Positions 1 through 64,000 of a stretch of 64,000 nucleotides of DNA are shown in pieces. Numbering within the stretch: the first letter of the stretch is position 1; each line of letters opens with the position of its first letter. The translations under genes and the position numbers were made by a program. This DNA is from Bacteroidota bacterium (lineage in GTDB: Bacteria; Bacteroidota; Bacteroidia; AKYH767-A; OLB10), in contig JANLZB010000038.1 of the NCBI GenBank assembly GCA_031366005.1, positions 41,208 to 105,207 on the forward strand, read 5' to 3'. Under the pieces are notes generated by a model. It was given only the letters and a program-made list of their open reading frames with translations, was not told where the DNA came from and did not search any database.

Positions 1-112
1 AAATAATTGTGTTGCAAAAAGGAGAAATTGTTGAACGCGGAACACATCACGAATTATTAAACAAAGGCGGTTATTACAAAAAGTTGTATGAGATGCAAAC
101 GTTTGCTTGAAT
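1..112 (+). CDS. ABC transporter ATP-binding/permease protein, C-terminal fragment (5' end lies outside the window)
   Basis: Reading frame from position 2 gives ...[35 protein letters not shown], the typical C-terminal tail of MsbA-type ABC exporter ATPases. Confidence 0.55.
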
Positions 113-161
113 ATCGGTATGACGAGAAAAAAAATGATAACTTTGACATAAAGTATTAAAC

Positions 162-419
162 ATGGATTTGCAATCAAGAAAACTTTCGTTTATCGAAGAA
201 TTTATTCGTTTAACCAACGAGGAGATTATAGAGAAGCTTGAAAAACTTCTAAAACAAGAACGAACAAAAGCTTTTGAGCAATCATTAAAACCTATGACAC
301 ACGAAGAGTTGGAACAAAGGCTTGCAGATGCAGAAGAAGATATTGAGAATGGCAGGGTTTATACAACGGAAGAAGCCAAAGCGCTTACTAAAAAAAGATT
401 TAGTCAACGTAACTTATGA
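162..419 (+). CDS. putative antitoxin (addiction-module component) paired with a ParE/RelE-like toxin
   Basis: 85-aa hydrophilic ORF whose stop overlaps the downstream toxin start in ATGA. The charged helical sequence fits the 'putative addiction module component' antitoxins that pair with ParE toxins in Bacteroidota. Confidence 0.45.
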   Translation: MDLQSRKLSFIEEFIRLTNEEIIEKLEKLLKQERTKAFEQSLKPMTHEELEQRLADAEEDIENGRVYTTEEAKALTKKRFSQRNL

Positions 420-718
420 CAGAAGTTATTTGGACTAACCGTTCTATAAATGATGTTGTAATAAGTGCGCTTTATATTGCTAAAGAATCTATATCTGCAG
501 CAGATAAATTTATTGATAAAATATTTTCCAGCGAAAGAATTTTTTTAGGTGAGGTTAATTTCGAAGGGAGAAAGCATTTCTCTAAGAATAGAGCAGATCT
601 CGATTATCGTTATTATATTGAGGGTAACTATAAAATTATTTATTATAGGAAAATGGAAAAGGTTTTTATCGTTACAGTTTTTGAAACACGACAGGATCCG
701 GATAAATTAAACCTGTAA
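416..718 (+). CDS. type II toxin, ParE/RelE superfamily (plasmid stabilisation system protein)
   Basis: 100 aa. The C-terminal motif KIIYYRKMEKVFIVTVFETRQD matches the RelE/ParE signature (YR...V.I.R..H.RQD). Four-base overlap with the upstream small ORF. Confidence 0.6.
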   Translation: MTEVIWTNRSINDVVISALYIAKESISAADKFIDKIFSSERIFLGEVNFEGRKHFSKNRADLDYRYYIEGNYKIIYYRKMEKVFIVTVFETRQDPDKLNL

Positions 719-726
719 ACACAATA

Positions 727-1641
727 ATGAAAACACAAATATTATCCCGATACGATGTAAGCATCAGCCCTGCTGTTGATCAGGTGAATGTGGAAGAACG
801 CATTGCAAGGTTTACTAAACGAAGCATTAAAACCGAATCAAAAGGTTTTGCATTGCGGCTTGCATTAAGCATGATGGATTTAACCACACTGGAAGCACGT
901 GATACTCCCGGAAAAGTGCGCCAGCTATGTGTGAAAGCAATGCATCCGCATGATGCCATGCCTGACCTTCCTTCGGCTGCAGCGGTTTGTGTGTATCCTA
1001 ATTTAGTGCGTGTGGCTAAAGAATCATTGCAAGGAAGCAAAGTAAAAGTAGCAGCAGTAGCTACTGCTTTTCCAAGTGGAATGAGTACACGCAAAGTAAA
1101 AATTGAAGAAACAAAATTTGCTGTTAACGAAGGTGCCGATGAAATTGATATGGTGATTTCTCGCGGACATTTTTTAGCCGGTGAATACAATTATGTGTTT
1201 GATGAAATTGCAGCAGTGAAAGAAGCTTGTGGAGAAGCACATCTGAAAGTAATTTTAGAAACCGGAGAATTAAGCACACTTGATAATGTGCGCAAAGCAA
1301 GTGATCTTGCGATGTATGCCGGTGCTGATTTTATTAAAACATCCACAGGAAAAGTGCAGCCTGCTACAACCTTGCCTGTAACGTTAGTAATGTTTGAAGC
1401 CATCCGTGATTTTTATTACCGCGAAGGAAAAATGATCGGCATGAAACCAGCCGGAGGAATTGCTACTGCAAAACTCGCATTACAATATCTTGTAGTGCTG
1501 CGCGAAACTTTAGGCGAAGCATGGATGAATAATAATTACTTCCGTTTTGGCGCAAGCTCACTTGCCAATGATCTATTAATGCAAATTGTAAAACTGGAAA
1601 CAGGAGTTTATCAAAGCATTGATTATTTTTCTAAGGATTAA
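727..1641 (+). CDS. deoC: deoxyribose-phosphate aldolase (long form)
   Basis: 304 aa with a DeoC-type TIM-barrel signature. The Schiff-base lysine motif is FIKTSTGK. The N-terminal region MMDLTTLEARDTPGKV and AAVCVYP are typical of DeoC. Confidence 0.8.
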   Translation: MKTQILSRYDVSISPAVDQVNVEERIARFTKRSIKTESKGFALRLALSMMDLTTLEARDTPGKVRQLCVKAMHPHDAMPDLPSAAAVCVYPNLVRVAKESLQGSKVKVAAVATAFPSGMSTRKVKIEETKFAVNEGADEIDMVISRGHFLAGEYNYVFDEIAAVKEACGEAHLKVILETGELSTLDNVRKASDLAMYAGADFIKTSTGKVQPATTLPVTLVMFEAIRDFYYREGKMIGMKPAGGIATAKLALQYLVVLRETLGEAWMNNNYFRFGASSLANDLLMQIVKLETGVYQSIDYFSKD

Positions 1642-1696
1642 TGGTTAAATTGTGTCGTCCTGAAAAATCGATACAGATTTATTAGACAAAAATTGA

Positions 1697-2158
1697 TTAA
1701 TAGGGAATTTTCTCAAGCGAAACCAAGTGATGAAGGTGGTGTAATAGATGCTTGTTATAATATTCTGCCAACCATTTGATAGTATGAATCTCGGGTTGAT
1801 CTTTTCCAGAGTTGCACATTTTTTCCTTTGATTCAGCAGGCAATGCATCGAGCACAAAACAAATTTGCTTATTTAGCAAAGTCCATAGTGTGATAAGTTC
1901 ATCGGAAGATTGTTCCTGGTAGTTAGCTGCTTTATTCCAGAAGTTTTGATCATAAACAATTTTTGGTTGATGCTCATATTGAGCAACAATAAACCTGCGA
2001 AGGTTATTATGTGCTGAGTCAATTAAATGTCCAAGCTCTTCTTTTTTACTCCATGTGTCAGGGTGAGGTTTTTCTGAAAAATCTTTTTCACTTACTTGGT
2101 TAAGCTGTTCTCTATAGGAGCTGATTATTTGTTGAAGTTGATGAATAATTTTTTTCAT
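1697..2158 (-). CDS. DinB-family (DinB_2/YfiT-like) metal-dependent protein
   Basis: 153 aa with the His-rich motifs HLIDSAHNN and HHLHHL characteristic of the DinB/YfiT four-helix-bundle family. Confidence 0.6.
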   Translation of the reverse strand: MKKIIHQLQQIISSYREQLNQVSEKDFSEKPHPDTWSKKEELGHLIDSAHNNLRRFIVAQYEHQPKIVYDQNFWNKAANYQEQSSDELITLWTLLNKQICFVLDALPAESKEKMCNSGKDQPEIHTIKWLAEYYNKHLLHHLHHLVSLEKIPY

Positions 2159-2212
2159 CTCTTATTATTTGTAGTATAAAAATATTTAAAGAATGAATAT
2201 TTATTTAATATT

Positions 2213-3547
2213 TTAAAACCATAGTTGTGTAATTAAAAAATAAATGTCATAAATACTTAATGAGACAATGAGGCAAATAATAAGTAATGCTGTATTGCAG
2301 ATAAGTTTTGATTTCAGCATAATAAACCCTTGCATAAAAAATTTTATAAATGAGGGCAATGCAGGAAAAATAAAAATGGATTTCATTATGCTGAAATCGC
2401 GGTAACTGTATGAATATTTTATCATGAACAATAAAAAACCTGCTGCAAAAACAAGGTGAATCCAGTCATATTGAGCAGTAATTTTCTCTTTAAAGAAATC
2501 TCTTATAGTTTTCAGCATGCCTGCAATAAAAAGTATTAAGGGCACAATTCCTAAAACAATTAACCACCGGCCGGCATTTAATAAATTTGGATCCATACTT
2601 TTCCAGCTATCGGGGTGCTGATCAAAATGCATGAACATGGTTCTTCCATATAACTGTGACCATAATGAAGTGCGATGCAACTGATAATTATCAATGGTGC
2701 TCACAATAAATGGTTCCCTGATCATATCGAAATAGCGAAACGTGAAGTATCCATCAACAACAGAAGTAATTCCTGGTCTTCCTGCATAAGTGTGATTGAA
2801 AAATGGTGGTGGAGGATCTTTGCGCAATACCAGCACAAAAGGAGTTCCGTATTTAATATAGTTATGAATGTAACCGGCACCAACAGGTATGATTGCAATA
2901 AAACTTATTACCAGTATTGTTAAAATTTTTATGTAAAGTTTTCTTTCTTCAAAGTGAGAAGCCAATAGTTTTATTGAAAAAATTATAGCGAGTGAAGCAA
3001 TCAAAATAAGCCCCGATCCTTTAATGAGACAGGCAATTATCACAAATACACACAACAAAATTCCCAGCCGAAATTTCTTCTCACTGAAAAACCTGTCTGC
3101 AAAATAAATGGTGAGAATGCCTGCTAATATTTCAGGAGTATCATTGGTAGCTTGAATATTAATTCCCGTAAGGCATGGATTAAAAGCAAGAAATGCAAAG
3201 GCTGCAATTTTAATTTTTTCTGAAAACGGTTGCCTCGCAATAAATTTCCATAGATAAAAAAGTATAAAAAAACTCAAAACAAAATTGAACATTTGCATAC
3301 AGAGAATGCTGTCCATCCGGTTATCAATACCCAGCATCTGAATAATTCCTGCATTGATGATATAATAAAGTTTTGGCTGAAAGCACTCCCAGCAATTATC
3401 CTTATCCGGCAGCGCATTGTGATTAATAATCCACTCAACCACTTCTACATGAGGGTCGTTTGCTTCATAATTAAGGAGAGATAAAATAAAACGCAGGCTG
3501 AGGGAAAGGATAAAAATGGAAAGGATTAATATTCTATTTCGCGACAT
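2213..3547 (-). CDS. polytopic integral membrane protein, possibly a GT-C-fold (ArnT/PMT-like) glycosyltransferase
   Basis: 444 aa with more than 10 predicted transmembrane segments and a loop carrying acidic residues after TM1. The family assignment is tentative. Confidence 0.3.
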   Translation of the reverse strand: MSRNRILILSIFILSLSLRFILSLLNYEANDPHVEVVEWIINHNALPDKDNCWECFQPKLYYIINAGIIQMLGIDNRMDSILCMQMFNFVLSFFILFYLWKFIARQPFSEKIKIAAFAFLAFNPCLTGINIQATNDTPEILAGILTIYFADRFFSEKKFRLGILLCVFVIIACLIKGSGLILIASLAIIFSIKLLASHFEERKLYIKILTILVISFIAIIPVGAGYIHNYIKYGTPFVLVLRKDPPPPFFNHTYAGRPGITSVVDGYFTFRYFDMIREPFIVSTIDNYQLHRTSLWSQLYGRTMFMHFDQHPDSWKSMDPNLLNAGRWLIVLGIVPLILFIAGMLKTIRDFFKEKITAQYDWIHLVFAAGFLLFMIKYSYSYRDFSIMKSIFIFPALPSFIKFFMQGFIMLKSKLICNTALLIICLIVSLSIYDIYFLITQLWF

Positions 3548-3697
3548 ATGCGCAAAAGTAAATTCTATGAAGGATTAAGAATAGAATTTCAACCCCATAC
3601 GTCTGCAGAAAATGGTAGAATATTACTACTCCTCACTATATTTGTCGAACAACATACTATTTTAGTGAGTATAAAGTTATTATATTTTATTTAGCAA

Positions 3698-6382
3698 ATG
3701 ACCTTAAAACGGATATCATATCTTGCATCTATTGTGCTGTTATGCACTCTATCGGCATGCAAAACGCACAAGAATAATTTCTTAAGCAGGGGTTATCACG
3801 GCACCACTACGCATTATAATTATTACTTCAATGCGCGTGAAAGAATGAGACAGGGAGCGCAGGCATTAGCTGATGCGCATGAAGATAAATATGACCGTGT
3901 GCTGAGTGTGTTTAAGTATGGTGATGTAGCAAAGGCCAAGTCCATTTATCCTGACATGGATGAAGCAATTAAAAAAGCTTCCGTTGCCATTCAACGCCAT
4001 TCGATTTATGCGAAATCAAGACACGATAATAAGCTTGCTGAACGAAACAAATGGATTGAGGATTGTTACCTGGTGATTGGTCAGGCGCAGTTTTACAAGC
4101 ATGATTTCTGGACTGCCATTGAGACTTTTCAATATACTTCTGCCGAATATAAAAATGGTCATATCCGTGATGATGCCTTACTGTGGTTAATCAAATCTTA
4201 TCTTGAATTGGGTAAAACAGTAGATGCTGAATACCTGCTTGATTTTTTAAAGAATGATAAAGAATTTCCATTGCGTATTAAAGGGGATTATGCTGCCACG
4301 TATGCAAATTATTATCTTCAAAAAAATCAGATTCCGGAAGCAATGGAACAACTGAAAACTGCTGCTGCCAACACCAGGAAAAAAGATACAAGAGCCCGTT
4401 ATTATTTTATTCTTGGTCAGTTGCAGCAACGGCAGGATAGCCTGCAGCAAGCGTTTGCTTCTTACAGTAAAGTAATCCGGTTAAACCCTCCTTATGAAAT
4501 GGCATTTAATGCGCGCATAAACCGTGCACGTTGTTTTGATGTTACCAGTGAGAAGGGAGAGCTTGTAAAAAAAGAATTGCTAAAAATGCTGAAGGATGAA
4601 AAGAATAAAGAATATTTAGATCAGGTTTATTATGCTTTGGCAGGAATAGCGCAGCAGGAGAAAAAAGAAGATCAGGCTTTGGATTATCTTAATAAATCAG
4701 TTCGTGTAAGCTCCGGAAATACAACGCAAAAAGCAATCAGTTATAAAAGCATGGGTGATATTTATTATCAGCGTCCTGAATACATTCCTGCTGCTGCTTA
4801 TTATGATAGTGCTGTTACATCACTCACTATTGACTATCCTGATTATTATGATATACTGGAGAGAAAAAACAGTCTTGACCGGTTGGTTAAAAATCTCAAG
4901 ATTATTTTGATGGAAGATAGTATTCAGAACCTTTCGAAGATGAGTGCCGCTGAGCGCGAAGCAAGTATTGATAAAGTAATCAATCTCGAAACAGCGGAAC
5001 AGGAACGACTGAAAAAAGAAAAAGAAGATCAGCAACGTATAGAAGAGCAACAAGTGTTGGAAGAGAAGCAATTAAAAACCCAGCCGAGAAATTACCAGCA
5101 AAACCAAACTGGTGCCTGGTATTTTTATAATCCCACCACGCTAAATTTTGGTATCAATGAGTTTTTAAAAAAATGGGGATTGAGAAAACTGGAGGACAAC
5201 TGGCGCAGAAGTGACAAAGAGCTTGTTGCAGAAGCAGGCAGTGAAGAAGGTGAAACATCTATTGACTCATTGGTAGAATCACAGGCAGCACTCAACGATT
5301 CATTATCAAAACTTGGAGCAAAAGAAAGAAAGGAAGCATATCTTAAATTGATTCCATCCACTTCTGCTCAACTTAAAGAATCAAATGCAAAGCTTACAGA
5401 AGCTTATTACAATGTGGCAATAATTTATAAAGAACAGCTGGCGAATTATCCGCAATCCGTTTATCATTTTGAAAAACTGGATGAGCGCTTTCCGCAGAAT
5501 AAATATAAACAACCATCTTATTATAATCTTTACCGATTATATTTAGCAATGCACGATACGGCTAAAGCCGATGTTTACAAAAATTATCTGCTTACCAACT
5601 ATCCTGAGAGTGAATACAGCAAGCTTATTTTAAATCCTAATTTCTTTGCTGAAATAAAAAAGAAAACAGCAGTGCTCCAGGTCTTTTATGAAAATACATA
5701 CAGGGCTTATATCAATGGGCAGTATTCAGATGTGATAGAGCGGAAAACACTGGCAGACACTTTATTCCCAAAAAACAACATTCTTGCAGGCAAGTTTGCT
5801 TTATTAAAAGCTTTGGCAATTGGCAGAACTCAGCCTATCTCTTCCTTCGAAGTCGCGTTGGAGGATGTTGTGCGTGTTTATCCTAAAGACTCAGTGAGTA
5901 TTCGTGCGCAGCAAATTCTTGATTACATTCATAATCAAAACAAACAGGCACAGCAAAACCCCGGTGACAGCACGGTGCAAAAACAGCAGCTTAACCAGGT
6001 TATTGATTCCGCGGTGTTTACTTATGCGCCCGAATCTCCTCAGCTTTTTCTTATCCTGGTAAAAATTAACTCTACTGATCTTCCTGCTTTAAAGGGAAAG
6101 ATCACTTCATTCAACAATATGAATTATGTAGGTGAAAAAATGGATTTGCAAAGTGGCAACCTCGATTTAAACTATCAGTATATAACTGTAACAGGTTTAA
6201 AGAACAAGGAAGATGCGATGTCCTATTATGATTCTATTTCATCTGACGAAACTATTTCCGCTGAGTTAGAAACAGGCGAGCCAATGTTTTTTGTAATCTC
6301 CCAGGAGAATCTTACACAGCTTGCCCGCACGCATGATATAGAAAAGTATTCAGAATTTTTTCAGCAAAAATATACGCAGTAG
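3698..6382 (+). CDS. TPR-repeat lipoprotein with a central coiled-coil; possible SprE/PorW-like T9SS/gliding lipoprotein
   Basis: 894 aa. The signal peptide ends in the lipobox LSAC. The N-terminal half has TPR-like helical repeats. The middle has a charged coiled-coil (KKEKEDQQRIEEQQVLEEKQLK). The SprE/PorW identity is an inference from architecture only. Confidence 0.55.
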   Translation: MTLKRISYLASIVLLCTLSACKTHKNNFLSRGYHGTTTHYNYYFNARERMRQGAQALADAHEDKYDRVLSVFKYGDVAKAKSIYPDMDEAIKKASVAIQRHSIYAKSRHDNKLAERNKWIEDCYLVIGQAQFYKHDFWTAIETFQYTSAEYKNGHIRDDALLWLIKSYLELGKTVDAEYLLDFLKNDKEFPLRIKGDYAATYANYYLQKNQIPEAMEQLKTAAANTRKKDTRARYYFILGQLQQRQDSLQQAFASYSKVIRLNPPYEMAFNARINRARCFDVTSEKGELVKKELLKMLKDEKNKEYLDQVYYALAGIAQQEKKEDQALDYLNKSVRVSSGNTTQKAISYKSMGDIYYQRPEYIPAAAYYDSAVTSLTIDYPDYYDILERKNSLDRLVKNLKIILMEDSIQNLSKMSAAEREASIDKVINLETAEQERLKKEKEDQQRIEEQQVLEEKQLKTQPRNYQQNQTGAWYFYNPTTLNFGINEFLKKWGLRKLEDNWRRSDKELVAEAGSEEGETSIDSLVESQAALNDSLSKLGAKERKEAYLKLIPSTSAQLKESNAKLTEAYYNVAIIYKEQLANYPQSVYHFEKLDERFPQNKYKQPSYYNLYRLYLAMHDTAKADVYKNYLLTNYPESEYSKLILNPNFFAEIKKKTAVLQVFYENTYRAYINGQYSDVIERKTLADTLFPKNNILAGKFALLKALAIGRTQPISSFEVALEDVVRVYPKDSVSIRAQQILDYIHNQNKQAQQNPGDSTVQKQQLNQVIDSAVFTYAPESPQLFLILVKINSTDLPALKGKITSFNNMNYVGEKMDLQSGNLDLNYQYITVTGLKNKEDAMSYYDSISSDETISAELETGEPMFFVISQENLTQLARTHDIEKYSEFFQQKYTQ

Positions 6383-6398
6383 TTCCTTAATTTTTTTC

Positions 6399-7268
6399 AT
6401 GAGCCTCTCTAATATATTTCTGCAACCTTATCCGTTGTGGGATAACAATTGGCGTAAGTCTTACACCATTACAGGTATTTCAATATTCGTTTTTTTATTT
6501 CTTTTCGTCTTTCGTCCCTTTGGACTTATTCAGTTAGAAATCCCTTCTGAAGCCAATGTTTTAATTGGATATGTATTGGTGAGTTTGCTGATAATTTTAT
6601 TACTCCAGTTTGTTTTGCCATTTTTTATTTCTTCTGTTTTTAATGAGGATCACTGGAAAGTTTACAAAGAGATTCTTTACGCACTTATTATTGTTTTGTG
6701 TAATGGAATTGGCATAATGATATATTCAGCAGCGCTTGGTTTATTTCCGGTAACCCTAAGTTCATTCACCTGGTTTGAAATAGTTACAATGCTGGTTGCC
6801 CTCTTTCCAATTACATTAATTGTTTTATTGAAACAAAATTATCTGTTTAGAAAAAATGTTAAAGAAGGATTTGCACTCACAGAAAAACTTTATCATAAAA
6901 CACGTATTTCTCCATTTGAGCAAACCCTCGTACATTTAACTTCAGAACAACAGAATGATAATTTAACAGTGGAAGCTGCTGATATTTATTACATATCCGG
7001 TGCTGACAATTATATTGAAGTACATATAAAACAAAATAATCTGCTGAAAAAAATTTTTCTTCGTAGCACACTAAAAAATGCGCAGAATACCCTGAAACGT
7101 TTCTCCAATTTTTACCGTTGTCACCGTACCTATATTGTTAATCTTGATAAAGTAGAATCAGTTACCGGTAATTCGCAGGGATACAAATTGGTTTTAGCTG
7201 ATACCGAAAAGTCTATCCCCGTTTCGCGAACACTTACAAGAGAAGTTACGCAGCGGTTGAGTATTTGA
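6399..7268 (+). CDS. membrane-anchored LytTR-family DNA-binding regulator
   Basis: 289 aa. The N-terminal ~150 aa hold 4-5 transmembrane helices. The C-terminal LytTR domain reads DIYYISGADNYIEVHIKQNNLLKKIFLRSTLKNAQNTL...FYRCHRTYIVNLDKVESV. Confidence 0.7.
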   Translation: MSLSNIFLQPYPLWDNNWRKSYTITGISIFVFLFLFVFRPFGLIQLEIPSEANVLIGYVLVSLLIILLLQFVLPFFISSVFNEDHWKVYKEILYALIIVLCNGIGIMIYSAALGLFPVTLSSFTWFEIVTMLVALFPITLIVLLKQNYLFRKNVKEGFALTEKLYHKTRISPFEQTLVHLTSEQQNDNLTVEAADIYYISGADNYIEVHIKQNNLLKKIFLRSTLKNAQNTLKRFSNFYRCHRTYIVNLDKVESVTGNSQGYKLVLADTEKSIPVSRTLTREVTQRLSI

Positions 7269-7271
7269 AAT

Positions 7272-7850
7272 TCAGGTTGAAAATTCTTTTTGTATTAATT
7301 CTTCAATCACTTTTGGGAAATATTCCATTTCCAATTTATGGATTTTTTCAGCGACAAGTGCTGGTGAGTCGGTTGGATTAATACTTGTCTTTATTTGTTG
7401 AACAATATCTCCCTTATCATAATGTTCATTCACATGATGGATCGTAATTCCTGTTTCTGTTTCTCCTGCGTTGCAAACAGCTTCATGCACTTTCATTCCA
7501 TACATTCCTTTACCACCATATTTTGGTAACAGTGCAGGATGGATATTGATGATTTTATTTTTATACGCATTAATAATTTCTACATGCATGAGCTTTAAAT
7601 AACCAGCTAACACGATAAATTGAATTTGATAAGATTGTAGAATTTCTAAAAGTTTCGTTGGTGCCTGAAGTAATTCTTTTGAAAGATACACTGATGGAAT
7701 ATAATGCTTTTCTGCAACAATAAAAACTCCTGCTTCTTTGCGAGCTGATAGAATACAACCCACTTTAATCGAAGGATGATTATTAAAGTAAGTACAAATA
7801 TTATCAGCATTGCTGCCTTTGCCCGAAGCAAAAATGGCGATGTTAAACAT
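7272..7850 (-). CDS. purN: phosphoribosylglycinamide formyltransferase
   Basis: 192 aa. The N-terminal MFNIAIFASGKGSNADNI and the ...IINIHPALLPKYGG... motif are typical of the PurN formyltransferase fold. Confidence 0.85.
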   Translation of the reverse strand: MFNIAIFASGKGSNADNICTYFNNHPSIKVGCILSARKEAGVFIVAEKHYIPSVYLSKELLQAPTKLLEILQSYQIQFIVLAGYLKLMHVEIINAYKNKIINIHPALLPKYGGKGMYGMKVHEAVCNAGETETGITIHHVNEHYDKGDIVQQIKTSINPTDSPALVAEKIHKLEMEYFPKVIEELIQKEFST

Positions 7851-7856
7851 ACATTA

Positions 7857-8300
7857 TCACCGCATTAAAAAATTATCTCGGCCTGAACGCGGAGGATGTT
7901 TTTGCCAGTCAGTATTAATTACATCGCTTATCATTTTTTTTAGCTTCACAAATTCTGTTGGCTTTTTAATGTAAATGTTTGCACCATAACGAAAGGAGGC
8001 ATCAACATCTTTATCGACACCTGAAGTGGAATAGATCACTATGGGAATATCCTTAAACTTTTTATTGCCACGGATTTTTTCAAGACATTCAGTACCTGTT
8101 TTTCCCGGCATATTCATATCCAAAAAAATTACATCCGGTAAATTCGAATCATGATTGTGCAGATACTCCCAGAGGTCATCACCATTAAAAACAATGTGCA
8201 ATTGAATATCTGGCCTTATTTCTTTTACGGCATCCTTAAAGAAAAAGCAATCATCTTCATCATCATCAGCAAGTAGTATATGCATTTGCTTCTCAGCCAT
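7857..8300 (-). CDS. single-domain response regulator (CheY-like receiver)
   Basis: 147 aa. The receiver motif ILLADDDEDD, the phospho-acceptor context FLDMNMPGKTG and a lysine in KKP are present. It lies 6 bp upstream of purN on the same strand. Confidence 0.8.
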   Translation of the reverse strand: MAEKQMHILLADDDEDDCFFFKDAVKEIRPDIQLHIVFNGDDLWEYLHNHDSNLPDVIFLDMNMPGKTGTECLEKIRGNKKFKDIPIVIYSTSGVDKDVDASFRYGANIYIKKPTEFVKLKKMISDVINTDWQKHPPRSGRDNFLMR

Positions 8301-8449
8301 AACAGTAGCATTTTGAGCTTGTAAATTTAATTAAATAAATTCTTTTGCTGCTGTATCTTTGAACTCTGTTATGGTTTACAGGTTACAAGTTTTGGATAAG
8401 TTGCACCCGCTGAAAACTTTAGACCTTAAACCCTTAAACTCATTTTCTT

Positions 8450-9796
8450 TTGGCTGAAAGTTTTAAAATATTTGTTGTTGAAGATGATGCATGGTATGCT
8501 GAGCTTTTGGTTTATCATCTTTCACTTAATCCCGATTACGAGGTAATTAAATTTTCTACTGCACGTGAGTGCCTGGCTCAATTGCACCGTCAACCGTGTG
8601 TAATAACACTCGATTATACCCTGCCTGATATGAATGGGGCTGAGGTATTAAAAAAAATACTGGAGTTTAATCCTAACATACAGGTCATAATTATCAGTGC
8701 GCAGGAAAATATAAATACCGCCATCGACCTTCTTAAAAAAGGTGCTTATGATTATATTGTTAAAGATGATGATGCACGCAACCGTTTATGGAACACAGTA
8801 AATAATATCCGTAAAAATTTATTGCTCAAAGAAGAGGTTGAACAATTGCGCGAAGAGATTGGTCAGCGTTATGACTTCAGTAAAGCCATCATCGGTAACA
8901 GTGATGTAATGAAACGCGTTTTTGTAATGATGGATAAAGCTGCGCGTACTAATATTACGGTTAGTCTTTCAGGAGAAACAGGTACCGGCAAGGAGCTTGT
9001 TGCAAAAGCTATTCATTATAATTCTGCCAGAAGTCATAAAGCTTTTTTACCTGTTAATGTTGCTTCTATACCAAGTGATTTAATTGAGAGTGAACTTTTC
9101 GGTCATGAAAAGGGTGCCTTTACCGGGGCAATTGCTCGCAGAAAGGGAAAGTTTGAAGAAGCACATGGTGGCACTTTGTTTCTGGATGAGATAGCAGAAC
9201 TTGATATAAGCCTGCAATCGAAACTACTGCGTGTATTGCAGGAAAAAGAAATTACACGTGTGGGCAGCAACCAGGCAGTGCCGGTGGATGTACGCATCAT
9301 TGTGGCAACACATAAAAACTTAACCGAAGAAACGAGGAAAGGAAATTTCAGAGAAGACTTATATTATCGATTATTGGGATTACCAATTCATCTCCCCTCG
9401 CTTCGCGAACGTAACAGCGATATACTATTAATTGCCAAACACCTCATTGATGAGTTTTGCAAAGAGAATAAAATGAAACGCAAAACACTTTCCACTGCAT
9501 CACAAAAAAAATTACTTGGGTATACCTTTCCGGGAAATGTGAGAGAATTAAAAGCAATTGTAGAGCTGGCTGTTGTAATGAGTGATGAGGATATTATTCA
9601 ACCCGATGCAATTACATTTACACTTTCCACTTCCGTTGCTGATTTGCTCAAAGAAGAATTAACGCTTGATAATTATATCGGAAGAATAATCAGGCATTAC
9701 CTTAGCAAGTATGATAATAATGTTTTGAAAGTGGCGGCTAAACTCAAGGTAGGGAAGTCAACAATTTATCGTTTAATAAAAGAAGGAAAAGTTTAA
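8450..9796 (+). CDS. sigma-54-dependent response regulator (NtrC family enhancer-binding protein)
   Basis: 448 aa with an N-terminal receiver (FVVEDD..DYTLPDMNG). The AAA+ sigma-54 interaction domain has the Walker A GETGTGKE and the GAFTGA loop (HEKGAFTGA). A C-terminal Fis-type HTH is present. Confidence 0.85.
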   Translation: MAESFKIFVVEDDAWYAELLVYHLSLNPDYEVIKFSTARECLAQLHRQPCVITLDYTLPDMNGAEVLKKILEFNPNIQVIIISAQENINTAIDLLKKGAYDYIVKDDDARNRLWNTVNNIRKNLLLKEEVEQLREEIGQRYDFSKAIIGNSDVMKRVFVMMDKAARTNITVSLSGETGTGKELVAKAIHYNSARSHKAFLPVNVASIPSDLIESELFGHEKGAFTGAIARRKGKFEEAHGGTLFLDEIAELDISLQSKLLRVLQEKEITRVGSNQAVPVDVRIIVATHKNLTEETRKGNFREDLYYRLLGLPIHLPSLRERNSDILLIAKHLIDEFCKENKMKRKTLSTASQKKLLGYTFPGNVRELKAIVELAVVMSDEDIIQPDAITFTLSTSVADLLKEELTLDNYIGRIIRHYLSKYDNNVLKVAAKLKVGKSTIYRLIKEGKV

Positions 9797-9830
9797 ACCT
9801 TTTTTCAAATAATAATAATATTTTGTCATA

Positions 9831-12230
9831 ATGCTTTTAGCAAATAATACAAATTTGTATCAGTCGGCAATAGAGCAATTGCTCATTGACAACAAAGATT
9901 TTCTTTACGAGGTAATTAATGTATCTCCTTCGTTAATTTTTATCAAAGACAAAACCGGCAAATTCATTTTGGCTAATGATGCTTTTTGTAAAACTTTCGG
10001 ATACACGCTTGATCAGATATTAAATAAATGGAATCATGAAATTCATTCAAACAAAAAGGATACAGATCGTTATAGTAAAGTAGATGAGGAAGTAATAAAA
10101 ACACAAAAAGAAATTCACATTGAAGAATTTTATACCCTTCCCAATGGTGAAATAGCCTGGTATGATACAGTTAAGATTCCGCTTTTGCAGCCAAATGGCG
10201 ATGTGTATGTGCTTGCTATCTCCACTGATATTACTCAACGTAAGCATGTGCAGGAACAACTTAAGCTGAATGAGATAAGAATGAAAGAAGCGCAACGGAT
10301 GGCGCGTTTTGGCAATTGGGAATTTGATTTGGTAACACAGGCTATTAATTGGTCGGATGAGGTGTATCGTTTGTTTGGGGTTACTCCTTCAGCACAAGGG
10401 CCTTCTTATCACGAGTACCTGAGCCATATTCATCCAGATGATCTTGATAAAGTAATGGCAAATATTGAGCGAGCACTGGTAAAAGCTGTTGCTTATGAAA
10501 TGGATCACCGGGTAATAAGTAATGATGGCACAGTAAAAACTATTCATGCGTTATGCAAACCGTTGATTGATGAGAAAGGAAATGTGATCAAGCTCTTCGG
10601 CACTGTGCTGGAAGTTACTGACCGAAAAAAAGCAGAACAGGAATTGGTAATTGCCAAACAGCAGGCAGAAGAATCAGCGCGTGATAAGGAAACTTTTCTT
10701 GCCAATGTAAGCCATGAAATACGTACACCAATCAATGGGATTTTAGGAATGGCACGCCTGCTTCAAAAAACAAAGCTTGATTCAAAACAGCGAAGCTATC
10801 TCGATATTCTACGCATTACGGGCGATAATCTGTTAATGATTGTTAATGATATTTTAGACATTGCAAAAATTGAATCAGGTAAGCTAAGCATTGAAAAAAT
10901 ACCATTCAAGCTGGAGAACACCGCTGATATAGCACTTCAAACCCAAATGTACAAGGCAGAAGAAAAAGATCTTGGATTGCATTTCTATTTGCCGCAAGAA
11001 CCGTTTCCTATGGTGATTGGTGATCCACATCGCCTTAATCAGATATTACTCAACCTGCTTAGTAACGCAATTAAATTTACGGAGCATGGAAAAGTAGAAA
11101 TGAGTTGTGCCATTGTTGCAGAGGATAGTGTACAGCTTACAATTGAATTTTCTGTAAGAGATACCGGAATAGGGATTGCCGCAGATAATCCGGAAAAAAT
11201 ATTTGAGAGTTTCACACAGGCAACAGATGATACTTCACGTAAATATGGAGGAACCGGTTTAGGACTTGCGATTAGTAAAAATCTTGTGGAAATGCAGGGT
11301 GGACGGATTTGGGTTACGAGTCAACCCGGCAAAGGCAGTGATTTCAGATTTCAAATTCCTTATAACAAAGCACCAACTGATGTGGTTATTACTAAGTCAG
11401 CTTCACATATTGAATATACAAGCCTTGGCAAATTGCGGGTATTAATGGCGGAAGACAACAGGCTTAATCAATACGTAACAGAAGCAATGTTGCAGGACTG
11501 GGGATTTATTGTAGATCTTGCAAATAATGGAAAAGAAGCATTGTCACTTCTTACTCAGTTTAACTATGATATAGTGTTAATGGATATACAAATGCCTGAG
11601 CTAAATGGTGTGGAAACCACTAAGCTAATACGGAAATTATCTGATTCGCGTAAAGCAAATGTTCCCATCATTGCATTAACAGCAAACCCCAGCAGAACAC
11701 TTCATAAAAAATATTTATCTGAAGGGATGTCGGACTTACTGATAAAACCATACAAAGAAGAAACGTTGTTTACTAAAATAGCAGCACAAATAAAACTTAC
11801 CAATCCATCTCTGATAACGAGTCTTCAGCGTCCGCGGTTTCCTACCCGCAGAAAGCCCGTATCTAATAACGAAAGCCTCTATGATCTTTCATTATTAAGA
11901 AATAATGTGAGAAATAACGAGGAATTTATAAAACGCATGCTTGATATTTTTATTGATACCATTCCACCTTTAATTGCACAAATGCTCGATCATTTTAATC
12001 GAAACGAAATTGATAGTATTTGTTCTATTGCGCATAAAATAAAACCTACTTTGGATGGTGCAGGAATTATCAGTCTGCGAGAAACAATTCGCAACATCGA
12101 GAATTTCAGAGAGAAAAAACGCACACGAGACCAGCTTGGTCTTGATTTGAATAAACTTAATGAGGTGATAGGAAAGGTGATTGAAGAATTTCAGAAAAAA
12201 CGAAATTCGATGAATGATATAAAATCTTAA
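9831..12230 (+). CDS. PAS-domain hybrid sensor histidine kinase (HisKA-HATPase-receiver-Hpt)
   Basis: 799 aa with two PAS-like regions. The H-box is SHEIRTPINGILGM. HATPase_c motifs are present (DTGIGI, GGTGLGLAI). The receiver reads VLMAEDN...LMDIQMPELNG, and a C-terminal Hpt reads HKIKPTL. Confidence 0.85.
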   Translation: MLLANNTNLYQSAIEQLLIDNKDFLYEVINVSPSLIFIKDKTGKFILANDAFCKTFGYTLDQILNKWNHEIHSNKKDTDRYSKVDEEVIKTQKEIHIEEFYTLPNGEIAWYDTVKIPLLQPNGDVYVLAISTDITQRKHVQEQLKLNEIRMKEAQRMARFGNWEFDLVTQAINWSDEVYRLFGVTPSAQGPSYHEYLSHIHPDDLDKVMANIERALVKAVAYEMDHRVISNDGTVKTIHALCKPLIDEKGNVIKLFGTVLEVTDRKKAEQELVIAKQQAEESARDKETFLANVSHEIRTPINGILGMARLLQKTKLDSKQRSYLDILRITGDNLLMIVNDILDIAKIESGKLSIEKIPFKLENTADIALQTQMYKAEEKDLGLHFYLPQEPFPMVIGDPHRLNQILLNLLSNAIKFTEHGKVEMSCAIVAEDSVQLTIEFSVRDTGIGIAADNPEKIFESFTQATDDTSRKYGGTGLGLAISKNLVEMQGGRIWVTSQPGKGSDFRFQIPYNKAPTDVVITKSASHIEYTSLGKLRVLMAEDNRLNQYVTEAMLQDWGFIVDLANNGKEALSLLTQFNYDIVLMDIQMPELNGVETTKLIRKLSDSRKANVPIIALTANPSRTLHKKYLSEGMSDLLIKPYKEETLFTKIAAQIKLTNPSLITSLQRPRFPTRRKPVSNNESLYDLSLLRNNVRNNEEFIKRMLDIFIDTIPPLIAQMLDHFNRNEIDSICSIAHKIKPTLDGAGIISLRETIRNIENFREKKRTRDQLGLDLNKLNEVIGKVIEEFQKKRNSMNDIKS

Positions 12231-13387
12231 AGCAACTGATTTATTTTATTCACATTATTTTCCCAGGAAAAATTCTGCTTTACAAATGTATAAGCACGCT
12301 CAGCCATATCCTGAGCTTTATCCGGATTGTTTAATAAATCAATAATCATATCAGCATATTGCTGCGGATGATCAGCTACACGCACACAATTTTCAGGAGC
12401 TCCTATTGCATTGTTAGCAAGGCGGGAAATAACACATGGAGTTTTCATTGCCATAGCCTGCAGAATTTTATTCTGTAATCCAATACTGATCAACATGGGA
12501 GCAATCATAATTGCTGATGAGGAAAAAACCGAACGCACATCATCAATCCAACCTGTTACCACTACCTTGTCACTTTGTAAATTACGAACCTGCCTGGCTG
12601 GGGTTGCCCCGGCAATTAACATTGTAACATCGGGTTTATGTTTTTGTAATAAGGGGATAATTTTATTTACAACGTAAGTGGCTGCTTCGATGTTTGGCGG
12701 ATAAGCCATATTACCAATAAATAAAAGATCAAATTTTTTATCTGACAATTTTGGTTTGTAATAATCAAAATCAACACCGTTTGGAATTACCCTGATAGTA
12801 TTATTCATTGGATGCTGAATAAAACCCCTGTCCTGTTCAGAAATAATCAGATGATGTTTGAAGTGATCAAAAGTGCTGGTTTCATATTTTTTCACCCGCA
12901 GCTCTTCTATCTTCAGCAGCATTCTTTTCCACCATACACTGTGTTGTGCCAGCCTTTCCACTCCTTTGCCAAAAGCATCCATGTAATCAATTACTCCGTC
13001 AGGTAGCTGAACTACATCTGCATAAGCTGCCATTCTAATGAGGTGGCAAAAAACTTTGTCAGGATGATGTGTTTTTACAAATTCAGCTAATTTTTTTTTT
13101 ACACTATTACCTGTAAAGTATGCAACCTGGAACGGAACTGCTGTGGTTATTGCCACAAGCATCAGATGTATAGATTGAACAACGCTGATTTGGTCAACAT
13201 GAATTGCTTTGCAATAAGGAGCAACTTCGTTTATACTGTTTTGATCAGGTTGCTTATTATTAATTGCAAAAAGATAAATATCATGATAACGGCTGAGGTA
13301 TTTAATTAAATAATAGGCTCTGAGTTTATCTCCTTTTTCTATCGGGAATGGAAACCTGGAGGTAAGAAAAAGTAATTTCATTTGCAC
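12227..13387 (-). CDS. glycosyltransferase family 4 (GT1/GT4 fold)
   Basis: 386 aa. The C-terminal region has the GT4 signature (...AIMIAPMLISIGLQNKILQAMAMKTPCV...). The stop codon overlaps the convergent kinase gene by 4 nt. Confidence 0.65.
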   Translation of the reverse strand: MQMKLLFLTSRFPFPIEKGDKLRAYYLIKYLSRYHDIYLFAINNKQPDQNSINEVAPYCKAIHVDQISVVQSIHLMLVAITTAVPFQVAYFTGNSVKKKLAEFVKTHHPDKVFCHLIRMAAYADVVQLPDGVIDYMDAFGKGVERLAQHSVWWKRMLLKIEELRVKKYETSTFDHFKHHLIISEQDRGFIQHPMNNTIRVIPNGVDFDYYKPKLSDKKFDLLFIGNMAYPPNIEAATYVVNKIIPLLQKHKPDVTMLIAGATPARQVRNLQSDKVVVTGWIDDVRSVFSSSAIMIAPMLISIGLQNKILQAMAMKTPCVISRLANNAIGAPENCVRVADHPQQYADMIIDLLNNPDKAQDMAERAYTFVKQNFSWENNVNKINQLL

Positions 13388-13390
13388 GCA

Positions 13391-14122
13391 CTACTCAAAA
13401 CCATCCACAGATGCTTTGATCACAATACGTTTGAGTGAATCAGTAACATCCATAGATTTAACTTCATCACCGGCATCATTGAGTAAAAAAATCTTTTCCG
13501 TTTTGCGTGCATGTTCATTTAAATCTCCATGCTGTGGAATTACCTGCACTCTTCCGCTTCCGCCTTTAGGTTTATTACCAATGAAAACACGAACCGGTTT
13601 ATCTGCATTATTGTGGAATGTAAATTTAACCTGGTTCAACATATCTTCTTTTGCTCTTGCAATCATTAAACTATCATTCATACCCGGCTTTTGTACTTTG
13701 CGTTGCTGAATTTTATTAAGAGGAAGTCCGCGTTCATTACAATAAGCCTGCAAGCCAATTAAAGTTGCGTGTCCATTTACAAAAACCTTGTTACGGACAT
13801 AAGAGTCAAGTAATGTGATAATTTCCATTTGCGGATAGAGACACGCATACTGCACTTGCAAAGTCGGGAATGATCCGCTGAATTTTATTTTCCCATTATC
13901 AGGTATTAATATCAGCAGTGCTTCTGATTTGCTGTCAAGATTACGCAGCGAATAAAAATTGCCCTTTGCACCACTTTTTACATTGCAAATAAATTGTGGT
14001 ACTCCATTATTATAAACCGTATCGTTTTTCAAAGTAACATCATACTTTTCCTGCGCGTTGGAAAAAGTAATATGGAATATCAATGTTAATACAAGAATAA
14101 TTTTAATATGTGTGTTTATCAT
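13391..14122 (-). CDS. secreted hypothetical protein
   Basis: ORF with a signal peptide (MINTHIKIILVLTLIFHITFSNAQ) when started at the internal Met. No recognisable domain. Part of a same-strand cluster with GT4 and the DUF2807 gene. Confidence 0.35.
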   Translation of the reverse strand: MINTHIKIILVLTLIFHITFSNAQEKYDVTLKNDTVYNNGVPQFICNVKSGAKGNFYSLRNLDSKSEALLILIPDNGKIKFSGSFPTLQVQYACLYPQMEIITLLDSYVRNKVFVNGHATLIGLQAYCNERGLPLNKIQQRKVQKPGMNDSLMIARAKEDMLNQVKFTFHNNADKPVRVFIGNKPKGGSGRVQVIPQHGDLNEHARKTEKIFLLNDAGDEVKSMDVTDSLKRIVIKASVDGFE

Positions 14123-14123
14123 T

Positions 14124-14831
14124 CTATTCAGTCTTTTGAACATTTCCGCTGCCTGTTATATCTGATTTAATATGCGGATTTCCTTTGTAACGAATATTAC
14201 CACTGCCGGTTAAATTTGCTTTTAGCTCATCAGATGCGTTAACCTCTGCATCACCTGAACCGTTTATTTCAATGCTGGCATTGGCACTTTCTAATTCATA
14301 ACCATGAAAATCACCCGAACCATTTATGCTGATCTTTTGCTGATCACATTTTCCATTGAGAAAAATTTCACCCGAACCATTAATAGCACTTTCAATATCT
14401 AATATTTTTCCGCTTAGCTTTATTTTTCCTGAACCATTTAATTCCAGTTCAAGTTGTTTTTCATGAAGGTTGTTAATTCCCGAAATTTCACCGGAGCCAT
14501 TTAGTGTAATCGCACTTATTTTAGGAAGCGAAATAACAATCTGAACAGGTTTATTAATGTTAAAATTTTTATCCGATTCAATGGTGAGCTCACCACTACT
14601 CACTTTAGTTTTAATTAATTCTAAAATATTTTTCTGTGCAGCAATTACACAACTGAAACTGTCAGCTTCCACAAAATTGACAATGGCAGGAATGGAAAGT
14701 TCAATTTCCGTGGCATCAGTAATACTTCGGGTTTCGGTAACAATTGCTCCTTCTCCCTTTATTGATCTCTTGCAACTGCAAAACATCACAAAAAAAATTA
14801 AGAGCCAGTAACTATAAAGAAAATTTTTCAT
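14124..14831 (-). CDS. lipoprotein with DUF2807 (putative adhesin head, GIN-type) repeats
   Basis: 235 aa. The signal plus lipobox is FCSC. The repeated motifs GSG(E/D)I...NGSG... are typical of the DUF2807/DUF4097 beta-helical family. Confidence 0.5.
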   Translation of the reverse strand: MKNFLYSYWLLIFFVMFCSCKRSIKGEGAIVTETRSITDATEIELSIPAIVNFVEADSFSCVIAAQKNILELIKTKVSSGELTIESDKNFNINKPVQIVISLPKISAITLNGSGEISGINNLHEKQLELELNGSGKIKLSGKILDIESAINGSGEIFLNGKCDQQKISINGSGDFHGYELESANASIEINGSGDAEVNASDELKANLTGSGNIRYKGNPHIKSDITGSGNVQKTE

Positions 14832-14885
14832 TGCGGGATATAAATCACCGCGAATATAAGGAAGAACTAAAAGATGAGCTAAGTG

Positions 14886-15197
14886 TTATTTTTGATCTTC
14901 ACCCTTAACCCATGATTGCAATTTATTACGATTGCAAAGACCGTAATCAGGAGTGCTGATATTCCTCTTAAGTATAAAATCAGTTTCCTGCATATTTACT
15001 ACCTGAGTTAACCGGGCACCGCTATGACATCCGGAATGACCGGAACAGTTGGAAATAATTATTTTTCTTTCAGCAGTAGTTAGCGCATTTTTATCAGATG
15101 CATTTTGAGATGCGTAATTATTATCCGATTCTTTGGTACAGGAATATAAAACGGATGCAATGGCAAAAATTAATAAGGTGAGTAAGTTTGTTTTCAT
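14886..15197 (-). CDS. small Cys-rich lipoprotein, unknown function
   Basis: The start was chosen at the internal MKTNLLTLLIFAIASVLYSC signal and lipobox. The region CSGHSGCHSG is Cys/His-rich but carries no CXXCH motif. Confidence 0.35.
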   Translation of the reverse strand: MKTNLLTLLIFAIASVLYSCTKESDNNYASQNASDKNALTTAERKIIISNCSGHSGCHSGARLTQVVNMQETDFILKRNISTPDYGLCNRNKLQSWVKGEDQK

Positions 15198-15328
15198 GGT
15201 GTAGTATTTATAATATTTGAAATTATATTTGTTATTCAGGTATATCAAATATACGTAAGTTCATCTTTTCTTTAACAAAAGGCATTGAATTTTGACAAAC
15301 AAATGACGGGAAATTCAAAAAAAATAAA

Positions 15329-15769
15329 ATGAAAAACGAAACAAAACCGAGCACCTATAAACATAAAATACCTGTCCAGCTTAGGTTTAAAGATGGTGAT
15401 GTGATGGGCCATGTAAACAACGCTAATCACTTCACCTTTTTTGAACTTGCACGCATTCATTACTTCAGGGATGTGGTGAGAAAGGATATTAACTGGAATA
15501 AGGAGGGTATTATACTTGCCCGCATGGCGATTGATTATAAAAATCCATTATTGATTAGTGATGAGGTGTATGCTTACACAAAATGTGTGCGGTTAGGTAA
15601 TAAAAGTTTTGATCTTGAATATTTGTTAGTAGCGTTGAAAGGAAATCAGGAAACAGAAATTGCAACCGGTGTTTCTACTCTGGTATGTTATAATTATGAA
15701 ATTAAGGAATCAGTAGAAATTCCTGTTGAATGGAGAAAAAAAATGACTGCTTTTGATTTGATAAAGTAA
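15329..15769 (+). CDS. acyl-CoA thioesterase, hotdog (4HBT/YbgC-like) fold
   Basis: 146 aa. The N-terminus (IPVQLRFKDGDVMGHVNNANHFTFFELARIHYF) matches the 4HBT thioesterase family. Confidence 0.65.
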   Translation: MKNETKPSTYKHKIPVQLRFKDGDVMGHVNNANHFTFFELARIHYFRDVVRKDINWNKEGIILARMAIDYKNPLLISDEVYAYTKCVRLGNKSFDLEYLLVALKGNQETEIATGVSTLVCYNYEIKESVEIPVEWRKKMTAFDLIK

Positions 15770-15770
15770 A

Positions 15771-16571
15771 TCATTTACTCAATTCTTTTGCTCTTTTCTC
15801 AGCTGCAAGAATTCCTTTTTCAATATTAGCACCTAAATTATTTTCTTCAAAAACTTTTAAAGCTGCTTCTGTGGTTCCGCCTTTTGAAGCAACTATTTGA
15901 ATGAGTTCATCCAAAGATTTTGTTGCATTGTTAACGAGGTGATAAGCGCCAATCATTGTTTGTTTAACAAGCATAGTGCTGGTTGCTTCTTCAAAACCCA
16001 TTCTCTTGCCAACATCCACCATGTGTTTTAAGAAATAATAAAAATAAGCAGGTCCGCTTCCGCTTAATGCAGTTACAGCATCTAATAAATCTTCGCGTTC
16101 TAAATAAACTATTCTGCCAGTGGTGGAGAGCAATGATTCTGCTTTGCGGATTAAATTAAAATCCATTGCAGGATGATTGGTGTAAGCAGTCATTCCCAAT
16201 CCTAATTCAGCAGGTGAGTTTGTCATTGCACGAACGATGTTGGTATGATTCAAATCTTTTTCAATAGTTGCCATGCGAATGCCAGCCATGATGGTTAGCA
16301 CTACATTGTTTGGTTTGATTACTGATTTTAAGGTGGAGGCAATGGATGGATAATCCTGTGGCTTAACAGAGATCAGCACAATGTCACTGGTAGAAACTTC
16401 TTCAGTTAATGAAGAAATCACACGACCAATGTTTAGTGTTTCTAAAGTATGTTTTCGTTCATCGCTTTTAGCAACAAGCAATAAATCATTCCGTTGAACA
16501 ATATCATATTTAATAAAAGAACGAGCAAACGCAAGTCCCATGTTTCCGCAACCGATGATTGTGATTTTCAT
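15771..16571 (-). CDS. proC: pyrroline-5-carboxylate reductase
   Basis: 266 aa. The Rossmann motif is MKITIIGCGNMGLAF. The ProC dimerisation region reads ...SGSGPAYFYYF. Confidence 0.85.
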   Translation of the reverse strand: MKITIIGCGNMGLAFARSFIKYDIVQRNDLLLVAKSDERKHTLETLNIGRVISSLTEEVSTSDIVLISVKPQDYPSIASTLKSVIKPNNVVLTIMAGIRMATIEKDLNHTNIVRAMTNSPAELGLGMTAYTNHPAMDFNLIRKAESLLSTTGRIVYLEREDLLDAVTALSGSGPAYFYYFLKHMVDVGKRMGFEEATSTMLVKQTMIGAYHLVNNATKSLDELIQIVASKGGTTEAALKVFEENNLGANIEKGILAAEKRAKELSK

Positions 16572-16581
16572 TTATCTGTTT

Positions 16582-17994
16582 TTAAATATCCAGCAAAGAA
16601 GCATAATGTTTTGTAAAGTTTCCACCAAATCGCAGATCATTATATTCATCCTGCTGTGGCAGATAAAAAATTTTATAATCGTGATCGTGAAAAAATTTTA
16701 GTTCCTTTTCGGGAAGATAATAACGATAGATAATATTCGTGTTATCTCTTCCTTGTTGTTGCACTAAAATATTTGCCATCCACCAACCAGCAATAATGAG
16801 TGTTTTGTTTTTGATGATTGATGCTTTTTGAATCACTTCATCAGCATAATGCATTTGTTGTTTTCTTTTTAGACAATCTGCAATAACAGGCCCTTGTAAA
16901 AAATCAAATGAAACAGATTGATTGGAAATTGTTTTTTGAATTGATAATGGTGAAGCAGCAGCAGCGCGGTAAGGATCATAAAGATTGATACCAAAGAAAA
17001 ATGAACTGACAATCATTGCCAATGAAAATAATTTAAACTGGTTCTGCGAAAGCGTGATTGCAAATATTAAAATAACAAAAGGTATCAGTGGAATCATAAA
17101 TGCTGCTTTGAGCGGAAGCTTTATAAATGCTGTTGTATAAATCAATACAACAATCAAACTCATGTAAATTATTTTTTTGTGTTGAGAAAAAATTTCTTTT
17201 AAAATAATTTTTCGAAATGAAAACAATACTGCTGCCATTACGATTATAAAACCCAATGTTCCCCACACAGCAAATGTTCCTTTGTAAAAATTTTTAGCAA
17301 ATGATGGCAATGGAAAATGTTCATAATACTGAAAGAAACTTAGTCCGTACACTTTGATAACCGGGAGAAATAACAAGAGTGAAAAAAGCAAGGTTGAAAT
17401 TGTGAGTTTAACAATGTTTTTTATTGCGTGATTGTCTCGGAGAAATTTATTACCAGTATTTTGGCCAATACACCAGGTAAGATAAATAAAAGGAATCAGC
17501 ATTGCTCCGGAGGTAATTCTGCAGCCAACAGCAAGCCCGATAAACATTCCGGCAATCCAATAATTATTGCAAACAATAAAATAAAAGCTCATCATTAAAA
17601 ATGATAAAGCCCATGTGTAATCCAGTGCGTTGGTACTATTGACATAAACCACAGGAACAAAAGCCAGTGCAACACCTACCCATAAATAATTTGTTATTTG
17701 AAGTTTTCTTAATGTCAGCATAAAAAAAGCAATGGCTGCTGTGCTTAATAAAACAGTGAGGAAATTATAACTTGAGGCATCACGGTTCCAAAACATCACA
17801 TACGTTAATTCCTGCAATGGATGACCTGGTAATCTGGAAACTTCGTATTGACCTGTGTCGGCAATTCGTTCCGTTACTAATCGCATTGCCCATGCATCTT
17901 CCTCTGCACCATAACCCGCATTTAAAAATGGTAAGCGTGAAAGAAAAATCAGCAACAGCACCCACAAAAAATTACGATGCCCTGCTGATGTCAT
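16582..17994 (-). CDS. polytopic integral membrane protein, possibly a GT-C-fold glycosyltransferase (second copy of this type in the window)
   Basis: 470 aa with about 12 transmembrane segments. A loop GYGAEEDAW after TM1 resembles the D/E motif of ArnT/PMT-type transferases. The assignment is tentative. Confidence 0.3.
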   Translation of the reverse strand: MTSAGHRNFLWVLLLIFLSRLPFLNAGYGAEEDAWAMRLVTERIADTGQYEVSRLPGHPLQELTYVMFWNRDASSYNFLTVLLSTAAIAFFMLTLRKLQITNYLWVGVALAFVPVVYVNSTNALDYTWALSFLMMSFYFIVCNNYWIAGMFIGLAVGCRITSGAMLIPFIYLTWCIGQNTGNKFLRDNHAIKNIVKLTISTLLFSLLLFLPVIKVYGLSFFQYYEHFPLPSFAKNFYKGTFAVWGTLGFIIVMAAVLFSFRKIILKEIFSQHKKIIYMSLIVVLIYTTAFIKLPLKAAFMIPLIPFVILIFAITLSQNQFKLFSLAMIVSSFFFGINLYDPYRAAAASPLSIQKTISNQSVSFDFLQGPVIADCLKRKQQMHYADEVIQKASIIKNKTLIIAGWWMANILVQQQGRDNTNIIYRYYLPEKELKFFHDHDYKIFYLPQQDEYNDLRFGGNFTKHYASLLDI

Positions 17995-17995
17995 T

Positions 17996-19576
17996 TTATT
18001 TATTGATCACTTCAATGGCTTTTGCAAAAGCTTTATCCATCGTATGCAAAACAGGGAACAAACCATTGTTCTGCCAAAGCAACCGTGCAATAAATGCTTT
18101 TAACTGAACCTGGATTAAAGGTTTGGAATGTTGAAATCCCTTTTCAGCATATTTAATGTTTTTACTTTCTGCGTAAACAATAAACTTTTTCAACGTTGCC
18201 TCATCCACCATGAAGGATTTATTAAATGCATCAAAGTCTTTATAATTTTTAAGCATCGCACGATTGTCATCTACATAATCATAAGCAAACTGGGTGAGTA
18301 ATCCTTCACCAAAAATTTTATTCAGATAGTCGGAATTGTAATTTGTATCCAGCGGTACAAACACATCAGGTGTTATTCCGCCTCCGCCATACACAATTTT
18401 TCCACCGGGAGTTTTAAATTTCAATGAGTCAATTATATGAATGCTGTCAGCACTTTCAAGTTCGCCATGCTTGATACGCTCCATCAACTCATCATTGTAT
18501 GCTTCCACTCCGTTCTTATATGATTTCTGAATGCTTCTTCCTGTTGGTGTGTAATAGCGTGCGATCGTCAAACGCAGTGCCGAACCATCCGGAAAAACAG
18601 TTTGCTCCTGCACCAGTCCTTTTCCAAAACTTCTTCTGCCAATAATTGTTGCACGATCCCAGTCCTGCAAAGCACCGCTTAAAATCTCTGATGCTGATGC
18701 CGATCCTTCATCAATCAACACAACTAATTTTCCTTTTTCAAATCCTCCCGGTTGATCTGCATAATAATCTGTTCGTGGCCGTGCTTTGCCTTTGGTGTAA
18801 ACAATTAGTTTTTTTCCATCTAAGAATTCATCCGCCACACGGGTTGACGCATCCAGGTAACCACCAGGGTTTCCTCGCAAATCAAGAATGAGTTGTGACA
18901 TCCCTTTTCGATGCAGCTTATCAAACGCTTCCATGTATTCGTTATATGTGGTAGCTGCAAAACGACTGATCTTTATATAACCTGTTTTATCATCAACCAT
19001 ATAAGCAACATCAACACTGTAAATCGGAATTTTTCCGCGTGTAATAATAAATTCTCTCAGCCTGGTTTCACCTCTTCTGAGTATATCTACTTTTACTTTT
19101 GTCCCGCCCTTTCCACGCAATGTTTTTAATACCTGTTCATTGGTGATATGAATACCAGCTTTACTTTTTCCATCCACTTTGATAATCCTGTCACCCGCCA
19201 TAATCCCAACCGCTTCAGAAGGACCACCGCTTAATGCAGCAACCACCATGATAGTATCCTGCTGAATATGAAATTCAATACCAACTCCTTCAAAATTTCC
19301 TTCAAGCGGTTCATTGGCTGCTGCCAGCTCTTCTGCGGGAATGTATGCAGAGTGCGGATCAAGATTCTCTAATAGTTTTTCAATGGTTCCATCCATCAAT
19401 TGTTTTGAATTGATGGTGTCCACATATTCCTGCCTGACATAATTGAGTACATCGCTCAGTTTATTGTAATTGGTTGTTGCTGGCGCAGGACTTAACTTAC
19501 TGCCGAGATATAATCCAATAGCAAGCACAATTCCTAAAATAAAAGGAAGCCAGATTTTAAATTTTGTTTGATTCAT
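17996..19576 (-). CDS. C-terminal processing (tail-specific) peptidase, S41 family
   Basis: 526 aa. A signal-anchor is followed by a PDZ domain (GIMAGDRIIKVDG). The S41 catalytic region reads VVLIDEGSASASEILSGALQDWDRATIIGRRSFGKG. Confidence 0.85.
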   Translation of the reverse strand: MNQTKFKIWLPFILGIVLAIGLYLGSKLSPAPATTNYNKLSDVLNYVRQEYVDTINSKQLMDGTIEKLLENLDPHSAYIPAEELAAANEPLEGNFEGVGIEFHIQQDTIMVVAALSGGPSEAVGIMAGDRIIKVDGKSKAGIHITNEQVLKTLRGKGGTKVKVDILRRGETRLREFIITRGKIPIYSVDVAYMVDDKTGYIKISRFAATTYNEYMEAFDKLHRKGMSQLILDLRGNPGGYLDASTRVADEFLDGKKLIVYTKGKARPRTDYYADQPGGFEKGKLVVLIDEGSASASEILSGALQDWDRATIIGRRSFGKGLVQEQTVFPDGSALRLTIARYYTPTGRSIQKSYKNGVEAYNDELMERIKHGELESADSIHIIDSLKFKTPGGKIVYGGGGITPDVFVPLDTNYNSDYLNKIFGEGLLTQFAYDYVDDNRAMLKNYKDFDAFNKSFMVDEATLKKFIVYAESKNIKYAEKGFQHSKPLIQVQLKAFIARLLWQNNGLFPVLHTMDKAFAKAIEVINK

Positions 19577-20046
19577 ATAATTGTTTCCTGCGTAGGCTGA
19601 TAATGTAAAACTTCTATGCCAAATCTTTTTAAAAAATCAACGCCCTCATCTGCATTGATTCCTTTATAGTCAGCATAAGAATTCAGATAAATTACTTTTT
19701 TAATTCCAACAGAATAAATCATGCGTGCGCAGGGAAGACAGGGAGAAAGTGTGATATATAAAGTAGCACTATCTAATGTAATCTGATTTTTTGCAGCATA
19801 TAAAATAGCATTGGCTTCAGCATGCAATGCAAGTGAACATCCACCTTTTCTGTCACGCGGACAACCGGTATCAGGCCACTCTTCATCGCAGTTATGTGTT
19901 CCGGCAGGTGGTCCGTTATATCCTAATGAAACAATGCGTGTGTCTTTTGAAATTACTGCACCCACTTTTTTCTTTACACAATGCGATTTTCGGGCGAGGT
20001 TGCCAGCCAGGTCCATATAAATATCATCAAAACTCAATTTATTCAT
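19573..20046 (-). CDS. deoxycytidylate (dCMP) deaminase, cytidine/deoxycytidylate deaminase zinc-binding family
   Basis: 157 aa. The HAEANAI...PCLPCARMI zinc-binding signature (H-A-E ... PC..C) is present. Confidence 0.8.
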   Translation of the reverse strand: MNKLSFDDIYMDLAGNLARKSHCVKKKVGAVISKDTRIVSLGYNGPPAGTHNCDEEWPDTGCPRDRKGGCSLALHAEANAILYAAKNQITLDSATLYITLSPCLPCARMIYSVGIKKVIYLNSYADYKGINADEGVDFLKRFGIEVLHYQPTQETII

Positions 20047-20239
20047 AGAGCAAAGATAGTTTGGCTAATGCAGAATTCGGAGCGTGATTAATTTCTTAAA
20101 TAATTATGCTTTGGCCCGCGCTCACCCTTAATTCCCTAAAGGGATACCACACGCGACAATTCCCCTTTAGGGGTTAGGGGTTTTTGAAGATGAAACACAT
20201 TGGATTTAAAATTTAAACAGGCTCTAAGAATGTTGAATC

Positions 20240-21640
20240 CTAAATCACCGCTTCCACTTTCTCATTCAGCCATTTCAAATCAGCGACATTTTTTTCTGCA
20301 TCAATTTCCTGTTTTAGTTTTTGAAGTTTGGTATTGCTAATCCCTGCCCGCACCAATCGCGTTAAAAATTTAACCAGGTTGCGGTTGATTGTTCGCTGAT
20401 ATTCTGAAATGCTTCTGTTGCGTAAAAGAAATAAACGAAACGCTGATGCGTGATAAAAAAAAGTTTCCACCTCATCCAATTCATAAAATGCTTTTAATAA
20501 AACCACTCGTGCATCCAGTTGATAAAACACATCTGTGAAAACAACATCCTGCAACTGGCGGATTGATTTTTTAAAATCTGCATTCATAAAATACCAGTAA
20601 GCAAGATTATATGCTAATGCATTTTTACGTTCGGCAGGCAATAAGTAATTGATGTATTTGTGAATAAAAATACGGCACCATTCTTTTTCATTTAAACGCA
20701 AGGCAATGCTTACGATGTTCTTATACTCCCATTGCGAAAGATAATCTGCATTCATCAGCCGTTTGTCAGCAAGCATCGTTTTATAAATTTCAAAAAGTGT
20801 TTTGATGTATGCAGTGTTTCCCTGGTTAATTTTTTTAACACAATAATTTTTTACATACTGATACATGCCATTCAATTCTGCAACAGGAAAAAGATGTCCG
20901 TGTTTTTTCAACAGCTCACGCAAACGGTCAAAGTTTTTTTCCTTGTCAGCATCAGTGAGCGTTAAGAGTATGTGATAATAAATCTGAATAACAGGAATTT
21001 TAGCAAACGGTTCTTTAACGGCCAGTTTTTTGATTTCATCAAACAAGTGCAAATTAAAATCACCTGAAAGAATATTTTTAAGATTGATTACCTCGCAAAA
21101 CAATTGGAGCTTACGCGATAAATAAAATGTTTCTAAATTTTGTAATACATCCTGATAATCCAGTTTCTTTTTTCGTGATTGCTTGCTTCCTGTATAATTG
21201 AGATGCTGATCTGCCGCAACGAAACGGTGATAATAAAACTTGGAATTCTGAATCTCGTCCTGTTGTTTTATTAAGTGATAACGATACTGGTATGATTTCT
21301 CACAATCACGCTTGGCAAGTTCATTTGCGCAAATTGTATTTTGCAATAAATCATCTTTATCAAAACCTCTGAGTGAAATAAAATATTCAAGATGCTTGGT
21401 GAGATCAGTGAGCAGGTAACGCATTTGCTGATCGTTAAATCTAACAATACCAAATATTTTTTTATGCAAGTCCTTGCGTGAAAAACTTTTGTTTTTATTC
21501 AGCATTACTCTCACAGCAATAAAACAATCATCCAGCTTTTTGTTTTCTGTAAAGTAGGGTGAATGGAGATAAGATTTAAATGCTTTTACTTCATGCAGGT
21601 TGAGTGAACGAATAAGTTCTGTAAGCTTTGAGTTTTGCAT
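20240..21640 (-). CDS. hypothetical helical (regulator-like) protein; paralog of 50681..52159
   Basis: 466 aa, all-helical. The N-terminal segment LTELIRSLNLHEVKAFKSYL aligns with LQQLITGMNKEQIRFFKLF of the second copy. It lies divergent from a T9SS cargo gene. Confidence 0.4.
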   Translation of the reverse strand: MQNSKLTELIRSLNLHEVKAFKSYLHSPYFTENKKLDDCFIAVRVMLNKNKSFSRKDLHKKIFGIVRFNDQQMRYLLTDLTKHLEYFISLRGFDKDDLLQNTICANELAKRDCEKSYQYRYHLIKQQDEIQNSKFYYHRFVAADQHLNYTGSKQSRKKKLDYQDVLQNLETFYLSRKLQLFCEVINLKNILSGDFNLHLFDEIKKLAVKEPFAKIPVIQIYYHILLTLTDADKEKNFDRLRELLKKHGHLFPVAELNGMYQYVKNYCVKKINQGNTAYIKTLFEIYKTMLADKRLMNADYLSQWEYKNIVSIALRLNEKEWCRIFIHKYINYLLPAERKNALAYNLAYWYFMNADFKKSIRQLQDVVFTDVFYQLDARVVLLKAFYELDEVETFFYHASAFRLFLLRNRSISEYQRTINRNLVKFLTRLVRAGISNTKLQKLKQEIDAEKNVADLKWLNEKVEAVI

Positions 21641-21659
21641 TGAGAAGACCTTCCTGTAT

Positions 21660-21801
21660 TGTCATCCTGAAAGGAACTTGTGTAATAGTATTATAAAGGT
21701 TGACTTAGTGGGGAGTTGATTTAACAGAGGTGCGTTGAACAAACTTGCTTCGTATTCAAACTTTGGTGCAACTATTACACAAGTTCCTTTCAGGATGACA
21801 G
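21660..21801. repeat. perfect 30-bp inverted repeat (TGTCATCCTGAAAGGAACTTGTGTAATAGT) flanking an 82-bp spacer; MITE-like or operator palindrome
   Basis: Left arm 21660-21689. The exact reverse complement is at 21772-21801. Read directly from the sequence. Confidence 0.8.
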
Positions 21802-22074
21802 TTATTTCGTGTAAAAATACTTTATCCCGACAAATAACCATATCATTTCAAAAATATGTTTGCTTTGCCTGTAAACTGTAAACCGAAAAACGTAAACTAT
21901 ACTTTGACAAATCAAAAAAACTGTACTTTTTTACAACCTGTTCCCCGAGTATGTTTGTATCGTGAAAAACTATCTGGTAGAAACACTACCTTTAAACTTC
22001 AGCTTATGAAAACAATATTTACCTCCTGTAAGACGCAAAGTATTTTCTCCAAAACAATACATTGCTTCAAAATC

Positions 22075-25000
22075 ATGCGCATAAAAAAACATGTTTCTCT
22101 TTTTTCTATTTTGATAATAATTTCATTTCAGTCAAAAAGCATCAATGTTCAGATATCCAAAGTGGATGATGCATGTGCTGAAGGCATCGGATCTATTGGT
22201 GCTTTTGCTTCTGGAGGAACACTTCCTTACACTTTTGTCTGGTCGAATGGAACAACTGATATTTCAAATGATGCGGAAGATACCATTCATAATCTTTTTG
22301 CGGGGGTATATTCTTTAACCGTGTATGACGCGGCAGGGGACAGTGCGGTTGTCAGCGCTACTTTAACAAATTATCCTAACCTTGATCGCAACGGTTTACT
22401 AGGAGCAATGAATATGATGACTAATAGTGGTCCTCCATTTCCGGGAAATCCCGGTTTTGCATGTCCGAATACTTATGATGGAATTATGTATGGTTTTTTA
22501 AATATAGTAGGTGGAATCCCTCCTTTTTCAGTGACTTCTTTCAGTACTAATAATTTTAATCCGTATGCAGATGCATATATAGGTATAGGTACAATCGGCT
22601 ATTATTTTGCGGTTGATAGCCTGATGACAGGCGACCAGTTTTTTATAACAATAGCTGATAATGCAGGCTGCACCGGAAACTTCAGCGATATGGAATTTGG
22701 TCCTGATTATTTCAGCACCAATATTATTTCTACAACGCCAGCAACTAACGGACAAAGCAACGGGAGCTTGACTATTGACCATCACTCCGGACCTTTTACT
22801 TTAAATATTATTCTTAATGACAGTCTTGGTTCTGTTGGTTCATTCAACGGAGTATCAGGATTGATGAACCTGAGCAACACGCTGCATCCGGGAACTTATA
22901 CCATTTACATGGAATATAATAATACAAGGAATGTGTGTGATACTACATTGACTGTTACTGTTGGAAATACAATTTCCAATGCAGGATATTACTGGGTTGG
23001 AGGCACAGGCAACTGGAGCGATTATGCAAACCATTGGGCTACTACAAGTGGAGGTACAACATTTCAAACAGCTCCACCAGGACCCAATGGTGATGTTTAT
23101 TTTGATGCGAATTCGTTTCCAACTGCGAATGATACTGTTCATGTAGATGTAACAACTGCCTATTGTAATAATTTTGATTGGACAGGTGCAAATAACAGTC
23201 CTGATATTTATGGAAGCGGCACTACCGTTAATATCTATGGCTCATTTATTTTATGTCCAACAATGACCTGCGATTTGCCCAATATCAATTTTATTTCATC
23301 ACAAACCAATAACATCATTCGCACTTATGGTAATCTGTCACTATTAGGTACGAACTTCACATTTAATAATCCCACCGGTGAATGGGAATTAGCTGACAAC
23401 CTCACTTTGCCTGTAAATGGAGGTGTGGGCAATCTCGCTGTTGTTAGCGGAACTTTTAAATCAAATAATTTTAATGTAACCTGTTATAGGATTACGGCTG
23501 GCAGCGCGACTGGATTGTTTGGAACTTCCACAATCGAATGTTCTGAATTTCACATTCTGTTTGGCGCCTCTCTTGACCTCGATTCAACAATTATTCAAGG
23601 AGTTGGTACACTAACTTCAAATCAAAATGGTATCGCATTCAATATTGTTAATGCTGTAGATATTTATGTTGATTCTTGTACGGTTAATAAAATCGTGTGC
23701 ACAGGTTTCAATGGTTTAAGCAATTCTGTTAAAGAAATAACCACCTTTTATATAAGCAATCAAGCCACTGGTAATGCAATAGCCCCTAATCATTTTCAAA
23801 AAGCAATATTTCCTTTTAATGGACGAATTGACTCTAACACTTCTTATTTTGATACAGTATTCGTAGATCAATCTTCGAGTACCTTTCAACTTCAAGGTAA
23901 CAGCAGCGATACAGTTTTTGTAAACAATCAATTCATCATAAACAAACCATCCGGACAATCAAATTTTACAAGCAATGGTCCTGTTCTATCCGTTGCATCA
24001 GGAACAGTTTGTCTTCACAATGTAGCCCTGCAAAATGTTGCTGCTGTCGGTGGCGCACAATTTTATGCAGGTCAGGGATGTACTGATGCAGGAGGCAACA
24101 CTGGTTGGACATTTGCTCCATGTTCAGTAGTAACAGATGTGTGGCCCGGTGATGCAAATTATGATTTAACAGTAAACAATTTGGATGTGCTAAACATCGG
24201 CATGGCTTATGGAGATACAGGTGCTGTTCGTACTGGTGCATCAAACAATTATGTTGCACAACCTGCAGTTGACTGGAGTGGATTTTTTCAAACAGCAGTA
24301 AATAAAAAACATGCTGACTGTAATGGTGATGGAATAGTTGACAACAATGACACGGCTGCAATTGCTTTGAACTATGGACAAAATCATCCTGCACGTTTTT
24401 CAAATCCCGGAAATCAACTGTTACCATCTCCAGATTTATATCTTGAAATAAATCCTGACTCCGCAAGCTTAAGCGATACTGTTAATGTGGATGTTTTTCT
24501 TGGAACAAACACCACACCTGTTGACAGTATTTATGGAATTGCCTTCACCATCAATTTTGATACTGCTTATGTGGATACCACTTATATGCCTTTTGATTAC
24601 ACTGGTAACTGGATGGGAGTTTCAGGTGTTGATTTATTAACGTTTCAGAAAACACGTTTCTTAGAGGGTGCAGTTGACATGGCAATGGTTCGCACTGATC
24701 ATCAGAATATCGGAGGCTTTGGATTTTTAGAACGCATAGGAATTGTGGTGGTGGATAATATCGGTGCACGAATTACAACTCCTTTCACGCTTTCCAATGT
24801 TCATGCAATCACTTACTCGGAATATGTGCTTGCTATAAATACTTTGAATGATTCTCTTTCACTTGATACCATCTCATCTGTTGGAATTAATGAAGTTGGA
24901 AATCTTGAAAACATGATTTCTGTTTATCCGAATCCTGTAAAGGAAAAATTACATATTCACTCAGGTAGAATTAATATGAATGGTGTTGAAATTTATAACT

Positions 25001-25149
25001 GCATGGGTGAGATGGTTGTTAATGAAAAAATAAATTCAAATTTTGTTAGTTTAAATGTTACAAATTTGCAACAGGGAATTTATTTGATTCGTTGTTATAC
25101 TGATAAAGGAGTTTTCAATAAACGAATGGTAATTGCAGTCAGGAAGTAA
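22075..25149 (+). CDS. large secreted protein with a dockerin-like calcium-binding repeat pair and a C-terminal T9SS (Por) sorting domain
   Basis: The start was taken at the internal MRIKKHVSLFSILIIISFQS signal. Two dockerin-type loops are GDANYDLTVNNLD and DCNGDGIVDNND. The C-terminus (VYPNPVKEKLHIHSG...GIYLIRCYTDKGVFNKRMVIAV) matches the T9SS CTD. Confidence 0.75.
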   Translation: MRIKKHVSLFSILIIISFQSKSINVQISKVDDACAEGIGSIGAFASGGTLPYTFVWSNGTTDISNDAEDTIHNLFAGVYSLTVYDAAGDSAVVSATLTNYPNLDRNGLLGAMNMMTNSGPPFPGNPGFACPNTYDGIMYGFLNIVGGIPPFSVTSFSTNNFNPYADAYIGIGTIGYYFAVDSLMTGDQFFITIADNAGCTGNFSDMEFGPDYFSTNIISTTPATNGQSNGSLTIDHHSGPFTLNIILNDSLGSVGSFNGVSGLMNLSNTLHPGTYTIYMEYNNTRNVCDTTLTVTVGNTISNAGYYWVGGTGNWSDYANHWATTSGGTTFQTAPPGPNGDVYFDANSFPTANDTVHVDVTTAYCNNFDWTGANNSPDIYGSGTTVNIYGSFILCPTMTCDLPNINFISSQTNNIIRTYGNLSLLGTNFTFNNPTGEWELADNLTLPVNGGVGNLAVVSGTFKSNNFNVTCYRITAGSATGLFGTSTIECSEFHILFGASLDLDSTIIQGVGTLTSNQNGIAFNIVNAVDIYVDSCTVNKIVCTGFNGLSNSVKEITTFYISNQATGNAIAPNHFQKAIFPFNGRIDSNTSYFDTVFVDQSSSTFQLQGNSSDTVFVNNQFIINKPSGQSNFTSNGPVLSVASGTVCLHNVALQNVAAVGGAQFYAGQGCTDAGGNTGWTFAPCSVVTDVWPGDANYDLTVNNLDVLNIGMAYGDTGAVRTGASNNYVAQPAVDWSGFFQTAVNKKHADCNGDGIVDNNDTAAIALNYGQNHPARFSNPGNQLLPSPDLYLEINPDSASLSDTVNVDVFLGTNTTPVDSIYGIAFTINFDTAYVDTTYMPFDYTGNWMGVSGVDLLTFQKTRFLEGAVDMAMVRTDHQNIGGFGFLERIGIVVVDNIGARITTPFTLSNVHAITYSEYVLAINTLNDSLSLDTISSVGINEVGNLENMISVYPNPVKEKLHIHSGRINMNGVEIYNCMGEMVVNEKINSNFVSLNVTNLQQGIYLIRCYTDKGVFNKRMVIAVRK

Positions 25150-25193
25150 TTCTTATCACCCGGGTTTCTTTATAAATAAAATTTAATATTACT

Positions 25194-28100
25194 ATGGTAT
25201 ATAATTTTCGATTGTTAATCATAACAATTTTATTTGTGACTGGAATGCATTCCGTAAAGGCTTTCAACGGCATTATCTCTGCACCGATGCAAATAGTAAG
25301 CATCACTTCTTTTGGAACCGATACAGTTATTGCAGCCGGTGGATATAAATACAATCCTGTTTCAGGTTGGCCCGGAGATTATTCCTATTTATTACGCTCA
25401 ATTGATGGTGGTATAACATGGAAAGTTATTTACCGATTGCATTCTAATGCACAATTTCATTCTGTATATGCCCTTAATAACTCAACAGGGTTTGCCGTAG
25501 CTGACAGTGGACTAATGTATAAAACCATTGATGCAGGATCATCGTGGTTTCGTGTTGCATTGCCATCAGGAATTAATCTTTACAACATCGAATTCACTGA
25601 TTCTTTAACAGGTTATGCAACCGGTTCGCAGGAACGTTATTTAAAAACCATTGATGGCGGTTACACATGGACGCAAAAAGCAATTGGTGCCTCATACAAC
25701 GGGCTTTATGATATTACATGGGCAAGTGCAACACGAGGTTTTATTTGCGGAGAGCGTTTCTATACTACAACGAATGGAGGCAATTCATGGAATATCGGAA
25801 GTAATTTTTCCGGTTTTATAAAAACCAAAATGCATTTTAAAAATACACAGGAAGGTTTTGCTGCACCATTCAGCGGGGGTATCGGTAAAACAACTAATGC
25901 TGGTTTATCCTGGACAGTGGATACTACTGCTAACATTATTGATCTGCACGAATTTGATAACGCACATTTTATCGGGGTAAAGGATAGTTCAGTTTATGAA
26001 ACGGTAGATAGTGGCAATACATGGATTTTAAAATATACCTTACCTGTTGGTGATGCAGAAGCAATTCATTTCAGTAGTGCAATGAAAGGATGGATTGGAT
26101 GTGCCAACGAAATTTATAGTACAACTGATGGAGGTGCAACATGGATGGCAAGCGGCTATCAGCATGCAGGAACAGCCGATGTAATTGCATTTGATTCTTT
26201 AACGCTTTATTCTTATTCTGCAATCTGGCAGGATTTACTTTACCAGACTTTTGATGGTGGTGGATCGTGGAGGCATCATGTCACACCTTCAGGTTTAAAT
26301 ATTTCAAGCCTGGATTTTGTTTCGCCTGCAGTTGGTTTTGGAGCAGGACCGGGAGGATTGTATTCCACTCTTGATTCAGGATTTACTTGGACATTGATAA
26401 ACGCTACACCAATTGAAGATGTAAAAGCATTTAATCAATTAAACTTAATTGCATACGATGGTATAAATGGCAACCATGTATATACCAGCACCAACGGAGG
26501 CGTTACATGGAATCTGCTTCAGCCGGTTTATAATAATCCTTCAATAAAAAAATTAGATGCCAATGTTGGATTTGCTGTTACTTATCCAAATACGTTGTAC
26601 AGAACCATAGATGGCGGAGCCACCTGGCAAGTTATGAATTCAAATTTTACAATGAGCACCTGGGACATGCTTGATTCGTTAAACGGTATAAGTGTTTTAT
26701 CAACTAATTCTGATGTTTATAAAACAACTGACGGAGGAATTACGTGGAATTATTTAAGCACTAACAGCAATTTAGTGAATATAAAAATGATTGACCTGCA
26801 AACGGTTTGTTCCATTGGTTTAGGAAGTTATTTTTATTTGTCAATGGATAGTGGTGTTACTTTCAATATTGCTGAAAATGAAATTACACCTTACTTACGC
26901 AATCTTACAAAATCACCAACAGGCGAAGTAATTTTTTATGGTGATTTGATAACAGGTAATTTTATAAACGGATTTCCTCTTTGCGCAACCAAGGCTCTAT
27001 ACGATCGTCCTTATGCCGGAATATTTGAAAGCGATACCGAACATCTCATCAATCAATCGTTAAATGCACAGCAATTTCAATGGTATGATAATGGAAATTT
27101 TATCACCGGCAATACTGATTATGATTTCACAAGCAGCGATACTGGCAGTCACGCAATTTCTTTGATGGCTTCTGATGGCAACTGTAATGCTGATTATTCC
27201 AACAGTATTTATGTTCATCCATTCGGATCAGTTTGGTTGCAACGTACAGGTATCAATTATCGCAACCTGGTTAAGTCAGCCAATTTTCAGATTGGGAACT
27301 TTGGTTATCGTTGCAACGGTTCACTCAATGTTTCATCTACCGACTCTTGTTTTCGTATTAATTTAAAAACATTAACATGGGAACCGGTAGCAAACTTACC
27401 TGCCTCACCTCGCTATGGCAATACCGGATTTGCAATTGGTGGTTATGGGTACGAGGTAAGTTATGATGGAACCTTAAATCAAAATCAGTTATGGCGTTAT
27501 GATGCTTCTAACGATACGTGGATTCAAAAAGCACTCTTTCCGGGAAATGCAAGAATCGGAAGTTCTTCTTTTGTGTTGAACAATAAAGCGTATGTAATTT
27601 GTGGTTATAAAGTTGTTGCTTCCACTGCAATTTATAATAATGAATGTTGGGAATATGATCCTGCTAATGATACTTGGACACAACGAACATCCATGCCAGG
27701 TCTTGAACGAATCAGAGGAGCTGCCTTTGCCGTTAATGGCTTTGGTTATTATGGAGGAGGATGGCAGGTGACCAATTTATTTGATTATTATAAATATGAT
27801 CCCATCAACGATTCATGGAGTGTTATTCCTTCTATTCCGGGTAACCCCAATGTTTATCTTCCGCAAACGTTTGTAAGAGACAATGATGGATATTTACTTG
27901 CAGGAAATAATCCATCCTTTGTTTATAAATATAATTCGATAAGTAACAGTTGGGACAGTGCTGTTATGATCATTAACCAGCAAATTCTGGATGGTGTTTG
28001 TTTTATCAATGGAGACAGTGTGTTAAGTTGCCATAGCTCCAATCAGATAAATGCCTATCCTGATATTTGGTACATGCGGTTTGCGCCTTCTTCCATTCCT

Positions 28101-28376
28101 GTATCTACTCAGCAAAATGCATCAGCTGAGAAAATGATTGATGTAAATGTTTATCCCAATCCTGCAAAAGATCAAATAACTATTACATCAGGAAATTTAA
28201 AAATGAATGCGATTGAAATTGTTAATCCACTTGGCGGAATTTTAATTCGTGAGAAAATAAATAGAAATATGTTTATTCAAAACTTGTCAGGTTTTAACAA
28301 TGGAATTTACATGGTTCGTTGCTTTACTAAAAAAGGAATTGTAAATAAAAGAATAGTGATTACAGGCAGACAATAA
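25194..28376 (+). CDS. secreted BNR/Ycf48-like plus Kelch beta-propeller protein with a C-terminal T9SS sorting domain
   Basis: 1060 aa with a signal peptide. It has many S/TxDGGxTW repeats (TIDGGYTW, STDGGATW, ...). A Kelch-like region follows (GNTGFAIGGYGY, GAAFAVNGFGYYGGG). The CTD reads VYPNPAKDQITI...GIYMVRCFTKKG. Confidence 0.75.
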   Translation: MVYNFRLLIITILFVTGMHSVKAFNGIISAPMQIVSITSFGTDTVIAAGGYKYNPVSGWPGDYSYLLRSIDGGITWKVIYRLHSNAQFHSVYALNNSTGFAVADSGLMYKTIDAGSSWFRVALPSGINLYNIEFTDSLTGYATGSQERYLKTIDGGYTWTQKAIGASYNGLYDITWASATRGFICGERFYTTTNGGNSWNIGSNFSGFIKTKMHFKNTQEGFAAPFSGGIGKTTNAGLSWTVDTTANIIDLHEFDNAHFIGVKDSSVYETVDSGNTWILKYTLPVGDAEAIHFSSAMKGWIGCANEIYSTTDGGATWMASGYQHAGTADVIAFDSLTLYSYSAIWQDLLYQTFDGGGSWRHHVTPSGLNISSLDFVSPAVGFGAGPGGLYSTLDSGFTWTLINATPIEDVKAFNQLNLIAYDGINGNHVYTSTNGGVTWNLLQPVYNNPSIKKLDANVGFAVTYPNTLYRTIDGGATWQVMNSNFTMSTWDMLDSLNGISVLSTNSDVYKTTDGGITWNYLSTNSNLVNIKMIDLQTVCSIGLGSYFYLSMDSGVTFNIAENEITPYLRNLTKSPTGEVIFYGDLITGNFINGFPLCATKALYDRPYAGIFESDTEHLINQSLNAQQFQWYDNGNFITGNTDYDFTSSDTGSHAISLMASDGNCNADYSNSIYVHPFGSVWLQRTGINYRNLVKSANFQIGNFGYRCNGSLNVSSTDSCFRINLKTLTWEPVANLPASPRYGNTGFAIGGYGYEVSYDGTLNQNQLWRYDASNDTWIQKALFPGNARIGSSSFVLNNKAYVICGYKVVASTAIYNNECWEYDPANDTWTQRTSMPGLERIRGAAFAVNGFGYYGGGWQVTNLFDYYKYDPINDSWSVIPSIPGNPNVYLPQTFVRDNDGYLLAGNNPSFVYKYNSISNSWDSAVMIINQQILDGVCFINGDSVLSCHSSNQINAYPDIWYMRFAPSSIPVSTQQNASAEKMIDVNVYPNPAKDQITITSGNLKMNAIEIVNPLGGILIREKINRNMFIQNLSGFNNGIYMVRCFTKKGIVNKRIVITGRQ

Positions 28377-28411
28377 ATTTATCTGAAAACAATTCGCCTC
28401 ATCATCTTATG

Positions 28412-28443
28412 CCTCTCCCAATCCCGATAGCTATCGGGAGAGG
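28412..28443. repeat. GC-rich hairpin CCTCTCCC-N16-GGGAGAGG with a nested palindrome CCCGATAGCTATCGGG
   Basis: Intergenic between convergent genes. It shares the CCTCTCC/GGAGAGG core with the metG intragenic repeats. No flanking T-run. Confidence 0.6.
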
Positions 28444-28473
28444 GAAGTAGTGACCGATAAAAATAATGTGTGA

Positions 28474-29658
28474 TTAAACAGCAGCGCTTGCTTTTATTTT
28501 TTGTCCGATGGCTTGTTTTAAATCTTCGATCAAATCTTCCACATCTTCTATACCAACACTTAATCGCAATAACGAATCTGTAACACCTGCTTTATCTCGT
28601 TCATCTTTTGGGATGGAAGCATGCGTCATCGTTGCCGGATGATTGATTAATGATTCAACACCACCTAATGATTCAGCCAGTGAAAAAACTTTTGTGCGTG
28701 ATGCCATTGCAAATGTTTCTTCTAATGTTGCATCCTTTAAAGTAAAGCTGATCATACCACCAAAATCACGCATTTGTTTTTTTGCAATGTCATGATTTGG
28801 AAAATCTGCGAAGCCGGGCCAGTATAATTTATCAATCATCGGATGATTGCGTAAAAATTCAGCAACAGCTTTTCCGTTTGAGCAGTGGCGTTCCATCCGG
28901 ATGTGCAAAGTTTTAATTCCACGCAACACTAAAAAACTATCCATCGGTCCGGGTGTTGCCCCGCAGGAATTATGAATGAATGCAAGTTGTTCAAACAATT
29001 TATCATCATTCATACACAAAGCACCCATCACCACATCCGAATGACCACCGATATATTTTGTTACAGAATGTAAAACGATGTGTGCTCCGAAACCAAGCGG
29101 GTTTTGCAAATAAGGAGAAGCAAACGTATTGTCAACCACAAACAATAAATTATTTTTTGCAGCGATATCACCACAGGCTTTCAAATCAACAATCTGCATG
29201 GTGGGATTAGTTGGAGTTTCAACCCAAAGCATTTTTATGTTTTTGTTGAGATAGTTATTGATGTTTGCAGCATCATGCATATTGATGAAATGAAACTTAA
29301 TCCCAAAATGCGCAAACACTTTTGTAAACATCCTGTATGTTCCGCCATACAAATCATTGCCTGCTATTACTTCATCGCCAGGACGTAAAAGTTTAATCAC
29401 CGCATCACTTGCACCCATTCCACTGCTGAAACACAAACCATATTTCGCATTTTCCAGGGCTGCAATATTTTTTTCAAGTGCACTGCGTGTCGGATTTTTT
29501 CCGCGTGCATACGCATAACCTTTATGCTTTCCGGGTGATTCCTGCACATAAGTAGAAGTCTGGTAAATAGGAGTCATAATGGCTCCGGTGCTTGGATCTG
29601 GCTCTTGACCTGCATGAATGGCTTTGGTTCCGAATTTCATTTTACTGGTGTCTTTCAT
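28474..29658 (-). CDS. PLP-dependent Cys/Met metabolism enzyme (cystathionine gamma-synthase/beta-lyase, O-acetylhomoserine sulfhydrylase family)
   Basis: 394 aa. The N-terminus FGTKAIHAGQEPDPSTGAIMTPIYQTSTY and the PLP-lysine region (SVTKYIGGHSD) are typical of the family. Confidence 0.8.
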   Translation of the reverse strand: MKDTSKMKFGTKAIHAGQEPDPSTGAIMTPIYQTSTYVQESPGKHKGYAYARGKNPTRSALEKNIAALENAKYGLCFSSGMGASDAVIKLLRPGDEVIAGNDLYGGTYRMFTKVFAHFGIKFHFINMHDAANINNYLNKNIKMLWVETPTNPTMQIVDLKACGDIAAKNNLLFVVDNTFASPYLQNPLGFGAHIVLHSVTKYIGGHSDVVMGALCMNDDKLFEQLAFIHNSCGATPGPMDSFLVLRGIKTLHIRMERHCSNGKAVAEFLRNHPMIDKLYWPGFADFPNHDIAKKQMRDFGGMISFTLKDATLEETFAMASRTKVFSLAESLGGVESLINHPATMTHASIPKDERDKAGVTDSLLRLSVGIEDVEDLIEDLKQAIGQKIKASAAV

Positions 29659-29774
29659 AATGCAAAAGTATTAAATGTGTTTCTTAATAATCAATCTTTA
29701 TAAGAGTAATAAAATTTATCAGTCATAAAAAAAGCGACACCATTGATGTCGCTTTTAAATTTAAGAATCGAATT

Positions 29775-30212
29775 TTATTTTGCAGTGCTTACTCCTTTTA
29801 TAGTAAGGTTAATCGTTATCACAAATTCAGTTTCATCATCATGATGATTATTATTTTGATTGCAATTACCACCACCATTTGATTGATGACCGTCATGTTG
29901 TTCTTCAACGGATGAAATTACCACTCTGTCAGTACCTGAATAATTTGTTGATGGAATGTAACGATAGCTTGTTGCATTATTTTCCAACATACTTGATTTA
30001 AAATGTGAAGCCTGTGTTGTGATCTGAAAAGGATCATCTGATTTATTTTCCGGCATAGCGTAAGTGTAGGTTTCATTTGCATTGATAGTTGCCTCCACTG
30101 TGCGGTACTCCACTTTAGCATTATCCTTATGATCTTTTTTGAAATCCATTTTTTGGCAGGATTGTGTTAAAAAGATAATTGGTGTTACGAGTAAAAAAAA
30201 TAGTTTTTTCAT
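29775..30212 (-). CDS. lipoprotein, unknown function (His/Asn-rich C-terminal region)
   Basis: 145 aa. The signal plus lipobox is LTQSC. A stretch GGGNCNQNNNHHDDETE is present. Confidence 0.4.
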   Translation of the reverse strand: MKKLFFLLVTPIIFLTQSCQKMDFKKDHKDNAKVEYRTVEATINANETYTYAMPENKSDDPFQITTQASHFKSSMLENNATSYRYIPSTNYSGTDRVVISSVEEQHDGHQSNGGGNCNQNNNHHDDETEFVITINLTIKGVSTAK

Positions 30213-30318
30213 TTTCTTGTATGATTTATTGAGTTTGACTCTGGTTAATACGTAAAGTTTAATATAAAATTGGACAGATCACGGAATTGCGGTGAATAAT
30301 TAATCCTTGCGGTTAAAA

Positions 30319-31299
30319 TTACATTCCCAATATCCACGCAAACATCAGCGGAGCAACGATGCTCGCATCTGATTCCACAATAAATTTTGGTGTGTCAATT
30401 CCCAATTTTCCCCAGGTAATTTTTTCATTCGGCACAGCACCTGAGTAAGAACCATAGCTCGTTGTTGAATCACTTATCTGGCAGAAATAACTCCAGAATG
30501 GAATGTTCTCCATCTCCATATCCTGGTATAACATCGGCACCACGCAAATGGGAAAATCACCTGCAATGCCACCACCGATCTGAAAAAATCCGATTCCTTT
30601 TCCTTCAGAATTTTTTACATACCAGTCAGCCAGCCACGCCATGTATTCAATTCCTGATTTCATGGTGGAAGCTTTTATTTCCTTTTTTATTACATAGGAA
30701 GCAAAAATATTTCCCATCGTAGAGTCTTCCCAACCGGGAACAACAATCGGTAAATTTTTTTCAGCCGCAGCAAGCATCCAGCTGTTCTTCGGATCAATTT
30801 CATAATACTGATCTAATTCTCCGCTCAATAAGATTTTATACATGAATTCATGCGGAAAATACCGTTCGCCATTTGTGTCTGCATCTTTCCAGATTTTATG
30901 AATATGTTTTTGCAGTCTTCGAAAAGCTTCCTCTTCAGGAATACAGGTATCGGTTACACGGTTGAAATGATTCTCCAGCAAATCCCATTCATCCTGCGGA
31001 GAAAGATCACGATAGTGAGGCACACGTTTATAATGATTGTGTGCAACAAGATTCATAATGTCTTCTTCCAGATTTGCTCCGGTGCAGGAGATGATATCCA
31101 CTTTTCCTTCGCGAATCATTTCAGCCAATGAAATTCCTAACTCAGCAGTGCTCATGGCGCCTGCAAGAGTGATCATCATCTTACCACCTTCTGATAAATG
31201 TGTTATGTATGCTTCAGCAGCATCCATCATGGCAGCAGCATTAAAATGCAAATAATTTTTCGCCATGAATTGCGATACAGGTCCTTTACTCATTGTCAT
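30319..31299 (-). CDS. deoxyhypusine synthase-family protein
   Basis: 326 aa. The motifs TLAGAMSTAELG, GKVDIISCTGANLEED and the C-terminal region are characteristic of the DHS/homospermidine-synthase-like fold. Confidence 0.75.
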   Translation of the reverse strand: MTMSKGPVSQFMAKNYLHFNAAAMMDAAEAYITHLSEGGKMMITLAGAMSTAELGISLAEMIREGKVDIISCTGANLEEDIMNLVAHNHYKRVPHYRDLSPQDEWDLLENHFNRVTDTCIPEEEAFRRLQKHIHKIWKDADTNGERYFPHEFMYKILLSGELDQYYEIDPKNSWMLAAAEKNLPIVVPGWEDSTMGNIFASYVIKKEIKASTMKSGIEYMAWLADWYVKNSEGKGIGFFQIGGGIAGDFPICVVPMLYQDMEMENIPFWSYFCQISDSTTSYGSYSGAVPNEKITWGKLGIDTPKFIVESDASIVAPLMFAWILGM

Positions 31300-31325
31300 A
31301 AAAATTTTAGGAGTGCAAAAATAAT

Positions 31326-31799
31326 TTATTGAGCGGTTAAAGCCCTCAGGAATTCTTCAGGTTTATAAGTACCGATAAGATAATTCATTCCTTCACGGTC
31401 AGTGAGTTTAATGGCATCCTTTCCGCCTGAATAAAATTTTATCGTGTTTTTAGAATGAACATTAAATGCAGGATTATTTAAATGATAATTGCTGTAAACG
31501 GTTTTTTCAATATTAACAATACTGCTGCGGTCAATTTTAACCAACCGCGTTTTCCACATTCCTTTTAGGATAATTGAATTTTCAGTGACGATGATATGCA
31601 AATGTTTTACAAATAATAACACCACTGAAACAACAAGAATAAAAAGTCCCAGCACAAATAAAAGATCAGCGTCCTGTTCACGGTTTTCAGTGTAGTAATA
31701 AGCAACAAAACAAAAAATGGCGAGCACCATTCTCCGCGAAATGGAGTAAGGGTTGAAACCTAAATATTGTTTCTCTTCAAATAAAATTTTGCTATCCAT
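31326..31799 (-). CDS. small membrane protein, unknown function
   Basis: 157 aa with two predicted transmembrane helices. Its start overlaps the tilS stop by 8 nt. Confidence 0.4.
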   Translation of the reverse strand: MDSKILFEEKQYLGFNPYSISRRMVLAIFCFVAYYYTENREQDADLLFVLGLFILVVSVVLLFVKHLHIIVTENSIILKGMWKTRLVKIDRSSIVNIEKTVYSNYHLNNPAFNVHSKNTIKFYSGGKDAIKLTDREGMNYLIGTYKPEEFLRALTAQ

Positions 31800-33162
31800 T
31801 TTCTTTTACAGATTTTTTTATTTGCAGCTGAATAACTTTTTTTGTTTCATCCGTAACACGATAACGATTATCCAACCTGTGATTTACCACCCAAACAATT
31901 TCATCTCCCGATGGAGCCGGATTCACAATTAACCAGGTTCTTTCTTTATCAGCAAGCGAAAATTTTTCATCTGTAAAATAATCACTCAGCTTTTTGCGAT
32001 GCTCCATTCCGAGAGGATAAAAATAATCTCCTTTTTGCCATCTTCTTAACACCAACGGAAATTTAATTTTTGAGGCATCAATGACAGCATTTGTTTTGCT
32101 GCAATCAGAAAGATTAAAATCATCTGTTAGATTAATCTCAAGTATTGTATCATTAAAATAAATTTTATGATCGTTTTTATTGATCAGGTAAGTGGGATCA
32201 TCATTTATAAAAGGAGGTGAAGTAATAATAAACTGTTTACGGTTAACAATGAGGCGATGTGATACTGAGTAGAAAACAATTCCGCTATTGTCCGGTTTTT
32301 CAGAACACAGGGAATCTATTTGTGATGAATTGAAATTAAAATCTTTTAAAAGGTAATAAATTAAAGTTTTTTTAGCAGGATGATTATTTATTTTTTCTGC
32401 ATCAATGATTACATCATCACCTGAGTGAAGAATAATTTCATCGCTGTATCTTTTAATTGTTTCTTCCAGTAGCAGCAGTGATTCGCTGGTAAACTGTGAA
32501 ATGTTTTTTATCGCATCATGCACGGATGGATTAATCTCTTTTAGCAATGGAATTATTTTATGACGGATAAAGTTTCGATGGTAATCTGTTGTTGCATTGG
32601 AACTATCCTCACGCCATTTTAAATTATTCTCAGATGCATATTCCAATATTTCTTTACGTGTCGCAAATAATACCGGGCGAATTACAAAATTATTTTTTAC
32701 AGGAATTCCTTTCAATCCTTCCAATCCTTTCCCTCTGATAATGTTCAGCAAAACTGTTTCTGTTGAATCTTCCTGGTGATGTGCTGTAGCGATAAAATCA
32801 AAATTGTTTTCTGTTCTTAACTTCTCAAACCATTTGTAACGCAAATTACGCGCTGCCATCTGAATAGAAATATTTTCTTGCTCTGCAACTTTTAATGTAT
32901 CGAAATGCTGAGAAAAAACTTTTACATCATATTTATTTGCCAGTTCGTTTACAAACTTTTCATCAGCATTTGATTCCTCACCACGCAAATTAAAATTGCA
33001 ATGTGCAATGGCAAAAGTATATTGACACTGAAAAAACAATTGAGTCAGTACTACAGAATCCAATCCTCCACTCACAGCAAGTAAAAATTTATTTTGTTTT
33101 GAAGCACCACATTGTTCTTCAAGAAATAATTGAAAAGCAGCAATCAGTTTGTTTGAATTCAT
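31792..33162 (-). CDS. tilS: tRNA(Ile)-lysidine synthetase
   Basis: 456 aa. The PP-loop is LLAVSGGLDSVVL (SGGxDS). A C-terminal TilS domain is present. Confidence 0.85.
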   Translation of the reverse strand: MNSNKLIAAFQLFLEEQCGASKQNKFLLAVSGGLDSVVLTQLFFQCQYTFAIAHCNFNLRGEESNADEKFVNELANKYDVKVFSQHFDTLKVAEQENISIQMAARNLRYKWFEKLRTENNFDFIATAHHQEDSTETVLLNIIRGKGLEGLKGIPVKNNFVIRPVLFATRKEILEYASENNLKWREDSSNATTDYHRNFIRHKIIPLLKEINPSVHDAIKNISQFTSESLLLLEETIKRYSDEIILHSGDDVIIDAEKINNHPAKKTLIYYLLKDFNFNSSQIDSLCSEKPDNSGIVFYSVSHRLIVNRKQFIITSPPFINDDPTYLINKNDHKIYFNDTILEINLTDDFNLSDCSKTNAVIDASKIKFPLVLRRWQKGDYFYPLGMEHRKKLSDYFTDEKFSLADKERTWLIVNPAPSGDEIVWVVNHRLDNRYRVTDETKKVIQLQIKKSVKENG

Positions 33163-34469
33163 TCTTTAATGATTTTGAAAGTTTCTTTAATACCTAATGC
33201 ATTTAACATGCCTTGGGCTTTCAGAATACATTCATGGTATTCCTGTATGGCATCACTCTTTGCTGTTATCGCACTTCCCACGGGAATACTCAGTTGGTTT
33301 GTTTTCGAATTATAAATGATACTTCTGATCACAACATTAAAATCAAAATCTCCATCTGGATCAATATATCCTGCTGAACCGGAAAAAATTCCACGCTTAA
33401 AATTTTCAAACTCTTCAATCAGTTGCATCGCTCTCACCTTTGGCGCTCCGTTCATTGAACCCATCGGAAACATAGCTTTAATAATAGTTGTAAAAGAAAT
33501 TTCATCTCTTAGTTCAGCCGAAACTGTGGAGACCATCTGATGTACTCTTGGAAAAGTATAAACACCAAAAAGCTCATCCACTTTCACGCTGCCTTTTTTT
33601 GCAATACGCGATAAATCATTGCGTACCAAATCTACAATCATTACATTCTCTGCACGTTCTTTTTCACTCTGCTGTAGCTGTTGTTTTAAAATATGATCTT
33701 TTGTTTTATCATCTGATCTCTTGCTTGTTCCTTTCATTGGCTGAGAAAAAATTCTTGTTCCTTGTTTAGCAATAAATCTTTCAGGACTTGCACACATCAG
33801 GTAGTGATCCTTAATCCGCGCAAAGCAGGAGAATGGTGAAGGCGAATATTCAGTTAATCTTTTGTAAACATTCAACGGATCAATTTTGCTTTTCTGCAAA
33901 ATCTGAATACAATAATTCATCTCATAAATATCACCACGATGCAGATGATATTTTATTTTGTCAATGATTTTGCAATAATTCTCTGCTGAAGGCAATTCAA
34001 ATTCAAAGGTTGATTCTACAGTTTCACTATTGATAGGTTCCTTATTAATTAATCGCTGAAAAATATTTGCTGCTGCAATATTGTCGGAACATTCTATTTC
34101 AATATTTCCCTTTTTTAAAACAATTAATACTTCTGGTATAAAAAAATGAAGCATCGGGATTTGGATTGCATCAGGATTAGAAGATGTTAAATGTTCAATT
34201 TCATTTTTTAAATCATAACTGATCATTCCAAATTTCCAGGCATCAGCATTATGTTTAAGAAAGTCATTCAATTCACTTAAACAGTTTTGATTAACCGACA
34301 ATAATTTTTTTACCCCGAACCCGGCAATCATTTCATACTTAACAGGAATATTTTCAAATAAAACCTGCGGACAACTATCCAATACAGCAAAATGTTCATA
34401 TTGCGATGAGAGGTTTAGTATCCGCTCCCGCATTTCCTGCGTTGTGCCCGGGTATGAAAATCTTTGCAT
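33159..34469 (-). CDS. pabB: aminodeoxychorismate synthase component I / chorismate-binding enzyme (PabB/TrpE family)
   Basis: 436 aa. The C-terminal chorismate-binding signature reads ...FPMGSMNGAPKVRAMQLIEEFE...RGIFSGSAGYI. Confidence 0.7.
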   Translation of the reverse strand: MQRFSYPGTTQEMRERILNLSSQYEHFAVLDSCPQVLFENIPVKYEMIAGFGVKKLLSVNQNCLSELNDFLKHNADAWKFGMISYDLKNEIEHLTSSNPDAIQIPMLHFFIPEVLIVLKKGNIEIECSDNIAAANIFQRLINKEPINSETVESTFEFELPSAENYCKIIDKIKYHLHRGDIYEMNYCIQILQKSKIDPLNVYKRLTEYSPSPFSCFARIKDHYLMCASPERFIAKQGTRIFSQPMKGTSKRSDDKTKDHILKQQLQQSEKERAENVMIVDLVRNDLSRIAKKGSVKVDELFGVYTFPRVHQMVSTVSAELRDEISFTTIIKAMFPMGSMNGAPKVRAMQLIEEFENFKRGIFSGSAGYIDPDGDFDFNVVIRSIIYNSKTNQLSIPVGSAITAKSDAIQEYHECILKAQGMLNALGIKETFKIIKE

Positions 34470-34588
34470 TACATAGCAAAGTAAATTAAAAGAAAAAACA
34501 TCTGTACTTATTTATCAAAGCCTTTTATCTTCGAAAAAAATGTAATGGTTAATTATTTCAGTTTTATTGACACTCAAAAGCTTGATAA

Positions 34589-34882
34589 AAAGCTGTCTGC
34601 GGGAAATTTTCCCTTCAGCAATTTTTATTCTGGGATGTTGATATAGAAAAAATTGATCTGAAAAAAAATCAACGATATGTAATAGAAAGAGTTCTTTCAC
34701 GGGAATTCACTGAAGATTTTTATATGCTGTTGAAAATTTATACTGAGGATGAAATAAAAACCGCACTTCGCAAAAGCAGAGAATTAGATCCTAAAACAAT
34801 TAATTTTTGCAGCCATTTTTTTAAGCTCCCAAAATCTGAAATGAATGCTTCATCTTTCTACCGAGATAATAGAGTTCATTAA
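34589..34882 (+). pseudogene. remnant of a small conserved Bacteroidota ORF (LFWDxDIxKID ... LDxKT(I/L)NFCSxxFxxPKSE family) lacking a start codon in frame
   Basis: The open frame reads ...FLFWDVDIEKIDLKKNQRYVIERVLSREFTEDFYMLLKIYTEDEIKTALRKSRELDPKTINFCSHFFKLPKSEMN..., which I recognise as a recurring small Bacteroidota protein family. No ATG/GTG/TTG occurs upstream of FLFWD in this frame. An ATG-initiated 33-codon ORF in the +1 frame (34545..34646) ends inside it, suggesting a frameshift. Confidence 0.3.
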
Positions 34883-34981
34883 AAAGACTTGTGTTTGAAT
34901 TCGAACTATTTTTCCTTTCTATCAAGCGAAAATTTAACATCTTTACTCCGAAGTATTAATACCATCCAATAAATATTTTAA

Positions 34982-36520
34982 ATGCTAATAAAAACTTTCG
35001 GTAGTGCTGTGTATGGAATCAATGCGACAACCATAACGGTTGAAGTAAATGTGAGCCAGGGAATTAAATTCTGGCTGGTGGGTTTACCTGATAACGCTGT
35101 GAAAGAAGCGCAACATCGCATTGAAGCTGCTTTAAAAAACACTGGTTATAAAATGCCGGGACATAAAGTGGTGGTGAACATGGCTCCTGCTGATATCCGT
35201 AAAGAAGGTTCTGCTTTTGATCTAACTATGGCAATGGGAATTTTATGTGCATCAGAACAGATATTCGCTCCTGAAATTGATCAGTATATAATTATGGGAG
35301 AGCTTTCGCTTGATGGCGGATTGCAACCAATCAAAGGCGCTTTGCCAATTGCAATACAGGCACGCAAAGAAAATTTCAAAGGTTTTATTTTACCAAAAGC
35401 AAATGCACGTGAAGCCGCAATCGTAAGTGAACTTGATGTATATGGTGTAGATAATATGCGTGAAGTGATTGATTTTTTTATCGGGGAAGGTTCGCTGCAA
35501 CCGACAATTGTAAATACACGTGAAGAATTTTTAATGAAACAAAATCAAAGTGAAATTGATTTTTCGGATGTGAAGGGGCAGGAAAATATTAAACGTGCGT
35601 TAGAGATTGCTGCCTCTGGCGGACACAATGTAATATTGATCGGACCACCCGGTGCAGGTAAGACCATGCTTGCAAAACGATTACCAACCATTCTTCCTCC
35701 ACTCACTTTGCATGAAGCATTGGAAACAACAAAGATTCATTCTGTGGCAGGCAAGATGGGAAAAGATGCAGGATTAATTTCTATCCGTCCTTTCCGGTCA
35801 CCACATCATACCATCAGTGATGTAGCATTAGTAGGCGGTGGAGGCAATCCTCAACCCGGAGAAATTTCTTTGGCGCATAATGGAGTTTTATTTTTAGATG
35901 AGTTGCCTGAGTTCAAACGCACTGTGCTGGAGGTAATGCGTCAGCCGTTGGAAGAAAGAAAAGTTACCATTGCTCGTGCAAAAGCTTCTATTGAATATCC
36001 GGCAAGTTTTATGTTGGTGTCATCAATGAACCCTTGTCCTTGCGGATATTACAATCATCCGGAAAAAGAATGTGTGTGTGCTCCCGGTGTTGTACAGAAA
36101 TATCTCAACAAAATTTCAGGACCACTGTTGGATAGAATTGATTTGCATGTGGAGGTAACTCCCGTATCATTTACTGAATTAACTAAAGAAAGACTTTCTG
36201 AAAAAAGTGAAGATGTAAGACAACGTGTAGTGAAAGCAAGAGAAATACAGGAAGAACGATTTAAAGAAAATGAAAATGTGTATTGCAACGCACAAATGAG
36301 CAGCAAGCAACTGCGCACCATTTGTAAAATAACAGATGAAGGACAGCAGCTTTTAAAAACTGCAATGGATCGTTTGGGTTTATCAGCACGTGCATTTGAC
36401 CGTATTTTAAAAGTAGCAAGAACCATTGCTGATCTTGCTGACAGCGCAGATATTAAAACAGAACATCTTGCGGAAGCAATTCAATACAGGAGTTTAGATA
36501 GAGAAGGATGGGCGGGGTAA
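34982..36520 (+). CDS. YifB/ComM-family Mg-chelatase-like AAA+ ATPase
   Basis: 512 aa. The N-terminal Lon-like domain reads [22 protein letters not shown]. The Walker A is [14 protein letters not shown]-terminal Mg_chelatase_C domain is present. Confidence 0.85.
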
Positions 36521-36638
36521 GATTTTACTAATTCTAAATTAATATGATTGCAATTATTATAAGACGTGGGTAGTAAACAACTGGAAAGGAAGAAAAAACA
36601 TTAGAAAAGAAGAAGAGATAAAATTATTGAATGCTCAT

Positions 36639-36932
36639 TTAATAATTTATCAATTTCCCGTTTTTGATATAATAAATGACGACTGTGTTTTTAATAATTT
36701 TAAAGGCAAATATCCATGTCTTATCAAAAGTTGCACATTTCAGGGTTTCAACTTTCCACTTTGGGTATTTGCAAATGGTGTAGGCATTTGGGGCGTGCGA
36801 GATTGAATCTGCAAAGTTTAAAAGTTTATCAATGTACTTCAAAGCAGTATCAGGCATTTTAATAGTTTCTGAAATGTAATCAGCAATCGAAGTAATTGCA
36901 TTTTCAGCCGAAGGCTTTAAAACAGCCTTCAT
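36639..36932 (-). CDS. type II toxin, RelE/ParE family
   Basis: 97 aa. ...KTWIFAFKIIKNTVVIYYIKNGK fits the RelE/ParE C-terminal beta-sheet signature. Four-base overlap with the upstream small ORF. Confidence 0.5.
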   Translation of the reverse strand: MKAVLKPSAENAITSIADYISETIKMPDTALKYIDKLLNFADSISHAPNAYTICKYPKWKVETLKCATFDKTWIFAFKIIKNTVVIYYIKNGKLINY

Positions 36933-37126
36933 TTTTTGCTTGCCTTTTTCGCTGAATATCTTTTTTTAACTTCTTCTTTCAGTTTTTTACCAAACTGTTC
37001 CAAAGAAATAGAATCGCTCAAATCATCTTCATCAACAATAGAGGCAATTGTTTTCGGAAAGGTTTTTACTAAAGAAAGTATTGCTTGCCCTTGTTCGGTA
37101 TTTTCGTTGATATTTACTTGTGTCAT
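36929..37126 (-). CDS. putative antitoxin partner of the RelE/ParE-like toxin
   Basis: 65-aa hydrophilic ORF whose stop overlaps the toxin start. Organised like a typical type II TA operon. Confidence 0.4.
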   Translation of the reverse strand: MTQVNINENTEQGQAILSLVKTFPKTIASIVDEDDLSDSISLEQFGKKLKEEVKKRYSAKKASKK

Positions 37127-37191
37127 GATAAAATTTTATGCTCTAAAATTACAAATAAAATGTTTCCTTCTTCTATCGTTGGAGATAGCTA

Positions 37192-37345
37192 TCACTCCAC
37201 TTCCACCACCAAATCATCCGCTTCCACAAGTGTCCCTTCACACAACACTAAATTTTTTATTTTAAAATCATTGGAAGCTGTGAAGGTTGTTTCCATCTTC
37301 ATGGCTTCAATGGTAAAGTGAGGTGTATTGCGTTTTACCTGTTGA
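37192..37345 (-). pseudogene. detached duplicate of the 3' end (last ~51 codons plus stop) of the pyruvate carboxylase gene
   Basis: About 88% nucleotide identity to 38545..38700. Its minus-strand translation is IGQQVKRNTPHFTIEAMKMETTFTASNDFKIKNLVLCEGTLVEADDLVVEVE*. The genuine end of pyc is VGQQVKRNTPLFTIEAMKMETTITASNDFKIKNLVLSEGTLVEADDLVVEVE*. Substitutions are mostly synonymous. Confidence 0.75.
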
Positions 37346-37580
37346 CCGATTATTGAATTTGTTTTATCTGGCTACTTCAGGATGTTTAATAAGTTTGTGT
37401 TCTATAAAACAAACTTTCATCTATTCAATGAGTTAGTGTTTACATTATCATACGTGATAACATCAATGAAAAACATTCGTATAATTGCAGCAACAGTACT
37501 CACCACACTTCCCATAGGAACAGTGTCCCAGGGTGAGTCTTCTGCTTTTATACCTATCTGTAAACATTTTATTTTATAGT

Positions 37581-38489
37581 ATGAAGTATAACAAACCTCC
37601 CATAGCAATACCTCAGCAAATTGAACAGTTAAAACGCAGAGGCCTTGTTATTTCAGATGAGCAGGTTGCATCTCATTTTTTACAAAATGTAAGTTACTAT
37701 CGTTTGGCAGGTTACTGGTGGCCCATGCAGTTGGATAAAACATTGCACACTTTTAAGCCTAACAGCACTTTTGAAAATGTAATAGCCATTTACAATTTTG
37801 ATCGTGAATTACGAATCCTTCTTTTTGATGTGATAGAACGAATCGAAATTGCTTTCCGCACTAAATTAATTTATCACCTGTCGCGTGAAATTTCACCATG
37901 GTGGTTTGAATACGCTGGTCATTTCAAAAACGCAGTAGAACATACCGAAACATTATTAGCAATTGACAGAGAACTCAAACAGACCAAAGAGGTTTTTATA
38001 AAACAACATTATATTAAATACCATACCGATACACGCAGACCTCCAGCCTGGAAAACACTTGAGATAGCCAGCTTTGGTAATCTTTCAAAACTTTATGGCA
38101 ATCTGCTGCCGTCCATTAAATCAAAAGATTTGATTGCAAAGGATTTTGGAACTGTTAATCACACCTTTTTACCAAGCTGGTTGCAAAGCATTACACAGAT
38201 AAGAAACATTTGCGCGCACCATGGAAGACTATGGAATAAGAATTTGCCGGGGAGACCTAAACTCCTTCCTAAACCTCCGAATGTGTGGATTGCTAATGTG
38301 CCTGCGGTTACAGAGCACCATCTGTTGTATGTGCATTTGTGTTGCATGAAATACCTGATGAATGTGGTAAATCCCAACAGTCATTTTACACAAATGTTAA
38401 TGTCTATGATGATGAAGTACCCAAACATTGATCCTAATGCTTTGGGCATAAAACCTGATTGGCAAAACGAACCACTTTGGGAAATATAA
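37581..38489 (+). CDS. abortive-infection phage-resistance protein, Abi_2 (AbiD/AbiF) family
   Basis: The start was taken at the internal MKYNKPP. The motifs KPPIAIPQQIEQLKRRGLVISDE...NVSYYRLAGYW, ...FDRELRILLFDVIERIEIAFRT and QIRNICAHHGRLWNKNLP are the hallmark Abi_2 motifs. Confidence 0.85.
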   Translation: MKYNKPPIAIPQQIEQLKRRGLVISDEQVASHFLQNVSYYRLAGYWWPMQLDKTLHTFKPNSTFENVIAIYNFDRELRILLFDVIERIEIAFRTKLIYHLSREISPWWFEYAGHFKNAVEHTETLLAIDRELKQTKEVFIKQHYIKYHTDTRRPPAWKTLEIASFGNLSKLYGNLLPSIKSKDLIAKDFGTVNHTFLPSWLQSITQIRNICAHHGRLWNKNLPGRPKLLPKPPNVWIANVPAVTEHHLLYVHLCCMKYLMNVVNPNSHFTQMLMSMMMKYPNIDPNALGIKPDWQNEPLWEI

Positions 38490-38544
38490 CAATTAACAGT
38501 TATAAATTTTTCCTTAGTGTTTCTAAGAAACGCCTTTGTAATTT

Positions 38545-41500
38545 TTACTCCACCTCCACCACCAAATCATCCGCCTCCACTAAAGTCCCTTCACTCAACA
38601 CTAAATTTTTTATTTTAAAATCATTGGACGCAGTGATGGTTGTTTCCATCTTCATTGCTTCGATGGTAAACAATGGAGTGTTGCGTTTTACTTGTTGACC
38701 AACTTTCACAAAAATTTTACTTAGCAAACCTTGCAATGGTGTTCCGATTTGTTTTTCGTTACTTGCTTTTGCATGTGAGATTTTTTTAACGTTTGCTTTT
38801 TTGTCTATTACATCCACGCTGCGTGTTTGTCCGTTCAAACGGAAGTAAACAGTGCGATGTCCGTTTTCATCCACATCACCAACATAAAGCAAACGAATGA
38901 TGATTGTTTTTCCTTTTGCAATCTCAACTAAAATTTCTTCGTTGTTTTTCATGCCGTAAAAAAATGCAGGGGTGGGCAATGAACTCACATCACCATATTT
39001 TTTTACGAAAGCATAATACTCTTCAAAAACTTTTGGATAAAATTTCCATGATAAAAAAGCTAAAAATGTGCATTGTGAATCAAATTTATTTTGGAATGCT
39101 GCAAACTCTTTTTCAAAATCAACAGGTTGTAAATGTGCGTTGGGTAAATCAGTGTAGGGCTTTTCATCTTTTAAAATGATGCGTTGCAATTCAGCCGGAA
39201 ATCCTCCGTGCGGTTGTCCTAAATCTCCTTTGAAAAAACTTTTTACTGATTCAGGAAAACTAATGTTATCTCCTTTGGTAAAAATATCTTCCTTGCTCAA
39301 ATTATTACTCACCATGTACAAAGCCATATCACCCACCACTTTTGAACTCGGTGTAACTTTCACCACATCACCAAACAATTCGTTCACATCAGCGTAAGTT
39401 TTTTTTATCTCCACCATTTTATCTCCCAACCCAAGTGAAGTCGCTTGTGGTTTGAGATTTGAATATTGTCCTCCAGGAATTTCGTGTTGATAAACATCAG
39501 CAGTACCAGCCATCATTCCGGACTCAAAAGGATAATACCATTCGCGAACTGTTTCCCAATAATTGGAATGTTCGTTGAGCGTGTCAATATTAAAATCAAC
39601 TTCGTGAGGTGTGTTGCGCAATGCTTCCACCATCGAATTAAAATTTGGTTGCGATGTTAAGCCACTCATCGAAGCAAGAGCAACATCCACCACATCAACA
39701 CCTGCTTCAATTGCTTTTAAATAAGTTGCAGATTGAATGGAAGAAGTATCGTGCGTGTGCAAATGAATCGGAATATCAATTACTTTTTTTAATTCAGCGA
39801 TGAGCAATGAAGCGGAATAGGGTTTCAACAAACCAGCCATATCTTTTATGCAAAGAATATGTGCGCCCATATTCTCCAGTTCTTTTGCAAGGTCAAGGTA
39901 ATATTGAAGCGTGTATTTCTTTTTGCTCTTATCTAAAATATCTCCGGTGTAACTAATGCATGCTTCTGCAATTCCTCCTGTTGAATTTCGCACTGCATCA
40001 ATACTCACCTTCATGCTCTTAGTCCAGTTGAGCGAATCAAAAATGCGAAACACATCCACACCATTCTTCCAACTCTCTTCAATAAATTTTTCAACGAGAT
40101 TATTTGGATACGCTGCATAACCAATTGCATTGTTACCACGAATCAACATCTGCAATAAAATATTTGGAATGGCTTCGCGCAATTGTTGCAAACGTTTCCA
40201 CGGACTCTCATGTAAAAAACGCAACGCAACATCAAACGTTGCTCCGCCCCAAACTTCCATACTGAATGTTTGCGGATGTTGCAATGCAAACGAATGTGCA
40301 ACACGCATTAAGTCAACCGTACGAACGCGGGTTGCCAATAAACTTTGGTGTGCATCACGAAAAGTGCAATCAGTAAACTGGACTTGCTTTTGTTCTTTCA
40401 ACCATTTTGCAAATTTTTCAGGACCGAGTTCAGTGAGTTTTTGTTTGGTCCCTGATTGGAGAGATTGCTTCGTGCCTCGCAATGACGAATGGTTTGGAAT
40501 TCGTGGTTGACTAAAAATTTTTGATGAATCAATTTTAGTTACATCAGGATTTCCGTTTACTAAAACATCAGCGAGATAGTTCAACACTTTCGTTCCACTG
40601 TCTTGTTTTATTTTGAAATGAAACAGTTCAGGATATTGCTCAATAAATTTTACGGTTGCTCCACCTTCACGGAAAACAGGATGCGTTATTACATTTTCTA
40701 AAAAAGGAATATTTGTTTTTACTCCACGAATACGAAACTCTGTCAGCGTGCGATACATGCGTTTACTTGCTCCACTCAACGTGCGGCCTTGTGCAGTAAC
40801 TTTTGCCAACATCGAATCAAAAAACGGAGACACCTTTACTCCTTGATAACTACTTCCTTCATCAATACGAATTCCATAACCTCCTGCATTTCGATAGGCA
40901 ATGAGTGTTCCGTAATCAGGTTTGAAATTATTGGAAGGGTCTTCCGTTGTGATGCGACATTGAATAGCAACACCACGACATTGCACTGCATCCTGATTTT
41001 TAATTTCAATTTTTGGAGAATCCAAACGCTCACCATCCGCAATTAAAATTTGATTGCGGACAATATCAATTCCTGTGATTTGTTCTGTTACCGTATGTTC
41101 AACTTGTATGCGCGGATTTACTTCAATGAAAAAAATATTTTCTTTTTCGTCCGTTAAAAATTCAACTGTGCCTGCATTGTTATAACCCACCTGCTTTGCA
41201 ATTCGCAAAGCGTAATCATACAACCTGTCACGAGTAGTTTGTTTCAGCCACGGAGCGGGAGCAATCTCTACCACCTTTTGAAATCTTCGTTGCACCGAGC
41301 AATCACGCTCAAACAAGTGAACAATGTTTCCGTGTTGGTCGCCAAGAATTTGTACTTCGATGTGTTTTGGATTATCAACAAATTTCTCAATGAAAATAGT
41401 ATCGTCACCAAAAGCATTTCCTGCTTCGCGTTTTGCTTCGTTAAATTCTTTTTCTAATTCTTCAATTTTTCTAATCACACGCATACCACGACCACCACCA

Positions 41501-41994
41501 CCTGCACTTGCTTTAAAAATTATGGGTAAACCAATTCGCTTTGCTTCTTCAATGGCAACAGTTGCATCAGTCAATTTTATTTTATTGTCTTCAATAACAG
41601 GAACACCGCAATTACGAGCAACAATTTTACTTGCTACTTTATCTCCGAGTTGCTGCATCACTTCAGGCGAAGGACCAACGAAAATAATTCCTTCTTCACG
41701 GCAACGTGTTGCAAAATTTACATTCTCCGAAAGGAATCCATAGCCGGGATGAATGGCGTTCACATCGTTCTCTTTTGCAACCGCAATTATTTCTTCAATG
41801 TCAAGATACGGTTTCAGCGGCTCATTGTCTTTACCGATTTGATACGCTTCATCAGCTTTATAGCGATGCAATGAATAACGGTCTTCATAAGTATAAATGG
41901 CAACGGTGCGTATCTGCAATTCCGATGCAGCACGTAATGCACGAATGGCAATTTCGCCACGATTGGCTACTAATAATTTATTGATTTTTTGCAT
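38545..41994 (-). CDS. pyc: pyruvate carboxylase (single-chain biotin carboxylase + carboxyltransferase + biotinyl domain)
   Basis: 1149 aa. The N-terminus is a biotin carboxylase (MQKINKLLVANRGEIAIRALRA...). The central region is an HMGL-like/PYC carboxyltransferase. The C-terminal biotinyl motif is EAMKME. Confidence 0.9.
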   Translation of the reverse strand: MQKINKLLVANRGEIAIRALRAASELQIRTVAIYTYEDRYSLHRYKADEAYQIGKDNEPLKPYLDIEEIIAVAKENDVNAIHPGYGFLSENVNFATRCREEGIIFVGPSPEVMQQLGDKVASKIVARNCGVPVIEDNKIKLTDATVAIEEAKRIGLPIIFKASAGGGGRGMRVIRKIEELEKEFNEAKREAGNAFGDDTIFIEKFVDNPKHIEVQILGDQHGNIVHLFERDCSVQRRFQKVVEIAPAPWLKQTTRDRLYDYALRIAKQVGYNNAGTVEFLTDEKENIFFIEVNPRIQVEHTVTEQITGIDIVRNQILIADGERLDSPKIEIKNQDAVQCRGVAIQCRITTEDPSNNFKPDYGTLIAYRNAGGYGIRIDEGSSYQGVKVSPFFDSMLAKVTAQGRTLSGASKRMYRTLTEFRIRGVKTNIPFLENVITHPVFREGGATVKFIEQYPELFHFKIKQDSGTKVLNYLADVLVNGNPDVTKIDSSKIFSQPRIPNHSSLRGTKQSLQSGTKQKLTELGPEKFAKWLKEQKQVQFTDCTFRDAHQSLLATRVRTVDLMRVAHSFALQHPQTFSMEVWGGATFDVALRFLHESPWKRLQQLREAIPNILLQMLIRGNNAIGYAAYPNNLVEKFIEESWKNGVDVFRIFDSLNWTKSMKVSIDAVRNSTGGIAEACISYTGDILDKSKKKYTLQYYLDLAKELENMGAHILCIKDMAGLLKPYSASLLIAELKKVIDIPIHLHTHDTSSIQSATYLKAIEAGVDVVDVALASMSGLTSQPNFNSMVEALRNTPHEVDFNIDTLNEHSNYWETVREWYYPFESGMMAGTADVYQHEIPGGQYSNLKPQATSLGLGDKMVEIKKTYADVNELFGDVVKVTPSSKVVGDMALYMVSNNLSKEDIFTKGDNISFPESVKSFFKGDLGQPHGGFPAELQRIILKDEKPYTDLPNAHLQPVDFEKEFAAFQNKFDSQCTFLAFLSWKFYPKVFEEYYAFVKKYGDVSSLPTPAFFYGMKNNEEILVEIAKGKTIIIRLLYVGDVDENGHRTVYFRLNGQTRSVDVIDKKANVKKISHAKASNEKQIGTPLQGLLSKIFVKVGQQVKRNTPLFTIEAMKMETTITASNDFKIKNLVLSEGTLVEADDLVVEVE

Positions 41995-42070
41995 AGTTAA
42001 ATGTGATAATGAAAATAGCTAATAATTTTTACGAAGGATTTTGTGAATCGTTACAGTACTCAAAAGTAAC

Positions 42071-42140
42071 CGTCATGTTGAACTTGTTTCAGCATCTGTA
42101 CAAATAAATAGAGAGATGCTGAAACAAGTCCAGCATGACG
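42071..42140. repeat. hairpin repeat element, copy 1 (27-bp arms CGTCATGTTGAACTTGTTTCAGCATCT / AGATGCTGAAACAAGTCCAGCATGACG, 16-nt loop)
   Basis: Read directly. It lies in the divergent region between pyc and the 42234 gene. It is about 85-90% identical to copy 2 at 43483..43542, loop tail ATAGAG included. Confidence 0.8.
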
Positions 42141-42233
42141 ACATCCGGACGAAATATGCGCACAGAATTATTGTTTATTTTTCACCAAAATCTTAAAACT
42201 CCAAAATTAATTCAAACATAAAAAAACGCTTCT

Positions 42234-43469
42234 ATGAAAAAAAATATTTTACTTTTAATCACAATCACTACTCTGGCAAACAACATAAATGCACAATGGC
42301 AGACTACCAATGGACCATCTCCGGGTGCAACAGTTACCACTATGGCTGTTAACAGCACCAATCTATTTGCAAATGTGTATGATGGTGTTCATGCCTATTC
42401 AAATACTGCATGGAGTTATCCTGCAAACAGTGGATTTTTAATGGGTAGCAATATCAATGCTTTATTTGTGAGTGATTACAATTTATTTGCAGCGTTTCAA
42501 TTGGATGGTGGTGTGTTTATTTCTCCTGACAGCGGAGCAAGTTGGTTGCCTGCTTACAATGGTTTGCCAACTGATTTAGTTGGTCAGTTATATGCAGTTC
42601 ATGCGTTAAATTCTTCGGACATCACCTATCCGCTTTTTGCAGGAACAGAAAAAGGTGTGTATAGCACAACTAATAATGGCAGCTCGTGGACACCAGCAGG
42701 ATTATTGACAAGTGATATTCGTTGTTTAGCAAATCATGGCAATGAAGTTTTTGCAGGTACTTACAATAGTGGAGTGTATTACTCAAATAATAATGGAACA
42801 AGTTGGACAGCTATCAACAACGGTTTAACGGATACAACCATTCTATCATTGCTGTATGCAGGAATTGATACGTTGTTTGCCGGAACTATTTACGGTGTTT
42901 TTAGAACCACTGATAACGGAGCAAACTGGACAAACATCAGCACCGGTTTACCCACAAGTTTTACAGCTGAAGTAGTTGCTTTAGTAAAATATGGAAACAC
43001 CATTATTGCAGGAAGCAGAAATGGTGGAGTGTTTATCAATACAATGAACGGAAATAGTTGGACAGTAAACAATGCAGGATTTACTGCAGGAGGAGTTTAT
43101 TCATTAGCAATTAAAGGCACAAACGTGTATGCAGGCATCGGACAAGGAGGAGTGTGGACACGAGGATTAAGTGAGCTCACTACAGTGAATGAATTAGCTG
43201 ATGAAAATAATCAGGTCACGATTTTTCCAAATCCTGTAAAGGATGTTTGCACAATTGTGCTCAACAACAATTTAACAATGCAACAATTTAGCAATGCAAC
43301 TTTAAATCTTAATGATATTACAGGGCGAACAGTGCTACAACAAACTTTTAATTCTGATGATAAAATTGATTTAAGTATTTTGACACAAGGAGTTTATTTG
43401 TTAGAGTTAAAAGATATCCCCACTCAATCGGGAGGGCGAAGTTTAAAAGGGAAAGTTGTGAAGCAATAA
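42234..43469 (+). CDS. secreted BNR/Ycf48-like repeat protein with a C-terminal T9SS sorting domain
   Basis: 411 aa with a signal peptide. Repeats are SPDSGASW, TTNNGSSWT, SNNNGTSWT, TTDNGANWT and NTMNGNSWT. The CTD reads IFPNPVKDVCTIVLNNN...GVYLLELKD. Confidence 0.7.
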   Translation: MKKNILLLITITTLANNINAQWQTTNGPSPGATVTTMAVNSTNLFANVYDGVHAYSNTAWSYPANSGFLMGSNINALFVSDYNLFAAFQLDGGVFISPDSGASWLPAYNGLPTDLVGQLYAVHALNSSDITYPLFAGTEKGVYSTTNNGSSWTPAGLLTSDIRCLANHGNEVFAGTYNSGVYYSNNNGTSWTAINNGLTDTTILSLLYAGIDTLFAGTIYGVFRTTDNGANWTNISTGLPTSFTAEVVALVKYGNTIIAGSRNGGVFINTMNGNSWTVNNAGFTAGGVYSLAIKGTNVYAGIGQGGVWTRGLSELTTVNELADENNQVTIFPNPVKDVCTIVLNNNLTMQQFSNATLNLNDITGRTVLQQTFNSDDKIDLSILTQGVYLLELKDIPTQSGGRSLKGKVVKQ

Positions 43470-43482
43470 GGAATAAGTAATA

Positions 43483-43542
43483 CTGAACTTGTTTCAGCAT
43501 CTATTGCAATAGAGAGATGCTGAAACAAGTTCAGCATGACGG
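43483..43542. repeat. hairpin repeat element, copy 2 (CTGAACTTGTTTCAGCATCT - ATTGCAATAGAG - AGATGCTGAAACAAGTTCAGCATGACGG)
   Basis: Read directly. It sits immediately downstream of the 42234..43469 gene in the same orientation as copy 1, so the two copies flank that gene. Confidence 0.8.
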
Positions 43543-43588
43543 AATGTGTATAAATACTATTGTTTAATTTTTCAGCAAAATTGATTGG

Positions 43589-44905
43589 ATGTTTGCACGA
43601 ATAAAGAATTATTTATATAAACCCATTCCTTCCACGCAATTAGGATTGTTCAGAATTCTATTTGGTTTGTGTTTGGTGTATGAACTGTTTTATTATTTCA
43701 GTATTGATTTACTGGATAAAGGTTTGCGTGCTCCTGCAATGCGTTTTACTTACGAAGGATTAGAATGGGTTCAATTACTTCCCGGCAAAACAATGGAGGT
43801 AATGTTGTTTGTTTTGCTGTTATCCGCTGTTTGTATCACCGTGGGAATTTTTTACCGTACAGCAACGATTCTGTTTTTCACAGGATTCTCCTACATATTT
43901 TTTATTGATAAAAGTTTGTACAATAATCATCTTTATCTTTTCATACTACTTTGTTTTTTATTGATTGTGACTAAAGCAGATGCCGCAGTATCACTTAATA
44001 AAAAAAGTCTATCAACAACACTTCCTCAATGGCACCTGTTAATTTTTAAGATACAGATTTTTATAGTTTATTTCTATGGCGGAATAGCAAAGCTAAACAC
44101 GGATTGGCTTTTACATCATCAACCGATGCATGCAATGTTACAGATGAATGGATTCAATTCATCGTTAGTGGAAAATTTCCTGGTTTATGGCGGACTGATA
44201 TTTGATTTAAGTATCGGCTTCTTATTGTGGTTTAAGCGCACTCGCATTATTGGAATCATTGGTGTTGTGTTTTTCAATATCAGCAATGCAATTATTTTTA
44301 ATGATATAGGGGTGTTTCCGTTCTTTATGATAATGGCAACCATTTTATTTTTTGAGCCAGACGTTATTCATCAACTTATTTCAAAAAAACAAGCCACAAA
44401 AAAGAAAGATTCAAAACAAAAATTGCAACCGGTTGCATTTACACCTTATAACAGGGTAAATATTTTTCTTGCCGTTTATTTGTCATTTCAATTATTATTT
44501 CCTTTCAGGTATTTATTATTTCCAGGTAATGCTGAATGGTATGGAGTGGGCCAGCGTTTTTCTTGGCGAATGAAAATTCAACATCGTGATTATACGGAAA
44601 TGAAATTTACTGTGGTTGATTATACCAATAAGCGCTTAATGGATTTAGATCCGGCAGAATATCTGACATACGCACAAATGCAAACGCTTATTCTTGATCC
44701 AAAAATGATTTATCAGATGGCAACGTTTCTTGGTAATGATGCCAGGAAAAAAGGAATCTCCGGTGCAGGTGTTCGTGCAGCTGTAAAAGTTAAATTTAAC
44801 GGAAGGAGTGAACAATACATTGTAAATCCTGAAACAGACTTGATGAAAATAAAATACAATCCATTTGATTTGAGAAACTGGGTGCTGCCATTGAAAAATC
44901 CTTAA
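43589..44905 (+). CDS. HTTM-domain membrane protein (vitamin K-dependent gamma-carboxylase-like)
   Basis: 438 aa. The N-terminus LGLFRILFGLCLVYELFYYF and the multi-TM layout match the HTTM domain. Confidence 0.6.
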   Translation: MFARIKNYLYKPIPSTQLGLFRILFGLCLVYELFYYFSIDLLDKGLRAPAMRFTYEGLEWVQLLPGKTMEVMLFVLLLSAVCITVGIFYRTATILFFTGFSYIFFIDKSLYNNHLYLFILLCFLLIVTKADAAVSLNKKSLSTTLPQWHLLIFKIQIFIVYFYGGIAKLNTDWLLHHQPMHAMLQMNGFNSSLVENFLVYGGLIFDLSIGFLLWFKRTRIIGIIGVVFFNISNAIIFNDIGVFPFFMIMATILFFEPDVIHQLISKKQATKKKDSKQKLQPVAFTPYNRVNIFLAVYLSFQLLFPFRYLLFPGNAEWYGVGQRFSWRMKIQHRDYTEMKFTVVDYTNKRLMDLDPAEYLTYAQMQTLILDPKMIYQMATFLGNDARKKGISGAGVRAAVKVKFNGRSEQYIVNPETDLMKIKYNPFDLRNWVLPLKNP

Positions 44906-44906
44906 G

Positions 44907-45626
44907 ATGAAATCAGCTGCCAAAAAAATATTAAGTCAATTAAAAGAAATGTACAATCCGAAAGGAGTGCAAGCCATGGCTCGCTTTGCATTACCAACTC
45001 AAAATGTTTTTGGTATCAGTATGCCTGTGCTGCGAAAAACAGCAAAAGCCATTGGCAAAAATCATGAACTTGCATTGGAGTTATGGAAATTAAAAAATTA
45101 TGAAGCAAGAATTGTTGCCGCACTGATTAGTGAACCTTCAAAAGTTACAGAGCAACAAATGGAATCATGGGTGAGAGATTTTGATAACTGGGCAATTTGC
45201 GATTGCTGCTGCGGTGATCTGTTTGATAAAACACCTTTTGCTTTTGAGAAGGCGATCCAATGGAGTTATGCTGAAGAAGAATTTATCAAACGTGCTGGTT
45301 TTGCCATGATGGCTGTGTTGGCTATGCATGATAAAAAAGCAAGTGATAAAAAGTTTATTCCATTCTTTAAACGCATTGAAGAAGAGGCACACGATGAACG
45401 CAATTTTGTCAGGAAAGCGGTGAACTGGGCATTGCGGCAAATTGGTAAACGGAATACTACACTTCATGAAAAAGCAATAGCATGTGCGGAGAAAATCAAA
45501 AAGCAACCTTATAAAAGCGCGAAATGGATTGCAGCAGATGCATTGCGTGAATTGCATAATGAAAAAATTATTGAACGGATAAAAAATAAATCAAAAGAGA
45601 AAATGACCAGCCATGCAACGAACTAA
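44907..45626 (+). CDS. DNA alkylation repair protein (AlkC/AlkD-like HEAT-repeat family)
   Basis: 239 aa. ...YNPKGVQAMARFALPTQNVFGISMPVLRKTAKAIGKNHELALELW... matches the DNA_alkylation family. Confidence 0.65.
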   Translation: MKSAAKKILSQLKEMYNPKGVQAMARFALPTQNVFGISMPVLRKTAKAIGKNHELALELWKLKNYEARIVAALISEPSKVTEQQMESWVRDFDNWAICDCCCGDLFDKTPFAFEKAIQWSYAEEEFIKRAGFAMMAVLAMHDKKASDKKFIPFFKRIEEEAHDERNFVRKAVNWALRQIGKRNTTLHEKAIACAEKIKKQPYKSAKWIAADALRELHNEKIIERIKNKSKEKMTSHATN

Positions 45627-46125
45627 ATGGATTGATCGAAAATTTATATTTGATTTTCCGGAAGGATGGATATTTAATATTCTTGAGCGATTACGTGGCA
45701 CTGCTGTTCGAATGGAGCACTTGGTTAAAAATCTATCTCATGATCATCTTACCCGAAAAGCGAACGATAGTTGGAGTATCCAGGAGCACATCGGTCATTT
45801 GCTGGATCTTGAAGAGCTGCACGAAGGTCGCATTGATGATTTCCTTGCAAGAGAAAAAATTCTTCGTGCCGCTGATATGACCAATGCAAAAACGTTAGCT
45901 GCAAATCATAACAACTCTAACGTACAACAATTATTAAATGATTTTAAAAAATCACGTGAACGTTTTATCAAAAGAATTAAAACAATGGATGATGAAACGC
46001 AAAATTTTAAATCGCTTCATCCACGTTTGAAAATAATGATGCGACCAGTTGATATGGCTTACTTTACTGCGGAGCATGATGACCATCATCTTGCAAGCAT
46101 AAGAATACTTTTAGAAAAATTGTGA
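45613..46125 (+). CDS. DinB-family (DinB_2) protein
   Basis: 170 aa. The motifs HIGHLLDLEELHEGRID and HDDHHLASI are present. This is the second DinB-family member in the window. Confidence 0.6.
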   Translation: MQRTKWIDRKFIFDFPEGWIFNILERLRGTAVRMEHLVKNLSHDHLTRKANDSWSIQEHIGHLLDLEELHEGRIDDFLAREKILRAADMTNAKTLAANHNNSNVQQLLNDFKKSRERFIKRIKTMDDETQNFKSLHPRLKIMMRPVDMAYFTAEHDDHHLASIRILLEKL

Positions 46126-46132
46126 ATATTAT

Positions 46133-47104
46133 TCAATGCTTAAATGGCCTTTTCTTGATCATGCCTCCTTTTGTATCTTTAATACTATTCATCACAACAA
46201 AGGCATTTGGATCTATCTTATCAATTTCAATCTGTAGTTTACTTATTTCAAGCCGCGTAATTACAGTGTAGATAATATCAATTTCACTTTTGTGACCATG
46301 TGTACCGAATCCGCGTTTGCCTTTATAAACTGTCACGCCTCTTCCAAGATTGGAGGTGATCATTACACGAATATCTTCACTGTGAGATGAAACGATGGTA
46401 ATACCAGTATATTCCTCAATTCCTTCTATAACAAAGTCAAGCGTTTTGGATGCAGCAAGATAAGTGATCATGGAATAAAGCGCTGTTTCAATTGAAAGAA
46501 AATAGGCAGCCGATGAGAATACAAGTATGTTAATCATAATAATGATGTCACCTATTGTAGTTCCTAATTTACGGCTAAGGAAAATTGCTAAAACTTCGGT
46601 TCCGTCAAGTACGGCTCCACCACGTACAGTAAACCCGATTCCTGCTCCAAGGAAAAAACCTCCAAACACAGCCACCAAAAGTTTATCATGGGTAATATCC
46701 GGAAAATGTATAGTTGCAACTACCAATGCAAGACCACAAATGGCTGCAGTTGCTTTGATGGCAAAATTTTTTCCAACCACATTATACCCTAATATAATAA
46801 ATGGAATATTGATAAGTATGAGAAGAAGCGAAAGTGAGAAAGTGGTAAGCTCAGAAACAAGTAATGCAATACCTGTTGCTCCTCCATCAATGAAATTACT
46901 GGGCAATAAAAAACTTTTAAGTCCAAATGCAGCAGAAAAAATTCCGATCGTAATGAGCACAGCATCTTTAAGCAAATTAATCAAAGCTATTTTCAGCTTA
47001 TGAAATTCACGGGCTGTTTGATAACGACTTAAAGGATTTCCTGCTACACCCTTTTTATGCCGGCCGGTTGCATAAATTACCAATTGCTGAAATAATAAGC
47101 TCAT
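46133..47104 (-). CDS. YitT-family membrane protein (DUF161 + C-terminal DUF2179)
   Basis: 323 aa. LPSNFIDGGATGIALLVSEL and the paired-TM layout are typical of YitT. The N-terminal 45 aa are non-hydrophobic, so the true start may be a downstream non-ATG codon. Confidence 0.7.
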   Translation of the reverse strand: MSLLFQQLVIYATGRHKKGVAGNPLSRYQTAREFHKLKIALINLLKDAVLITIGIFSAAFGLKSFLLPSNFIDGGATGIALLVSELTTFSLSLLLILINIPFIILGYNVVGKNFAIKATAAICGLALVVATIHFPDITHDKLLVAVFGGFFLGAGIGFTVRGGAVLDGTEVLAIFLSRKLGTTIGDIIIMINILVFSSAAYFLSIETALYSMITYLAASKTLDFVIEGIEEYTGITIVSSHSEDIRVMITSNLGRGVTVYKGKRGFGTHGHKSEIDIIYTVITRLEISKLQIEIDKIDPNAFVVMNSIKDTKGGMIKKRPFKH

Positions 47105-47130
47105 AGTTTTTGATTTTAACAGTGGTTAAA

Positions 47131-47170
47131 GTAAAAAAAATACGGCATTACGTTAGAATGCCGTATTTGT
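47131..47170 (-). terminator. rho-independent terminator (12-bp stem AAATACGGCATT/AATGCCGTATTT, 7-nt loop, followed on the minus strand by T8)
   Basis: A perfect stem adjoins the A-run at 47133-47140 on the plus strand. It lies downstream of the small ORF 47180..47293 and only ~27 bp upstream of the yitT start. Confidence 0.7.
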
Positions 47171-47179
47171 ATCGCTCGA

Positions 47180-47293
47180 TTATTTTAGAACAAATATTTT
47201 AGCAAGCACTAAAATTGTTATTATGATTCCAACTGTCATAACAACAAAACCAAGTCCGGTTCCTTTTTCTTTATCTTCAATTTGATTTTCCAT
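47180..47293 (-). CDS. small hydrophobic ORF (37 aa, MENQIEDKEKGTGLGFVVMTVGIIITILVLAKIFVLK)
   Basis: ATG to TAA, single transmembrane helix. It is followed directly by the strong terminator. It is below the 60-aa cutoff of the ORF track. Coding status is unproven. Confidence 0.25.
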   Translation of the reverse strand: MENQIEDKEKGTGLGFVVMTVGIIITILVLAKIFVLK

Positions 47294-47393
47294 GTGATTT
47301 ATTTTATGTTTTAATAATAATAAGACAAGCACCATACATGCTGAAGTGGATTCAACATAGAATGAGCGTGCTTGAAAAAAAAATTACGGGAGG

Positions 47394-47756
47394 CTAAATC
47401 AGCAATACCCTAAAGGAAATGTAAATGGGAAGTGATGTGTTGAAATTGCGAATGGTATTGCAATAAAAAGTAATACATCGGGTGAAATTTGAATCAATTA
47501 ACGGATGAATTGAAGATTTGATTTCAGGATTTACACCACGAAACGTAAGTGGAATATTTTCAGCTATTCTTATGGAAGATTGAAGAATTCCATCTTTAAA
47601 TATCAAAATAGCATCATCATCAAACTCGGCTCTGCCAGAATTAAAATTTTCATTTTGTTTAACAATGGAATTGCCAATAACAGCGTTTGCATCATTACTA
47701 TAAAAAAAAGTAAAGAGAAAAAATAATAAAAATAATAAATGCCGTATCAATTTCAT
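47394..47756 (-). CDS. small secreted hypothetical protein
   Basis: 120 aa with an N-terminal signal peptide (MKLIRHLLFLLFFLFTFFYSNDANA). No known domain. Confidence 0.35.
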   Translation of the reverse strand: MKLIRHLLFLLFFLFTFFYSNDANAVIGNSIVKQNENFNSGRAEFDDDAILIFKDGILQSSIRIAENIPLTFRGVNPEIKSSIHPLIDSNFTRCITFYCNTIRNFNTSLPIYISFRVLLI

Positions 47757-48241
47757 TTGCGAAGCAAAGATATAACTCCGCGTAATTATGCCTTCAAAAT
47801 CAAGCTTCTTTAATTTTTTGCTTTGTCAATATTCTGCCGCTCTTCTTTCCTTATTCCCTGCTTATTTTTGCTGCTATCCATATCATCTCTGATTTCAGGA
47901 CGTGGTTTGTGACTCATTCCCTGTTTACTTTGTTTATTGGAGGTGCTTCTTGATGTTTTCATTTCTTTAAATTATTTTATAGATTTAAACTCTGTCCTCT
48001 GGAAAAATATGTTTTTTTCTTTCTTTTCAGTTTCTAAGATTTCTTCTGCTGTGGAATGTGATGCATCTTTGGTTTTATTATCAACCGGTGCATTATTAAC
48101 TTTTTCCTCGCGGATCATTAGTATTACCGGTTTCTTTTTTTTCTGTTTTATCGTATAAAGATTTATTTTGAAGAATAAAATACATGCCATTCAATGTTTC
48201 AATAGCTGTAAAGAAGTATCACTATTCAAGGCATATTTTTT

Positions 48242-48694
48242 TTGTATGAAGAAGAAAACGGAATTATGAAATCAAGGAAAAATAAAAAAGAAGAAAATGA
48301 AACGCTGCCGGGTTATCCACACTATCCTGAATCAGAAGATATTTTAGCGAATGAAAATAGAGTGGATGCTGATGTTGAAAATTTATCCCGTTCGCATAAG
48401 CATGAAGTGAATGAAATAAAACTAAATCCAGGAGAAGATGTCAAAGTTGATTATTCACCTGAAATTGTGGAGGGAACTGAGGCTGATCTTACTCCCGATG
48501 ATTTAAAAGTTTTAGGAACACTCGATGGTGATCAGGATGATGGCGAGGATGAAACATTAATTCCTAAAATTAAAATTGGTCCTGATCTTTTTGGTGATGA
48601 TCTTGATGTGCCGGGCGCAGAGTTAGATGATGATGCAGAAGATATCGGCTCAGAAGATGAGGAAAATAATTATTACAGTCGCGGACAGGATTAA
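48242..48694 (+). CDS. highly acidic hypothetical protein
   Basis: 150 aa, Asp/Glu-rich (DGDQDDGEDE, ELDDDAEDIGSEDEEN). No recognisable domain. Confidence 0.35.
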   Translation: MYEEENGIMKSRKNKKEENETLPGYPHYPESEDILANENRVDADVENLSRSHKHEVNEIKLNPGEDVKVDYSPEIVEGTEADLTPDDLKVLGTLDGDQDDGEDETLIPKIKIGPDLFGDDLDVPGAELDDDAEDIGSEDEENNYYSRGQD

Positions 48695-48712
48695 TAGTTG
48701 AGCAACAGGAAT

Positions 48713-48745
48713 AAAAAAAACCTCTTGAATTTCAAGAGGCTTTCC
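48713..48745 (-). terminator. rho-independent terminator (palindrome CCTCTTGAATTTCAAGAGG preceded on the plus strand by A8)
   Basis: On the minus strand the hairpin is followed by T8, so it terminates the convergent PKD/T9SS gene. It may also act weakly for the plus-strand acidic-protein gene. Confidence 0.65.
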
Positions 48746-48767
48746 AACAACTACTGATTAACTCAAC

Positions 48768-50603
48768 TCATTTCAATATTGAAATTTTTCGATAGGAAAT
48801 ATTATTATTTATATTCAAATGCAGCAGATATAATCCTGCCTGAAGTTTTGAAACATCAACCGTAATTTCTGAAGCACCATTCTGAATGGTTACATCCATC
48901 ACATTTAAAATATATTTTCCTGTAATTGAATAAACATCCAACATCACATGACTGGCTGATTGTAAATTCAATTTAACTGTTCCTGTTTCTGTTAATGGAT
49001 TCGGATAGATACTAAATGAATAATTGTTTTCATGCTCATTTACTCCAACCATTGACATACGATTTGAATACACGCTGTCACAATAAGTAAATGACCCGGC
49101 AGGACCACCCGCAGTTACACATACATAATACCATCCGCTGTCAGCATACTGATGTACAGGATTTAACCCGCTGCCAAATGTGCCATCTCCAAAATTCCAG
49201 ATGTATTGTGTCAATGCACAATTGTTAAATACGCCAAAGTTGATTGTGCCGTTTCCAAATGTTGAGTCAGGATAAGAATAGAAAACAGGTACACATGAAT
49301 TAGCAGGATTACCAACTATGATTGAATCGCAATAAGAATCGCAAATAGCCCCATTATAGTAGAGTGACAAACAAACAAGATAAGTACCTGATGCAGCATA
49401 TTGATGGAAGGGGCTGCTTTGAGTTGAACTGCTGCCATCACCGAAATACCAATATTGCCCAATGTAATTTCCTGAAGAAAGATTTGCGAATTGCACCCCA
49501 TTTGAAGTATCAGGCGATGCTGTGAAATAAGCCTGGCAGCCGGTAGAATTTCCTATGGTTATATAAGCACAATAAGTACTGGTGCAGCCTGGTAAAAAAG
49601 AAGTGATCGTAAGGCATACATAATAAGTTCCGTTTTGCGTAAATGTGTGATTAGGATTTTGAGAGGCGCTAAAGGTACTGTCGCCAAAATCCCAGTAATA
49701 CGAAGAACCGCCTGATGATAGATCTGTGAAGTTAACTATGCTTCCGTTTTGAGGATTATAATTGAAACTGAAATTTGCCTGGCACGAACCAGTGCTGGTG
49801 ATACTGATGCTGTCACAATAAGTATCAGTACAAGTTAGCGCAGAATCAGTGACGGTTAAACATACCTGGTAATTTCCAGTCTGCACATAAATATGAGTTG
49901 GATTTTGTGCGCTCGAATTAGTGCCATCACCAAATGTCCAGCTATAATTTAAACCGGATGTATTAGTGCTGAAAAAATAATAAGTGGATCCATTGTTTTG
50001 ATGGCTGAAATATGCATTGCATTGAGAGCCAATTCCCGAAACCGTTACCCAATCGCAATAGGAACAAGTTACCTGTTGATTTGAATCAAGTAAGTTTAAA
50101 CAAACAGAATATGTTCCGGATTGTGCATACACATGCAATGGATTGGATGCAGAAGAATATGTGCCATCACCAAAACTCCATTGCATACTCGAATATGTAC
50201 CCGTTGAATAATTGGTGAATGAAACATCCATTGTTCCACTGATTTGAAATCCTGTGAAATAAGCGACACAGTTTCCACCTGCAGGATTCCCAATAACCGT
50301 ATCACATGATGTAGATTGGCAAGGACCGTTGAAAGCATAAATAGTAAGGCATACATAAAAAGGTCCGACAGCATTATACTGATGTGTAATACTGGTAGTT
50401 TGTGAAGCTGTCATCATTCCTGTTCCATCACCAAACGACCACTGGGCAGTATCATACGTCCCTATTGAAGTATTGGTAAAGGTTGCAAGTCCATTACTGT
50501 CAATGGTCCAGTTAAATGATGCTGAGCATTGCGCGTTTACAAATTGTGATACTGATAACAGCAGCATCAACAGTAATAATTTTAAATAGGAGAATTGTTT
50601 CAT
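48768..50603 (-). CDS. PKD-repeat secreted protein with a C-terminal T9SS sorting domain
   Basis: 611 aa with a signal peptide. There are about 6 tandem repeats containing W(S/T)FGDGT...(S/A)xNPxHxY. The CTD reads SIYPNPLTETGTVKL...GLYLLHLNINNNISYRKISILK. Confidence 0.75.
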   Translation of the reverse strand: MKQFSYLKLLLLMLLLSVSQFVNAQCSASFNWTIDSNGLATFTNTSIGTYDTAQWSFGDGTGMMTASQTTSITHQYNAVGPFYVCLTIYAFNGPCQSTSCDTVIGNPAGGNCVAYFTGFQISGTMDVSFTNYSTGTYSSMQWSFGDGTYSSASNPLHVYAQSGTYSVCLNLLDSNQQVTCSYCDWVTVSGIGSQCNAYFSHQNNGSTYYFFSTNTSGLNYSWTFGDGTNSSAQNPTHIYVQTGNYQVCLTVTDSALTCTDTYCDSISITSTGSCQANFSFNYNPQNGSIVNFTDLSSGGSSYYWDFGDSTFSASQNPNHTFTQNGTYYVCLTITSFLPGCTSTYCAYITIGNSTGCQAYFTASPDTSNGVQFANLSSGNYIGQYWYFGDGSSSTQSSPFHQYAASGTYLVCLSLYYNGAICDSYCDSIIVGNPANSCVPVFYSYPDSTFGNGTINFGVFNNCALTQYIWNFGDGTFGSGLNPVHQYADSGWYYVCVTAGGPAGSFTYCDSVYSNRMSMVGVNEHENNYSFSIYPNPLTETGTVKLNLQSASHVMLDVYSITGKYILNVMDVTIQNGASEITVDVSKLQAGLYLLHLNINNNISYRKISILK

Positions 50604-50680
50604 AATATTTTTTTTGGTTTTATTAACGATACAAATGTATTCAGCTGTTAATCCTTTCTGAAACGAGTATTTCTGAATTC

Positions 50681-52159
50681 TTACGTGTTCAGTTTACGAA
50701 AACCAGCATTAATATTATTAATCCACTCTGCGTAACCAATGATTGCTGTTTCTTCCGTTTCCTTTTTATTTCTCTCCATAAAATGCGTTATTCTCATACG
50801 AAGATTTTTATTTTGTGAAGGCTGCGCTGAGTTGATTAAATCTTTCAGAATAAGCAATAAATCTTTCTCGTTCAGGTGTTCTTCTTTTGATAATAAATCC
50901 TTATAATCTTTTTTTACCTGCGCCATTTTATACTCTAAAACATCAAGGCTCTGTAATTCATAGCGTATGATCAACTCAGAAACCGCAATTTTAAATTTCA
51001 ATGAACGGTCAGCAGTTTTATAGCCATCTAATAAATACAATCTGGTGATGTGCTTAATTGCTTCTTTGTAGTTTTTTTTATCAAACCATTGCGTTGCCAG
51101 GTTGAGATAAACAAACAAATGATAAAACGAATTCGATTTTATTTTTTCATTGTCCTTTAAATCTTCAAGAATTTCAATCGCTTTGTCTTTATCAAGAATG
51201 GAATAATTAATCACCAGCGAATTATAATAAAAGAAAAAATATTTGTCATAAAGTATATGATGAAACTCTTCCATTGCAATGCGTAACCGTTCAGCATATT
51301 GTAATGATTGTCTGATCTTATTGTTTTTAAAAAGTGTGTTTACAATATAGGTAAGCATTTGCAGCTTGGTGTCATGATTATTTTTATTAAATAATTTTTC
51401 TTTTTCAAACTCTTTGTAAATATTCAATAGATATTGTTCCAGTGGTTTGTAATCATGCCGTTGTAACAACACCTGGCTTACTGCCCGATAAATTCTAAAT
51501 CTAAGCGTAGGGCTTTTTTTCAAATCTCTGTCTAAAACAAAATCATCAGTTGTTTGTTTTAACAAATCCAGCAAGGGGTTTTTTTCAGGAGAAAAATTTT
51601 GAGTGGTCTTCAAACGATAAGTAACCACCGCCAGCAAATCATCAATAGCTCTTAATTCATGAATCTGTTGCTGATTCTTTTTTCTTTTCTCAATATATCC
51701 TTCCGGATTGATGTGTAAAGTTTCCTGTGATAAACGAATGTATTCTCCGTAAATAATATCCAGCAACTCAAAGCTTTCCAATGATTTTGCTCCACCTTCT
51801 GCTTTTTTTAAATAATATTCAGCCTCGTTCAGCTTGATGTTATCTGCAAAATATTTGTACAATGCCAGCATGTGACAGGTGTAAATAAAATCATCGTCTT
51901 CAAAATGCTGAATAGAAATACTTTTATTCAAATCATTCAGCAACCGGTGCTTCAAGCGGTAAAATGCATTCTTGTCCTTTGAACCATATAGCTTATTAAA
52001 AATTTTTTCCTCATTGTGTGCTGCACCGTTTTTACGGATATAATCAAACAGTAAAATATCTTTCCGGTCATCGGGTGTCTTTGTTCTGCCTGCAAATAAT
52101 TTAAAGAAACGAATTTGCTCTTTGTTCATGCCGGTAATTAATTGTTGTAAAATATTCAT
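50681..52159 (-). CDS. hypothetical helical (regulator-like) protein; paralog of 20240..21640
   Basis: Start taken at MNILQQLITGMNKEQIRFFKLF. The longer ORF would overlap the divergent gene. All-helical, TPR-like. It lies divergent from one T9SS cargo gene and adjacent to another. Confidence 0.4.
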   Translation of the reverse strand: MNILQQLITGMNKEQIRFFKLFAGRTKTPDDRKDILLFDYIRKNGAAHNEEKIFNKLYGSKDKNAFYRLKHRLLNDLNKSISIQHFEDDDFIYTCHMLALYKYFADNIKLNEAEYYLKKAEGGAKSLESFELLDIIYGEYIRLSQETLHINPEGYIEKRKKNQQQIHELRAIDDLLAVVTYRLKTTQNFSPEKNPLLDLLKQTTDDFVLDRDLKKSPTLRFRIYRAVSQVLLQRHDYKPLEQYLLNIYKEFEKEKLFNKNNHDTKLQMLTYIVNTLFKNNKIRQSLQYAERLRIAMEEFHHILYDKYFFFYYNSLVINYSILDKDKAIEILEDLKDNEKIKSNSFYHLFVYLNLATQWFDKKNYKEAIKHITRLYLLDGYKTADRSLKFKIAVSELIIRYELQSLDVLEYKMAQVKKDYKDLLSKEEHLNEKDLLLILKDLINSAQPSQNKNLRMRITHFMERNKKETEETAIIGYAEWINNINAGFRKLNT

Positions 52160-52242
52160 GTTTGAGCGCGTAATATTTTCCAAAATTAAGCCTTGTGATC
52201 CGATTAACAATACATAGATTTGTTTCACACAATAAGAAAACA

Positions 52243-52929
52243 ATGAACAGGCTGTTGGCAATATTGAGTTTTGTATTCGTTATGATGGGCGGGTACAATC
52301 AAAAGGCACAGGCACAGGTGCACTTAACGATTGATTCGCTCATCAATTTTCCTGATACCGCTTTCATAGGTCAGGCTTATCCTATAGCTATACGCATTAA
52401 GAACATTGGCAACCAACCTTACCAGGGACCATTACAAGTTGGCTTGATGCAGGATAGTGCTTTTACTTATCTCTATTACAATCAAAACCCTTCAATTGTT
52501 ATTTTTCCTAACGATACATTAACCTTATATACTGCAAACGGAATGTTAGGTTTTGTATTCGATTCGGCTGTTTTTCGTCCGGGTAATAATGTGGTGGTGG
52601 TATGGCCTTATTCAACGCAGAGTTCAACTCAGGTTGACAGTATGACAACTCAAGTATTTGTGCAGTACACTACAGGAATTAAAAATAATCTGACTGATGT
52701 TAAATTGCAGGTGTATCCTAATCCATTTAAAGACAAAATATCTTTTACAGGTAACATCAAATCAGATATTGAACGCGTAAGAATTATTTCACTGGAAGGG
52801 ATTGTTATATATGATAAAAAGTTTTTAAATCCATCCCTCTTGTTAAATGGATTACAACCCGGCTGGTACATGGTTGATGTGGAAGTGAGAGAAGGAAAAC
52901 ACCTTTATTGTAAAATGATAAAAGAATAA
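52243..52929 (+). CDS. small secreted protein with a C-terminal T9SS sorting domain
   Basis: Start at MNRLLAILSFVFVMMGG (signal peptide). The CTD reads VKLQVYPNPFKDKISFTGN...GWYMVDVEVREGKHLYCKMIKE. Confidence 0.6.
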   Translation: MNRLLAILSFVFVMMGGYNQKAQAQVHLTIDSLINFPDTAFIGQAYPIAIRIKNIGNQPYQGPLQVGLMQDSAFTYLYYNQNPSIVIFPNDTLTLYTANGMLGFVFDSAVFRPGNNVVVVWPYSTQSSTQVDSMTTQVFVQYTTGIKNNLTDVKLQVYPNPFKDKISFTGNIKSDIERVRIISLEGIVIYDKKFLNPSLLLNGLQPGWYMVDVEVREGKHLYCKMIKE

Positions 52930-52947
52930 TACTTAATCAAATAATTC

Positions 52948-52985
52948 CTCGCAACCGGGCTGCAGGGTTGCGCATAATTTTTAGC
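52948..52985 (+). terminator. rho-independent terminator (GC-rich stem CGCAACC/GGTTGCG with 9-nt loop, followed by T5)
   Basis: It lies directly downstream of the 52243..52929 gene. Confidence 0.55.
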
Positions 52986-53311
52986 CACTAATTTCAAGAA
53001 TTAACACAAACCCATTTTATCTTATACAAATCAATTAGTGCCAATTTGTGTAATTTGTGGCAAGATATCTCGCAGCTTGGCTACGGGAGGTATTCATTAT
53101 TTTCTTTCCAATAACTCTTATTTGAAATTATCAGGAGTGTAGTTTACAGTCTAACTAAACACTATCAAATAAAATACAATGAATGCATTTGATATTTTTG
53201 CCACTCTGAAAAAGTTTACGGTTTTCAGTTAACAATTTCTTGCGATAGTCATTCACACATTCGTTTAGTTACGTTAGAAGAAAAACCGTAAACCGTAAAT
53301 TGTAAAATTCT

Positions 53312-55561
53312 ATGCGTTATCTCGTTACAGCTGCGCTTCCTTATGCAAATGGTCCTCTTCACATTGGTCATATTGCAGGATGCTATTTGCCGGCTGATAT
53401 TTATGTGCGTTACCTGCGACTGATCAATGAAGATGTAAAATTTATTTGTGGTTCAGATGAGCATGGTGTGCCGATCACAATCAAAGCGCGTAATGAAGGC
53501 GTAACTCCTCAACAGGTTGTAGATAAATATCACAGCATAATGAAAAATTCTTTTGCGGAGTTTGGAATTTCATTTGATATTTATTCGCGAACAACAAACA
53601 AAGTACATCACGAAACAGCGCAGGCATTTTTTAAAAAGCTGTATGATGATAAAGTTTTTACAGAAGAAATTACGGAGCAATATTATGATGAGGAAGTAAA
53701 ACAATTTTTGGCAGATCGCTATATTGAAGGTACTTGTCCTCGTTGTGGTTTTGCACGTGCTTATGGTGATCAGTGCGAGAACTGCGGTTCATCATTAAAC
53801 CCCACTGATTTAATAAATCCTGTTTCAAAGCTGAGTGGTAAAGCGCCTGTGTTACGCAAAACAAAGAATTGGTTTTTGCCTTTAAACAAGTTTGAAAAGG
53901 ATTTAAAAAAATGGATTGGCTCGCACCAGGAAGACTGGAAAGTAAATGTGTATGGTCAGTGTATGAGTTGGTTGAACACAGGATTGCAGCCGCGAGCAAT
54001 GACGCGTGATCTTGATTGGGGTGTAAAAGTTCCGTTGCCTGATACAGAAGGAAAAGTATTAGACGTTTGGTTCGATGCACCGATTGGTTATATCTCTGCA
54101 ACAAAGGAGCTTTTTGAAAAGGAGGCAGGAGGCAGGAAGCAGGAGGCAGGGGAAAATAAGTTGGCAATTGGCAGTGGGCAGTTGGCAAAAGAAAAAAAAG
54201 AAGAAGAAAATAAAACAAGTGAACAATTATCCGAGACGACTCCCCTCTCCTTTGGAGAGGGGCAAGGGGGAGAGGTCTGGGAGCAATATTGGAAACAACA
54301 ACCCAACCCAAAAGATAATCCAAAGCTCATTCATTTTATTGGAAAGGATAATATTGTTTTTCATTGTTTGATATTTCCTGCCATGTTGAATGCGCATGGT
54401 GATTATGTGTTGCCAACCAATGTTCCGGCTAATGAGTTTTTAAATCTGGAAGGAGATAAGATTTCCACTTCACGAAACTGGGCAGTGTGGCTGCACGAAT
54501 ATTTAATTGATTTCAAAGACAAGCAGGATGTGTTGCGTTATGTATTGTGTGCAACAGCACCCGAAACAAAAGATAATGATTTTACCTGGAGAGATTTTCA
54601 GGCGCGCAACAACAATGAGTTGGTAGCAGTGTTTGGAAATTTTGTTAACCGCACGTTAGTACTCACACAAAAATATTTTGAAGGGAAAGTTCCTCCACAT
54701 CACAAACTGACAGATGCTGATCAGGAATGTATTTCTGCAATACAGGCAGCAAAAAGAAACATCAGTGACAGCATTGAGAAATTCCGTTTCCGTGAAGCGT
54801 TGAATGAGCTGATGACATTAGCTCGTGTAGGAAATAAATATTTAGCCGACACGGAACCGTGGAAAGTTTATAAAACAGATCCGCAACGTGTGGAAACAAT
54901 ATTATATATCGCTTTAGAAATAACAGCGTATCTCGCTGCATTATGCGAACCGTTTCTGCCGCACACATCTGCAAGCTTATATACAATGCTCAATCTTGAA
55001 AAATTAAACTGGGCAAAAGATTTAAAAGGACAAATATTAAAACCCGGACATGTAATGGGCGAAGTAAAATTATTGTTTGAAAAAATAGAAGATGAAATGA
55101 TAGAGAAACAGGTGGATAAATTACATGCTTCGAAAGAAGTGAATGCAATTCAGGAGGCAGGAAGCAGGAAGCAGGAAGCAGTGGGAAACAAAGTGGACAA
55201 AATCACGAAAGACGATTCCCTCTCCTTGGGAGAGGGTAAGGTCTCTTACGATGATTTCAGCAAGATGGATTTGCGTGTTGCAACAATAATTGCTGCAGAA
55301 AAAGTTGAGAAGGCAGATAAATTATTAAAGCTTACGCTTGATACAGGCATTGACCAACGCACAGTGGTAAGTGGAATTGCATTGCATTATAAGCCGGAAG
55401 AAATTATAGGACAACGCGTGACATTGCTTGCAAATCTTGCACCGCGTAAAATCCGTGGCATTGAATCAAAAGGAATGATTTTGATGGCAGAGAATGAAAA
55501 AGGAGAATTGTGTTTCATTGCTCCTACAAAAGATTTTGCTAATGGGAGTGGTATCAGTTAA
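53312..55561 (+). CDS. metG: methionyl-tRNA synthetase with C-terminal tRNA-binding (EMAP-like) domain; carries two in-frame repeat-element insertions
   Basis: 749 aa. The HIGH motif is [11 protein letters not shown]. The zinc knuckle is CPRCG...CENCG. KMSKS-type and anticodon domains are present. The C-terminus reads ...[27 protein letters not shown]... Extra segments interrupt the conserved connective peptide and the linker: [13 protein letters not shown]...[11 protein letters not shown] and [13 protein letters not shown]...SLSLGEGK. Confidence 0.9.
54118..54280 (+). repeat. intragenic repeat element copy 1 inside metG (GGAGGCAGGAGGCAGGAAGCAGGAGGCAGG ... CCCCTCTCC-TTT-GGAGAGGGG CAAGGGGGAGAGGTC)
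   Basis: Read directly. It is in frame with metG and has the same 5' and 3' modules as copy 2. Confidence 0.75.
55152..55247 (+). repeat. intragenic repeat element copy 2 inside metG (CAGGAGGCAGGAAGCAGGAAGCAGGAAGCAG ... CCCTCTCC-TTG-GGAGAGGG TAAGGTCTC)
   Basis: Read directly. It is in frame, located in the linker before the C-terminal tRNA-binding domain. Confidence 0.75.
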
Positions 55562-55600
55562 GAGCGAATTAATTTTTTTCAAGCTCCTTCAAATCCAAAT

Positions 55601-55662
55601 AAGTTGAATAGTTAATAGACAGAAATATTTTTTTGTCTATTAACTATTCAACTTACTTTTTT
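55601..55662 (+). terminator. strong hairpin terminator (perfect 20-bp arms AAGTTGAATAGTTAATAGAC / GTCTATTAACTATTCAACTT) followed by T-run; shared by convergent metG and the downstream T9SS gene
   Basis: Read directly. ACTTTTTTG follows the stem on the plus strand. Confidence 0.7.
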
Positions 55663-55674
55663 GATTAACAAGTT

Positions 55675-58647
55675 TTAATTCTTCACAATTCTTAAAACAG
55701 CATTTCCGTTTTCAGTTATCACATGCACAAAATACAACCCTGTTGCACCATGAATATTCTCAATAATATTACTTGTTGAATGAGGTTGCTTTTGTGAAAT
55801 TACCTGTCCGAATACATTGCAAACTTTTATATCCACATCATGATAAATTTTCCCCAAGTCAATATTAAAAGTTCCGTTATTGGGATTTGGATAAATATTA
55901 GCGCTCAATCCATTGCCTGAATTTTCTTTTATTCCAACTACATCAACAAGCGTGTGTGCAACATTAGTTGCTACAGGAAGATTGTAATCAAAATAAATAT
56001 AAGCAGAATTATTTATCGTGTTTCCAATCGTAAGCGTGTTCTGTGGCTTAATTTTATAGGCAATATAACCATGACTTGCTGTTTCATTTACATTACTGTC
56101 AGGAAGATTGATATTGTTAAACTGCCATTTTAAAATATTTCCATCTGTTATTGTGAGGTTGTAAGGATGGCTCGCACTTTCCATTTCTAAACTGTTCCAG
56201 TTAAGATTTGTACTCAAAGTATCTTTTACTATTACTGTAAATGCTGTATCTGTTCCGGTATTCTGAAACCGGATGAGATAATGTAAATACTCTCCACTAT
56301 TTACTTGTGTAGGAGTTATAGATGGTCCTCCAAGCATTGTTTTATCATTGGGATCAAAGGAGCCAGCAATATCTTGAGTAATTATCATTCCATTATCTGA
56401 TGGAATACTGTCAGACGTTATAGGATAAATAAATGCTATCAGACCTATTGTATCACCAATGTTTAAGAAAGGGGTTGCCGCATTGTGCAAACGGACATTT
56501 AAAATCCTGGTTTCGTTCGGGGAAAGATTGTAATAATTAAAAACAAGAGTGTTGGCTATTATGCTACTTGTTCCAATGGATGAGCTTACATAGGTTTGAT
56601 TATTATTAATTATAAAATAAATATTTCCGGTAATTGTTAATGTGCCCACATTCGAATAAATCAACTCGTAAGTCCCATCAAAACCTGGAACTGCATTAGT
56701 GGTAGGTATAAGGCTAATCTTCAAATCTTGTATGCCTGGTATAGGTGCCAATGCAAAATTTACTGTATCAATATTATTGTAAGTTGCAAAGGTGGAAGCA
56801 TGTTGTGTAGGATTTGAAATATAATAATGAAGGTTTGGTAAGAAAGTAGTACTCGTACCTGTATCTAATGAGTTTTCAAAGTATCCATTATTATCCGTCA
56901 TGCTTGAATAGGTCAAATTATTACCTGTTGATTGAACTTTTAAATGTTTATAAGCGGATTCATTATTATCCCAAATACCATTCTGATTAATGTCAATGAA
57001 GCAATGTCCGGAAATTGTATTGGAGTATATCCTGGAAAAAACTCTTGCATAAATAATGTCACTTGGACTAAGCAGATTATTTGACATCTGAGTAGCATTA
57101 TCAGATAACGAATGCCCCGGTGCAGGATCACGTTGATAAACAATATGAACATCCTTATCTACAAAGGATGCAACGCTGGGCCACACAGCTTCCTGAAAAT
57201 CTCCATCCGGAGAAGGGTTTAATGTGTAGGGTGATGTCCATGTTAAACCGCCATCAGTAGAAGAAATCAAAAAGATATGCCGAAAAGATTCTTGCCATGC
57301 AGTGGTATCTGCTCTTTCATCAAGCGCAGAATAAGCTATATAAATATTATTGCTGCTGTCAATACCGATGGAGGGCTGTGCGCATAAACCAACATTGTAT
57401 AAACCCACTCCCGGATCAGTAGTGTCCATAGGATTAGTAGCCACATCTATAAAACCATTGCCATTGAAATCTTCTGCTGAAGCTATAATAGCAGGAGCTG
57501 TCATACCTTCTCTCCAATAATATAGGCCAGTGTTATCAAGAGGGTAATAACTTACTTCAGTGTTGCCGGAATCTTCTGAAACAAACATGTGACTGAATGA
57601 AACATGGCAAATATTCCCTGTATCAATTATTACAGTTACATCACCTGCATTACTAGAAACTAATTCACCTATTCCATCTCCGGTTGTATCTGTGTTCATA
57701 GTGTTCGGATTATATATCGATCCGAGAGGAAAAGGAAGGATAACAGTCCGTACCCAGGATATTCCACCATCAATAGATTTTAAAAGAACTACATCATTAG
57801 TAAACCCGCCAATTACAATCGCTACAACATCACCGCGCGCATCAATATGATAATCTTCAGCTCCTACGCCATACATGAAAGTTGAATCGGTACCGGGAAT
57901 TTGTATGTGATCATCCACCCATGTAATTCCTCCATCCGTTGAACGGCTATAAGTAAGGGGGTCGTTTTGCCCTAAAATGGGTACAGTCTCCATTCCTTGT
58001 GAGTTTGTTATAACATGCAATGTATTTCCTGTGCTACCACCAGCAGCAAAACGTGGCCATAAATCTTGCTGAATCGGAAATAATGCCCAATTTCCTACTG
58101 TATCCTTAGTCCATGATCCTGTTCCTTTAATAAATCTTTTAGCTAATGTTATTCCTGAATCACCATGTGCAACTATAAATTCTCCAGCTTGGGTTATGTC
58201 AATATTAGGAAAAGCTCCAGATGTATCAAGAGAATTCATTGGGGGAGGAAGCCAAGCTGTTCCATTATAATAGTTGTAGCCTGTGTTACTTTTATCAGGT
58301 AAACCACCTGGATTAACCTGTGTCCAAACTGCCGAAATTGTTCCATCACCATTATTTGAAACACGATTTCCAACACTCTTATTACTTTGTAAATCATAAA
58401 TGGTTCTGCCAATTAGAGTTTCCGTTAAAGTTGATGAAATCTTCTGCTCTCCAATTTCAGTAGAGGGGGATTGCATTTTCTTTCTCTTGGAAATAACATC
58501 TTGGATTGAACAAGCCATTTGCGCTTTCATTGTTTTCATTTTAACTGATGCTGGTTTACTTTTTATAGCAGTAGAGTGATTTAAAGTTTTTGTGTAAGCA
58601 GAAAGGCTAATGTTTACTGTTAAAATAAAGAGTAGTAGTTTTTTCAT
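55675..58647 (-). CDS. large secreted BNR/sialidase-like repeat protein with a C-terminal T9SS sorting domain
   Basis: Start at MKKLLLFILTVNISLSAY. The Asp-box repeats are STDGGITW and STDGGLTW. The CTD reads IYPNPNNGTFNIDLG...GLYFVHVITENGNAVLRIVKN. Confidence 0.75.
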   Translation of the reverse strand: MKKLLLFILTVNISLSAYTKTLNHSTAIKSKPASVKMKTMKAQMACSIQDVISKRKKMQSPSTEIGEQKISSTLTETLIGRTIYDLQSNKSVGNRVSNNGDGTISAVWTQVNPGGLPDKSNTGYNYYNGTAWLPPPMNSLDTSGAFPNIDITQAGEFIVAHGDSGITLAKRFIKGTGSWTKDTVGNWALFPIQQDLWPRFAAGGSTGNTLHVITNSQGMETVPILGQNDPLTYSRSTDGGITWVDDHIQIPGTDSTFMYGVGAEDYHIDARGDVVAIVIGGFTNDVVLLKSIDGGISWVRTVILPFPLGSIYNPNTMNTDTTGDGIGELVSSNAGDVTVIIDTGNICHVSFSHMFVSEDSGNTEVSYYPLDNTGLYYWREGMTAPAIIASAEDFNGNGFIDVATNPMDTTDPGVGLYNVGLCAQPSIGIDSSNNIYIAYSALDERADTTAWQESFRHIFLISSTDGGLTWTSPYTLNPSPDGDFQEAVWPSVASFVDKDVHIVYQRDPAPGHSLSDNATQMSNNLLSPSDIIYARVFSRIYSNTISGHCFIDINQNGIWDNNESAYKHLKVQSTGNNLTYSSMTDNNGYFENSLDTGTSTTFLPNLHYYISNPTQHASTFATYNNIDTVNFALAPIPGIQDLKISLIPTTNAVPGFDGTYELIYSNVGTLTITGNIYFIINNNQTYVSSSIGTSSIIANTLVFNYYNLSPNETRILNVRLHNAATPFLNIGDTIGLIAFIYPITSDSIPSDNGMIITQDIAGSFDPNDKTMLGGPSITPTQVNSGEYLHYLIRFQNTGTDTAFTVIVKDTLSTNLNWNSLEMESASHPYNLTITDGNILKWQFNNINLPDSNVNETASHGYIAYKIKPQNTLTIGNTINNSAYIYFDYNLPVATNVAHTLVDVVGIKENSGNGLSANIYPNPNNGTFNIDLGKIYHDVDIKVCNVFGQVISQKQPHSTSNIIENIHGATGLYFVHVITENGNAVLRIVKN

Positions 58648-58802
58648 GATTAAGTAGATTAAGAACATATCAAATGTAATCTCTTTTGATGCAGTTCAGT
58701 ACTGAACGTGTAATTGCAGTGTCATATTAGCAAATCGCATCAATAAAAAATTTCTTTCTTGCCTATGTTTGTTGCAAGTGATCAGCGTACATTAGCAATC
58801 AA

Positions 58803-59153
58803 TTGTATTTGAAAATGACATCTTTTTCCATCGCTCCTTACCGTCACGATCTTGAAATAATTCGTGATACGATTGCGCAGATAAAAAAGGATTTGAGCAT
58901 TTTTGATTTGGATATTGTTTTTAGCGGTAACGAAAAAACTGCTTATCGCGAAGTGAAAGATCAGCTAATTATTCTATTCAGAGATTTATTAACCCGTGAT
59001 GCTGAAAAAGTTTTTAATCTGCTTTACAGAATTGATGTTTCAGAAAACAAAGTGAAGGAAGCGCCTTCTTCAGTTGCCTTTGAAGAATACATTGCAGAAC
59101 TGGTTCTTGAACGTGAATTGCTAAAAGTGGTAATGAGAAAGTTGAACCCATAA
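58803..59153 (+). CDS. hypothetical protein
   Basis: 116-aa ORF, helical, with no recognisable motif. Confidence 0.3.
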   Translation: MYLKMTSFSIAPYRHDLEIIRDTIAQIKKDLSIFDLDIVFSGNEKTAYREVKDQLIILFRDLLTRDAEKVFNLLYRIDVSENKVKEAPSSVAFEEYIAELVLERELLKVVMRKLNP

Positions 59154-59281
59154 CTCTTTCCTTAATTTCCTCAATTACCTAATACCTATGACTAATGCCT
59201 CATACAATATTCCATCCGCATTTAAGTTTTTATCTTTGACTCGCAGAAAATTTATGATTCCTTGTTAAAATATTTGTTTGA

Positions 59282-60967
59282 ATGAAAAAATTGCGTAAGC
59301 CATTACTATTGTTATCCGTCTGCCTGGTATTTATCCTCAGCGTTGGATTTGTAGATGATTATTTTGAGATCAGTAAACAGCTTGATATTTTCTCCAATGT
59401 TTACAAAACCGTAAACCAGCTTTATGTTGATGAAGTTAAGCCAGGTCAGTTATTAAAAAACGGTATTGATGGCATGTTAAAGAACCTAGATCCTTACACT
59501 AATTATTATCCTGAATCAGAAATTGAAGATTACAGGATGAAACATGTAAGCACAGAGTATGGTGGATTAGGCGCTTCTTCTTTCAGACGTGGTGACAGTA
59601 TCGTGATTGCTGATGTGTATGAAGGATTTGCTGCGCACAAAGCCGACCTGCGGGCTGGAGATATTTTGCTGGAGGTAAATGGTCGTCCTTTAAAAGGATT
59701 GGCTCCTGACCAGGTGGATGATTTGATGAAAGGACAGAGCGGAACTACCATCCGCGTTAAGGTTGGAAGACCAGGAGTTGCCCAGCCCATCGAAAAAACC
59801 ATTATGCGCGAAGAAATTAAAATCAATAACGTTCCCTATTACGGAATGATTAATGACAGCATCGGATACATCAAGCTGGATAAGTTTTTACAAAACTGTT
59901 ACAGCGAAATGCGTGAAGCGTTTACAGAACTCAAGAAAAATCCAAAATTAAAATCGCTTGTGTTTGATTTACGTGGCAACGGTGGAGGATTGCTCGAAGA
60001 GTCAGTGAATATTTTAAACTTATGGATTCCCAAAGGAACACTGTTAGTTAAGCAGGTTGGTAAGATACAAGGCTCCACCAATACCTATGCAGCCAAGGTA
60101 GATGCCATGGATTCTGACATACCAATTGCAGTGCTGATAGATCGTGGCTCTGCTTCCGCCAGTGAAATCACTTCGGGCAATTTCCAGGATTTAGATCGTG
60201 CAGTGATTATTGGTCAGCGAAGTTTTGGAAAAGGATTGGTACAACAAACCAAACCATTAAGTTATAATACCCAGGTAAAAATTACGGTAGCAAAATATTT
60301 TACCGCAAGCGGACGATGCGTTCAGGCACTTAATTATGCTTCGCGACATGAGGACGGAAGTGTGGATCATGTTCCTGATTCACTTATGAAACCATTTAAT
60401 ACTTTACATCAACGGGTTGTATATGATGGAAGTGGTGTGTATCCTGATCGTTATATCGAACCTCCCATCACAGCAAACATCACCAGTAGTTTAGCTAAGA
60501 AGTTGTTGCTTTTTGATTATGCAACTTATTACCGCAATCACCATGATTCAATTCCGGGAGCACGACAATTTAAATTAACAGATGCAGATTATAATGACTT
60601 CATTAAATTTCTTGCTGATAAAGATTATGACTACAGCACTGATTCAGAAAAAAATCTTGAAGAATTAAAAGTGATTGCCACCAAGGATAAATATTTTGAC
60701 AACATTAAAACTGAATTTGAAAAATTAGGTCAGAAATTAAAGCATGATAAAAACGCTGACTTAATTAAATTCAAACCTGAAATAAAACTACTGCTCGAAA
60801 AAGAAATTGTTGCACGCTATTATTTTCAAAAAGGACGTTATGAATATTCTTTCAATAATGATCCTGTTGTTGCAGATGCAATTTTAGTTTTAAATAATCC
60901 TACGCTTTATGCAAGCATTTTAAAAGGCGAAGGAGAGTACAAAGTGATTGGTAAACCGAAGAAATAA
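59282..60967 (+). CDS. S41-family C-terminal processing peptidase (second paralog)
   Basis: 561 aa with a signal peptide. The PDZ domain reads LRAGDILLEVNGRPL. The catalytic region reads IAVLIDRGSASASEITSGNFQDLDRAVIIGQRSFGKG. Confidence 0.8.
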   Translation: MKKLRKPLLLLSVCLVFILSVGFVDDYFEISKQLDIFSNVYKTVNQLYVDEVKPGQLLKNGIDGMLKNLDPYTNYYPESEIEDYRMKHVSTEYGGLGASSFRRGDSIVIADVYEGFAAHKADLRAGDILLEVNGRPLKGLAPDQVDDLMKGQSGTTIRVKVGRPGVAQPIEKTIMREEIKINNVPYYGMINDSIGYIKLDKFLQNCYSEMREAFTELKKNPKLKSLVFDLRGNGGGLLEESVNILNLWIPKGTLLVKQVGKIQGSTNTYAAKVDAMDSDIPIAVLIDRGSASASEITSGNFQDLDRAVIIGQRSFGKGLVQQTKPLSYNTQVKITVAKYFTASGRCVQALNYASRHEDGSVDHVPDSLMKPFNTLHQRVVYDGSGVYPDRYIEPPITANITSSLAKKLLLFDYATYYRNHHDSIPGARQFKLTDADYNDFIKFLADKDYDYSTDSEKNLEELKVIATKDKYFDNIKTEFEKLGQKLKHDKNADLIKFKPEIKLLLEKEIVARYYFQKGRYEYSFNNDPVVADAILVLNNPTLYASILKGEGEYKVIGKPKK

Positions 60968-61014
60968 GTTTTGCTCTACTAATTCTTTTTCAATGTATGT
61001 TTTGCTAAGCAATT

Positions 61015-61338
61015 TTATTTTTCAATTAAATACGCTTTGGATTTTTGAAGATTACCTGCTTGCGCTTTAAATGAGGGAATAAATAATTTGAGTTCTTCTA
61101 TTTTACTCGAAGAACTATGCAACACGGCAATAGTGATTTTATATTTTGAAATATTTTGTTGAAACATCAGATTCTTATCAATCGTCAATAATAAATCAAA
61201 GCCATTTTCAACTCATAAGCTTAACAATTTTCCATTTTTAACTCCACTCCAACCCATCTCGGTAACGGTAAAAACCTCGTATTCACGCAGAAAATTTTTT
61301 AGCCTTTTGGTGACGCACTCGTCAAGTAAAATTTTCAC
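61015..61338 (-). pseudogene. DUF5615 (Mut7-C/PIN-like) toxin partner of DUF433, interrupted by an in-frame TGA
   Basis: A GTG start overlaps the DUF433 stop in GTGA. The translation is VKILLDECVTKRLKNFLREYEVFTVTEMGWSGVKNGKLLSL*VENGFDLLLTIDKNLMFQQNISKYKITIAVLHSSSSKIEELKLFIPS... The TGA lies at 61213-61215 in the same frame. Confidence 0.55.
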
Positions 61339-61553
61339 AATTTGTTGGGCTTTTCTTCAATAAGCCGTTGTGACATTTCAAGCACTCCGATTACCTGTTC
61401 TTTACGTACCGAATCGAAATCGCTCAGAAAGGTTTCAATAGTATCACCTGACTCCAAATAATCAAATAGATTTTTAATCGGTACACGGGTTCCAAAAAAA
61501 ACAGGAGTACCTCCTAAAATTTCAGGGTCTATGTTCACAATTTGTGTTTCCAT
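61335..61553 (-). CDS. DUF433-domain protein (antitoxin-like partner of DUF5615)
   Basis: 72 aa. The motif IVNIDPEILGGTPVFFGTRVPIKNLFDYLESGDTIETFLSDF is the canonical DUF433 motif. Confidence 0.7.
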   Translation of the reverse strand: METQIVNIDPEILGGTPVFFGTRVPIKNLFDYLESGDTIETFLSDFDSVRKEQVIGVLEMSQRLIEEKPNKL

Positions 61554-61622
61554 GATTTTTTTTATACACTCAAATTTACAAAGGATATATATAACATTAT
61601 TAATGCAGAGTTAATTGAGGAA

Positions 61623-62867
61623 TTAATTTCTTTCCGGAAAATTAATCTTGAGATAATTCATCACTACATCAGTTGCACCTTTTCTGCTTTCAATGTATCG
61701 TTTGTTTTTTTTACTGATTTCTTTTCTGCGCTCCACATCTTCTTTTAAATCTTTTACAATCCTTATCAATTCTGTATCGTCATTGATTACAAAAGCTCCT
61801 TGTTGATTTACAAGATCGTTTGCTTCATGAAATTTTTTATAGTTAGGTCCGAAGATTACAGCAGCACCGTATGCGATTGCTTCCAGGGTGTTGTGTATTC
61901 CTGCGCCAAACCCTCCTCCGACATAAGTTATATCTGCATAAGAATATAAGCGGCTTAACATACCAATGTTGTCAATTATCAAAACATCACATTGAGCAGC
62001 GTCCTCTTTATTAATATCTGAATAAAGCAGACACTTTTTTTTCAATGAACGAGATAAAGTCCTGATATGATGAGGATGGATTTCATGCGGAGCAATGATA
62101 AATTTTATTGCTTCACTTTGATTAATCAATTCAACCAATAATTTCTCATCTGCATGCCAGGTACTTCCTGCAATAAAAAGAAATAGATTGTTTTTAAATT
62201 TTTCAATCCCAGGTATTGCCTGTGCATTGCGGCTGTTTTGATAAACGCGGTCAAAACGTGTATCACCGCTAACGGATACATGAGCCAGTTCATGCTGATA
62301 CAATAATTCTAATGATTGCTGGTTTTGCACAAATAAATGTGTGAATCTTTTCAAAATGTTCTTAAAGAAATTTCCATAAGGCTTAAAATAAATTTGTGAA
62401 GGACGAAATATTGCTGCTATGCTAAAGACAGGAATTTTATTGTCGTGCAATTCTTTAATATAAAAATGCCAGAAATCGTACTTTACAAAAAACGCCATTG
62501 ACGGCTGCACAGTTTTCACAAACCATTTACTGTGCGATGGTCCGTCAATCGGAAGGTAAAAAACATAGTCAACGCTCGGTTCATTTTTTTTATTCTCATA
62601 TCCTGAAGGAGAAAAAAATGTGAGTACAATTTTATGATCCGGATAAACATCGTGTAAAGCATTAAGCACCGGTTTGCCTTGTTCAAATTCACCTAAGGAA
62701 GGACAATGAAACCAGATGCGTTTTTCTCCCGGCTGCAATGTGTTTTCAACGTGCTTAAAAAGCCCAATCCTTCCTTTAATAAATCTTGCAGCTTTTTTAT
62801 TGAAAAAAGAAAAAAAAGTTAAAGCAATACCATACGATTTAAGAGCAAAGTAATACAGGATCCACAT
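61623..62867 (-). CDS. waaA: 3-deoxy-D-manno-octulosonic acid (Kdo) transferase
   Basis: 414 aa. The N-terminal membrane anchor precedes IWFHCPSLGEFEQGKPVLNAL, and the C-terminal GT-B half matches KdtA/WaaA. Confidence 0.75.
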   Translation of the reverse strand: MWILYYFALKSYGIALTFFSFFNKKAARFIKGRIGLFKHVENTLQPGEKRIWFHCPSLGEFEQGKPVLNALHDVYPDHKIVLTFFSPSGYENKKNEPSVDYVFYLPIDGPSHSKWFVKTVQPSMAFFVKYDFWHFYIKELHDNKIPVFSIAAIFRPSQIYFKPYGNFFKNILKRFTHLFVQNQQSLELLYQHELAHVSVSGDTRFDRVYQNSRNAQAIPGIEKFKNNLFLFIAGSTWHADEKLLVELINQSEAIKFIIAPHEIHPHHIRTLSRSLKKKCLLYSDINKEDAAQCDVLIIDNIGMLSRLYSYADITYVGGGFGAGIHNTLEAIAYGAAVIFGPNYKKFHEANDLVNQQGAFVINDDTELIRIVKDLKEDVERRKEISKKNKRYIESRKGATDVVMNYLKINFPERN

Positions 62868-62966
62868 AAAGTTATTGAAATATTATTCTTTCTAAATTCA
62901 ATAAAGTGGCTAAATGTAGAGAACCAGTACTAAAAGCGGAATGAGGGAAATGCGGTTTACCATAAT

Positions 62967-63356
62967 TCATTTGATATTCCAGGGATTTAACAATTTTAAA
63001 CCCGGAATATTTTGAAAATCATTTTCGTTTCTGGTGATTAAGGTAAGGTTGAAAACTAAAGCGGTTGCAGCAATAATGGCATCAGGAATTTTTATTTTAA
63101 GCGCTTTTCGCAAAACAATAGTTTGGTTTATTACATCACTGGTCAACTCCAGCAAAATGGAAGATTCCACAAAATCATTGAGCAATTGATAGGAAGCAGT
63201 GGGGGTATTATAACCCAAAACTTCAATCTTTGTGATAACAGAAATTTTATGAGTGTGGTTCACAATTCCGCTGATAAAATCCATTCCTGTTGAAGGAAGC
63301 TTGCCACCGAGATAATCAATAACGGAATTGCTGTCGGTCAGATATTGTTGTCCCAT
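62967..63356 (-). CDS. PIN-domain toxin (VapC-like)
   Basis: 129 aa. The N-terminus is YLTDSNSVIDYL (the first acidic residue of a PIN domain). The C-terminus reads DAIIAATALVFNLTLITRNENDF. Confidence 0.6.
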   Translation of the reverse strand: MGQQYLTDSNSVIDYLGGKLPSTGMDFISGIVNHTHKISVITKIEVLGYNTPTASYQLLNDFVESSILLELTSDVINQTIVLRKALKIKIPDAIIAATALVFNLTLITRNENDFQNIPGLKLLNPWNIK

Positions 63357-63550
63357 TCTTTGCGGCTTTGAGAAATATGTTTTTGCAACTCATCCGCAAC
63401 GTCAACAGGAAGCTTGCCTGCAAATTTTTCAGAAAGCTTTTGGTTGGAGTCATTATTTTTTTCAAGCAGCTTAATGATGTGCATCTCTTCAAGCTTCTGT
63501 AATAAAGCCAATGCATTTTGATTAGTGAGCTCAACAATTACCGTTTGCAT
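63338..63550 (-). CDS. putative antitoxin of the VapC-like toxin
   Basis: 70-aa hydrophilic ORF. Its 3' end overlaps the PIN gene start by 19 nt. Confidence 0.4.
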   Translation of the reverse strand: MQTVIVELTNQNALALLQKLEEMHIIKLLEKNNDSNQKLSEKFAGKLPVDVADELQKHISQSRKEWDNNI

Positions 63551-63713
63551 AGTACTTTTCTTTTTGTCAAAGATACGGTAACAATGAAAATATTTATTAA
63601 TCAGATTTTATTACAATAAATGTTGATTTTTGTTTATTTCAAAAATCAATTCCTCTAATCCACTTAGCTGCTTTTTTACTTGAAGAATGAAAAAAAGTAA
63701 TAAAAGATCCACA

Positions 63714-64000
63714 TCAGTAGATATAAAATTTTTCAGGAGCCTGACGGTATAATGGAAGAACCCAACCAATGCGCGCACCAAAAAGCAAATCCAATCGCTG
63801 ATTATTTTCTGAACCCATGTCATCAAAATTATATGTCCTGCGGCTTTTGGTAAATCCCTGCACCGCATCCGCTGCAAAATAAAAATTAACTAAACGATAA
63901 TTACTGATAAACAAATAACCCACACTTTCATGTAAACATATTCCGTTGGTCAACCGGTCGTAGCCTTTTTTATAATCATCGCGTAAAGCAGGAACTGTTT
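63714..64000 (-). CDS. C-terminal part of a putative outer-membrane beta-barrel protein (possibly lipid A deacylase PagL-like); 5' end outside the window
   Basis: The open frame continues to the window edge. The tail ...HESVGYLFISNYRLVNFYFAADAVQGF...RLDLLFGARIGWVLPLYRQAPEKFYIY has alternating hydrophobic residues and an aromatic terminus. An HxS motif is present. The family call is weak. Confidence 0.25.
   Translation of the reverse strand, partial: TVPALRDDYKKGYDRLTNGICLHESVGYLFISNYRLVNFYFAADAVQGFTKSRRTYNFDDMGSENNQRLDLLFGARIGWVLPLYRQAPEKFYIY

What the first reader, a model, noticed from the sequence alone, without database searches (positions are those of the whole stretch)
20240..52929. 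Paralogous ~470-490-aa helical regulator-like proteins, each divergently paired with T9SS cargo genes
The proteins at 20240..21640 and 50681..52159 share architecture: an N-terminal short helix-turn-helix-like segment, then a long TPR-like helical body, with similar lengths. Their N-termini are alignable (LTELIRSLNLHEVKAFKSYL against LQQLITGMNKEQIRFFKLF). Each is transcribed divergently from a T9SS-CTD cargo gene (22075..25149, and 52243..52929 with 48768..50603 on the other side). Repeated pairing of an unknown paralog family with secreted cargo suggests a dedicated regulator, chaperone or accessory module for specific T9SS substrates.
Basis: inference. Interest (0 to 1): 0.55.

Follow-up and report, generated by a model that had tools for sequence, protein, structure and literature searches.

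The report
Unannotated TPR regulators paired with T9SS cargo
Two distantly related, unannotated helical-repeat proteins each sit back-to-back with a gene for a protein exported by the Bacteroidota type IX secretion system; the pairing is conserved across many uncultured genomes, and a family-specific DNA box lies at a fixed distance from the cargo promoter, so they are most likely dedicated gene switches for those cargo genes.

Summary

The pairing is conserved. The gene immediately upstream carries a Pfam Por_Secre_tail domain in 55/73 family-A loci and 61/74 family-B loci, against 14/148 control neighbours. It is almost always divergent.

Each family has its own cis box. These are C[CT]G[GA][CT]AAA for A and TGAA-N3-GTAAGA for B. 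Each lies 38-39 nt upstream of the cargo's Bacteroidetes -7 promoter box. The B box, with the same spacing, also precedes the second cargo gene downstream of B.

The best reading is a large unannotated family of cytoplasmic TPR-type regulators of adjacent T9SS cargo promoters. Family A has ~10,900 clusters at 50% identity and no Pfam or NCBIfam model. DNA binding by the N-terminal domain is inferred, not shown. An RRNPP-like peptide-sensing circuit is not excluded.

The parts
20240..21640 (-). Family A protein. It is 466 aa, cytoplasmic and all-alpha, with an N-terminal ~95-aa basic helical domain followed by a TPR-like solenoid.
21347..21640 (-). N-terminal domain of A (about aa 1-98). This is the part that is clearly homologous to the N-terminus of B.
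   Evidence: hhalign Prob 94.5%, E 8e-8 over 85 columns. Alignment A3. No similarity to solved HTH or sigma-4 domains.
21660..21800 (.). Perfect 30-nt inverted repeat with 81 nt between the arms, lying in the leader of gene A. It looks like a REP/MITE-type hairpin insertion.
   Evidence: It is absent from 54 other family-A intergenic regions. The 83%-identical relative has a different inverted repeat at the same place.
21826..21835 (-). Distal A box (ATTTGTCGGG on the A-sense strand).
   Evidence: The strict 8-mer TTTGTCGG occurs 31 times in 15 kb upstream of family-A genes, against once in 68.7 kb of other upstream regions. There are usually two direct copies 75-120 nt apart, with 60 forward and 3 reverse occurrences.
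21904..21911 (+). Proximal A box (TTGACAAA, cargo-sense), 38 nt upstream of the cargo's -7 box.
   Evidence: Sequence read. The 38-nt spacing is shared by 15 of 27 scorable family-A loci, and 17 fall within 36-39 nt. The composite hit in the window ends at 21957.
21950..21957 (+). Predicted -7 promoter box of the A cargo (TATGTTTG, fitting the Bacteroidetes consensus TAnnTTTG).
   Evidence: The consensus itself comes from established knowledge of Bacteroidetes promoters.
22075..25149 (+). T9SS cargo paired with A. It has a signal peptide, a SprB-like repeat, a variable passenger region, a dockerin/cohesin-like module and a type-A CTD. The mechanical ORF starts at 21856.
   Evidence: Por_Secre_tail E 4e-14. 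TIGR04183. Translation.
24139..24894 (+). Conserved 'VWPGD' module of the A cargo: a dockerin-like EF-hand pair followed by a cohesin-like beta domain.
   Evidence: It is present in 51 of 73 A(-1) partners, and only 56 of 1,589 ORFs in all loci carry it. Alignment A7. There are weak PDB profile hits to a dockerin (E 3e-4) and to scaffoldin cohesin (E 0.04).
25194..28376 (+). Second CTD cargo (BNR/Kelch beta-propellers plus CTD), 44 nt behind the A cargo and possibly co-transcribed with it.
   Evidence: The relative L161 also has two consecutive Por_Secre_tail genes.
48768..50603 (-). PKD-repeat T9SS cargo downstream of B on the same strand.
   Evidence: Six PKD_4 domains plus Por_Secre_tail. 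A same-strand CTD gene follows B in 14 of 68 loci.
50632..50639 (-). Predicted -7 box (TACATTTG) of the PKD cargo promoter.
50679..50691 (-). B box (TGAACACGTAAGA) 39 nt upstream of the PKD cargo's -7 box. It overlaps B's stop codon.
   Evidence: A recognisable box followed by a -7-like element is present in all 13 loci where a same-strand CTD gene follows B (box score 7-10 of 10). Nine of these pass the strict composite search.
50681..52159 (-). Family B protein. It is 492 aa with the same architecture as A.
52163..52175 (+). B box (TGAGCGCGTAATA, cargo-sense) 39 nt upstream of the small cargo's -7 box. On the other strand it ends 3 nt before B's ATG.
   Evidence: The motif is in 60 of 72 B upstream regions, against 1 of 393 other upstream regions. 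The spacer is 38-41 nt in 46 loci.
52215..52222 (+). Predicted -7 box (TAGATTTG) of the small cargo. A TTG lies 19 nt upstream of it.
52243..52929 (+). Small T9SS cargo paired with B (228 aa): signal peptide, one Ig/CARDB-like domain and a CTD.
   Evidence: Por_Secre_tail 28.8 bits, above the cutoff of 27. TIGR04183. An ortholog of 221-267 aa is found in 62 of the 74 scorable B loci.
52770..52782 (+). Intragenic third copy of the B box, inside the small cargo's CTD codons (I-E-R-V-R-I) and under synonymous constraint. No -7 box follows it.
   Evidence: The Val codon is GTA in 42/42 genes (background 26%). The Arg codon is AGA or AGG in 42/42, with CGN at 0/42 (background 63%). Raised third-position conservation is confined to codons 176-181. 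No promoter box lies downstream.

Best explanation
A and B belong to two remotely related branches of one large, unannotated superfamily of cytoplasmic proteins in environmental Bacteroidota. Each has a conserved, basic, ~95-residue N-terminal helical domain followed by a ~370-residue TPR-like solenoid. They most likely act as one-component transcription regulators dedicated to the T9SS cargo genes beside them.

Shown:
- Each family forms a conserved divergent gene pair with a type-A CTD cargo gene.
- Each family has its own short DNA box: C[CT]G[GA][CT]AAA for A and TGAA-N3-GTAAGA for B.
- In these loci the box is essentially confined to the cargo promoters. It sits a rigid 38-39 nt upstream of the cargo's TAnnTTTG -7 element, which centres it roughly 55-65 nt upstream of the expected transcription start.
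- In family B the same box and spacing also precede the second cargo gene downstream of B.

Inferred:
- The TPR protein, probably through its N-terminal domain, recognises the box and activates the cargo promoter from this class-I-like position.
- The divergent box lies 0-12 nt from B's own start codon, and a second A box lies just upstream of A. Binding there would therefore also autoregulate the regulator gene, as in the LysR-type divergent layout.
- The TPR solenoid is the sensory part. Its ligand (a peptide or a protein partner) is unknown.
For: Remote homology and shared architecture:
- hhalign full length E 2e-4 against controls.
- N-terminal domain Prob 94.5%.
- Cross-family HMM hits.
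- AF2 helix maps.

Cytoplasmic location:
- There is no signal peptide, and the N-terminus is hydrophilic.

Conserved pairing:
- Own CTD HMM: 55/73 and 64/74 at position -1, with 96-99% on the opposite strand. Other positions give 0-16% in family-A loci. In family-B loci they give 0-11%, except 26% at -3 and 21% at +1.
- Pfam PF18962: 55/73 and 61/74, against 14/148 controls. Fisher p is 4e-23 and 6e-28.
- Independent gene calls agree.
- Family-A subclades track cargo types, and several genomes hold 2-3 paralogs, each with its own cargo.

Cis elements:
- The A box is about 140-fold enriched upstream of A and is oriented.
- The B box is in 60/72 B upstream regions, against 1/393 other upstream regions.
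- The spacing to TAnnTTTG is fixed: 38-41 nt in 46 B loci, and 38 nt in 15 of 27 A loci.
- The same composite precedes the downstream cargo in 13 of 13 loci.
- The composite occurs 78 times in 3.9 Mb. Of these, 62 precede a cargo gene flanking B. Of the other 16, 15 lie in family-B loci at contig edges or beside uncalled genes, and 1 lies in a family-A locus.
- Synonymous constraint on an intragenic third copy shows selection at the nucleotide level.
Against: - No DNA-binding fold was detected in the N-terminal domain. Pfam and NCBIfam give nothing. A PDB profile search gives nothing credible. There is no similarity to an ECF sigma region 4 alignment.
- The best structural analogues, the Rap proteins, are not DNA binders. 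They act on response regulators.
- Two distant homologs of the small cargo keep the B box and spacing but have Peptidase_M23, not B, as divergent neighbour. The box therefore belongs to the cargo promoter, and the trans factor is either encoded elsewhere in those genomes or is not B.
- The promoter boxes and start sites are predicted from a consensus, not mapped.
- The loci sampled are the 80 closest relatives of each family. They say little about the other ~10,000 clusters.
Confidence: 0.55

Rival explanations
1. RRNPP-like signalling circuit. The TPR protein is a cytoplasmic receptor, as Rap, NprR, PlcR and AimR are. It senses a peptide derived from its own T9SS-secreted partner after export, processing and re-import, and then feeds back on the partner's promoter. 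This is a special case of the regulator model that adds a specific ligand and a cell-cell signalling role.
For: - As in RRNPP systems, the receptor gene is adjacent to the gene for a secreted product.
- In one family-A subclade the partner is only 165-168 aa. It consists of a signal peptide, ~75 acidic low-complexity residues with a conserved PEIDNLSGLKPDGEDL motif directly after the signal peptide, and a CTD. That is a propeptide-like design.
- Both families have a series of invariant Asn residues along the solenoid. Whether they face the groove was not checked.
Against: - There is no sequence-level link to any RRNPP family.
- Most partners are large folded multidomain proteins of 230-1,600 aa, not propeptides.
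- No oligopeptide importer is conserved in the neighbourhood.
- A literature search found no RRNPP-type system described in Bacteroidota.
Confidence: 0.12
2. The TPR protein is a non-DNA-binding co-regulator. It acts as an adaptor or anti-activator, binding a separate transcription factor, response regulator or sigma factor that is the real reader of the A and B boxes. This is how Rap proteins act on Spo0F and ComA.
For: - Rap proteins are the closest structural analogues, and their N-terminal helical bundle binds proteins, not DNA (mode of action from established knowledge).
- No DNA-binding fold was detected in the N-terminal domain.
- B-box promoters exist without an adjacent B gene.
Against: - No second regulator gene is conserved in either neighbourhood. 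Apart from the second cargo at +1 in about a fifth of family-B loci, positions other than -1 are variable.
- An ECF sigma gene lies ~5 kb away in only 3 of 80 family-A loci.
- Each box type co-occurs with its own TPR family, so the partner would have to have diverged in parallel.
- The N-terminal domain is strongly basic and is the best-conserved part shared by the two families.
Confidence: 0.2
3. The TPR protein is a chaperone or accessory factor for the biogenesis or secretion of its partner. This would resemble the TPR class II chaperones of type III secretion. The conserved synteny would then reflect co-expression only.
For: - The pairing with secreted proteins is conserved.
- TPR domains commonly bind extended peptides.
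Against: - The proteins lack signal peptides. T9SS cargo crosses the inner membrane by Sec and meets the T9SS in the periplasm, so a cytoplasmic chaperone has no obvious point of action (established knowledge of the T9SS).
- The partners are structurally unrelated between families: dockerin/cohesin-module proteins, a 75-residue peptide, and an Ig-like domain.
- This model does not explain family-specific boxes at fixed promoter geometry.
- SprE is a lipoprotein.
Confidence: 0.08
4. The boxes act at the RNA level or as promoter elements of the TPR gene itself. One form would be pairing between the B leader (UCUUACnnnUUCAA) and the complementary site in the cargo mRNA. Another would be a helical-repeat RNA-binding protein. 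The TPR protein would then not be a transcription factor for the cargo.
For: - The divergent B box lies 0-12 nt from B's ATG and is probably in B's leader.
- Its complement lies in the cargo coding region under synonymous constraint.
- Designed PPR-RNA complexes appear among weak Foldseek matches (E about 0.01).
Against: - There is no locus-specific covariation between the leader copy and the intragenic copy (own mean 8.39 mismatches, cross mean 8.57, permutation p 0.22).
- The rigid 38-39 nt spacing to the cargo's -7 box points to a DNA-level promoter function. So does the box's recurrence, in cargo-sense orientation, before the downstream cargo and before cargo genes that lack B.
Confidence: 0.05

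Closest known systems
RRNPP family of Firmicutes peptide receptors (Rap, NprR, PlcR, PrgX, AimR)
   Same: - They are cytoplasmic and all-alpha, with a small N-terminal helical effector domain followed by a TPR solenoid of about 300-400 residues.
- The receptor gene is adjacent to the gene for a secreted product.
- Several members activate the promoter of that neighbour.
   Different: - There is no sequence homology, and Foldseek is not significant.
- The phylum is Bacteroidota.
- The partner is a T9SS cargo of 165-1,600 aa with a CTD, not a 40-60 aa propeptide.
- The N-terminal domain is neither an XRE-type HTH nor demonstrably a Rap-type three-helix bundle.
- No importer is linked.
Divergently transcribed dedicated regulators (LysR-type layout)
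   Same: - The regulator and its target are transcribed divergently from a compact intergenic region (83-100 nt for B).
- A conserved site lies at about -55 to -65 of the target promoter and overlaps the regulator's own leader, which implies activation plus autoregulation.
   Different: The fold and domain order are entirely different. LysR-type regulators have a winged HTH and a periplasmic-binding-protein-like effector domain. The resemblance is one of genetic logic only.
Large TPR-containing transcription activators (MalT domain III, SARP/BTAD-TPR regulators)
   Same: - A TPR-like sensor is coupled to a transcription output.
- They act as activators from upstream sites.
   Different: A and B have no NB-ARC or ATPase domain, no LuxR or OmpR-type DNA-binding domain, and no BTAD domain detected. 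They are also much shorter.
PorX/PorY/SigP with PorA (T9SS regulatory cascade of Porphyromonas gingivalis)
   Same: It links a small CTD-bearing protein to the transcriptional control of T9SS-related genes (recalled from the literature, not tested here).
   Different: Its components are a two-component system and an ECF sigma factor. No TPR protein of this kind is involved, and it regulates the secretion machinery rather than individual neighbouring cargo genes.
SprE/PorW, the TPR lipoprotein of the T9SS
   Different: SprE is an exported lipoprotein of the translocon. A and B have no signal peptide or lipobox, and their similarity to SprE is weaker than to many unrelated TPR proteins.

Membership tests
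RRNPP receptors | Sequence membership in the Rap/NprR/PlcR/AimR families (Pfam or other HMM models). | tested here: not met
   Pfam, NCBIfam and PHROGs give no hit for A and only a sub-threshold TPR_2 hit for B. PDB profile searches hit only consensus TPR designs.
RRNPP receptors | TPR-type solenoid fold with a small N-terminal helical domain. | tested here: met
RRNPP receptors | An adjacent gene encodes a short secreted propeptide that matures into the cognate signalling peptide. | tested here: inconclusive
   The adjacent gene always encodes a secreted protein. Only one family-A subclade has a propeptide-like 165-168 aa partner with a conserved short motif. The other partners are folded proteins of 230-1,600 aa.
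RRNPP receptors | Binding of the imported peptide in the TPR groove controls activity. | not testable with these tools
   This needs binding assays or structures.
   There are no Pfam or NCBIfam domains. The N-terminal profile A3 searched against the PDB gives only chance-level hits. hhalign against an ECF sigma alignment gives Prob <=2%.
Sequence-specific transcription regulators of adjacent genes (functional class) | A conserved, specific cis site at fixed geometry in the target promoter. | tested here: met
   The A and B boxes are about 140-fold and 400-fold enriched. The spacing to TAnnTTTG is 38-39 nt. The same composite stands before both cargo genes flanking B.
Sequence-specific transcription regulators of adjacent genes (functional class) | The protein itself binds that site and changes transcription. 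| not testable with these tools
   This needs EMSA or DAP-seq, reporters and mutants. One caution is that box-bearing cargo promoters exist without an adjacent B gene.
T9SS type-A cargo (the partner genes) | A C-terminal Por_Secre_tail/TIGR04183 sorting domain plus an N-terminal signal peptide. | tested here: met
   PF18962 and TIGR04183 score above their cutoffs for all four window genes. Hydrophobic N-termini are visible in the translations.
TPR repeat proteins (Pfam clan) | Repeats that match the TPR sequence models. | tested here: inconclusive

The most novel reading that the evidence does not exclude
These proteins are the receptor half of a previously unrecognised Bacteroidota cell-cell or secretion-feedback signalling system that is analogous to Firmicutes RRNPP quorum sensing.

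- A cytoplasmic TPR receptor is encoded back-to-back with a T9SS-exported partner. In one subclade that partner is a minimal propeptide: signal peptide, ~75 residues carrying a conserved PEIDNLSGLKPDGEDL motif, and a CTD.
- The receptor senses a partner-derived peptide, or secretion status.
- It then activates the partner's promoter through a family-specific box at about -60.

The N-terminal ~95-residue domain would then be a new type of DNA-binding or output domain, present in more than 10,000 protein clusters.
Probability: 0.12. Interest if true: 0.85.

Novelty: new variant of a known kind. Interest (0 to 1): 0.62.

Why it matters
How individual T9SS cargo genes are regulated is largely unknown outside the PorXY-SigP control of the machinery in Porphyromonas.

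This analysis defines a very large protein family, and a remote sister family, that has no Pfam or NCBIfam model and is named only "hypothetical protein". Family A alone has about 10,900 clusters at 50% identity. Three features give the family a concrete, testable role:
- A conserved divergent partnership with T9SS cargo.
- Family-specific DNA boxes.
- Rigid promoter geometry.

The boxes also give a direct way to predict regulons in uncultured Bacteroidota genomes.

If the N-terminal domain binds DNA, it is a new DNA-binding module. If the TPR body senses partner-derived peptides, this would be the first RRNPP-like circuit in a Gram-negative phylum, and it would use the T9SS as its export route.

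The nucleotide-level constraint on a box copy inside a coding region is also a clean example of a regulatory element embedded in a CTD-coding sequence.

Tried and rejected
1. Sigma-70 region 4 / LuxR-like reading of the N-terminus. This was my own recollection of a pattern resemblance (KEQIRFFKL... / FYRLKNRLL). A PDB search with the N-terminal profile and hhalign against an ECF sigma alignment gave nothing, so I dropped it.

2. RNA pairing or co-evolution between the B leader box and the intragenic copy. The permutation test for locus-specific covariation was negative (p 0.22).

3. An A-box copy inside family-A cargo genes, by analogy with B. There is no enrichment (0.23/kb antisense against a background of ~0.33/kb).

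4. An internal promoter behind the intragenic B box. No TAnnTTTG lies within 80 nt in any of 41 loci.

5. The 30-nt inverted repeat as a conserved operator. It is absent from the other 54 family-A intergenic regions. It is more likely a REP/MITE-like insertion.

6. Known RNA families in the window: none at gathering thresholds.

7. The sigma-70-type promoter and terminator scan was uninformative for Bacteroidota.

8. PHROGs and PADLOC gave no hits.

9. The Foldseek AFDB50 library was not available. Foldseek against the PDB gave no significant hit.

10. ORF 16582..17994 (470 aa, no Pfam hit) was checked as a possible third member. It is a polytopic membrane protein and is unrelated.

11. Literature searches for such regulators, for RRNPP systems in Bacteroidota and for dockerin/cohesin T9SS cargo found nothing relevant.

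Full report
THE OBSERVATION

The window is AT-rich (34-40% GC) and carries the two ORFs as described. A is 20240..21640 (-), 466 aa. B is 50681..52159 (-), 492 aa, counted from the conserved ATG.

Neither protein matches any Pfam, NCBIfam, PHROG or PADLOC model. The only exception is one sub-threshold TPR_2 hit in B.

Their neighbours are bona fide type-A T9SS cargo genes:
- 22075..25149: SprB-like repeat plus Por_Secre_tail.
- 25194..28376: BNR/Kelch plus Por_Secre_tail.
- 48768..50603: six PKD domains plus Por_Secre_tail.
- 52243..52929: 228 aa, Por_Secre_tail at 28.8 bits against a cutoff of 27.

The window holds six CTD genes in all. The base rate is therefore high, and a position-specific test was needed.

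ARE A AND B RELATED?

BLASTP says no (best E 4.9). Each protein has a large family of "hypothetical proteins" from uncultured Bacteroidia.

Evidence that the two families are remote homologs:
- Profile-profile comparison aligns 419-428 columns collinearly from the first helix to the C-terminal W-L motif (score 41.8, E 2e-4).
- Reversed alignments score about 16 over 12-29 columns. Twelve block-shuffled versions score 20.7-25.3.
- The B profile also picks up 73 of 115 family-A sequences at relaxed thresholds, with collinear N- and C-terminal segments.
- AF2 models are confident (pLDDT 91.2 and 84.2) and all-alpha. The helices fall at near-identical sequence positions for the first ~230 residues.

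I conclude that they are remote homologs with one architecture: a basic N-terminal helical domain plus a TPR-like solenoid.

IS THE PAIRING WITH CARGO REAL?

I fetched 80 loci for family A from species-representative genomes and 80 for family B from metagenomes. I called ORFs mechanically and detected CTDs with an HMM iterated from the window's four CTDs.

The gene immediately upstream of the TPR gene:
- Family A: it carries a CTD in 55/73 loci and is on the opposite strand in 96%.
- Family B: it carries a CTD in 64/74 loci and is on the opposite strand in 99%.
- Other positions within seven genes score 0-16% in family-A loci.
- In family-B loci they score 0-11%, apart from 26% at -3 and 21% at +1.

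I checked this independently with the curated Pfam model on the C-terminal 110 residues. Por_Secre_tail is present in 55/73 and 61/74, against 14/148 neighbours at positions +-2/3. Fisher p is 4e-23 and 6e-28.

Database gene calls with precomputed Pfam hits show the same layout in an 83%-identical relative of A and a 65%-identical relative of B.

WHAT THE PARTNERS ARE

Family A partners:
- They are not arbitrary cargo. 56 of 73 fall in one homology cluster.
- 51 carry a ~250-residue "VWPGD" module directly before the CTD. Only 56 of 1,589 ORFs in all loci have this module.
- The module gives weak profile hits to a dockerin (E 3e-4) and a scaffoldin cohesin (E 0.04). The N-terminal passenger regions vary from ~450 to ~1,600 aa.
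- Family-A subclades track cargo classes of roughly 720, 1,440 and 850-1,150 aa.
- Ten genomes contribute 2-3 paralogs each to the 80 loci. Where both partners could be called, they belong to different cargo classes.
- One subclade is paired with a 165-168 aa protein made of a signal peptide, ~75 acidic low-complexity residues with a conserved PEIDNLSGLKPDGEDL motif, and a CTD.

Family B partners:
- The divergent partner is a conserved ~225-245 aa protein made of a signal peptide, one Ig/CARDB-like domain and a CTD.
- In 14 of 68 loci, including the window, a second CTD cargo follows B on the same strand. It is often PKD-rich.

Reciprocally, starting from the small cargo:
- Homologs at 36% and 30% identity have a divergent 491 aa or 488 aa gene with no Pfam hit. 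The one with DNA available scores 775 bits against the family-B profile.
- The two weakest homologs (28-30% identity) have Peptidase_M23 as divergent neighbour instead.

CIS ELEMENTS, THE MAIN NEW EVIDENCE

Family B. The intergenic regions are only 83-100 nt long. They contain a conserved box read on the B strand as TTTCTTAC[GC]CGTTCAAA, 0-12 nt before B's ATG.
- The box is in 60 of 72 B upstream regions, against 1 of 393 other upstream regions.
- Read in the cargo's direction it is TGAA-N3-GTAAGA.
- It lies 38-41 nt upstream of a TAnnTTTG element (17 loci at 38 nt, 25 at 39, 3 at 40, 1 at 41). TAnnTTTG is the Bacteroidetes -7 promoter box, taken from established knowledge.
- In the window the box is TGAGCGCGTAATA at 52163-52175. 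After 39 nt comes TAGATTTG at 52215-52222, and the cargo ATG is at 52243.
- In all 13 loci where a same-strand CTD cargo follows B, a recognisable B box followed by a TAnnTTTG-like element stands in front of that gene (box score 7-10 of 10). Nine pass the strict composite of box, 37-41 nt and TAnnTTTG.
- In the window that box overlaps B's stop codon: box 50679-50691 (-), -7 box 50632-50639 (-), ATG 50603.
- The composite occurs 78 times in 3.9 Mb of double-stranded sequence. Of these, 62 precede a cargo gene flanking B: 53 before the divergent partner and 9 before the downstream cargo. Of the other 16, 15 lie in family-B loci, mostly at contig edges or beside genes my ORF caller missed, and 1 lies in a family-A locus.

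Family A. This family has a different box.
- TTTGTCGG(A) on the A strand occurs 31 times in 15 kb upstream of A, against once in 68.7 kb of other upstream regions.
- Occurrences are 60 forward and 3 reverse, usually as two direct copies 75-120 nt apart.
- The cargo-proximal copy lies 38 nt upstream of the cargo's -7 box in 15 of 27 scorable loci.
- The window follows the pattern: TTGACAAA at 21904-21911, then 38 nt, then TATGTTTG at 21950-21957.

So two remotely related protein families have two unrelated boxes in identical promoter geometry, centred roughly 55-65 nt upstream of the predicted start. That is the position from which class-I-type activators work.

The TPR protein is the only other conserved component of each locus. 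Its box type changes with the family.

MECHANISM

Most likely (0.55), A and B are one-component regulators. In this model the N-terminal basic domain, or the protein as a whole, recognises the box and activates the adjacent cargo promoter(s). The TPR solenoid is the sensor.

The box also sits on the regulator's own leader (B), or a second box lies just upstream of the regulator (A). Binding should therefore also autoregulate.

What is shown:
- Homology between the families.
- The fold class.
- The conserved pairing.
- Box specificity and spacing.

What is inferred:
- Who binds the box.
- The sign of regulation.
- The ligand.

Against the model:
- No DNA-binding fold was detected.
- The closest structural analogues, the Rap proteins, bind proteins rather than DNA.
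- Two distant cargo homologs keep the box, the 39-nt spacing and the -7 composite while lacking an adjacent B gene.

The last point shows that the box belongs to the cargo promoter. It leaves open whether B acts in trans from elsewhere in those genomes or whether another factor reads the box.

RIVALS

- Rap-like co-regulator acting through another transcription factor: 0.2.
- RRNPP-like peptide-sensing circuit: 0.12. It is a refinement of the main model rather than an alternative to it. The propeptide-like partner in one subclade is its best support.
- Chaperone or accessory factor: 0.08. The cytoplasmic location and Sec-dependent cargo argue against it.
- RNA-level function of the boxes: 0.05. 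The covariation test was negative (p 0.22), and the promoter geometry argues for DNA.

AN UNEXPLAINED FEATURE

A third copy of the B box lies inside the small cargo's CTD codons. In the window it is at 52770-52782, ATT GAA CGC GTA AGA, encoding I-E-R-V-R.

In 42 distinct cargo genes:
- The Val codon is GTA in 42/42 (background 26%).
- The Arg codon is AGA or AGG in 42/42, and never CGN (background 63%).
- The preceding codon ends in T in 41/42, although its amino acid varies.
- Raised third-position conservation is confined to codons 176-181.

The genes are phylogenetically related, so naive probabilities overstate the case. Other invariant residues in the same genes show ordinary third-position variation.

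No -7 box follows this copy. It may be a secondary operator for looping or a roadblock. That is speculation.

SIZE AND NOVELTY

An exhaustive profile search finds 10,929 representatives at 50% identity for family A alone at E<=1e-3, and 5,231 at E<=1e-30.

Sources name the members only "hypothetical protein". Literature searches found no description of such regulators.

I rate this a new variant of a known kind: a TPR-type one-component regulator in a divergent regulator-target layout. It has an unrecognised N-terminal domain and a specific link to T9SS cargo.

LIMITS

- Gene calls in the loci are my own simple ORF calls.
- The loci are the closest 80 relatives of each family (33-100% identity for A, 41-63% for B).
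- Promoter elements are consensus predictions.
- Nothing here is experimental.

Noticed in passing
window 21660-21689 / 21771-21800: A perfect 30-nt inverted repeat (TGTCATCCTGAAAGGAACTTGTGTAATAGT) with an 81-nt loop lies between the distal A box and A's start codon. It is the only copy in the window and is absent from 54 other family-A intergenic regions. The 83%-identical relative L161 has a different inverted repeat (GTCATTGCGAG / CTCGCAATGAC) at the same place. Both look like REP/MITE-type hairpins inserted in the leader.
   Followed up: partly
window 52770-52782 (inside 52243..52929): A copy of the B box is embedded in the CTD codons of the small cargo and is under strong synonymous constraint (Val GTA 42/42, Arg AGR 42/42). 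No promoter box follows it, and its function is unknown.
   Followed up: yes
L164 3419-3478; L166 3419-3478: Distant homologs of the small cargo (28-30% identity) keep the composite of B box, 39-nt spacer and TAnnTTTG 23 nt before their ATG. Their divergent neighbour is a Peptidase_M23 gene, not family B. Whether those genomes encode B elsewhere could not be checked.
   Followed up: partly
L056, L063, L066, L069, L076, L079, L080 (the gene upstream of family A, e.g. L069:7226-7729): One family-A subclade is paired with a minimal 165-168 aa T9SS cargo. It consists of a signal peptide, ~75 acidic low-complexity residues with a conserved PEIDNLSGLKPDGEDL motif, and a CTD. This is a propeptide-like design.
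   Followed up: partly
window 24139-24894, and 51 of 73 family-A partner genes: A ~250-residue module precedes the CTD: a VWPGD...KHADCNGDG dockerin-like EF-hand pair followed by a cohesin-like domain. It is almost exclusive to family-A partners (51 of the 56 occurrences among 1,589 ORFs). It has no Pfam model and gives only weak PDB hits to dockerin and cohesin.
   Followed up: partly
window 43589-44905, next to 42234-43469: A bacterial HTTM / vitamin K-dependent gamma-carboxylase-like gene (HTTM E 2e-63 plus the VKGC lumenal domain) lies directly downstream of another CTD cargo (Sortilin/BNR-like plus Por_Secre_tail).
   Followed up: no
window 17996-19576 and 59282-60967: There are two CtpA/CtpB-like S41 tail-specific peptidase paralogs (PDZ plus Peptidase_S41) in one 64-kb window. 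The first lies two genes downstream of A, and it occupies the same position in the relative L161.
   Followed up: no
L009:2410-2895, L025:2491-3081, L038:984-1469: An ECF sigma factor gene lies ~5 kb upstream of family A in three orthologous loci of one subclade. It is not seen in the other loci.
   Followed up: no
window 55675-58668: A further CTD cargo with a DUF7619 domain (E 3e-52). It brings the window to six Por_Secre_tail genes in 64 kb. It has no A- or B-box composite upstream.
   Followed up: partly
family-A cargo promoters (e.g. window 21950-21975): The sequence just downstream of the cargo's -7 box is itself conserved across many family-A loci (TATGTTTGTAnCGTGAAATTGTATC). So is an AAAAATACAAA element between the A box and the -7 box. 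Neither is explained.
   Followed up: no

Follow-up and report, generated by a model that had tools for sequence, protein, structure and literature searches.

A gene-less inverted doublet in the 5' region of a divergent gene pair belongs to a hairpin repeat family that is dispersed in many Bacteroidota genomes and associated with Ssn-type nuclease genes

The 141-bp palindromic element between the divergent genes for a 466-aa protein and a T9SS cargo protein in the window, by which we mean the whole 64-kb stretch of Bacteroidota DNA that was analyzed, is a gene-less copy of a hairpin repeat of mobile type that occurs in many Bacteroidota genomes, and not a locus-specific control site. We consider it likely that the element consists of two inverted copies of a Bacteroidota version of the Ssn-related motif (SRM), the repeat partner of Ssn nucleases, in a MITE- or REPIN-like doublet that has no ORF. 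It was directly established that the element is a member of this repeat family, that the family is dispersed and extragenic, that ssn genes are nested between its arms, that these genes are homologous to that of SsnA, and that the element is absent from the orthologous sites. The element is best filed as a new member of the Ssn/SRM repeat systems, in a Bacteroidota form that escapes the published pattern.

The features of the locus are summarized in Table 1. The two arms of the element are paired at 30 of 30 positions across a spacer of 81 nt, and the pairing stops at both ends, where 21659 T is opposed to 21801 G on the outer side and 21690 A is opposed to 21770 A on the inner side. The initial annotation had correctly described a perfect 30-bp inverted repeat with its left arm at 21660-21689, but its right arm (21772-21801), its spacer of 82 bp and its unit of 142 bp were each off by one. 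Its statement that such a repeat is far beyond chance was confirmed, as none of 100 dinucleotide-preserving shuffles of the window (0/100) yielded an arm match with three or fewer mismatches. When folded as single-stranded DNA, the element reached -33 kcal/mol (z = -9.1), and the element region folded as RNA at -72 kcal/mol (z = -7.9). The whole 64-kb window contains only about four long hairpins and one copy of the arm family. Rfam gave no gathering-level matches in the window and six related loci, and in E-value mode the region and five ssn loci showed only spurious matches of miRNA models to long hairpins, with no COG2827-type or other curated motif. An integron attC site, an intrinsic terminator and a CRISPR repeat were each considered and rejected: the element has neither a GTTRRRY core nor an integrase, no T-run follows its stem and it lies between divergent genes, and the window contains no CRISPR array.

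Table 1. Coordinates of the element, its neighboring genes, the candidate promoter boxes and the other doublets in the window
Feature	Position	Strand	Remarks
Complete element	21660..21800	.	141 bp; inverted doublet of two Ssn-related-motif-like units, GTCAT ends outward
Left arm	21660..21689	+	30 nt, TGTCATCCTGAAAGGAACTTGTGTAATAGT
Left-arm unit			t-GTC(21661-63)-A-TCCT(21665-68)-GAA(21669-71)-AGGA(21672-75)-aCTTG...
Spacer	21690..21770	.	81 nt; no ORF, internal pairing only weak
Right arm	21771..21800	-	Left-arm unit on the minus strand, exact reverse complement
466-aa gene	20240..21640	-	All-alpha helical-repeat protein; start codon 19 nt from left arm
T9SS cargo gene	22075..25149	+	Por_Secre_tail domain, weak SprB repeat
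Candidate -7 box for 466-aa gene	21849..21856	-	TATTTTTG, matches TAnnTTTG
Candidate -7 box for cargo gene	21950..21957	+	TATGTTTG; block conserved in all orthologs, outside the element
Second candidate -7 match for cargo gene	21855-21862	+	
SRM-like inverted doublet of a different family	42070..42140	.	CGTC-ATGYTGAA-CTTG-TTCAGCAT-CT; upstream of T9SS cargo gene 42234-43469
Second doublet of the 42070..42140 family	43477..43541	.	Just downstream of 42234-43469; left arm degenerate

In a scan of one genome per species, the outer 20-mer of the arm, GTCATCCTGAAAGGAACTTG, was found at 61 loci in Cytophagales and other Bacteroidota. Most of these loci belong to Hymenobacteraceae, including Rufibacter, Pontibacter, Sabulibacter, Adhaeribacter and others, and the remaining ones belong to Microscillaceae, Sphingobacteriales, Chitinophagaceae and unclassified Bacteroidota MAGs; a single Rufibacter draft contained as many as 12 exact copies. 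Nearly all matches, read in register, form the outer end of a hairpin, GTCATCCTGAAAGGAACTTG...CAAGWTCYTTYCAGRATGAC. Of 67 arms, 45 had a partner arm no more than 300 nt away, and the resulting doublets have a median length of 88 nt (range 62-287 nt). Seven of the 67 arms (10%) fell within ORFs of at least 120 aa, compared with 75% of random positions in the same loci.

A 141-bp near-twin of the window's own sub-type was present in another Bacteroidota MAG (L043), in like orientation, at an unrelated locus between a LexA-like gene and rsmI. The two copies are identical at 58 of 60 arm positions and at 60 of 81 spacer positions, so that the arms are much better conserved than the interior; the spacer core AGTTGATTTAACAGAGGYRCGTTGAACAAACTT is common to both. 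In a metagenome scan, the sub-type 20-mer GAAAGGAACTTGTGTAATAG gave one chance match, which lacked GTCATCC, and the viral contigs gave no match. Only two copies of the exact sub-type were found across the genome, metagenome and viral collections, so that any recent mobility of this sub-type would be conjectural.

To identify genes that accompany the repeats, ORFs within 1.2 kb of the 67 arms were clustered, and the sole recurrent family other than housekeeping genes was a GIY-YIG protein of about 96 aa; the other clusters were housekeeping orthologs. This nuclease family, of 96-98 aa, was also the only gene found between arms. In a Sabulibacter locus (L051), one arm (3055-3099), the ssn ORF (3100-3396) and the other arm (about 3397-3432) follow each other directly, and a second, frameshifted ssn copy with 39-nt perfectly complementary arms lies 1.8 kb away. 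The outer 20-mer of the window left arm is identical to the left arm of this ssn-bearing element. The ssn gene is likewise nested between arms in a Cytophagales MAG (L041), in Adhaeribacter (L070) and in Arcicella (L072/73). Nesting between inverted arms is not universal for ssn, as exemplified by L055, L071 and L074: direct arm copies are found on both sides of ssn in L074-79, and ssn lies between or beside separate doublets in L055, L071 and L081 (a Spirosoma plasmid), with the non-nested arms of all these loci positioned no more than 150 nt from ssn. In the case of a Rufibacter copy without an ORF (L008), both the 5' leader (...CTAGAAAAGCAGAAG) and the 3' trailer (CTACTACCGTTCGCC) of the L051 ssn element are retained, and this copy is therefore related to the ssn element as a MITE is to its parent element.

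About 1,900 homologs of the GIY-YIG protein were detectable; a Hymenobacteraceae genome often encodes several of them, and many lie on very short contigs. The protein matches Pfam PF01541 (GIY-YIG) and nothing in NCBIfam, and a PDB sequence search returned only weak UPF0213 matches. The Sabulibacter protein aligned with SsnA of Neisseria gonorrhoeae over its full length, with 35% identity over 92 aa (E = 2e-15). The gonococcal ssnA reference, which encodes 94 aa and has the Neisseria repeat NTS on both sides, was taken from L080 (NZ_CP119140.1), which is among two 2.17-Mb N. gonorrhoeae chromosomes that are mislabeled as plasmids in PLSDB. The Bacteroidia MAG GCA_039931675.1 possesses both a 54% ortholog of the 466-aa gene (L082) and an ssn gene (L083). 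The latter is located inside a head-to-tail array (305-1230) of at least three doublets of 145-172 bp and two further arm starts, and the arms of these doublets, GTCATCCTG(A/C)AAGGAACTTCTGTG, are nearly those of the window. As seen in this array, doublets are able to accumulate in tandem beside the nuclease gene. No ssn homolog was found in the 64-kb window, and a cognate enzyme in this organism is therefore putative.

The Ssn family comprises single-domain GIY-YIG proteins of about 94 aa (cd10448) that cut only single-stranded DNA, beside an oriented hairpin repeat (Chenal et al., Nat Commun 2025, PMC11893778). Ssn and its hairpin repeats were described in 2025, mainly from Proteobacteria, and the main text does not mention Bacteroidota (PMC11893778). 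In the literature on COG2827, YhbQ and GIY-YIG in combination with MITE or Bacteroidetes, we found no account of the repeats described here. The Neisseria repeat, NTS (NTS/dRS3, CGTCATTCCCGCGMAVGCGGGAATCYRG), has the layout CGTC-ATTCCCGCG-MAV-CGCGGGAAT-C and was generalized as the SRM (PMC11893778). The cognate Ssn binds single-stranded DNA, cleaves just upstream of the repeat and is inactive on double-stranded DNA, RNA and the reverse strand, as assayed with only two enzymes, those of Neisseria and Wolbachia (PMC11893778). SRMs flank the majority of ssn genes. The arrangement 'NTS-ssnA-NTS' was likened by the authors to an insertion sequence, and transposition driven by Ssn was raised as a hypothesis only (PMC11893778).

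Comparing the window arm with this design, a GTC(AT) tag lies directly 5' of a stem-loop (tGTC-A-TCCT-GAA-AGGA-a). The mini-stem covaries among partner arms, from which covariation could be read unconstrained by the search word: ATCCT/AGGAT in the consensus, and ATTCT/AGAAT, ATCTT/AAGAT and ACCCT/AGGG in others. This covariation supports a hairpin inside each arm that is independent of the long arm-to-arm pairing. The published SRM pattern, HGTCWYN(0-2)YYVSBRHN(0-5)WNVSBRGN(0-2)RNCYNB, had no match on either strand of the window and matched none of the Bacteroidota units; as a control, our implementation of the pattern found seven NTS in a gonococcal sequence of 1.47 kb. The window arm misses the pattern because its stem is too short.

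Like SRM and NTS, the Bacteroidota unit consists of GTC and a stem that starts and finishes with AT, followed by C. For the family as a whole, the copies are mostly extragenic and multi-copy, with one copy in the 64 kb of the window. Arms are found on both sides of a single-domain GIY-YIG gene of about 95 aa, and the SRM trait of flanking Ssn-family genes is seen for the arm family at L051 (twice), L041, L070, L072/73, L074-79, L055, L071, L081 and L083. As with NTS, copies adjoin surface-protein genes, both here and in Neisseria. Unlike SRM and NTS, the Bacteroidota stem is only 4-5 bp long with a G(A/G)A triloop, the conservation runs about 15 nt 3' of the stem, the units are typically paired with their GTCAT ends outward into super-hairpins of 62-290 nt, and ssn can sit inside one doublet.

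In the reading that we favor, each arm would be one unit, composed of GTC, a stem of 4-5 bp with a G(A/G)A loop and about 15 more conserved bases, and the two units would face each other, so that on either DNA strand the element begins at its 5' edge with a forward unit. Relatives of full length follow the order arm, ssn and arm, with ssn in place of the spacer, and the window copy would relate to the ssn-bearing element as a MITE or REPIN does to its autonomous partner. The organism's own Ssn may recognize the arms in single-stranded DNA and nick just 5' of GTCAT, and this activity may underlie the spread or turnover of the repeats. If it is part of the 5' UTR of the 466-aa gene, the element would fold in the transcript into a highly stable hairpin, 19 nt ahead of the start codon.

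REPINs and BIMEs of Proteobacteria are inverted doublets of a short hairpin unit, which form extragenic hairpins of about 100 nt in many copies. Their enzyme, RAYT, is a single-strand-specific, IS200/IS605-like Y1 transposase whose gene is flanked by REPIN units, and the ORF-less REPIN doublets are the replicating or abundant form. The Bacteroidota repeats resemble this system in that they are extragenic, multi-copy inverted hairpin doublets, whose units flank the gene of a putative cognate single-strand-specific nuclease. They differ in that the enzyme is of the GIY-YIG type and not an HUH/Y1 transposase, and in that the conserved 5' tag is GTC(AT) and not GTAG. No Y1_Tnp (IS200-like) gene was seen near any arm copy examined by ORF clustering, and a Pfam scan of the window neighbors gave housekeeping genes only. 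The parallel between REPIN/RAYT and SRM/Ssn has also been drawn in the original description of Ssn repeats (PMC11893778).

The long perfect terminal inverted repeats, the small size, the TG...CA ends and the dispersed, extragenic distribution could also describe a classical MITE, that is, a deletion derivative of an insertion sequence that is mobilized in trans by a DDE transposase recognizing the 30-bp terminal repeats. We regard such an origin as very unlikely. No direct repeat is present at the flanks of the window copy, where ...CCTGTAT precedes the element and GTTATTTC... follows it, and no target-site duplication was evident across the 61 loci. The ORF clustering around the arms gave no transposase of a parent insertion sequence, the GIY-YIG gene being the only one between arms, and the 10 kb to the left and right of the window copy are free of transposase genes. 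Moreover, a covarying internal stem-loop would be expected of a hairpin signal that is read in single strands, not of a site for a double-strand transposase. The initial annotation had suggested a MITE-like insertion, for which it looked to dispersed copies with TA or target-site-duplication flanks. The element is indeed a dispersed repeat of mobile type, but the classical mechanism does not hold: target-site duplications, of TA or any other sequence, are not seen, and a GIY-YIG single-strand nuclease is the coding partner. Correia elements of Neisseria duplicate a TA target and lack a coding partner of the GIY-YIG type. While the window element resembles these MITEs in its length class (100-160 bp), its long terminal inverted repeats, its intergenic position near gene starts and a possible contribution of hairpins to mRNAs, it differs in the lack of a target duplication and in the presence of the GIY-YIG partner.

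The orthologous intergenic regions were also compared. In close relatives, the T9SS cargo gene is followed by the divergent 466-aa gene, a dCMP deaminase gene and an S41 peptidase gene. The window element is absent from L064, L065, L068 and L069, whose proteins are 83-86% identical. Their intergenic regions align with that of the window from the cargo gene to ...ATTTGTCGGRATAAAGTATTTTTAC, and from there to the ATG they diverge completely. At the position of the window element, L064 contains a CGTCATTGCGAGGAACGAAGCAATCT doublet, and L065 and L068/69 contain CGCAGAG-type palindromes. In the more distant L082 (54% ortholog), a GTCATGCTGAGCGAAGTCGAAGC doublet is located about 55 nt upstream of the start.

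This absence bears on the other proposal of the initial annotation, a long operator or cruciform in the control region that the two divergent genes share, which would be a locus-specific site bound by a regulator. In line with an operator, the element has perfect dyad symmetry and is placed between divergent genes, 19 nt away from the start codon of one of them. However, the orthologous sites lack the element although the promoter-like blocks on its flanks are conserved there, and this largely refutes an operator; in other genomes, its arms are found at dozens of unrelated loci, and the neighboring 466-aa protein shows no DNA-binding domain. An operator is thus extremely unlikely in our estimate. 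The 466-aa protein had been called regulator-like. It matched nothing in Pfam or NCBIfam, and its confident structural model (pLDDT 91) shows an all-alpha solenoid of TPR/PPR-like type, for which the fold search gave no specific match and which has no link to nucleic-acid hairpins; being a generic solenoid, it leaves the regulator-like label unsupported. The initial annotation had further tied any functional interpretation to the presence of the element either in orthologous intergenic regions or elsewhere: it is absent from the former, but a near-twin (L043) and dispersed copies of its arms do exist.

Although the window element itself is not conserved, a strong palindrome is present upstream of the 466-aa gene in all five of the orthologous regions with DNA (fold z -3.2 to -9.1); where the regions can be aligned, in four cases, it is found in the segment from the conserved block to the ATG. 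The regions compared were 21641-21850 in the window, 4880-5000 in L064, 3340-3460 in L065, 4880-5000 in L068 and 40-177 in L082. By sequence, the five palindromes fall into at least four families that are unrelated to each other, and they vary in size and in distance to the ATG. Their constant occurrence suggests either an insertion hot spot at which elements serially replace one another or selection for a hairpin of whatever sequence. No pair of an empty and a filled site with a clean boundary was found among the orthologous sites, because these hold other palindromes. Separately, a single unit of the family of the L064 doublet, CGTCATTGCGAGGCACGAAGCAATCTCT, occurs on the minus strand of the window at 40460-40486, inside the pyruvate carboxylase CDS (38545-41994), and may be a chance match or an in-gene copy.

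Promoters were called only as matches to the Bacteroidota -7 consensus TAnnTTTG. The candidate box of the 466-aa gene falls in a block that is partly conserved among the orthologous regions, and no TAnnTTTG box was found inside the element, including its spacer. The ORF of the cargo gene is open from 21856, and its likely start is at 22075 (MRIKKHVSLFSILII, signal-peptide-like), in agreement with the initial annotation, which had given the same divergent pair with the same boundaries. If the minus-strand box of the 466-aa gene is used, the whole element would be transcribed as part of the 5' UTR, ending 19 nt before the start codon; such a 5' UTR location is probable.

With such a location, the element might have been exapted and kept as a 5' UTR hairpin for mRNA stability or translation control of the 466-aa gene. 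This would be compatible with the SRM-type doublet as a secondary role, and we consider it doubtful. It is favored by the strong palindrome in five of five orthologous upstream regions with DNA, which at about four long hairpins per 64 kb looks unlikely to have arisen by five independent chance occurrences, and by the TAnnTTTG box (21856-21849, minus strand), which would place the element in the transcript. The promoter call, however, is a consensus match only, the at least four unrelated palindrome families with their different sizes and ATG distances also fit a hot spot or serial replacement, and one ortholog of 64% identity has an intergenic region of only 213 bp.

An invertible promoter acting as a phase-variation switch between the divergent genes was also considered, since a surface-protein (T9SS cargo) gene lies alongside, as in Bacteroides invertons. 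In addition, the interior of one family member is apparently flipped between two Rufibacter species. At their orthologous nuoF-nuoG intergenic site (L008 1931-2018 and L018 4071-4150), the outer arms are co-oriented and the asymmetric interior, CTAGAAAAGC...GCTACTACCG, is reverse-complemented, which suggests an in-place inversion between the arms or independent insertions. Against an inverton in the window, neither a transposase nor a recombinase gene was found within about 10 kb on either side, nor any recombinase in 9-36 kb of the window, the spacer contains no TAnnTTTG box and is short with 81 nt, and the family is tied to ssn genes and not to recombinases. A 1.5-kb Logan contig ends inside the arm, but such an end is expected of a k=31 assembly at any 30-bp inverted repeat. 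An invertible promoter is thus, to our judgment, highly improbable. Downstream of the 466-aa gene, at 20120-20185, we noted small palindromes (ATTCCCTAAAGGGAT ... TTCCCCTTTAGGGGTTAGGGG) of a further type that is common in Bacteroidota, a segment that folds no better than its shuffles (z = -0.8) and where Logan contig L001 also ends.

Two further doublets in the window, which share the form CGTC-ATGCTGAA-CTTG-TTCAGCAT-CTCT, bracket a T9SS cargo gene of 411 aa (Table 1). All three of the three doublets in the window adjoin T9SS cargo genes, an anecdotal observation with n = 3. Within that small number, their placement recalls the clustering of NTS around Neisseria surface-protein genes. Purine-rich short tandem repeats (AGGAGGCAGGAAGCAGG...) are also present at 54110-54200 and 55150-55200, inside or beside a coding region resembling an aminoacyl-tRNA synthetase.

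Going beyond the SRM-type doublet that we favor, the arm-ssn-arm units of Bacteroidota could be autonomous single-stranded DNA transposons driven by a GIY-YIG nuclease of about 96 aa, with ORF-less doublets such as that of the window as their MITE/REPIN-like offspring, homing to pre-existing hairpins. We hold this to be unlikely. If such homing were true, it would explain why different palindromes occur upstream of the 466-aa gene in five related lineages, in the four alignable ones at one and the same spot. The transposon itself would be a mobile element of prokaryotes with a mechanism of a new class, and Ssn would gain its first biological role outside Neisseria.

Taken all together, Bacteroidota carry a large repeat family of SRM design that the published pattern misses, and these repeats are organized as inverted doublets that are able to enclose a nuclease gene. 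The ORF-less doublets land beside gene starts, here probably in a 5' UTR next to a T9SS surface-protein gene, and the comparison of relatives points to the upstream region of the 466-aa gene as a site of repeated replacement among palindromic elements. For annotation, the family accounts for one class of the long perfect palindromes, and of the assembly breaks, that are met in genomes of Bacteroidota, and it offers sequence-defined pairs of enzyme and site with which to ask whether Ssn moves its repeats.

Follow-up and report, generated by a model that had tools for sequence, protein, structure and literature searches.

Probable foreign insertion of a putative AbiF RNA toxin-antitoxin module, with replacement of the pyruvate carboxylase gene tail, in a Bacteroidota bacterium

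The cryptic prophage e14 of Escherichia coli uses the 3' end of icd, and on its excision, recombination between the two tails leaves a chimeric functional gene (PMC13626634). In strain MG1655, the icd tail and icdC align over 165 nt at 92.7% identity; 9 of the differing codons are synonymous and 2 nonsynonymous, and dN/dS is 0.044. The element spans 15.2 kb and encodes an integrase, an excisionase, and phage genes, with the defense genes lit and mcrA near its ends. A different set of described systems, the AbiF toxins, is preceded by leader RNAs that terminate transcription and neutralize the toxin (PMC12373285, where the PbAbiF-ncRNA structure 8VZ6 is cited). Here, a locus that resembles both was analyzed in a 64,000-nt stretch of DNA (the window) from a Bacteroidota bacterium (GCA_031366005.1, contig JANLZB010000038.1, positions 41,208 to 105,207, forward strand). 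Its central features are a pyruvate carboxylase gene (pyc) and two copies of the end of that gene, as follows.

38545..41994, minus strand: pyc, intact pyruvate carboxylase gene, 1149 aa, with the biotinyl domain complete at the C-terminus (ORF and Pfam)
38547..38700, minus strand: repeat copy 1, the working pyc tail, consisting of the last 51 codons with the AMKM biotinylation motif included (alignment)
37192..37347, minus strand: repeat copy 2, a displaced pyc tail relic (pseudogene fragment) of 51 codons with TGA as its stop (alignment and translation)

Pfam domains PYC_OADA, CPSase_L_D2, and Biotin_carb_N/C were assigned to pyc, with Biotin_lipoyl at residues 1082 to 1147. Positions 37194 to 37347 and 38547 to 38700 gave an ungapped alignment of 154 nt at 88% identity. 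A direct repeat of the pyc tail, as claimed in the first-pass annotation, is thus present, with the relic ending 2 nt beyond the 37345 given there; counted with their stop codons, the repeat units are 37192-37347 and 38545-38700. This pair is the sole direct repeat of at least 60 nt, spaced by no more than 15 kb, in the window. Over 51 residues, the translated relic differs from the pyc protein end by three changes (L->H, I->F, and S->C), one fewer than had been stated earlier, and it stops at TGA where intact pyc stops at TAA. Because in-frame stops lie immediately upstream and a usable start is absent, the relic is a pseudogene fragment.

The differences between the two tails are strongly biased toward synonymous codons (12 synonymous and 3 nonsynonymous; dN/dS of 0.086 by NG86), in agreement with the earlier claim that the tail diverged as a real gene end under selection. 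Because of this bias, one of the tails appears to have once worked as a gene end in another genome. Read from the codon differences, the data show two tails that evidently diverged as working gene ends in separate genomes before coming together, which would mean that one of them was acquired horizontally together with the AbiF module described below, on a single piece of DNA. Copy 1 is 90 to 91% identical to the pyc tails of three close relatives (L001, L073, and L081), and both window tails fall inside genus-level pyc diversity (85 to 91% identity); a site-by-site comparison of the tails does not identify the native copy. The three nonsynonymous changes unique to the relic hit residues that are invariant across all four intact tails, and these changes, and no others, look like decay after displacement. 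The longest identical block common to both copies is 33 nt (37243-37275). At the 5' edge of the repeat, the first 8 nt (GGTCAACA) match, and one mismatch separates them from 11 further identical nt, which is too short for a diagnosis; since the edge has just 8 identical nt, a convincing crossover core is absent. The equivalent edge in e14 has 11 identical nt. The junction of the relic with non-pyc DNA (37347/37348) has 8 nt in common with pyc.

Between the two copies, the following features were recognized.

37348..37479, no strand assigned: inner edge of the insert, an AT-rich segment (~26% GC) that separates the relic from the AbiF promoter (composition)
37480..37558, plus strand: AbiF promoter -7 box (TATAATTG, 37480-37487) and conserved leader RNA (conservation and consensus fold)
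37581..38489, plus strand: gene of the 302-aa AbiF/Abi_2 HEPN toxin, transcribed convergently to pyc (Pfam, PADLOC, and PDB 8VZ6)
38517..38533, plus strand: terminator-like hairpin between the convergent AbiF and pyc stops (7-bp stem, 3-nt loop, and T-rich tail)

The toxin matched Pfam Abi_2 (PF07751; E of 1.6e-55) over profile positions 1 to 184 of 184, PADLOC AbiD (4.9e-77), and chain A of PDB 8VZ6 (PbAbiF; 2.6e-55, residues 4 to 301). Its Rx4H residues are conserved, with R208-N-I-C-A-H213 aligned to R210...H215 of PbAbiF. In PMC12373285, which cites Zilberzwige-Tal 2025, R210 and H215 are described as catalytic in PbAbiF, and a variant with both R210A and H215A is reported to be inactive. 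A spacer of 55 nt (25% GC) separates the AbiF and pyc stop codons. On the other side of the toxin gene, the segment at 37348..37479 showed no similarity to any fetched locus and held no ORF with a Pfam family match.

The leader RNA (37488-37558) folds as an interrupted hairpin of 17 bp whose 12-nt loop is invariant, and a U-run follows. Its block is 81 to 89% identical among AbiF loci, compared with just 71 to 75% for their coding sequences, and its MFE z-score is -3.7. Covariation, with both partners changed, is seen at 7 of the 17 pairs; bases pair in 96.7% of cells, versus 26 to 45% when the pairing is slid. Each close AbiF homologue examined had a match to the leader model (R1) in its upstream region, including three outside the model-building set. 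Rfam searches of 36500-38800 (E<=1) matched no family, abiF motif RF03085 included, and nine Abi loci searched at the gathering score gave no match; the leader is thus analogous in position and form to that motif and not a recognizable member of RF03085. Like AbiF-RCd22 of C. difficile and PbAbiF-ncRNA of Prevotellaceae (8VZ6), the window locus has an Abi_2 HEPN protein that keeps Rx4H, and, as in these systems, the toxin is preceded by its own promoter and a same-strand structured RNA with a U-run (PMC12373285). The window leader differs in being a single hairpin without an Rfam abiF match, whereas RCd22 has two abiF motifs. The leader is a probable RNA antitoxin or attenuator of AbiF and, by analogy with those systems, may both terminate most transcription and neutralize the toxin. 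Because promoter, leader RNA, and HEPN toxin are all present, the data show the 1.2-kb insert to be a putative self-contained AbiF RNA toxin-antitoxin (TA) defense module. The 1.2 kb had been described in the first-pass annotation as carrying a single full-length Abi_2 gene; the full-length defense gene stands, and the description is extended by the conserved leader RNA.

The insert lies in a gap between pyc and comM, where the remaining features are found.

36592..38546, no strand assigned: variable TA/defense islet from pyc to comM (synteny with L073)
36929..37126, minus strand: 65-aa ORF, putative antitoxin, with a 4-nt overlap with the next ORF (operon layout)
36639..36932, minus strand: 97-aa putative ParE/RelE-like toxin (sub-threshold Pfam match)
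34982..36520, plus strand: comM/yifB, Mg-chelatase-like AAA ATPase gene, which bounds the islet on its conserved right-hand side (Pfam and NCBIfam TIGR00368)

Two overlapping ORFs do adjoin the relic, as had been noted for a ParE/RelE-type TA pair, while the assignment itself is weaker than claimed: the 97-aa ORF matched Pfam ParE_toxin at an E of 3.3e-4 and 21.6 bits, below the 23-bit cutoff. Among seven homologues of this ORF, a precomputed PF05016 match exists for one, and JGI names another ParE. The 65-aa ORF matched no family in Pfam, PADLOC, or NCBIfam; NCBIfam, PADLOC, and PDB profile and sequence searches with the pair were empty, and an AlphaFold model was of low confidence (pLDDT of 50). 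Beside comM, a DUF6922 gene in the window is frameshifted, and AbiEii is deleted.

L073 is the sole relative found with both the pyc and comM flanks, and its site holds other cargo. Synteny with L073 ends at the pyc stop codon and restarts at window position 36591, with 3.2 kb of other DNA between in L073; the ComM proteins are 100% identical. The order in L073 is pyc, RhuM, a 45-nt pyc-tail relic, VapB/PIN, MNT/HEPN modules, and comM. Different cassettes thus occupy the space between the same flanks, without mobility genes, in the two genomes (window and L073), and the pyc-comM gap is a small variable TA/defense islet. Deletional decay visibly acts there: in L073, the relic has lost sequence from both ends and an MNT gene is truncated, and the window has the DUF6922 frameshift and AbiEii loss. 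The genes downstream of pyc differ among the close relatives L001, L081, and L073.

Taken together, the locus very probably represents a foreign insertion of the AbiF RNA-TA module with replacement of the pyc tail. Incoming DNA carrying a pyc tail and the AbiF module would have undergone recombination within the final 51 codons of the resident pyc. The gene would thereby have retained an intact, biotinylatable C-terminus, and its former tail would have moved 1.35 kb downstream, where it would now be decaying. How this DNA arrived is less certain. As with e14 and phage 21, the target is a metabolic housekeeping gene, at its 3' end, and the element would bring a working version of the final ~50 codons. 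The native tail, once displaced, would persist as a pseudogene at the far end, like icdC; the divergence is synonymous biased in both cases (dN/dS of 0.044 for icd/icdC versus 0.086 for pyc), and in both systems the repeat begins abruptly within the gene and ends at the stop codon. Because the repeat geometry matches that of icd-e14-icdC, integration with an element-supplied gene end is plausible. The target had earlier been called unusual for being a protein gene, which was overstated, since e14 uses the icd 3' end likewise (PMC13626634). The pyc locus differs from e14 in that its repeats enclose 1.2 kb, with no recombinase and just the AbiF module between them, and in that no excision, empty site, or parent element was seen. 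No report of pyc as an attachment site was present among the top 10 literature matches, and we know of none.

Recombinase families (integrase, excisionase, and transposase) were absent from 36 of the 42 window ORFs of at least 150 aa, which bears out the earlier statement that no integrase is present, and none was found in the L073 islet or the L161 insert described below. Strains with an empty site were not recovered by the genome scan, the metagenome scan, exact-protein look-ups, or a C-terminal protein search, in a lineage that is very poorly sampled. Likewise, no integrase-bearing Abi cassette was found beside a pyc tail, and no pyc tail or attP was found in viral contigs, phages, or plasmids. 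Outside the lineage, no second tail was found at the fetched pyc 3' ends (downstream flank of up to 10 kb), which is weak evidence, the data being sparse. Since no empty site, integrase-bearing cassette, or parent was found, we infer, rather than demonstrate, site-specific integration. The first-pass reading of such an integration with a replacement 3' end therefore stands as to layout, which is that of icd-e14-icdC, and lacks the integrase, the empty site, and the parent. In its full form, the explanation is of the e14/icd type: an integrative element whose attachment site carries a replacement gene end would have integrated at pyc, within the small pyc-comM islet where TA and defense modules would turn over, and later deletions would have shrunk it to its addictive defense cargo. 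This is the mechanism we favor, though tentatively, at slightly less than even odds for the full statement.

Two other kinds of known elements share part of this layout. Cis-mobilizable elements (CIMEs) are what is left of integrative elements once the integrase is lost, still bounded by att sites. The locus here is likewise a short insert with direct repeats of the target gene end, without recombination or transfer genes, and with other cargo in a relative. By definition, a CIME requires a cognate ICE or IME that uses the same att site and is able to mobilize it. At pyc, no cognate integrase-bearing element was found (in fetched pyc 3' ends, viral contigs, phages, and plasmids), and the repeats are long and diverged, in contrast to short conserved att cores. 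Minimal mobile elements, or defense hotspots flanked by core genes, resemble the locus in that pyc and comM flank varying whole-gene cassettes without mobility genes; they differ in their clean replacement by flank recombination, which would not be expected to leave a second gene tail within the islet, and the comparison here covers two genomes.

Repeats of 150 to 400 nt, with 85 to 93% identity, around one or two genes recur at unrelated targets. At L161, the repeat is the tail of an 804-aa gene and encloses AbiF and MerT; at L073, it comprises the MNT promoter and 5' coding sequence and encloses PIN/VapB; at L067, it lies at an internal site rather than a gene end and encloses AbiEi/AbiEii; and at L185, it is intergenic and encloses Peptidase_C92. 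TA or Abi cargo was present in four of the five repeat-flanked cases, which were found opportunistically in ~2.5 Mb with no matched control for cargo type. Relative to the repeats, the AbiF module has opposite orientations in L161 and the window, so it is passive cargo. The repeats in the MNT 5' region of L073, at L067, and at L185 are not at gene ends, which argues against an att-site model; because long diverged repeats flank TA/Abi cargo away from gene ends, integrase-free recombination is a serious rival. According to this rival, a fragment or circle of sister-species DNA with a genuine pyc tail beside the AbiF module would have entered the resident tail by RecA-driven homology, duplicating it, either by a Campbell-type single crossover or by a double crossover of an already repeat-flanked unit. 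Such repeats normally permit pop-out, and addictive TA cargo would resist loss, so that scars would persist around TA/Abi genes. The lack of a recombinase nearby, the position of both tails within genus-level diversity, as expected for the genuine pyc end of a relative, the 33-nt perfect block, and the similar architecture at the four other loci are all consistent with this route. However, 12% divergence makes a poor RecA substrate, an initial illegitimate event is still required for a tail-plus-cargo unit with an abrupt 5' edge, and no circular or alternatively located copy was seen. In addition, the repeat extends exactly to the stop codon, as in integrase-driven e14, the five cases are opportunistic, and we know of no natural transformation in the source lineage, which also counts against it. 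Integrase-free insertion is possible and, on balance, somewhat doubtful.

The remaining explanations fare less well. If a linear fragment from a donor with a native pyc-AbiF arrangement had recombined by homology within pyc on one side only, its far end would have been joined illegitimately 154 nt before the recipient stop, with a chance doubling of the tail; the abrupt, featureless junction at 37347/37348, the absence of a recombinase, and the differing genes downstream of pyc in L001, L081, and L073, which point to a rearrangement-prone pyc end, would fit. Yet the genome and metagenome scans gave 160 pyc loci, none with an adjoining Abi gene, and the accident would have to recur, since L073 has its own relic and L161 has a similar layout. 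One-sided illegitimate joins, moreover, usually delete rather than duplicate recipient DNA, making this route improbable. Local tandem duplication of the pyc end, with the Abi gene inserted between copies that then diverged in place, offers the simplest origin for a direct repeat, but decay in place would affect all codon positions evenly, and 12 of the 15 differing codons are synonymous (dN/dS of 0.086); this synonymous bias essentially refutes it, leaving it a negligible chance. A metagenome assembly chimera that joined two co-occurring strains at their common pyc tail deserves consideration, as the source is a MAG contig and the same strain's Logan contigs, assembled independently, end precisely within the 33-nt common block. 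A k-mer switch within that block, however, would yield one hybrid tail, and variants specific to the relic flank the block; the relic junction has just 8 nt in common with pyc; and a displaced pyc-tail fragment lies mid-contig in an independent sister-species assembly (L073, and L184 from another run). For these reasons, a chimera is very unlikely.

With a foreign insertion that replaced the pyc tail thus preferred, the pyc-tail/AbiF locus is a tidy, fairly ordinary footprint of horizontal gene insertion. A broader and rather unlikely proposal is that addictive defense and TA modules such as AbiF spread without a recombinase by "homology hitch-hiking" on short conserved gene segments, in this instance the biotinyl-domain end of pyc. 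If true, a module would enter a homologous segment by homologous recombination and duplicate that segment, and it would be retained because its loss kills the cell. The long diverged repeats around AbiF, AbiE, PIN, and RhuM cargo at four unrelated loci would then be the footprint of this process.

The pyc gene is intact, and its product has a complete C-terminal biotinyl domain. The last 154 nt of the gene (38547-38700) are a direct repeat of 37194-37347, ungapped and 88% identical, and this pair is the sole direct repeat of at least 60 nt within 15 kb across the 64-kb window.

Features of the pyc-comM region of the window
34982-36520, convergent with the two small ORFs that follow: comM/yifB
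36639-36932, minus strand (as pyc): 97-amino-acid (aa) ORF, tentatively labeled ParE
36929-37126, minus strand (as pyc): small ORF downstream of the relic, overlapping the 97-aa ORF
37192-37347, minus strand: displaced pyc tail with its stop codon (the relic)
37480-37558, plus strand: AbiF leader (-7 box, hairpin, and U-run)
37581-38489, plus strand, convergent with pyc: AbiF, a full-length Abi_2 protein (Pfam, PADLOC, and PDB)
38517-38533: terminator-like hairpin within the 55 nt that separate the stop codons of AbiF and pyc
38545-41994, minus strand: pyc (ORF and Pfam)

The alignment confirmed the duplication described in the first-pass annotation, which we treat as real; its coordinates were correct to within 2 nt, and the amino acid differences number three, not four. 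Translated on the minus strand, the relic differs from the final 51 residues encoded by pyc at three positions (L→H, I→F, and S→C), and its stop codon is TGA versus TAA in pyc. Twelve further codons differ only synonymously, and the dN/dS comparison that the annotation had suggested gave a value of 0.086 (NG86). In-frame stops lie immediately upstream of the relic and a usable start is absent; the relic is therefore a pseudogene fragment.

Related loci were collected by scanning species-level genomes with full-length pyc and metagenomes with the pyc C terminus. Only 3 of the 160 loci returned were close (protein identities of 97%, 97%, and 92%; DNA identity of ∼90%). At two of these, L001 and L081, unrelated genes follow pyc and there is no second tail. 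The sister species (L073) shares both flanks: synteny is lost at the pyc stop codon and regained at window position 36591, just before comM, with 3.2 kb of different DNA in the gap.

Features of the pyc-comM gap in L073
RhuM-family gene, convergent with pyc
45-nt pyc-tail fragment
truncated MNT gene
VapB/PIN pair
MNT/HEPN pair

The 45-nt fragment matches its own L073 tail at 40 of 45 positions and the other tails at 43 to 44. In the window and in L073 alike, a pyc-adjacent gene is followed by a displaced pyc tail. The pyc-comM gap is therefore, in these two genomes, a small variable TA/defense islet. Neither a second pyc tail nor an Abi gene beside pyc was found at the other pyc loci (the former at loci with a fetched 3′ end, within as much as 10 kb of downstream flank); among the loci examined, use of pyc as an attachment site is thus not widespread.

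A strain with an empty site (pyc, the TA genes, and comM in direct succession) was sought in the genome and metagenome scans, by querying for identical copies of both TA proteins and of ComM, and by a C-terminal protein search, and none was recovered. Identical proteins came only from the same strain (L178/L179, 100% identical) and from that of L073 (L181/L184). At the 90% level, pyc forms a cluster of one, and the protein collection contained no closer pyc C-terminal fragments. For a parent element, the pyc tail and AbiF protein were searched against viral contigs, the pyc tail against phages, and the whole cassette against plasmids; only host-like biotin-carrier matches or distant Abi genes were obtained. 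Neither a pyc-tail-bearing attP nor the integrase-bearing cassette beside a pyc tail that the annotation had suggested looking for was found in these viral contigs, phages, or plasmids.

Logan contigs assembled independently from the same strain, with 100% identity to the window, end exactly within the only long block common to both tail copies (33 nt, 37243-37275), which makes the repeat a hazard for assembly. A chimera formed through shared k-mers, however, predicts one hybrid tail, and relic-specific variants are present on either side of the shared block. The junction at the relic end (37347/37348) has only 8 nt in common with pyc, and a displaced pyc-tail fragment lies within the contig of L073 and likewise in L184, from another run. 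An assembly chimera was rejected on these grounds and is very improbable. Local duplication with divergence in place fares no better. The five tails (working, relic, L001, L073, and L081) are roughly equidistant (85 to 91% identity), and a site-by-site comparison of the two tails with three relatives revealed no switch point; therefore, neither copy can be assigned as native, nor can a crossover be located. The three nonsynonymous changes of the relic fall on residues invariant across all intact tails and look like decay after displacement. Judging from the codon differences, the much larger synonymous divergence must be older than the juxtaposition of the tails, which rules out in-place duplication as anything beyond a very slight chance. 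On sequence grounds, one tail is foreign, from a genome about as distant as the sister species.

The insert does carry a full-length Abi_2 gene, as first annotated. Its ORF matched Pfam Abi_2 (E = 1.6e-55), PADLOC AbiD (4.9e-77), and the solved Prevotellaceae AbiF structure, PDB 8VZ6 (2.6e-55, residues 4 to 301), with R208/H213 aligned to the catalytic R210/H215 of 8VZ6. The cassette was compared with nine distinct loci whose AbiF proteins are 74 to 78% identical. A noncoding block of ∼70 nt (37485-37558) is 81 to 89% identical at all nine loci, versus 71 to 75% for the coding sequence. It is preceded by a Bacteroidota-type -7 box (TAnnTTTG; TATAATTG at 37480-37487) and its predicted fold (minimum free energy z-score of −3.7) is an interrupted hairpin of 17 bp that is capped by an invariant loop of 12 nt and precedes a U-run. 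A covariance model built from six copies placed the leader directly upstream of every close AbiF gene, including three outside the model-building set (74 to 84 bits); three distant viral Abi_2 genes gave weak matches at the corresponding upstream position.

AbiF leader homologues at comparison loci
L161, 2517-2594
L164, 7847-7924
L166, 5875-5952
L167, 5859-5936
L170, 5881-5958
L185, 6860-6937
L189, 6879-6954
L191, 6392-6470
L172, 7895-7982 (weak match, distant viral Abi_2 gene)
L175, 7911-7998 (weak match, distant viral Abi_2 gene)
L176, 7106-7194 (weak match, distant viral Abi_2 gene)

Seven of the 17 leader pairs change on both sides, and 96.7% of alignment cells pair, versus 26 to 45% with partner columns slid, in an alignment that had been fitted to the model. 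The window leader had no Rfam match at E ≤ 1, and Rfam gave no leader match at the gathering score in nine Abi loci. AbiF toxins are controlled by an upstream RNA of this kind, which terminates most transcription and binds and neutralizes the toxin, and the PbAbiF-ncRNA complex structure has been solved (PMC12373285). By analogy, the leader probably serves a large clade of Bacteroidota AbiF genes as their RNA antitoxin/attenuator, and by the AbiF literature the insert would be a self-contained RNA toxin-antitoxin defense module, rather than the lone Abi gene originally described.

The surroundings of the module were also examined. The annotation placed a ParE/RelE pair against the relic; two small overlapping ORFs are indeed there, and the ParE label is tentative, as the 97-aa ORF matches Pfam ParE below threshold. 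That ORF had no match in NCBIfam or PADLOC, a profile search against PDB was empty, and its AlphaFold model (pLDDT of 50) was too poor for a fold search; a precomputed PF05016 match exists for 1 of 7 homologues, and JGI gives a second one the name ParE. There are no tRNA genes. The reported lack of an integrase held, with no integrase or transposase family among 36 of the 42 window ORFs of at least 150 aa. Beyond comM lies an AbiE remnant (34545-34900), in which the DUF6922 (AbiEi-like) gene carries a frameshift and all but the final few codons of AbiEii have been deleted; both are intact in L073/L181 and L184 (L181, 5662-6580). Variable TA/defense spots thus occur on both sides of comM. Separately, the divergent intergenic region upstream of pyc contains an inverted repeat (42071-42140; 27-nt arms, 93% complementary, 16-nt spacer), and similar sequence occurs in a relative (L076, 919-986).

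The same procedure was applied to icd and icdC of E. coli K-12, which flank the e14 prophage (for the biology, see PMC13626634, which cites Hill et al. 1989). The two copies have 165 nt in common, 92.7% identical, with nine synonymous and two nonsynonymous codon differences (dN/dS of 0.044); the repeat has an abrupt beginning within icd and extends as far as the stop codon. The two layouts are quantitatively alike; however, e14 has an integrase, and the pyc insert, with just 1.2 kb between its repeats, has none. The 3′ ends of protein genes are thus well known to serve as attachment sites, and describing pyc as an unusual target was an overstatement. The top results of a literature search did not include pyc as an attachment site, and we know of no such report.

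Long diverged repeats were also found at other loci. At L161, which carries an AbiF homologue, a 273-nt direct repeat (2147-2419 and 4712-4984; 93%) corresponds to the 3′-terminal 273 nt of a gene for an 804-aa product of unassigned family and ends 2 nt past the stop codon (13 synonymous and 5 nonsynonymous codon differences; dN/dS of 0.10). It encloses the AbiF module and a MerT-HMA gene, with no integrase in the insert, and next to the relic comes a gene for a rifampin ADP-ribosyltransferase (Arr). This arrangement is that of the window with a different target; the AbiF module is reversed relative to the repeats and is thus passive cargo. Self-comparison of about 2.5 Mb of fetched loci, an opportunistic sample in which cargo type had no control, added further cases. 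In L073, a 385-nt repeat (2348-2735 and 3451-3835; 91 to 93% or, in the wider range, 85 to 93%) comprising the MNT upstream region/promoter and the first ∼200 nt of coding sequence encloses the VapB-like/PIN pair, the left copy being the truncated MNT. In L067, a gammaproteobacterial MAG, a 191-nt repeat (14128-14318 and 16695-16885; 87%) encloses AbiEi/AbiEii, one copy falling in the 3′ part of a gene that encodes 278 aa and ending 43 nt ahead of its stop codon; a HigB/HigA pair lies between this locus and the pyc end. In L185, a 253-nt intergenic repeat (4845-5097 and 6349-6600; 87%) encloses a single Peptidase_C92 gene just upstream of an AbiF module. Other AbiF homologues lack a flanking repeat and are located in type I R-M operons or defense islands.

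Several side observations and discarded candidates came from the same loci. In the type I R-M operons of L164 (5628-10312) and L167 (3842-11274), a close AbiF homologue with its leader separates the methylase gene from the specificity gene. At the AbiF-corA junction of L185 to L188 (∼7001-7909), the left flank holds three different defense-gene sets by sample (helicase/PLD; PIN/methylase/OLD-like; and others). In L007, another Bacteroidia MAG, an IS200-like Y1 transposase gene lies directly downstream of pyc (13474-14566) with 166-nt repeats (83%) of REP/RAYT-type appearance; this pair was set aside as REP-like flanking repeats of a transposase. Also discarded were intergenic repeats (L046, L023, and L119), tandem paralogues (L066), and P1-like C4 RNAs (L176), the last in a viral contig with a distant Abi_2 gene and C4 antisense RNA (Rfam RF01695) at 236-320 and 3997-4082.

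How the module entered pyc can be framed as follows. Incoming DNA carrying a pyc tail and AbiF would have recombined within the last 51 codons of pyc, so that pyc retained a functional end with its AMKM biotinylation motif while the former end was displaced. We tentatively favor site-specific integration of the e14 type, with later deletions paring the element down to its addictive cargo, a reading that falls somewhat short of an even chance. It is favored because the geometry equals that of the proven icd case, because deletional decay is evident in the pyc-comM islet (the trimmed relic and truncated MNT of L073, and the frameshifted DUF6922 and deleted AbiEii beside comM), and because defense genes are typical cargo near the ends of such elements. 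The site-specific integration proposed at the outset is thus supported in its layout; no integrase, empty site, or parent element was found. A serious, if somewhat less probable, competitor is homologous recombination without an integrase, whether Campbell-type or by transfer of a unit already flanked by repeats. This route requires no missing gene, accounts for repeats that are not at gene ends, and explains why addictive cargo is so frequent, because such cargo resists pop-out. Homology on one side with an illegitimate join on the other is unlikely; it, local duplication, and a chimera are all less likely than the e14-like and integrase-free routes. Overall, the original observation was confirmed and its interpretation partly supported.

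The insertion belongs to a familiar type of event, of which it is a new example by virtue of its target gene and very small cargo; it does not represent a novel type of system. It provides a clean, datable example of a single predicted anti-phage module wired into a chromosome with an essential-type metabolic gene undamaged; the incoming DNA supplies its own copy of the gene end. With this locus, pyc joins the list of protein genes used as insertion targets with tail replacement, and the cargo of such insertions can consist of just one RNA-toxin pair. The conserved leader, an RNA unrecognized by Rfam and one of the two most useful by-products of this work, would carry the AbiF RNA-antitoxin principle over to a large group of environmental Bacteroidota AbiF genes. 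The other by-product is a hint that insertion without a recombinase may leave TA/Abi modules flanked by long diverged repeats; if the integrase-free route is true, it would help to explain the wide scatter of TA/Abi modules outside recognizable mobile elements.
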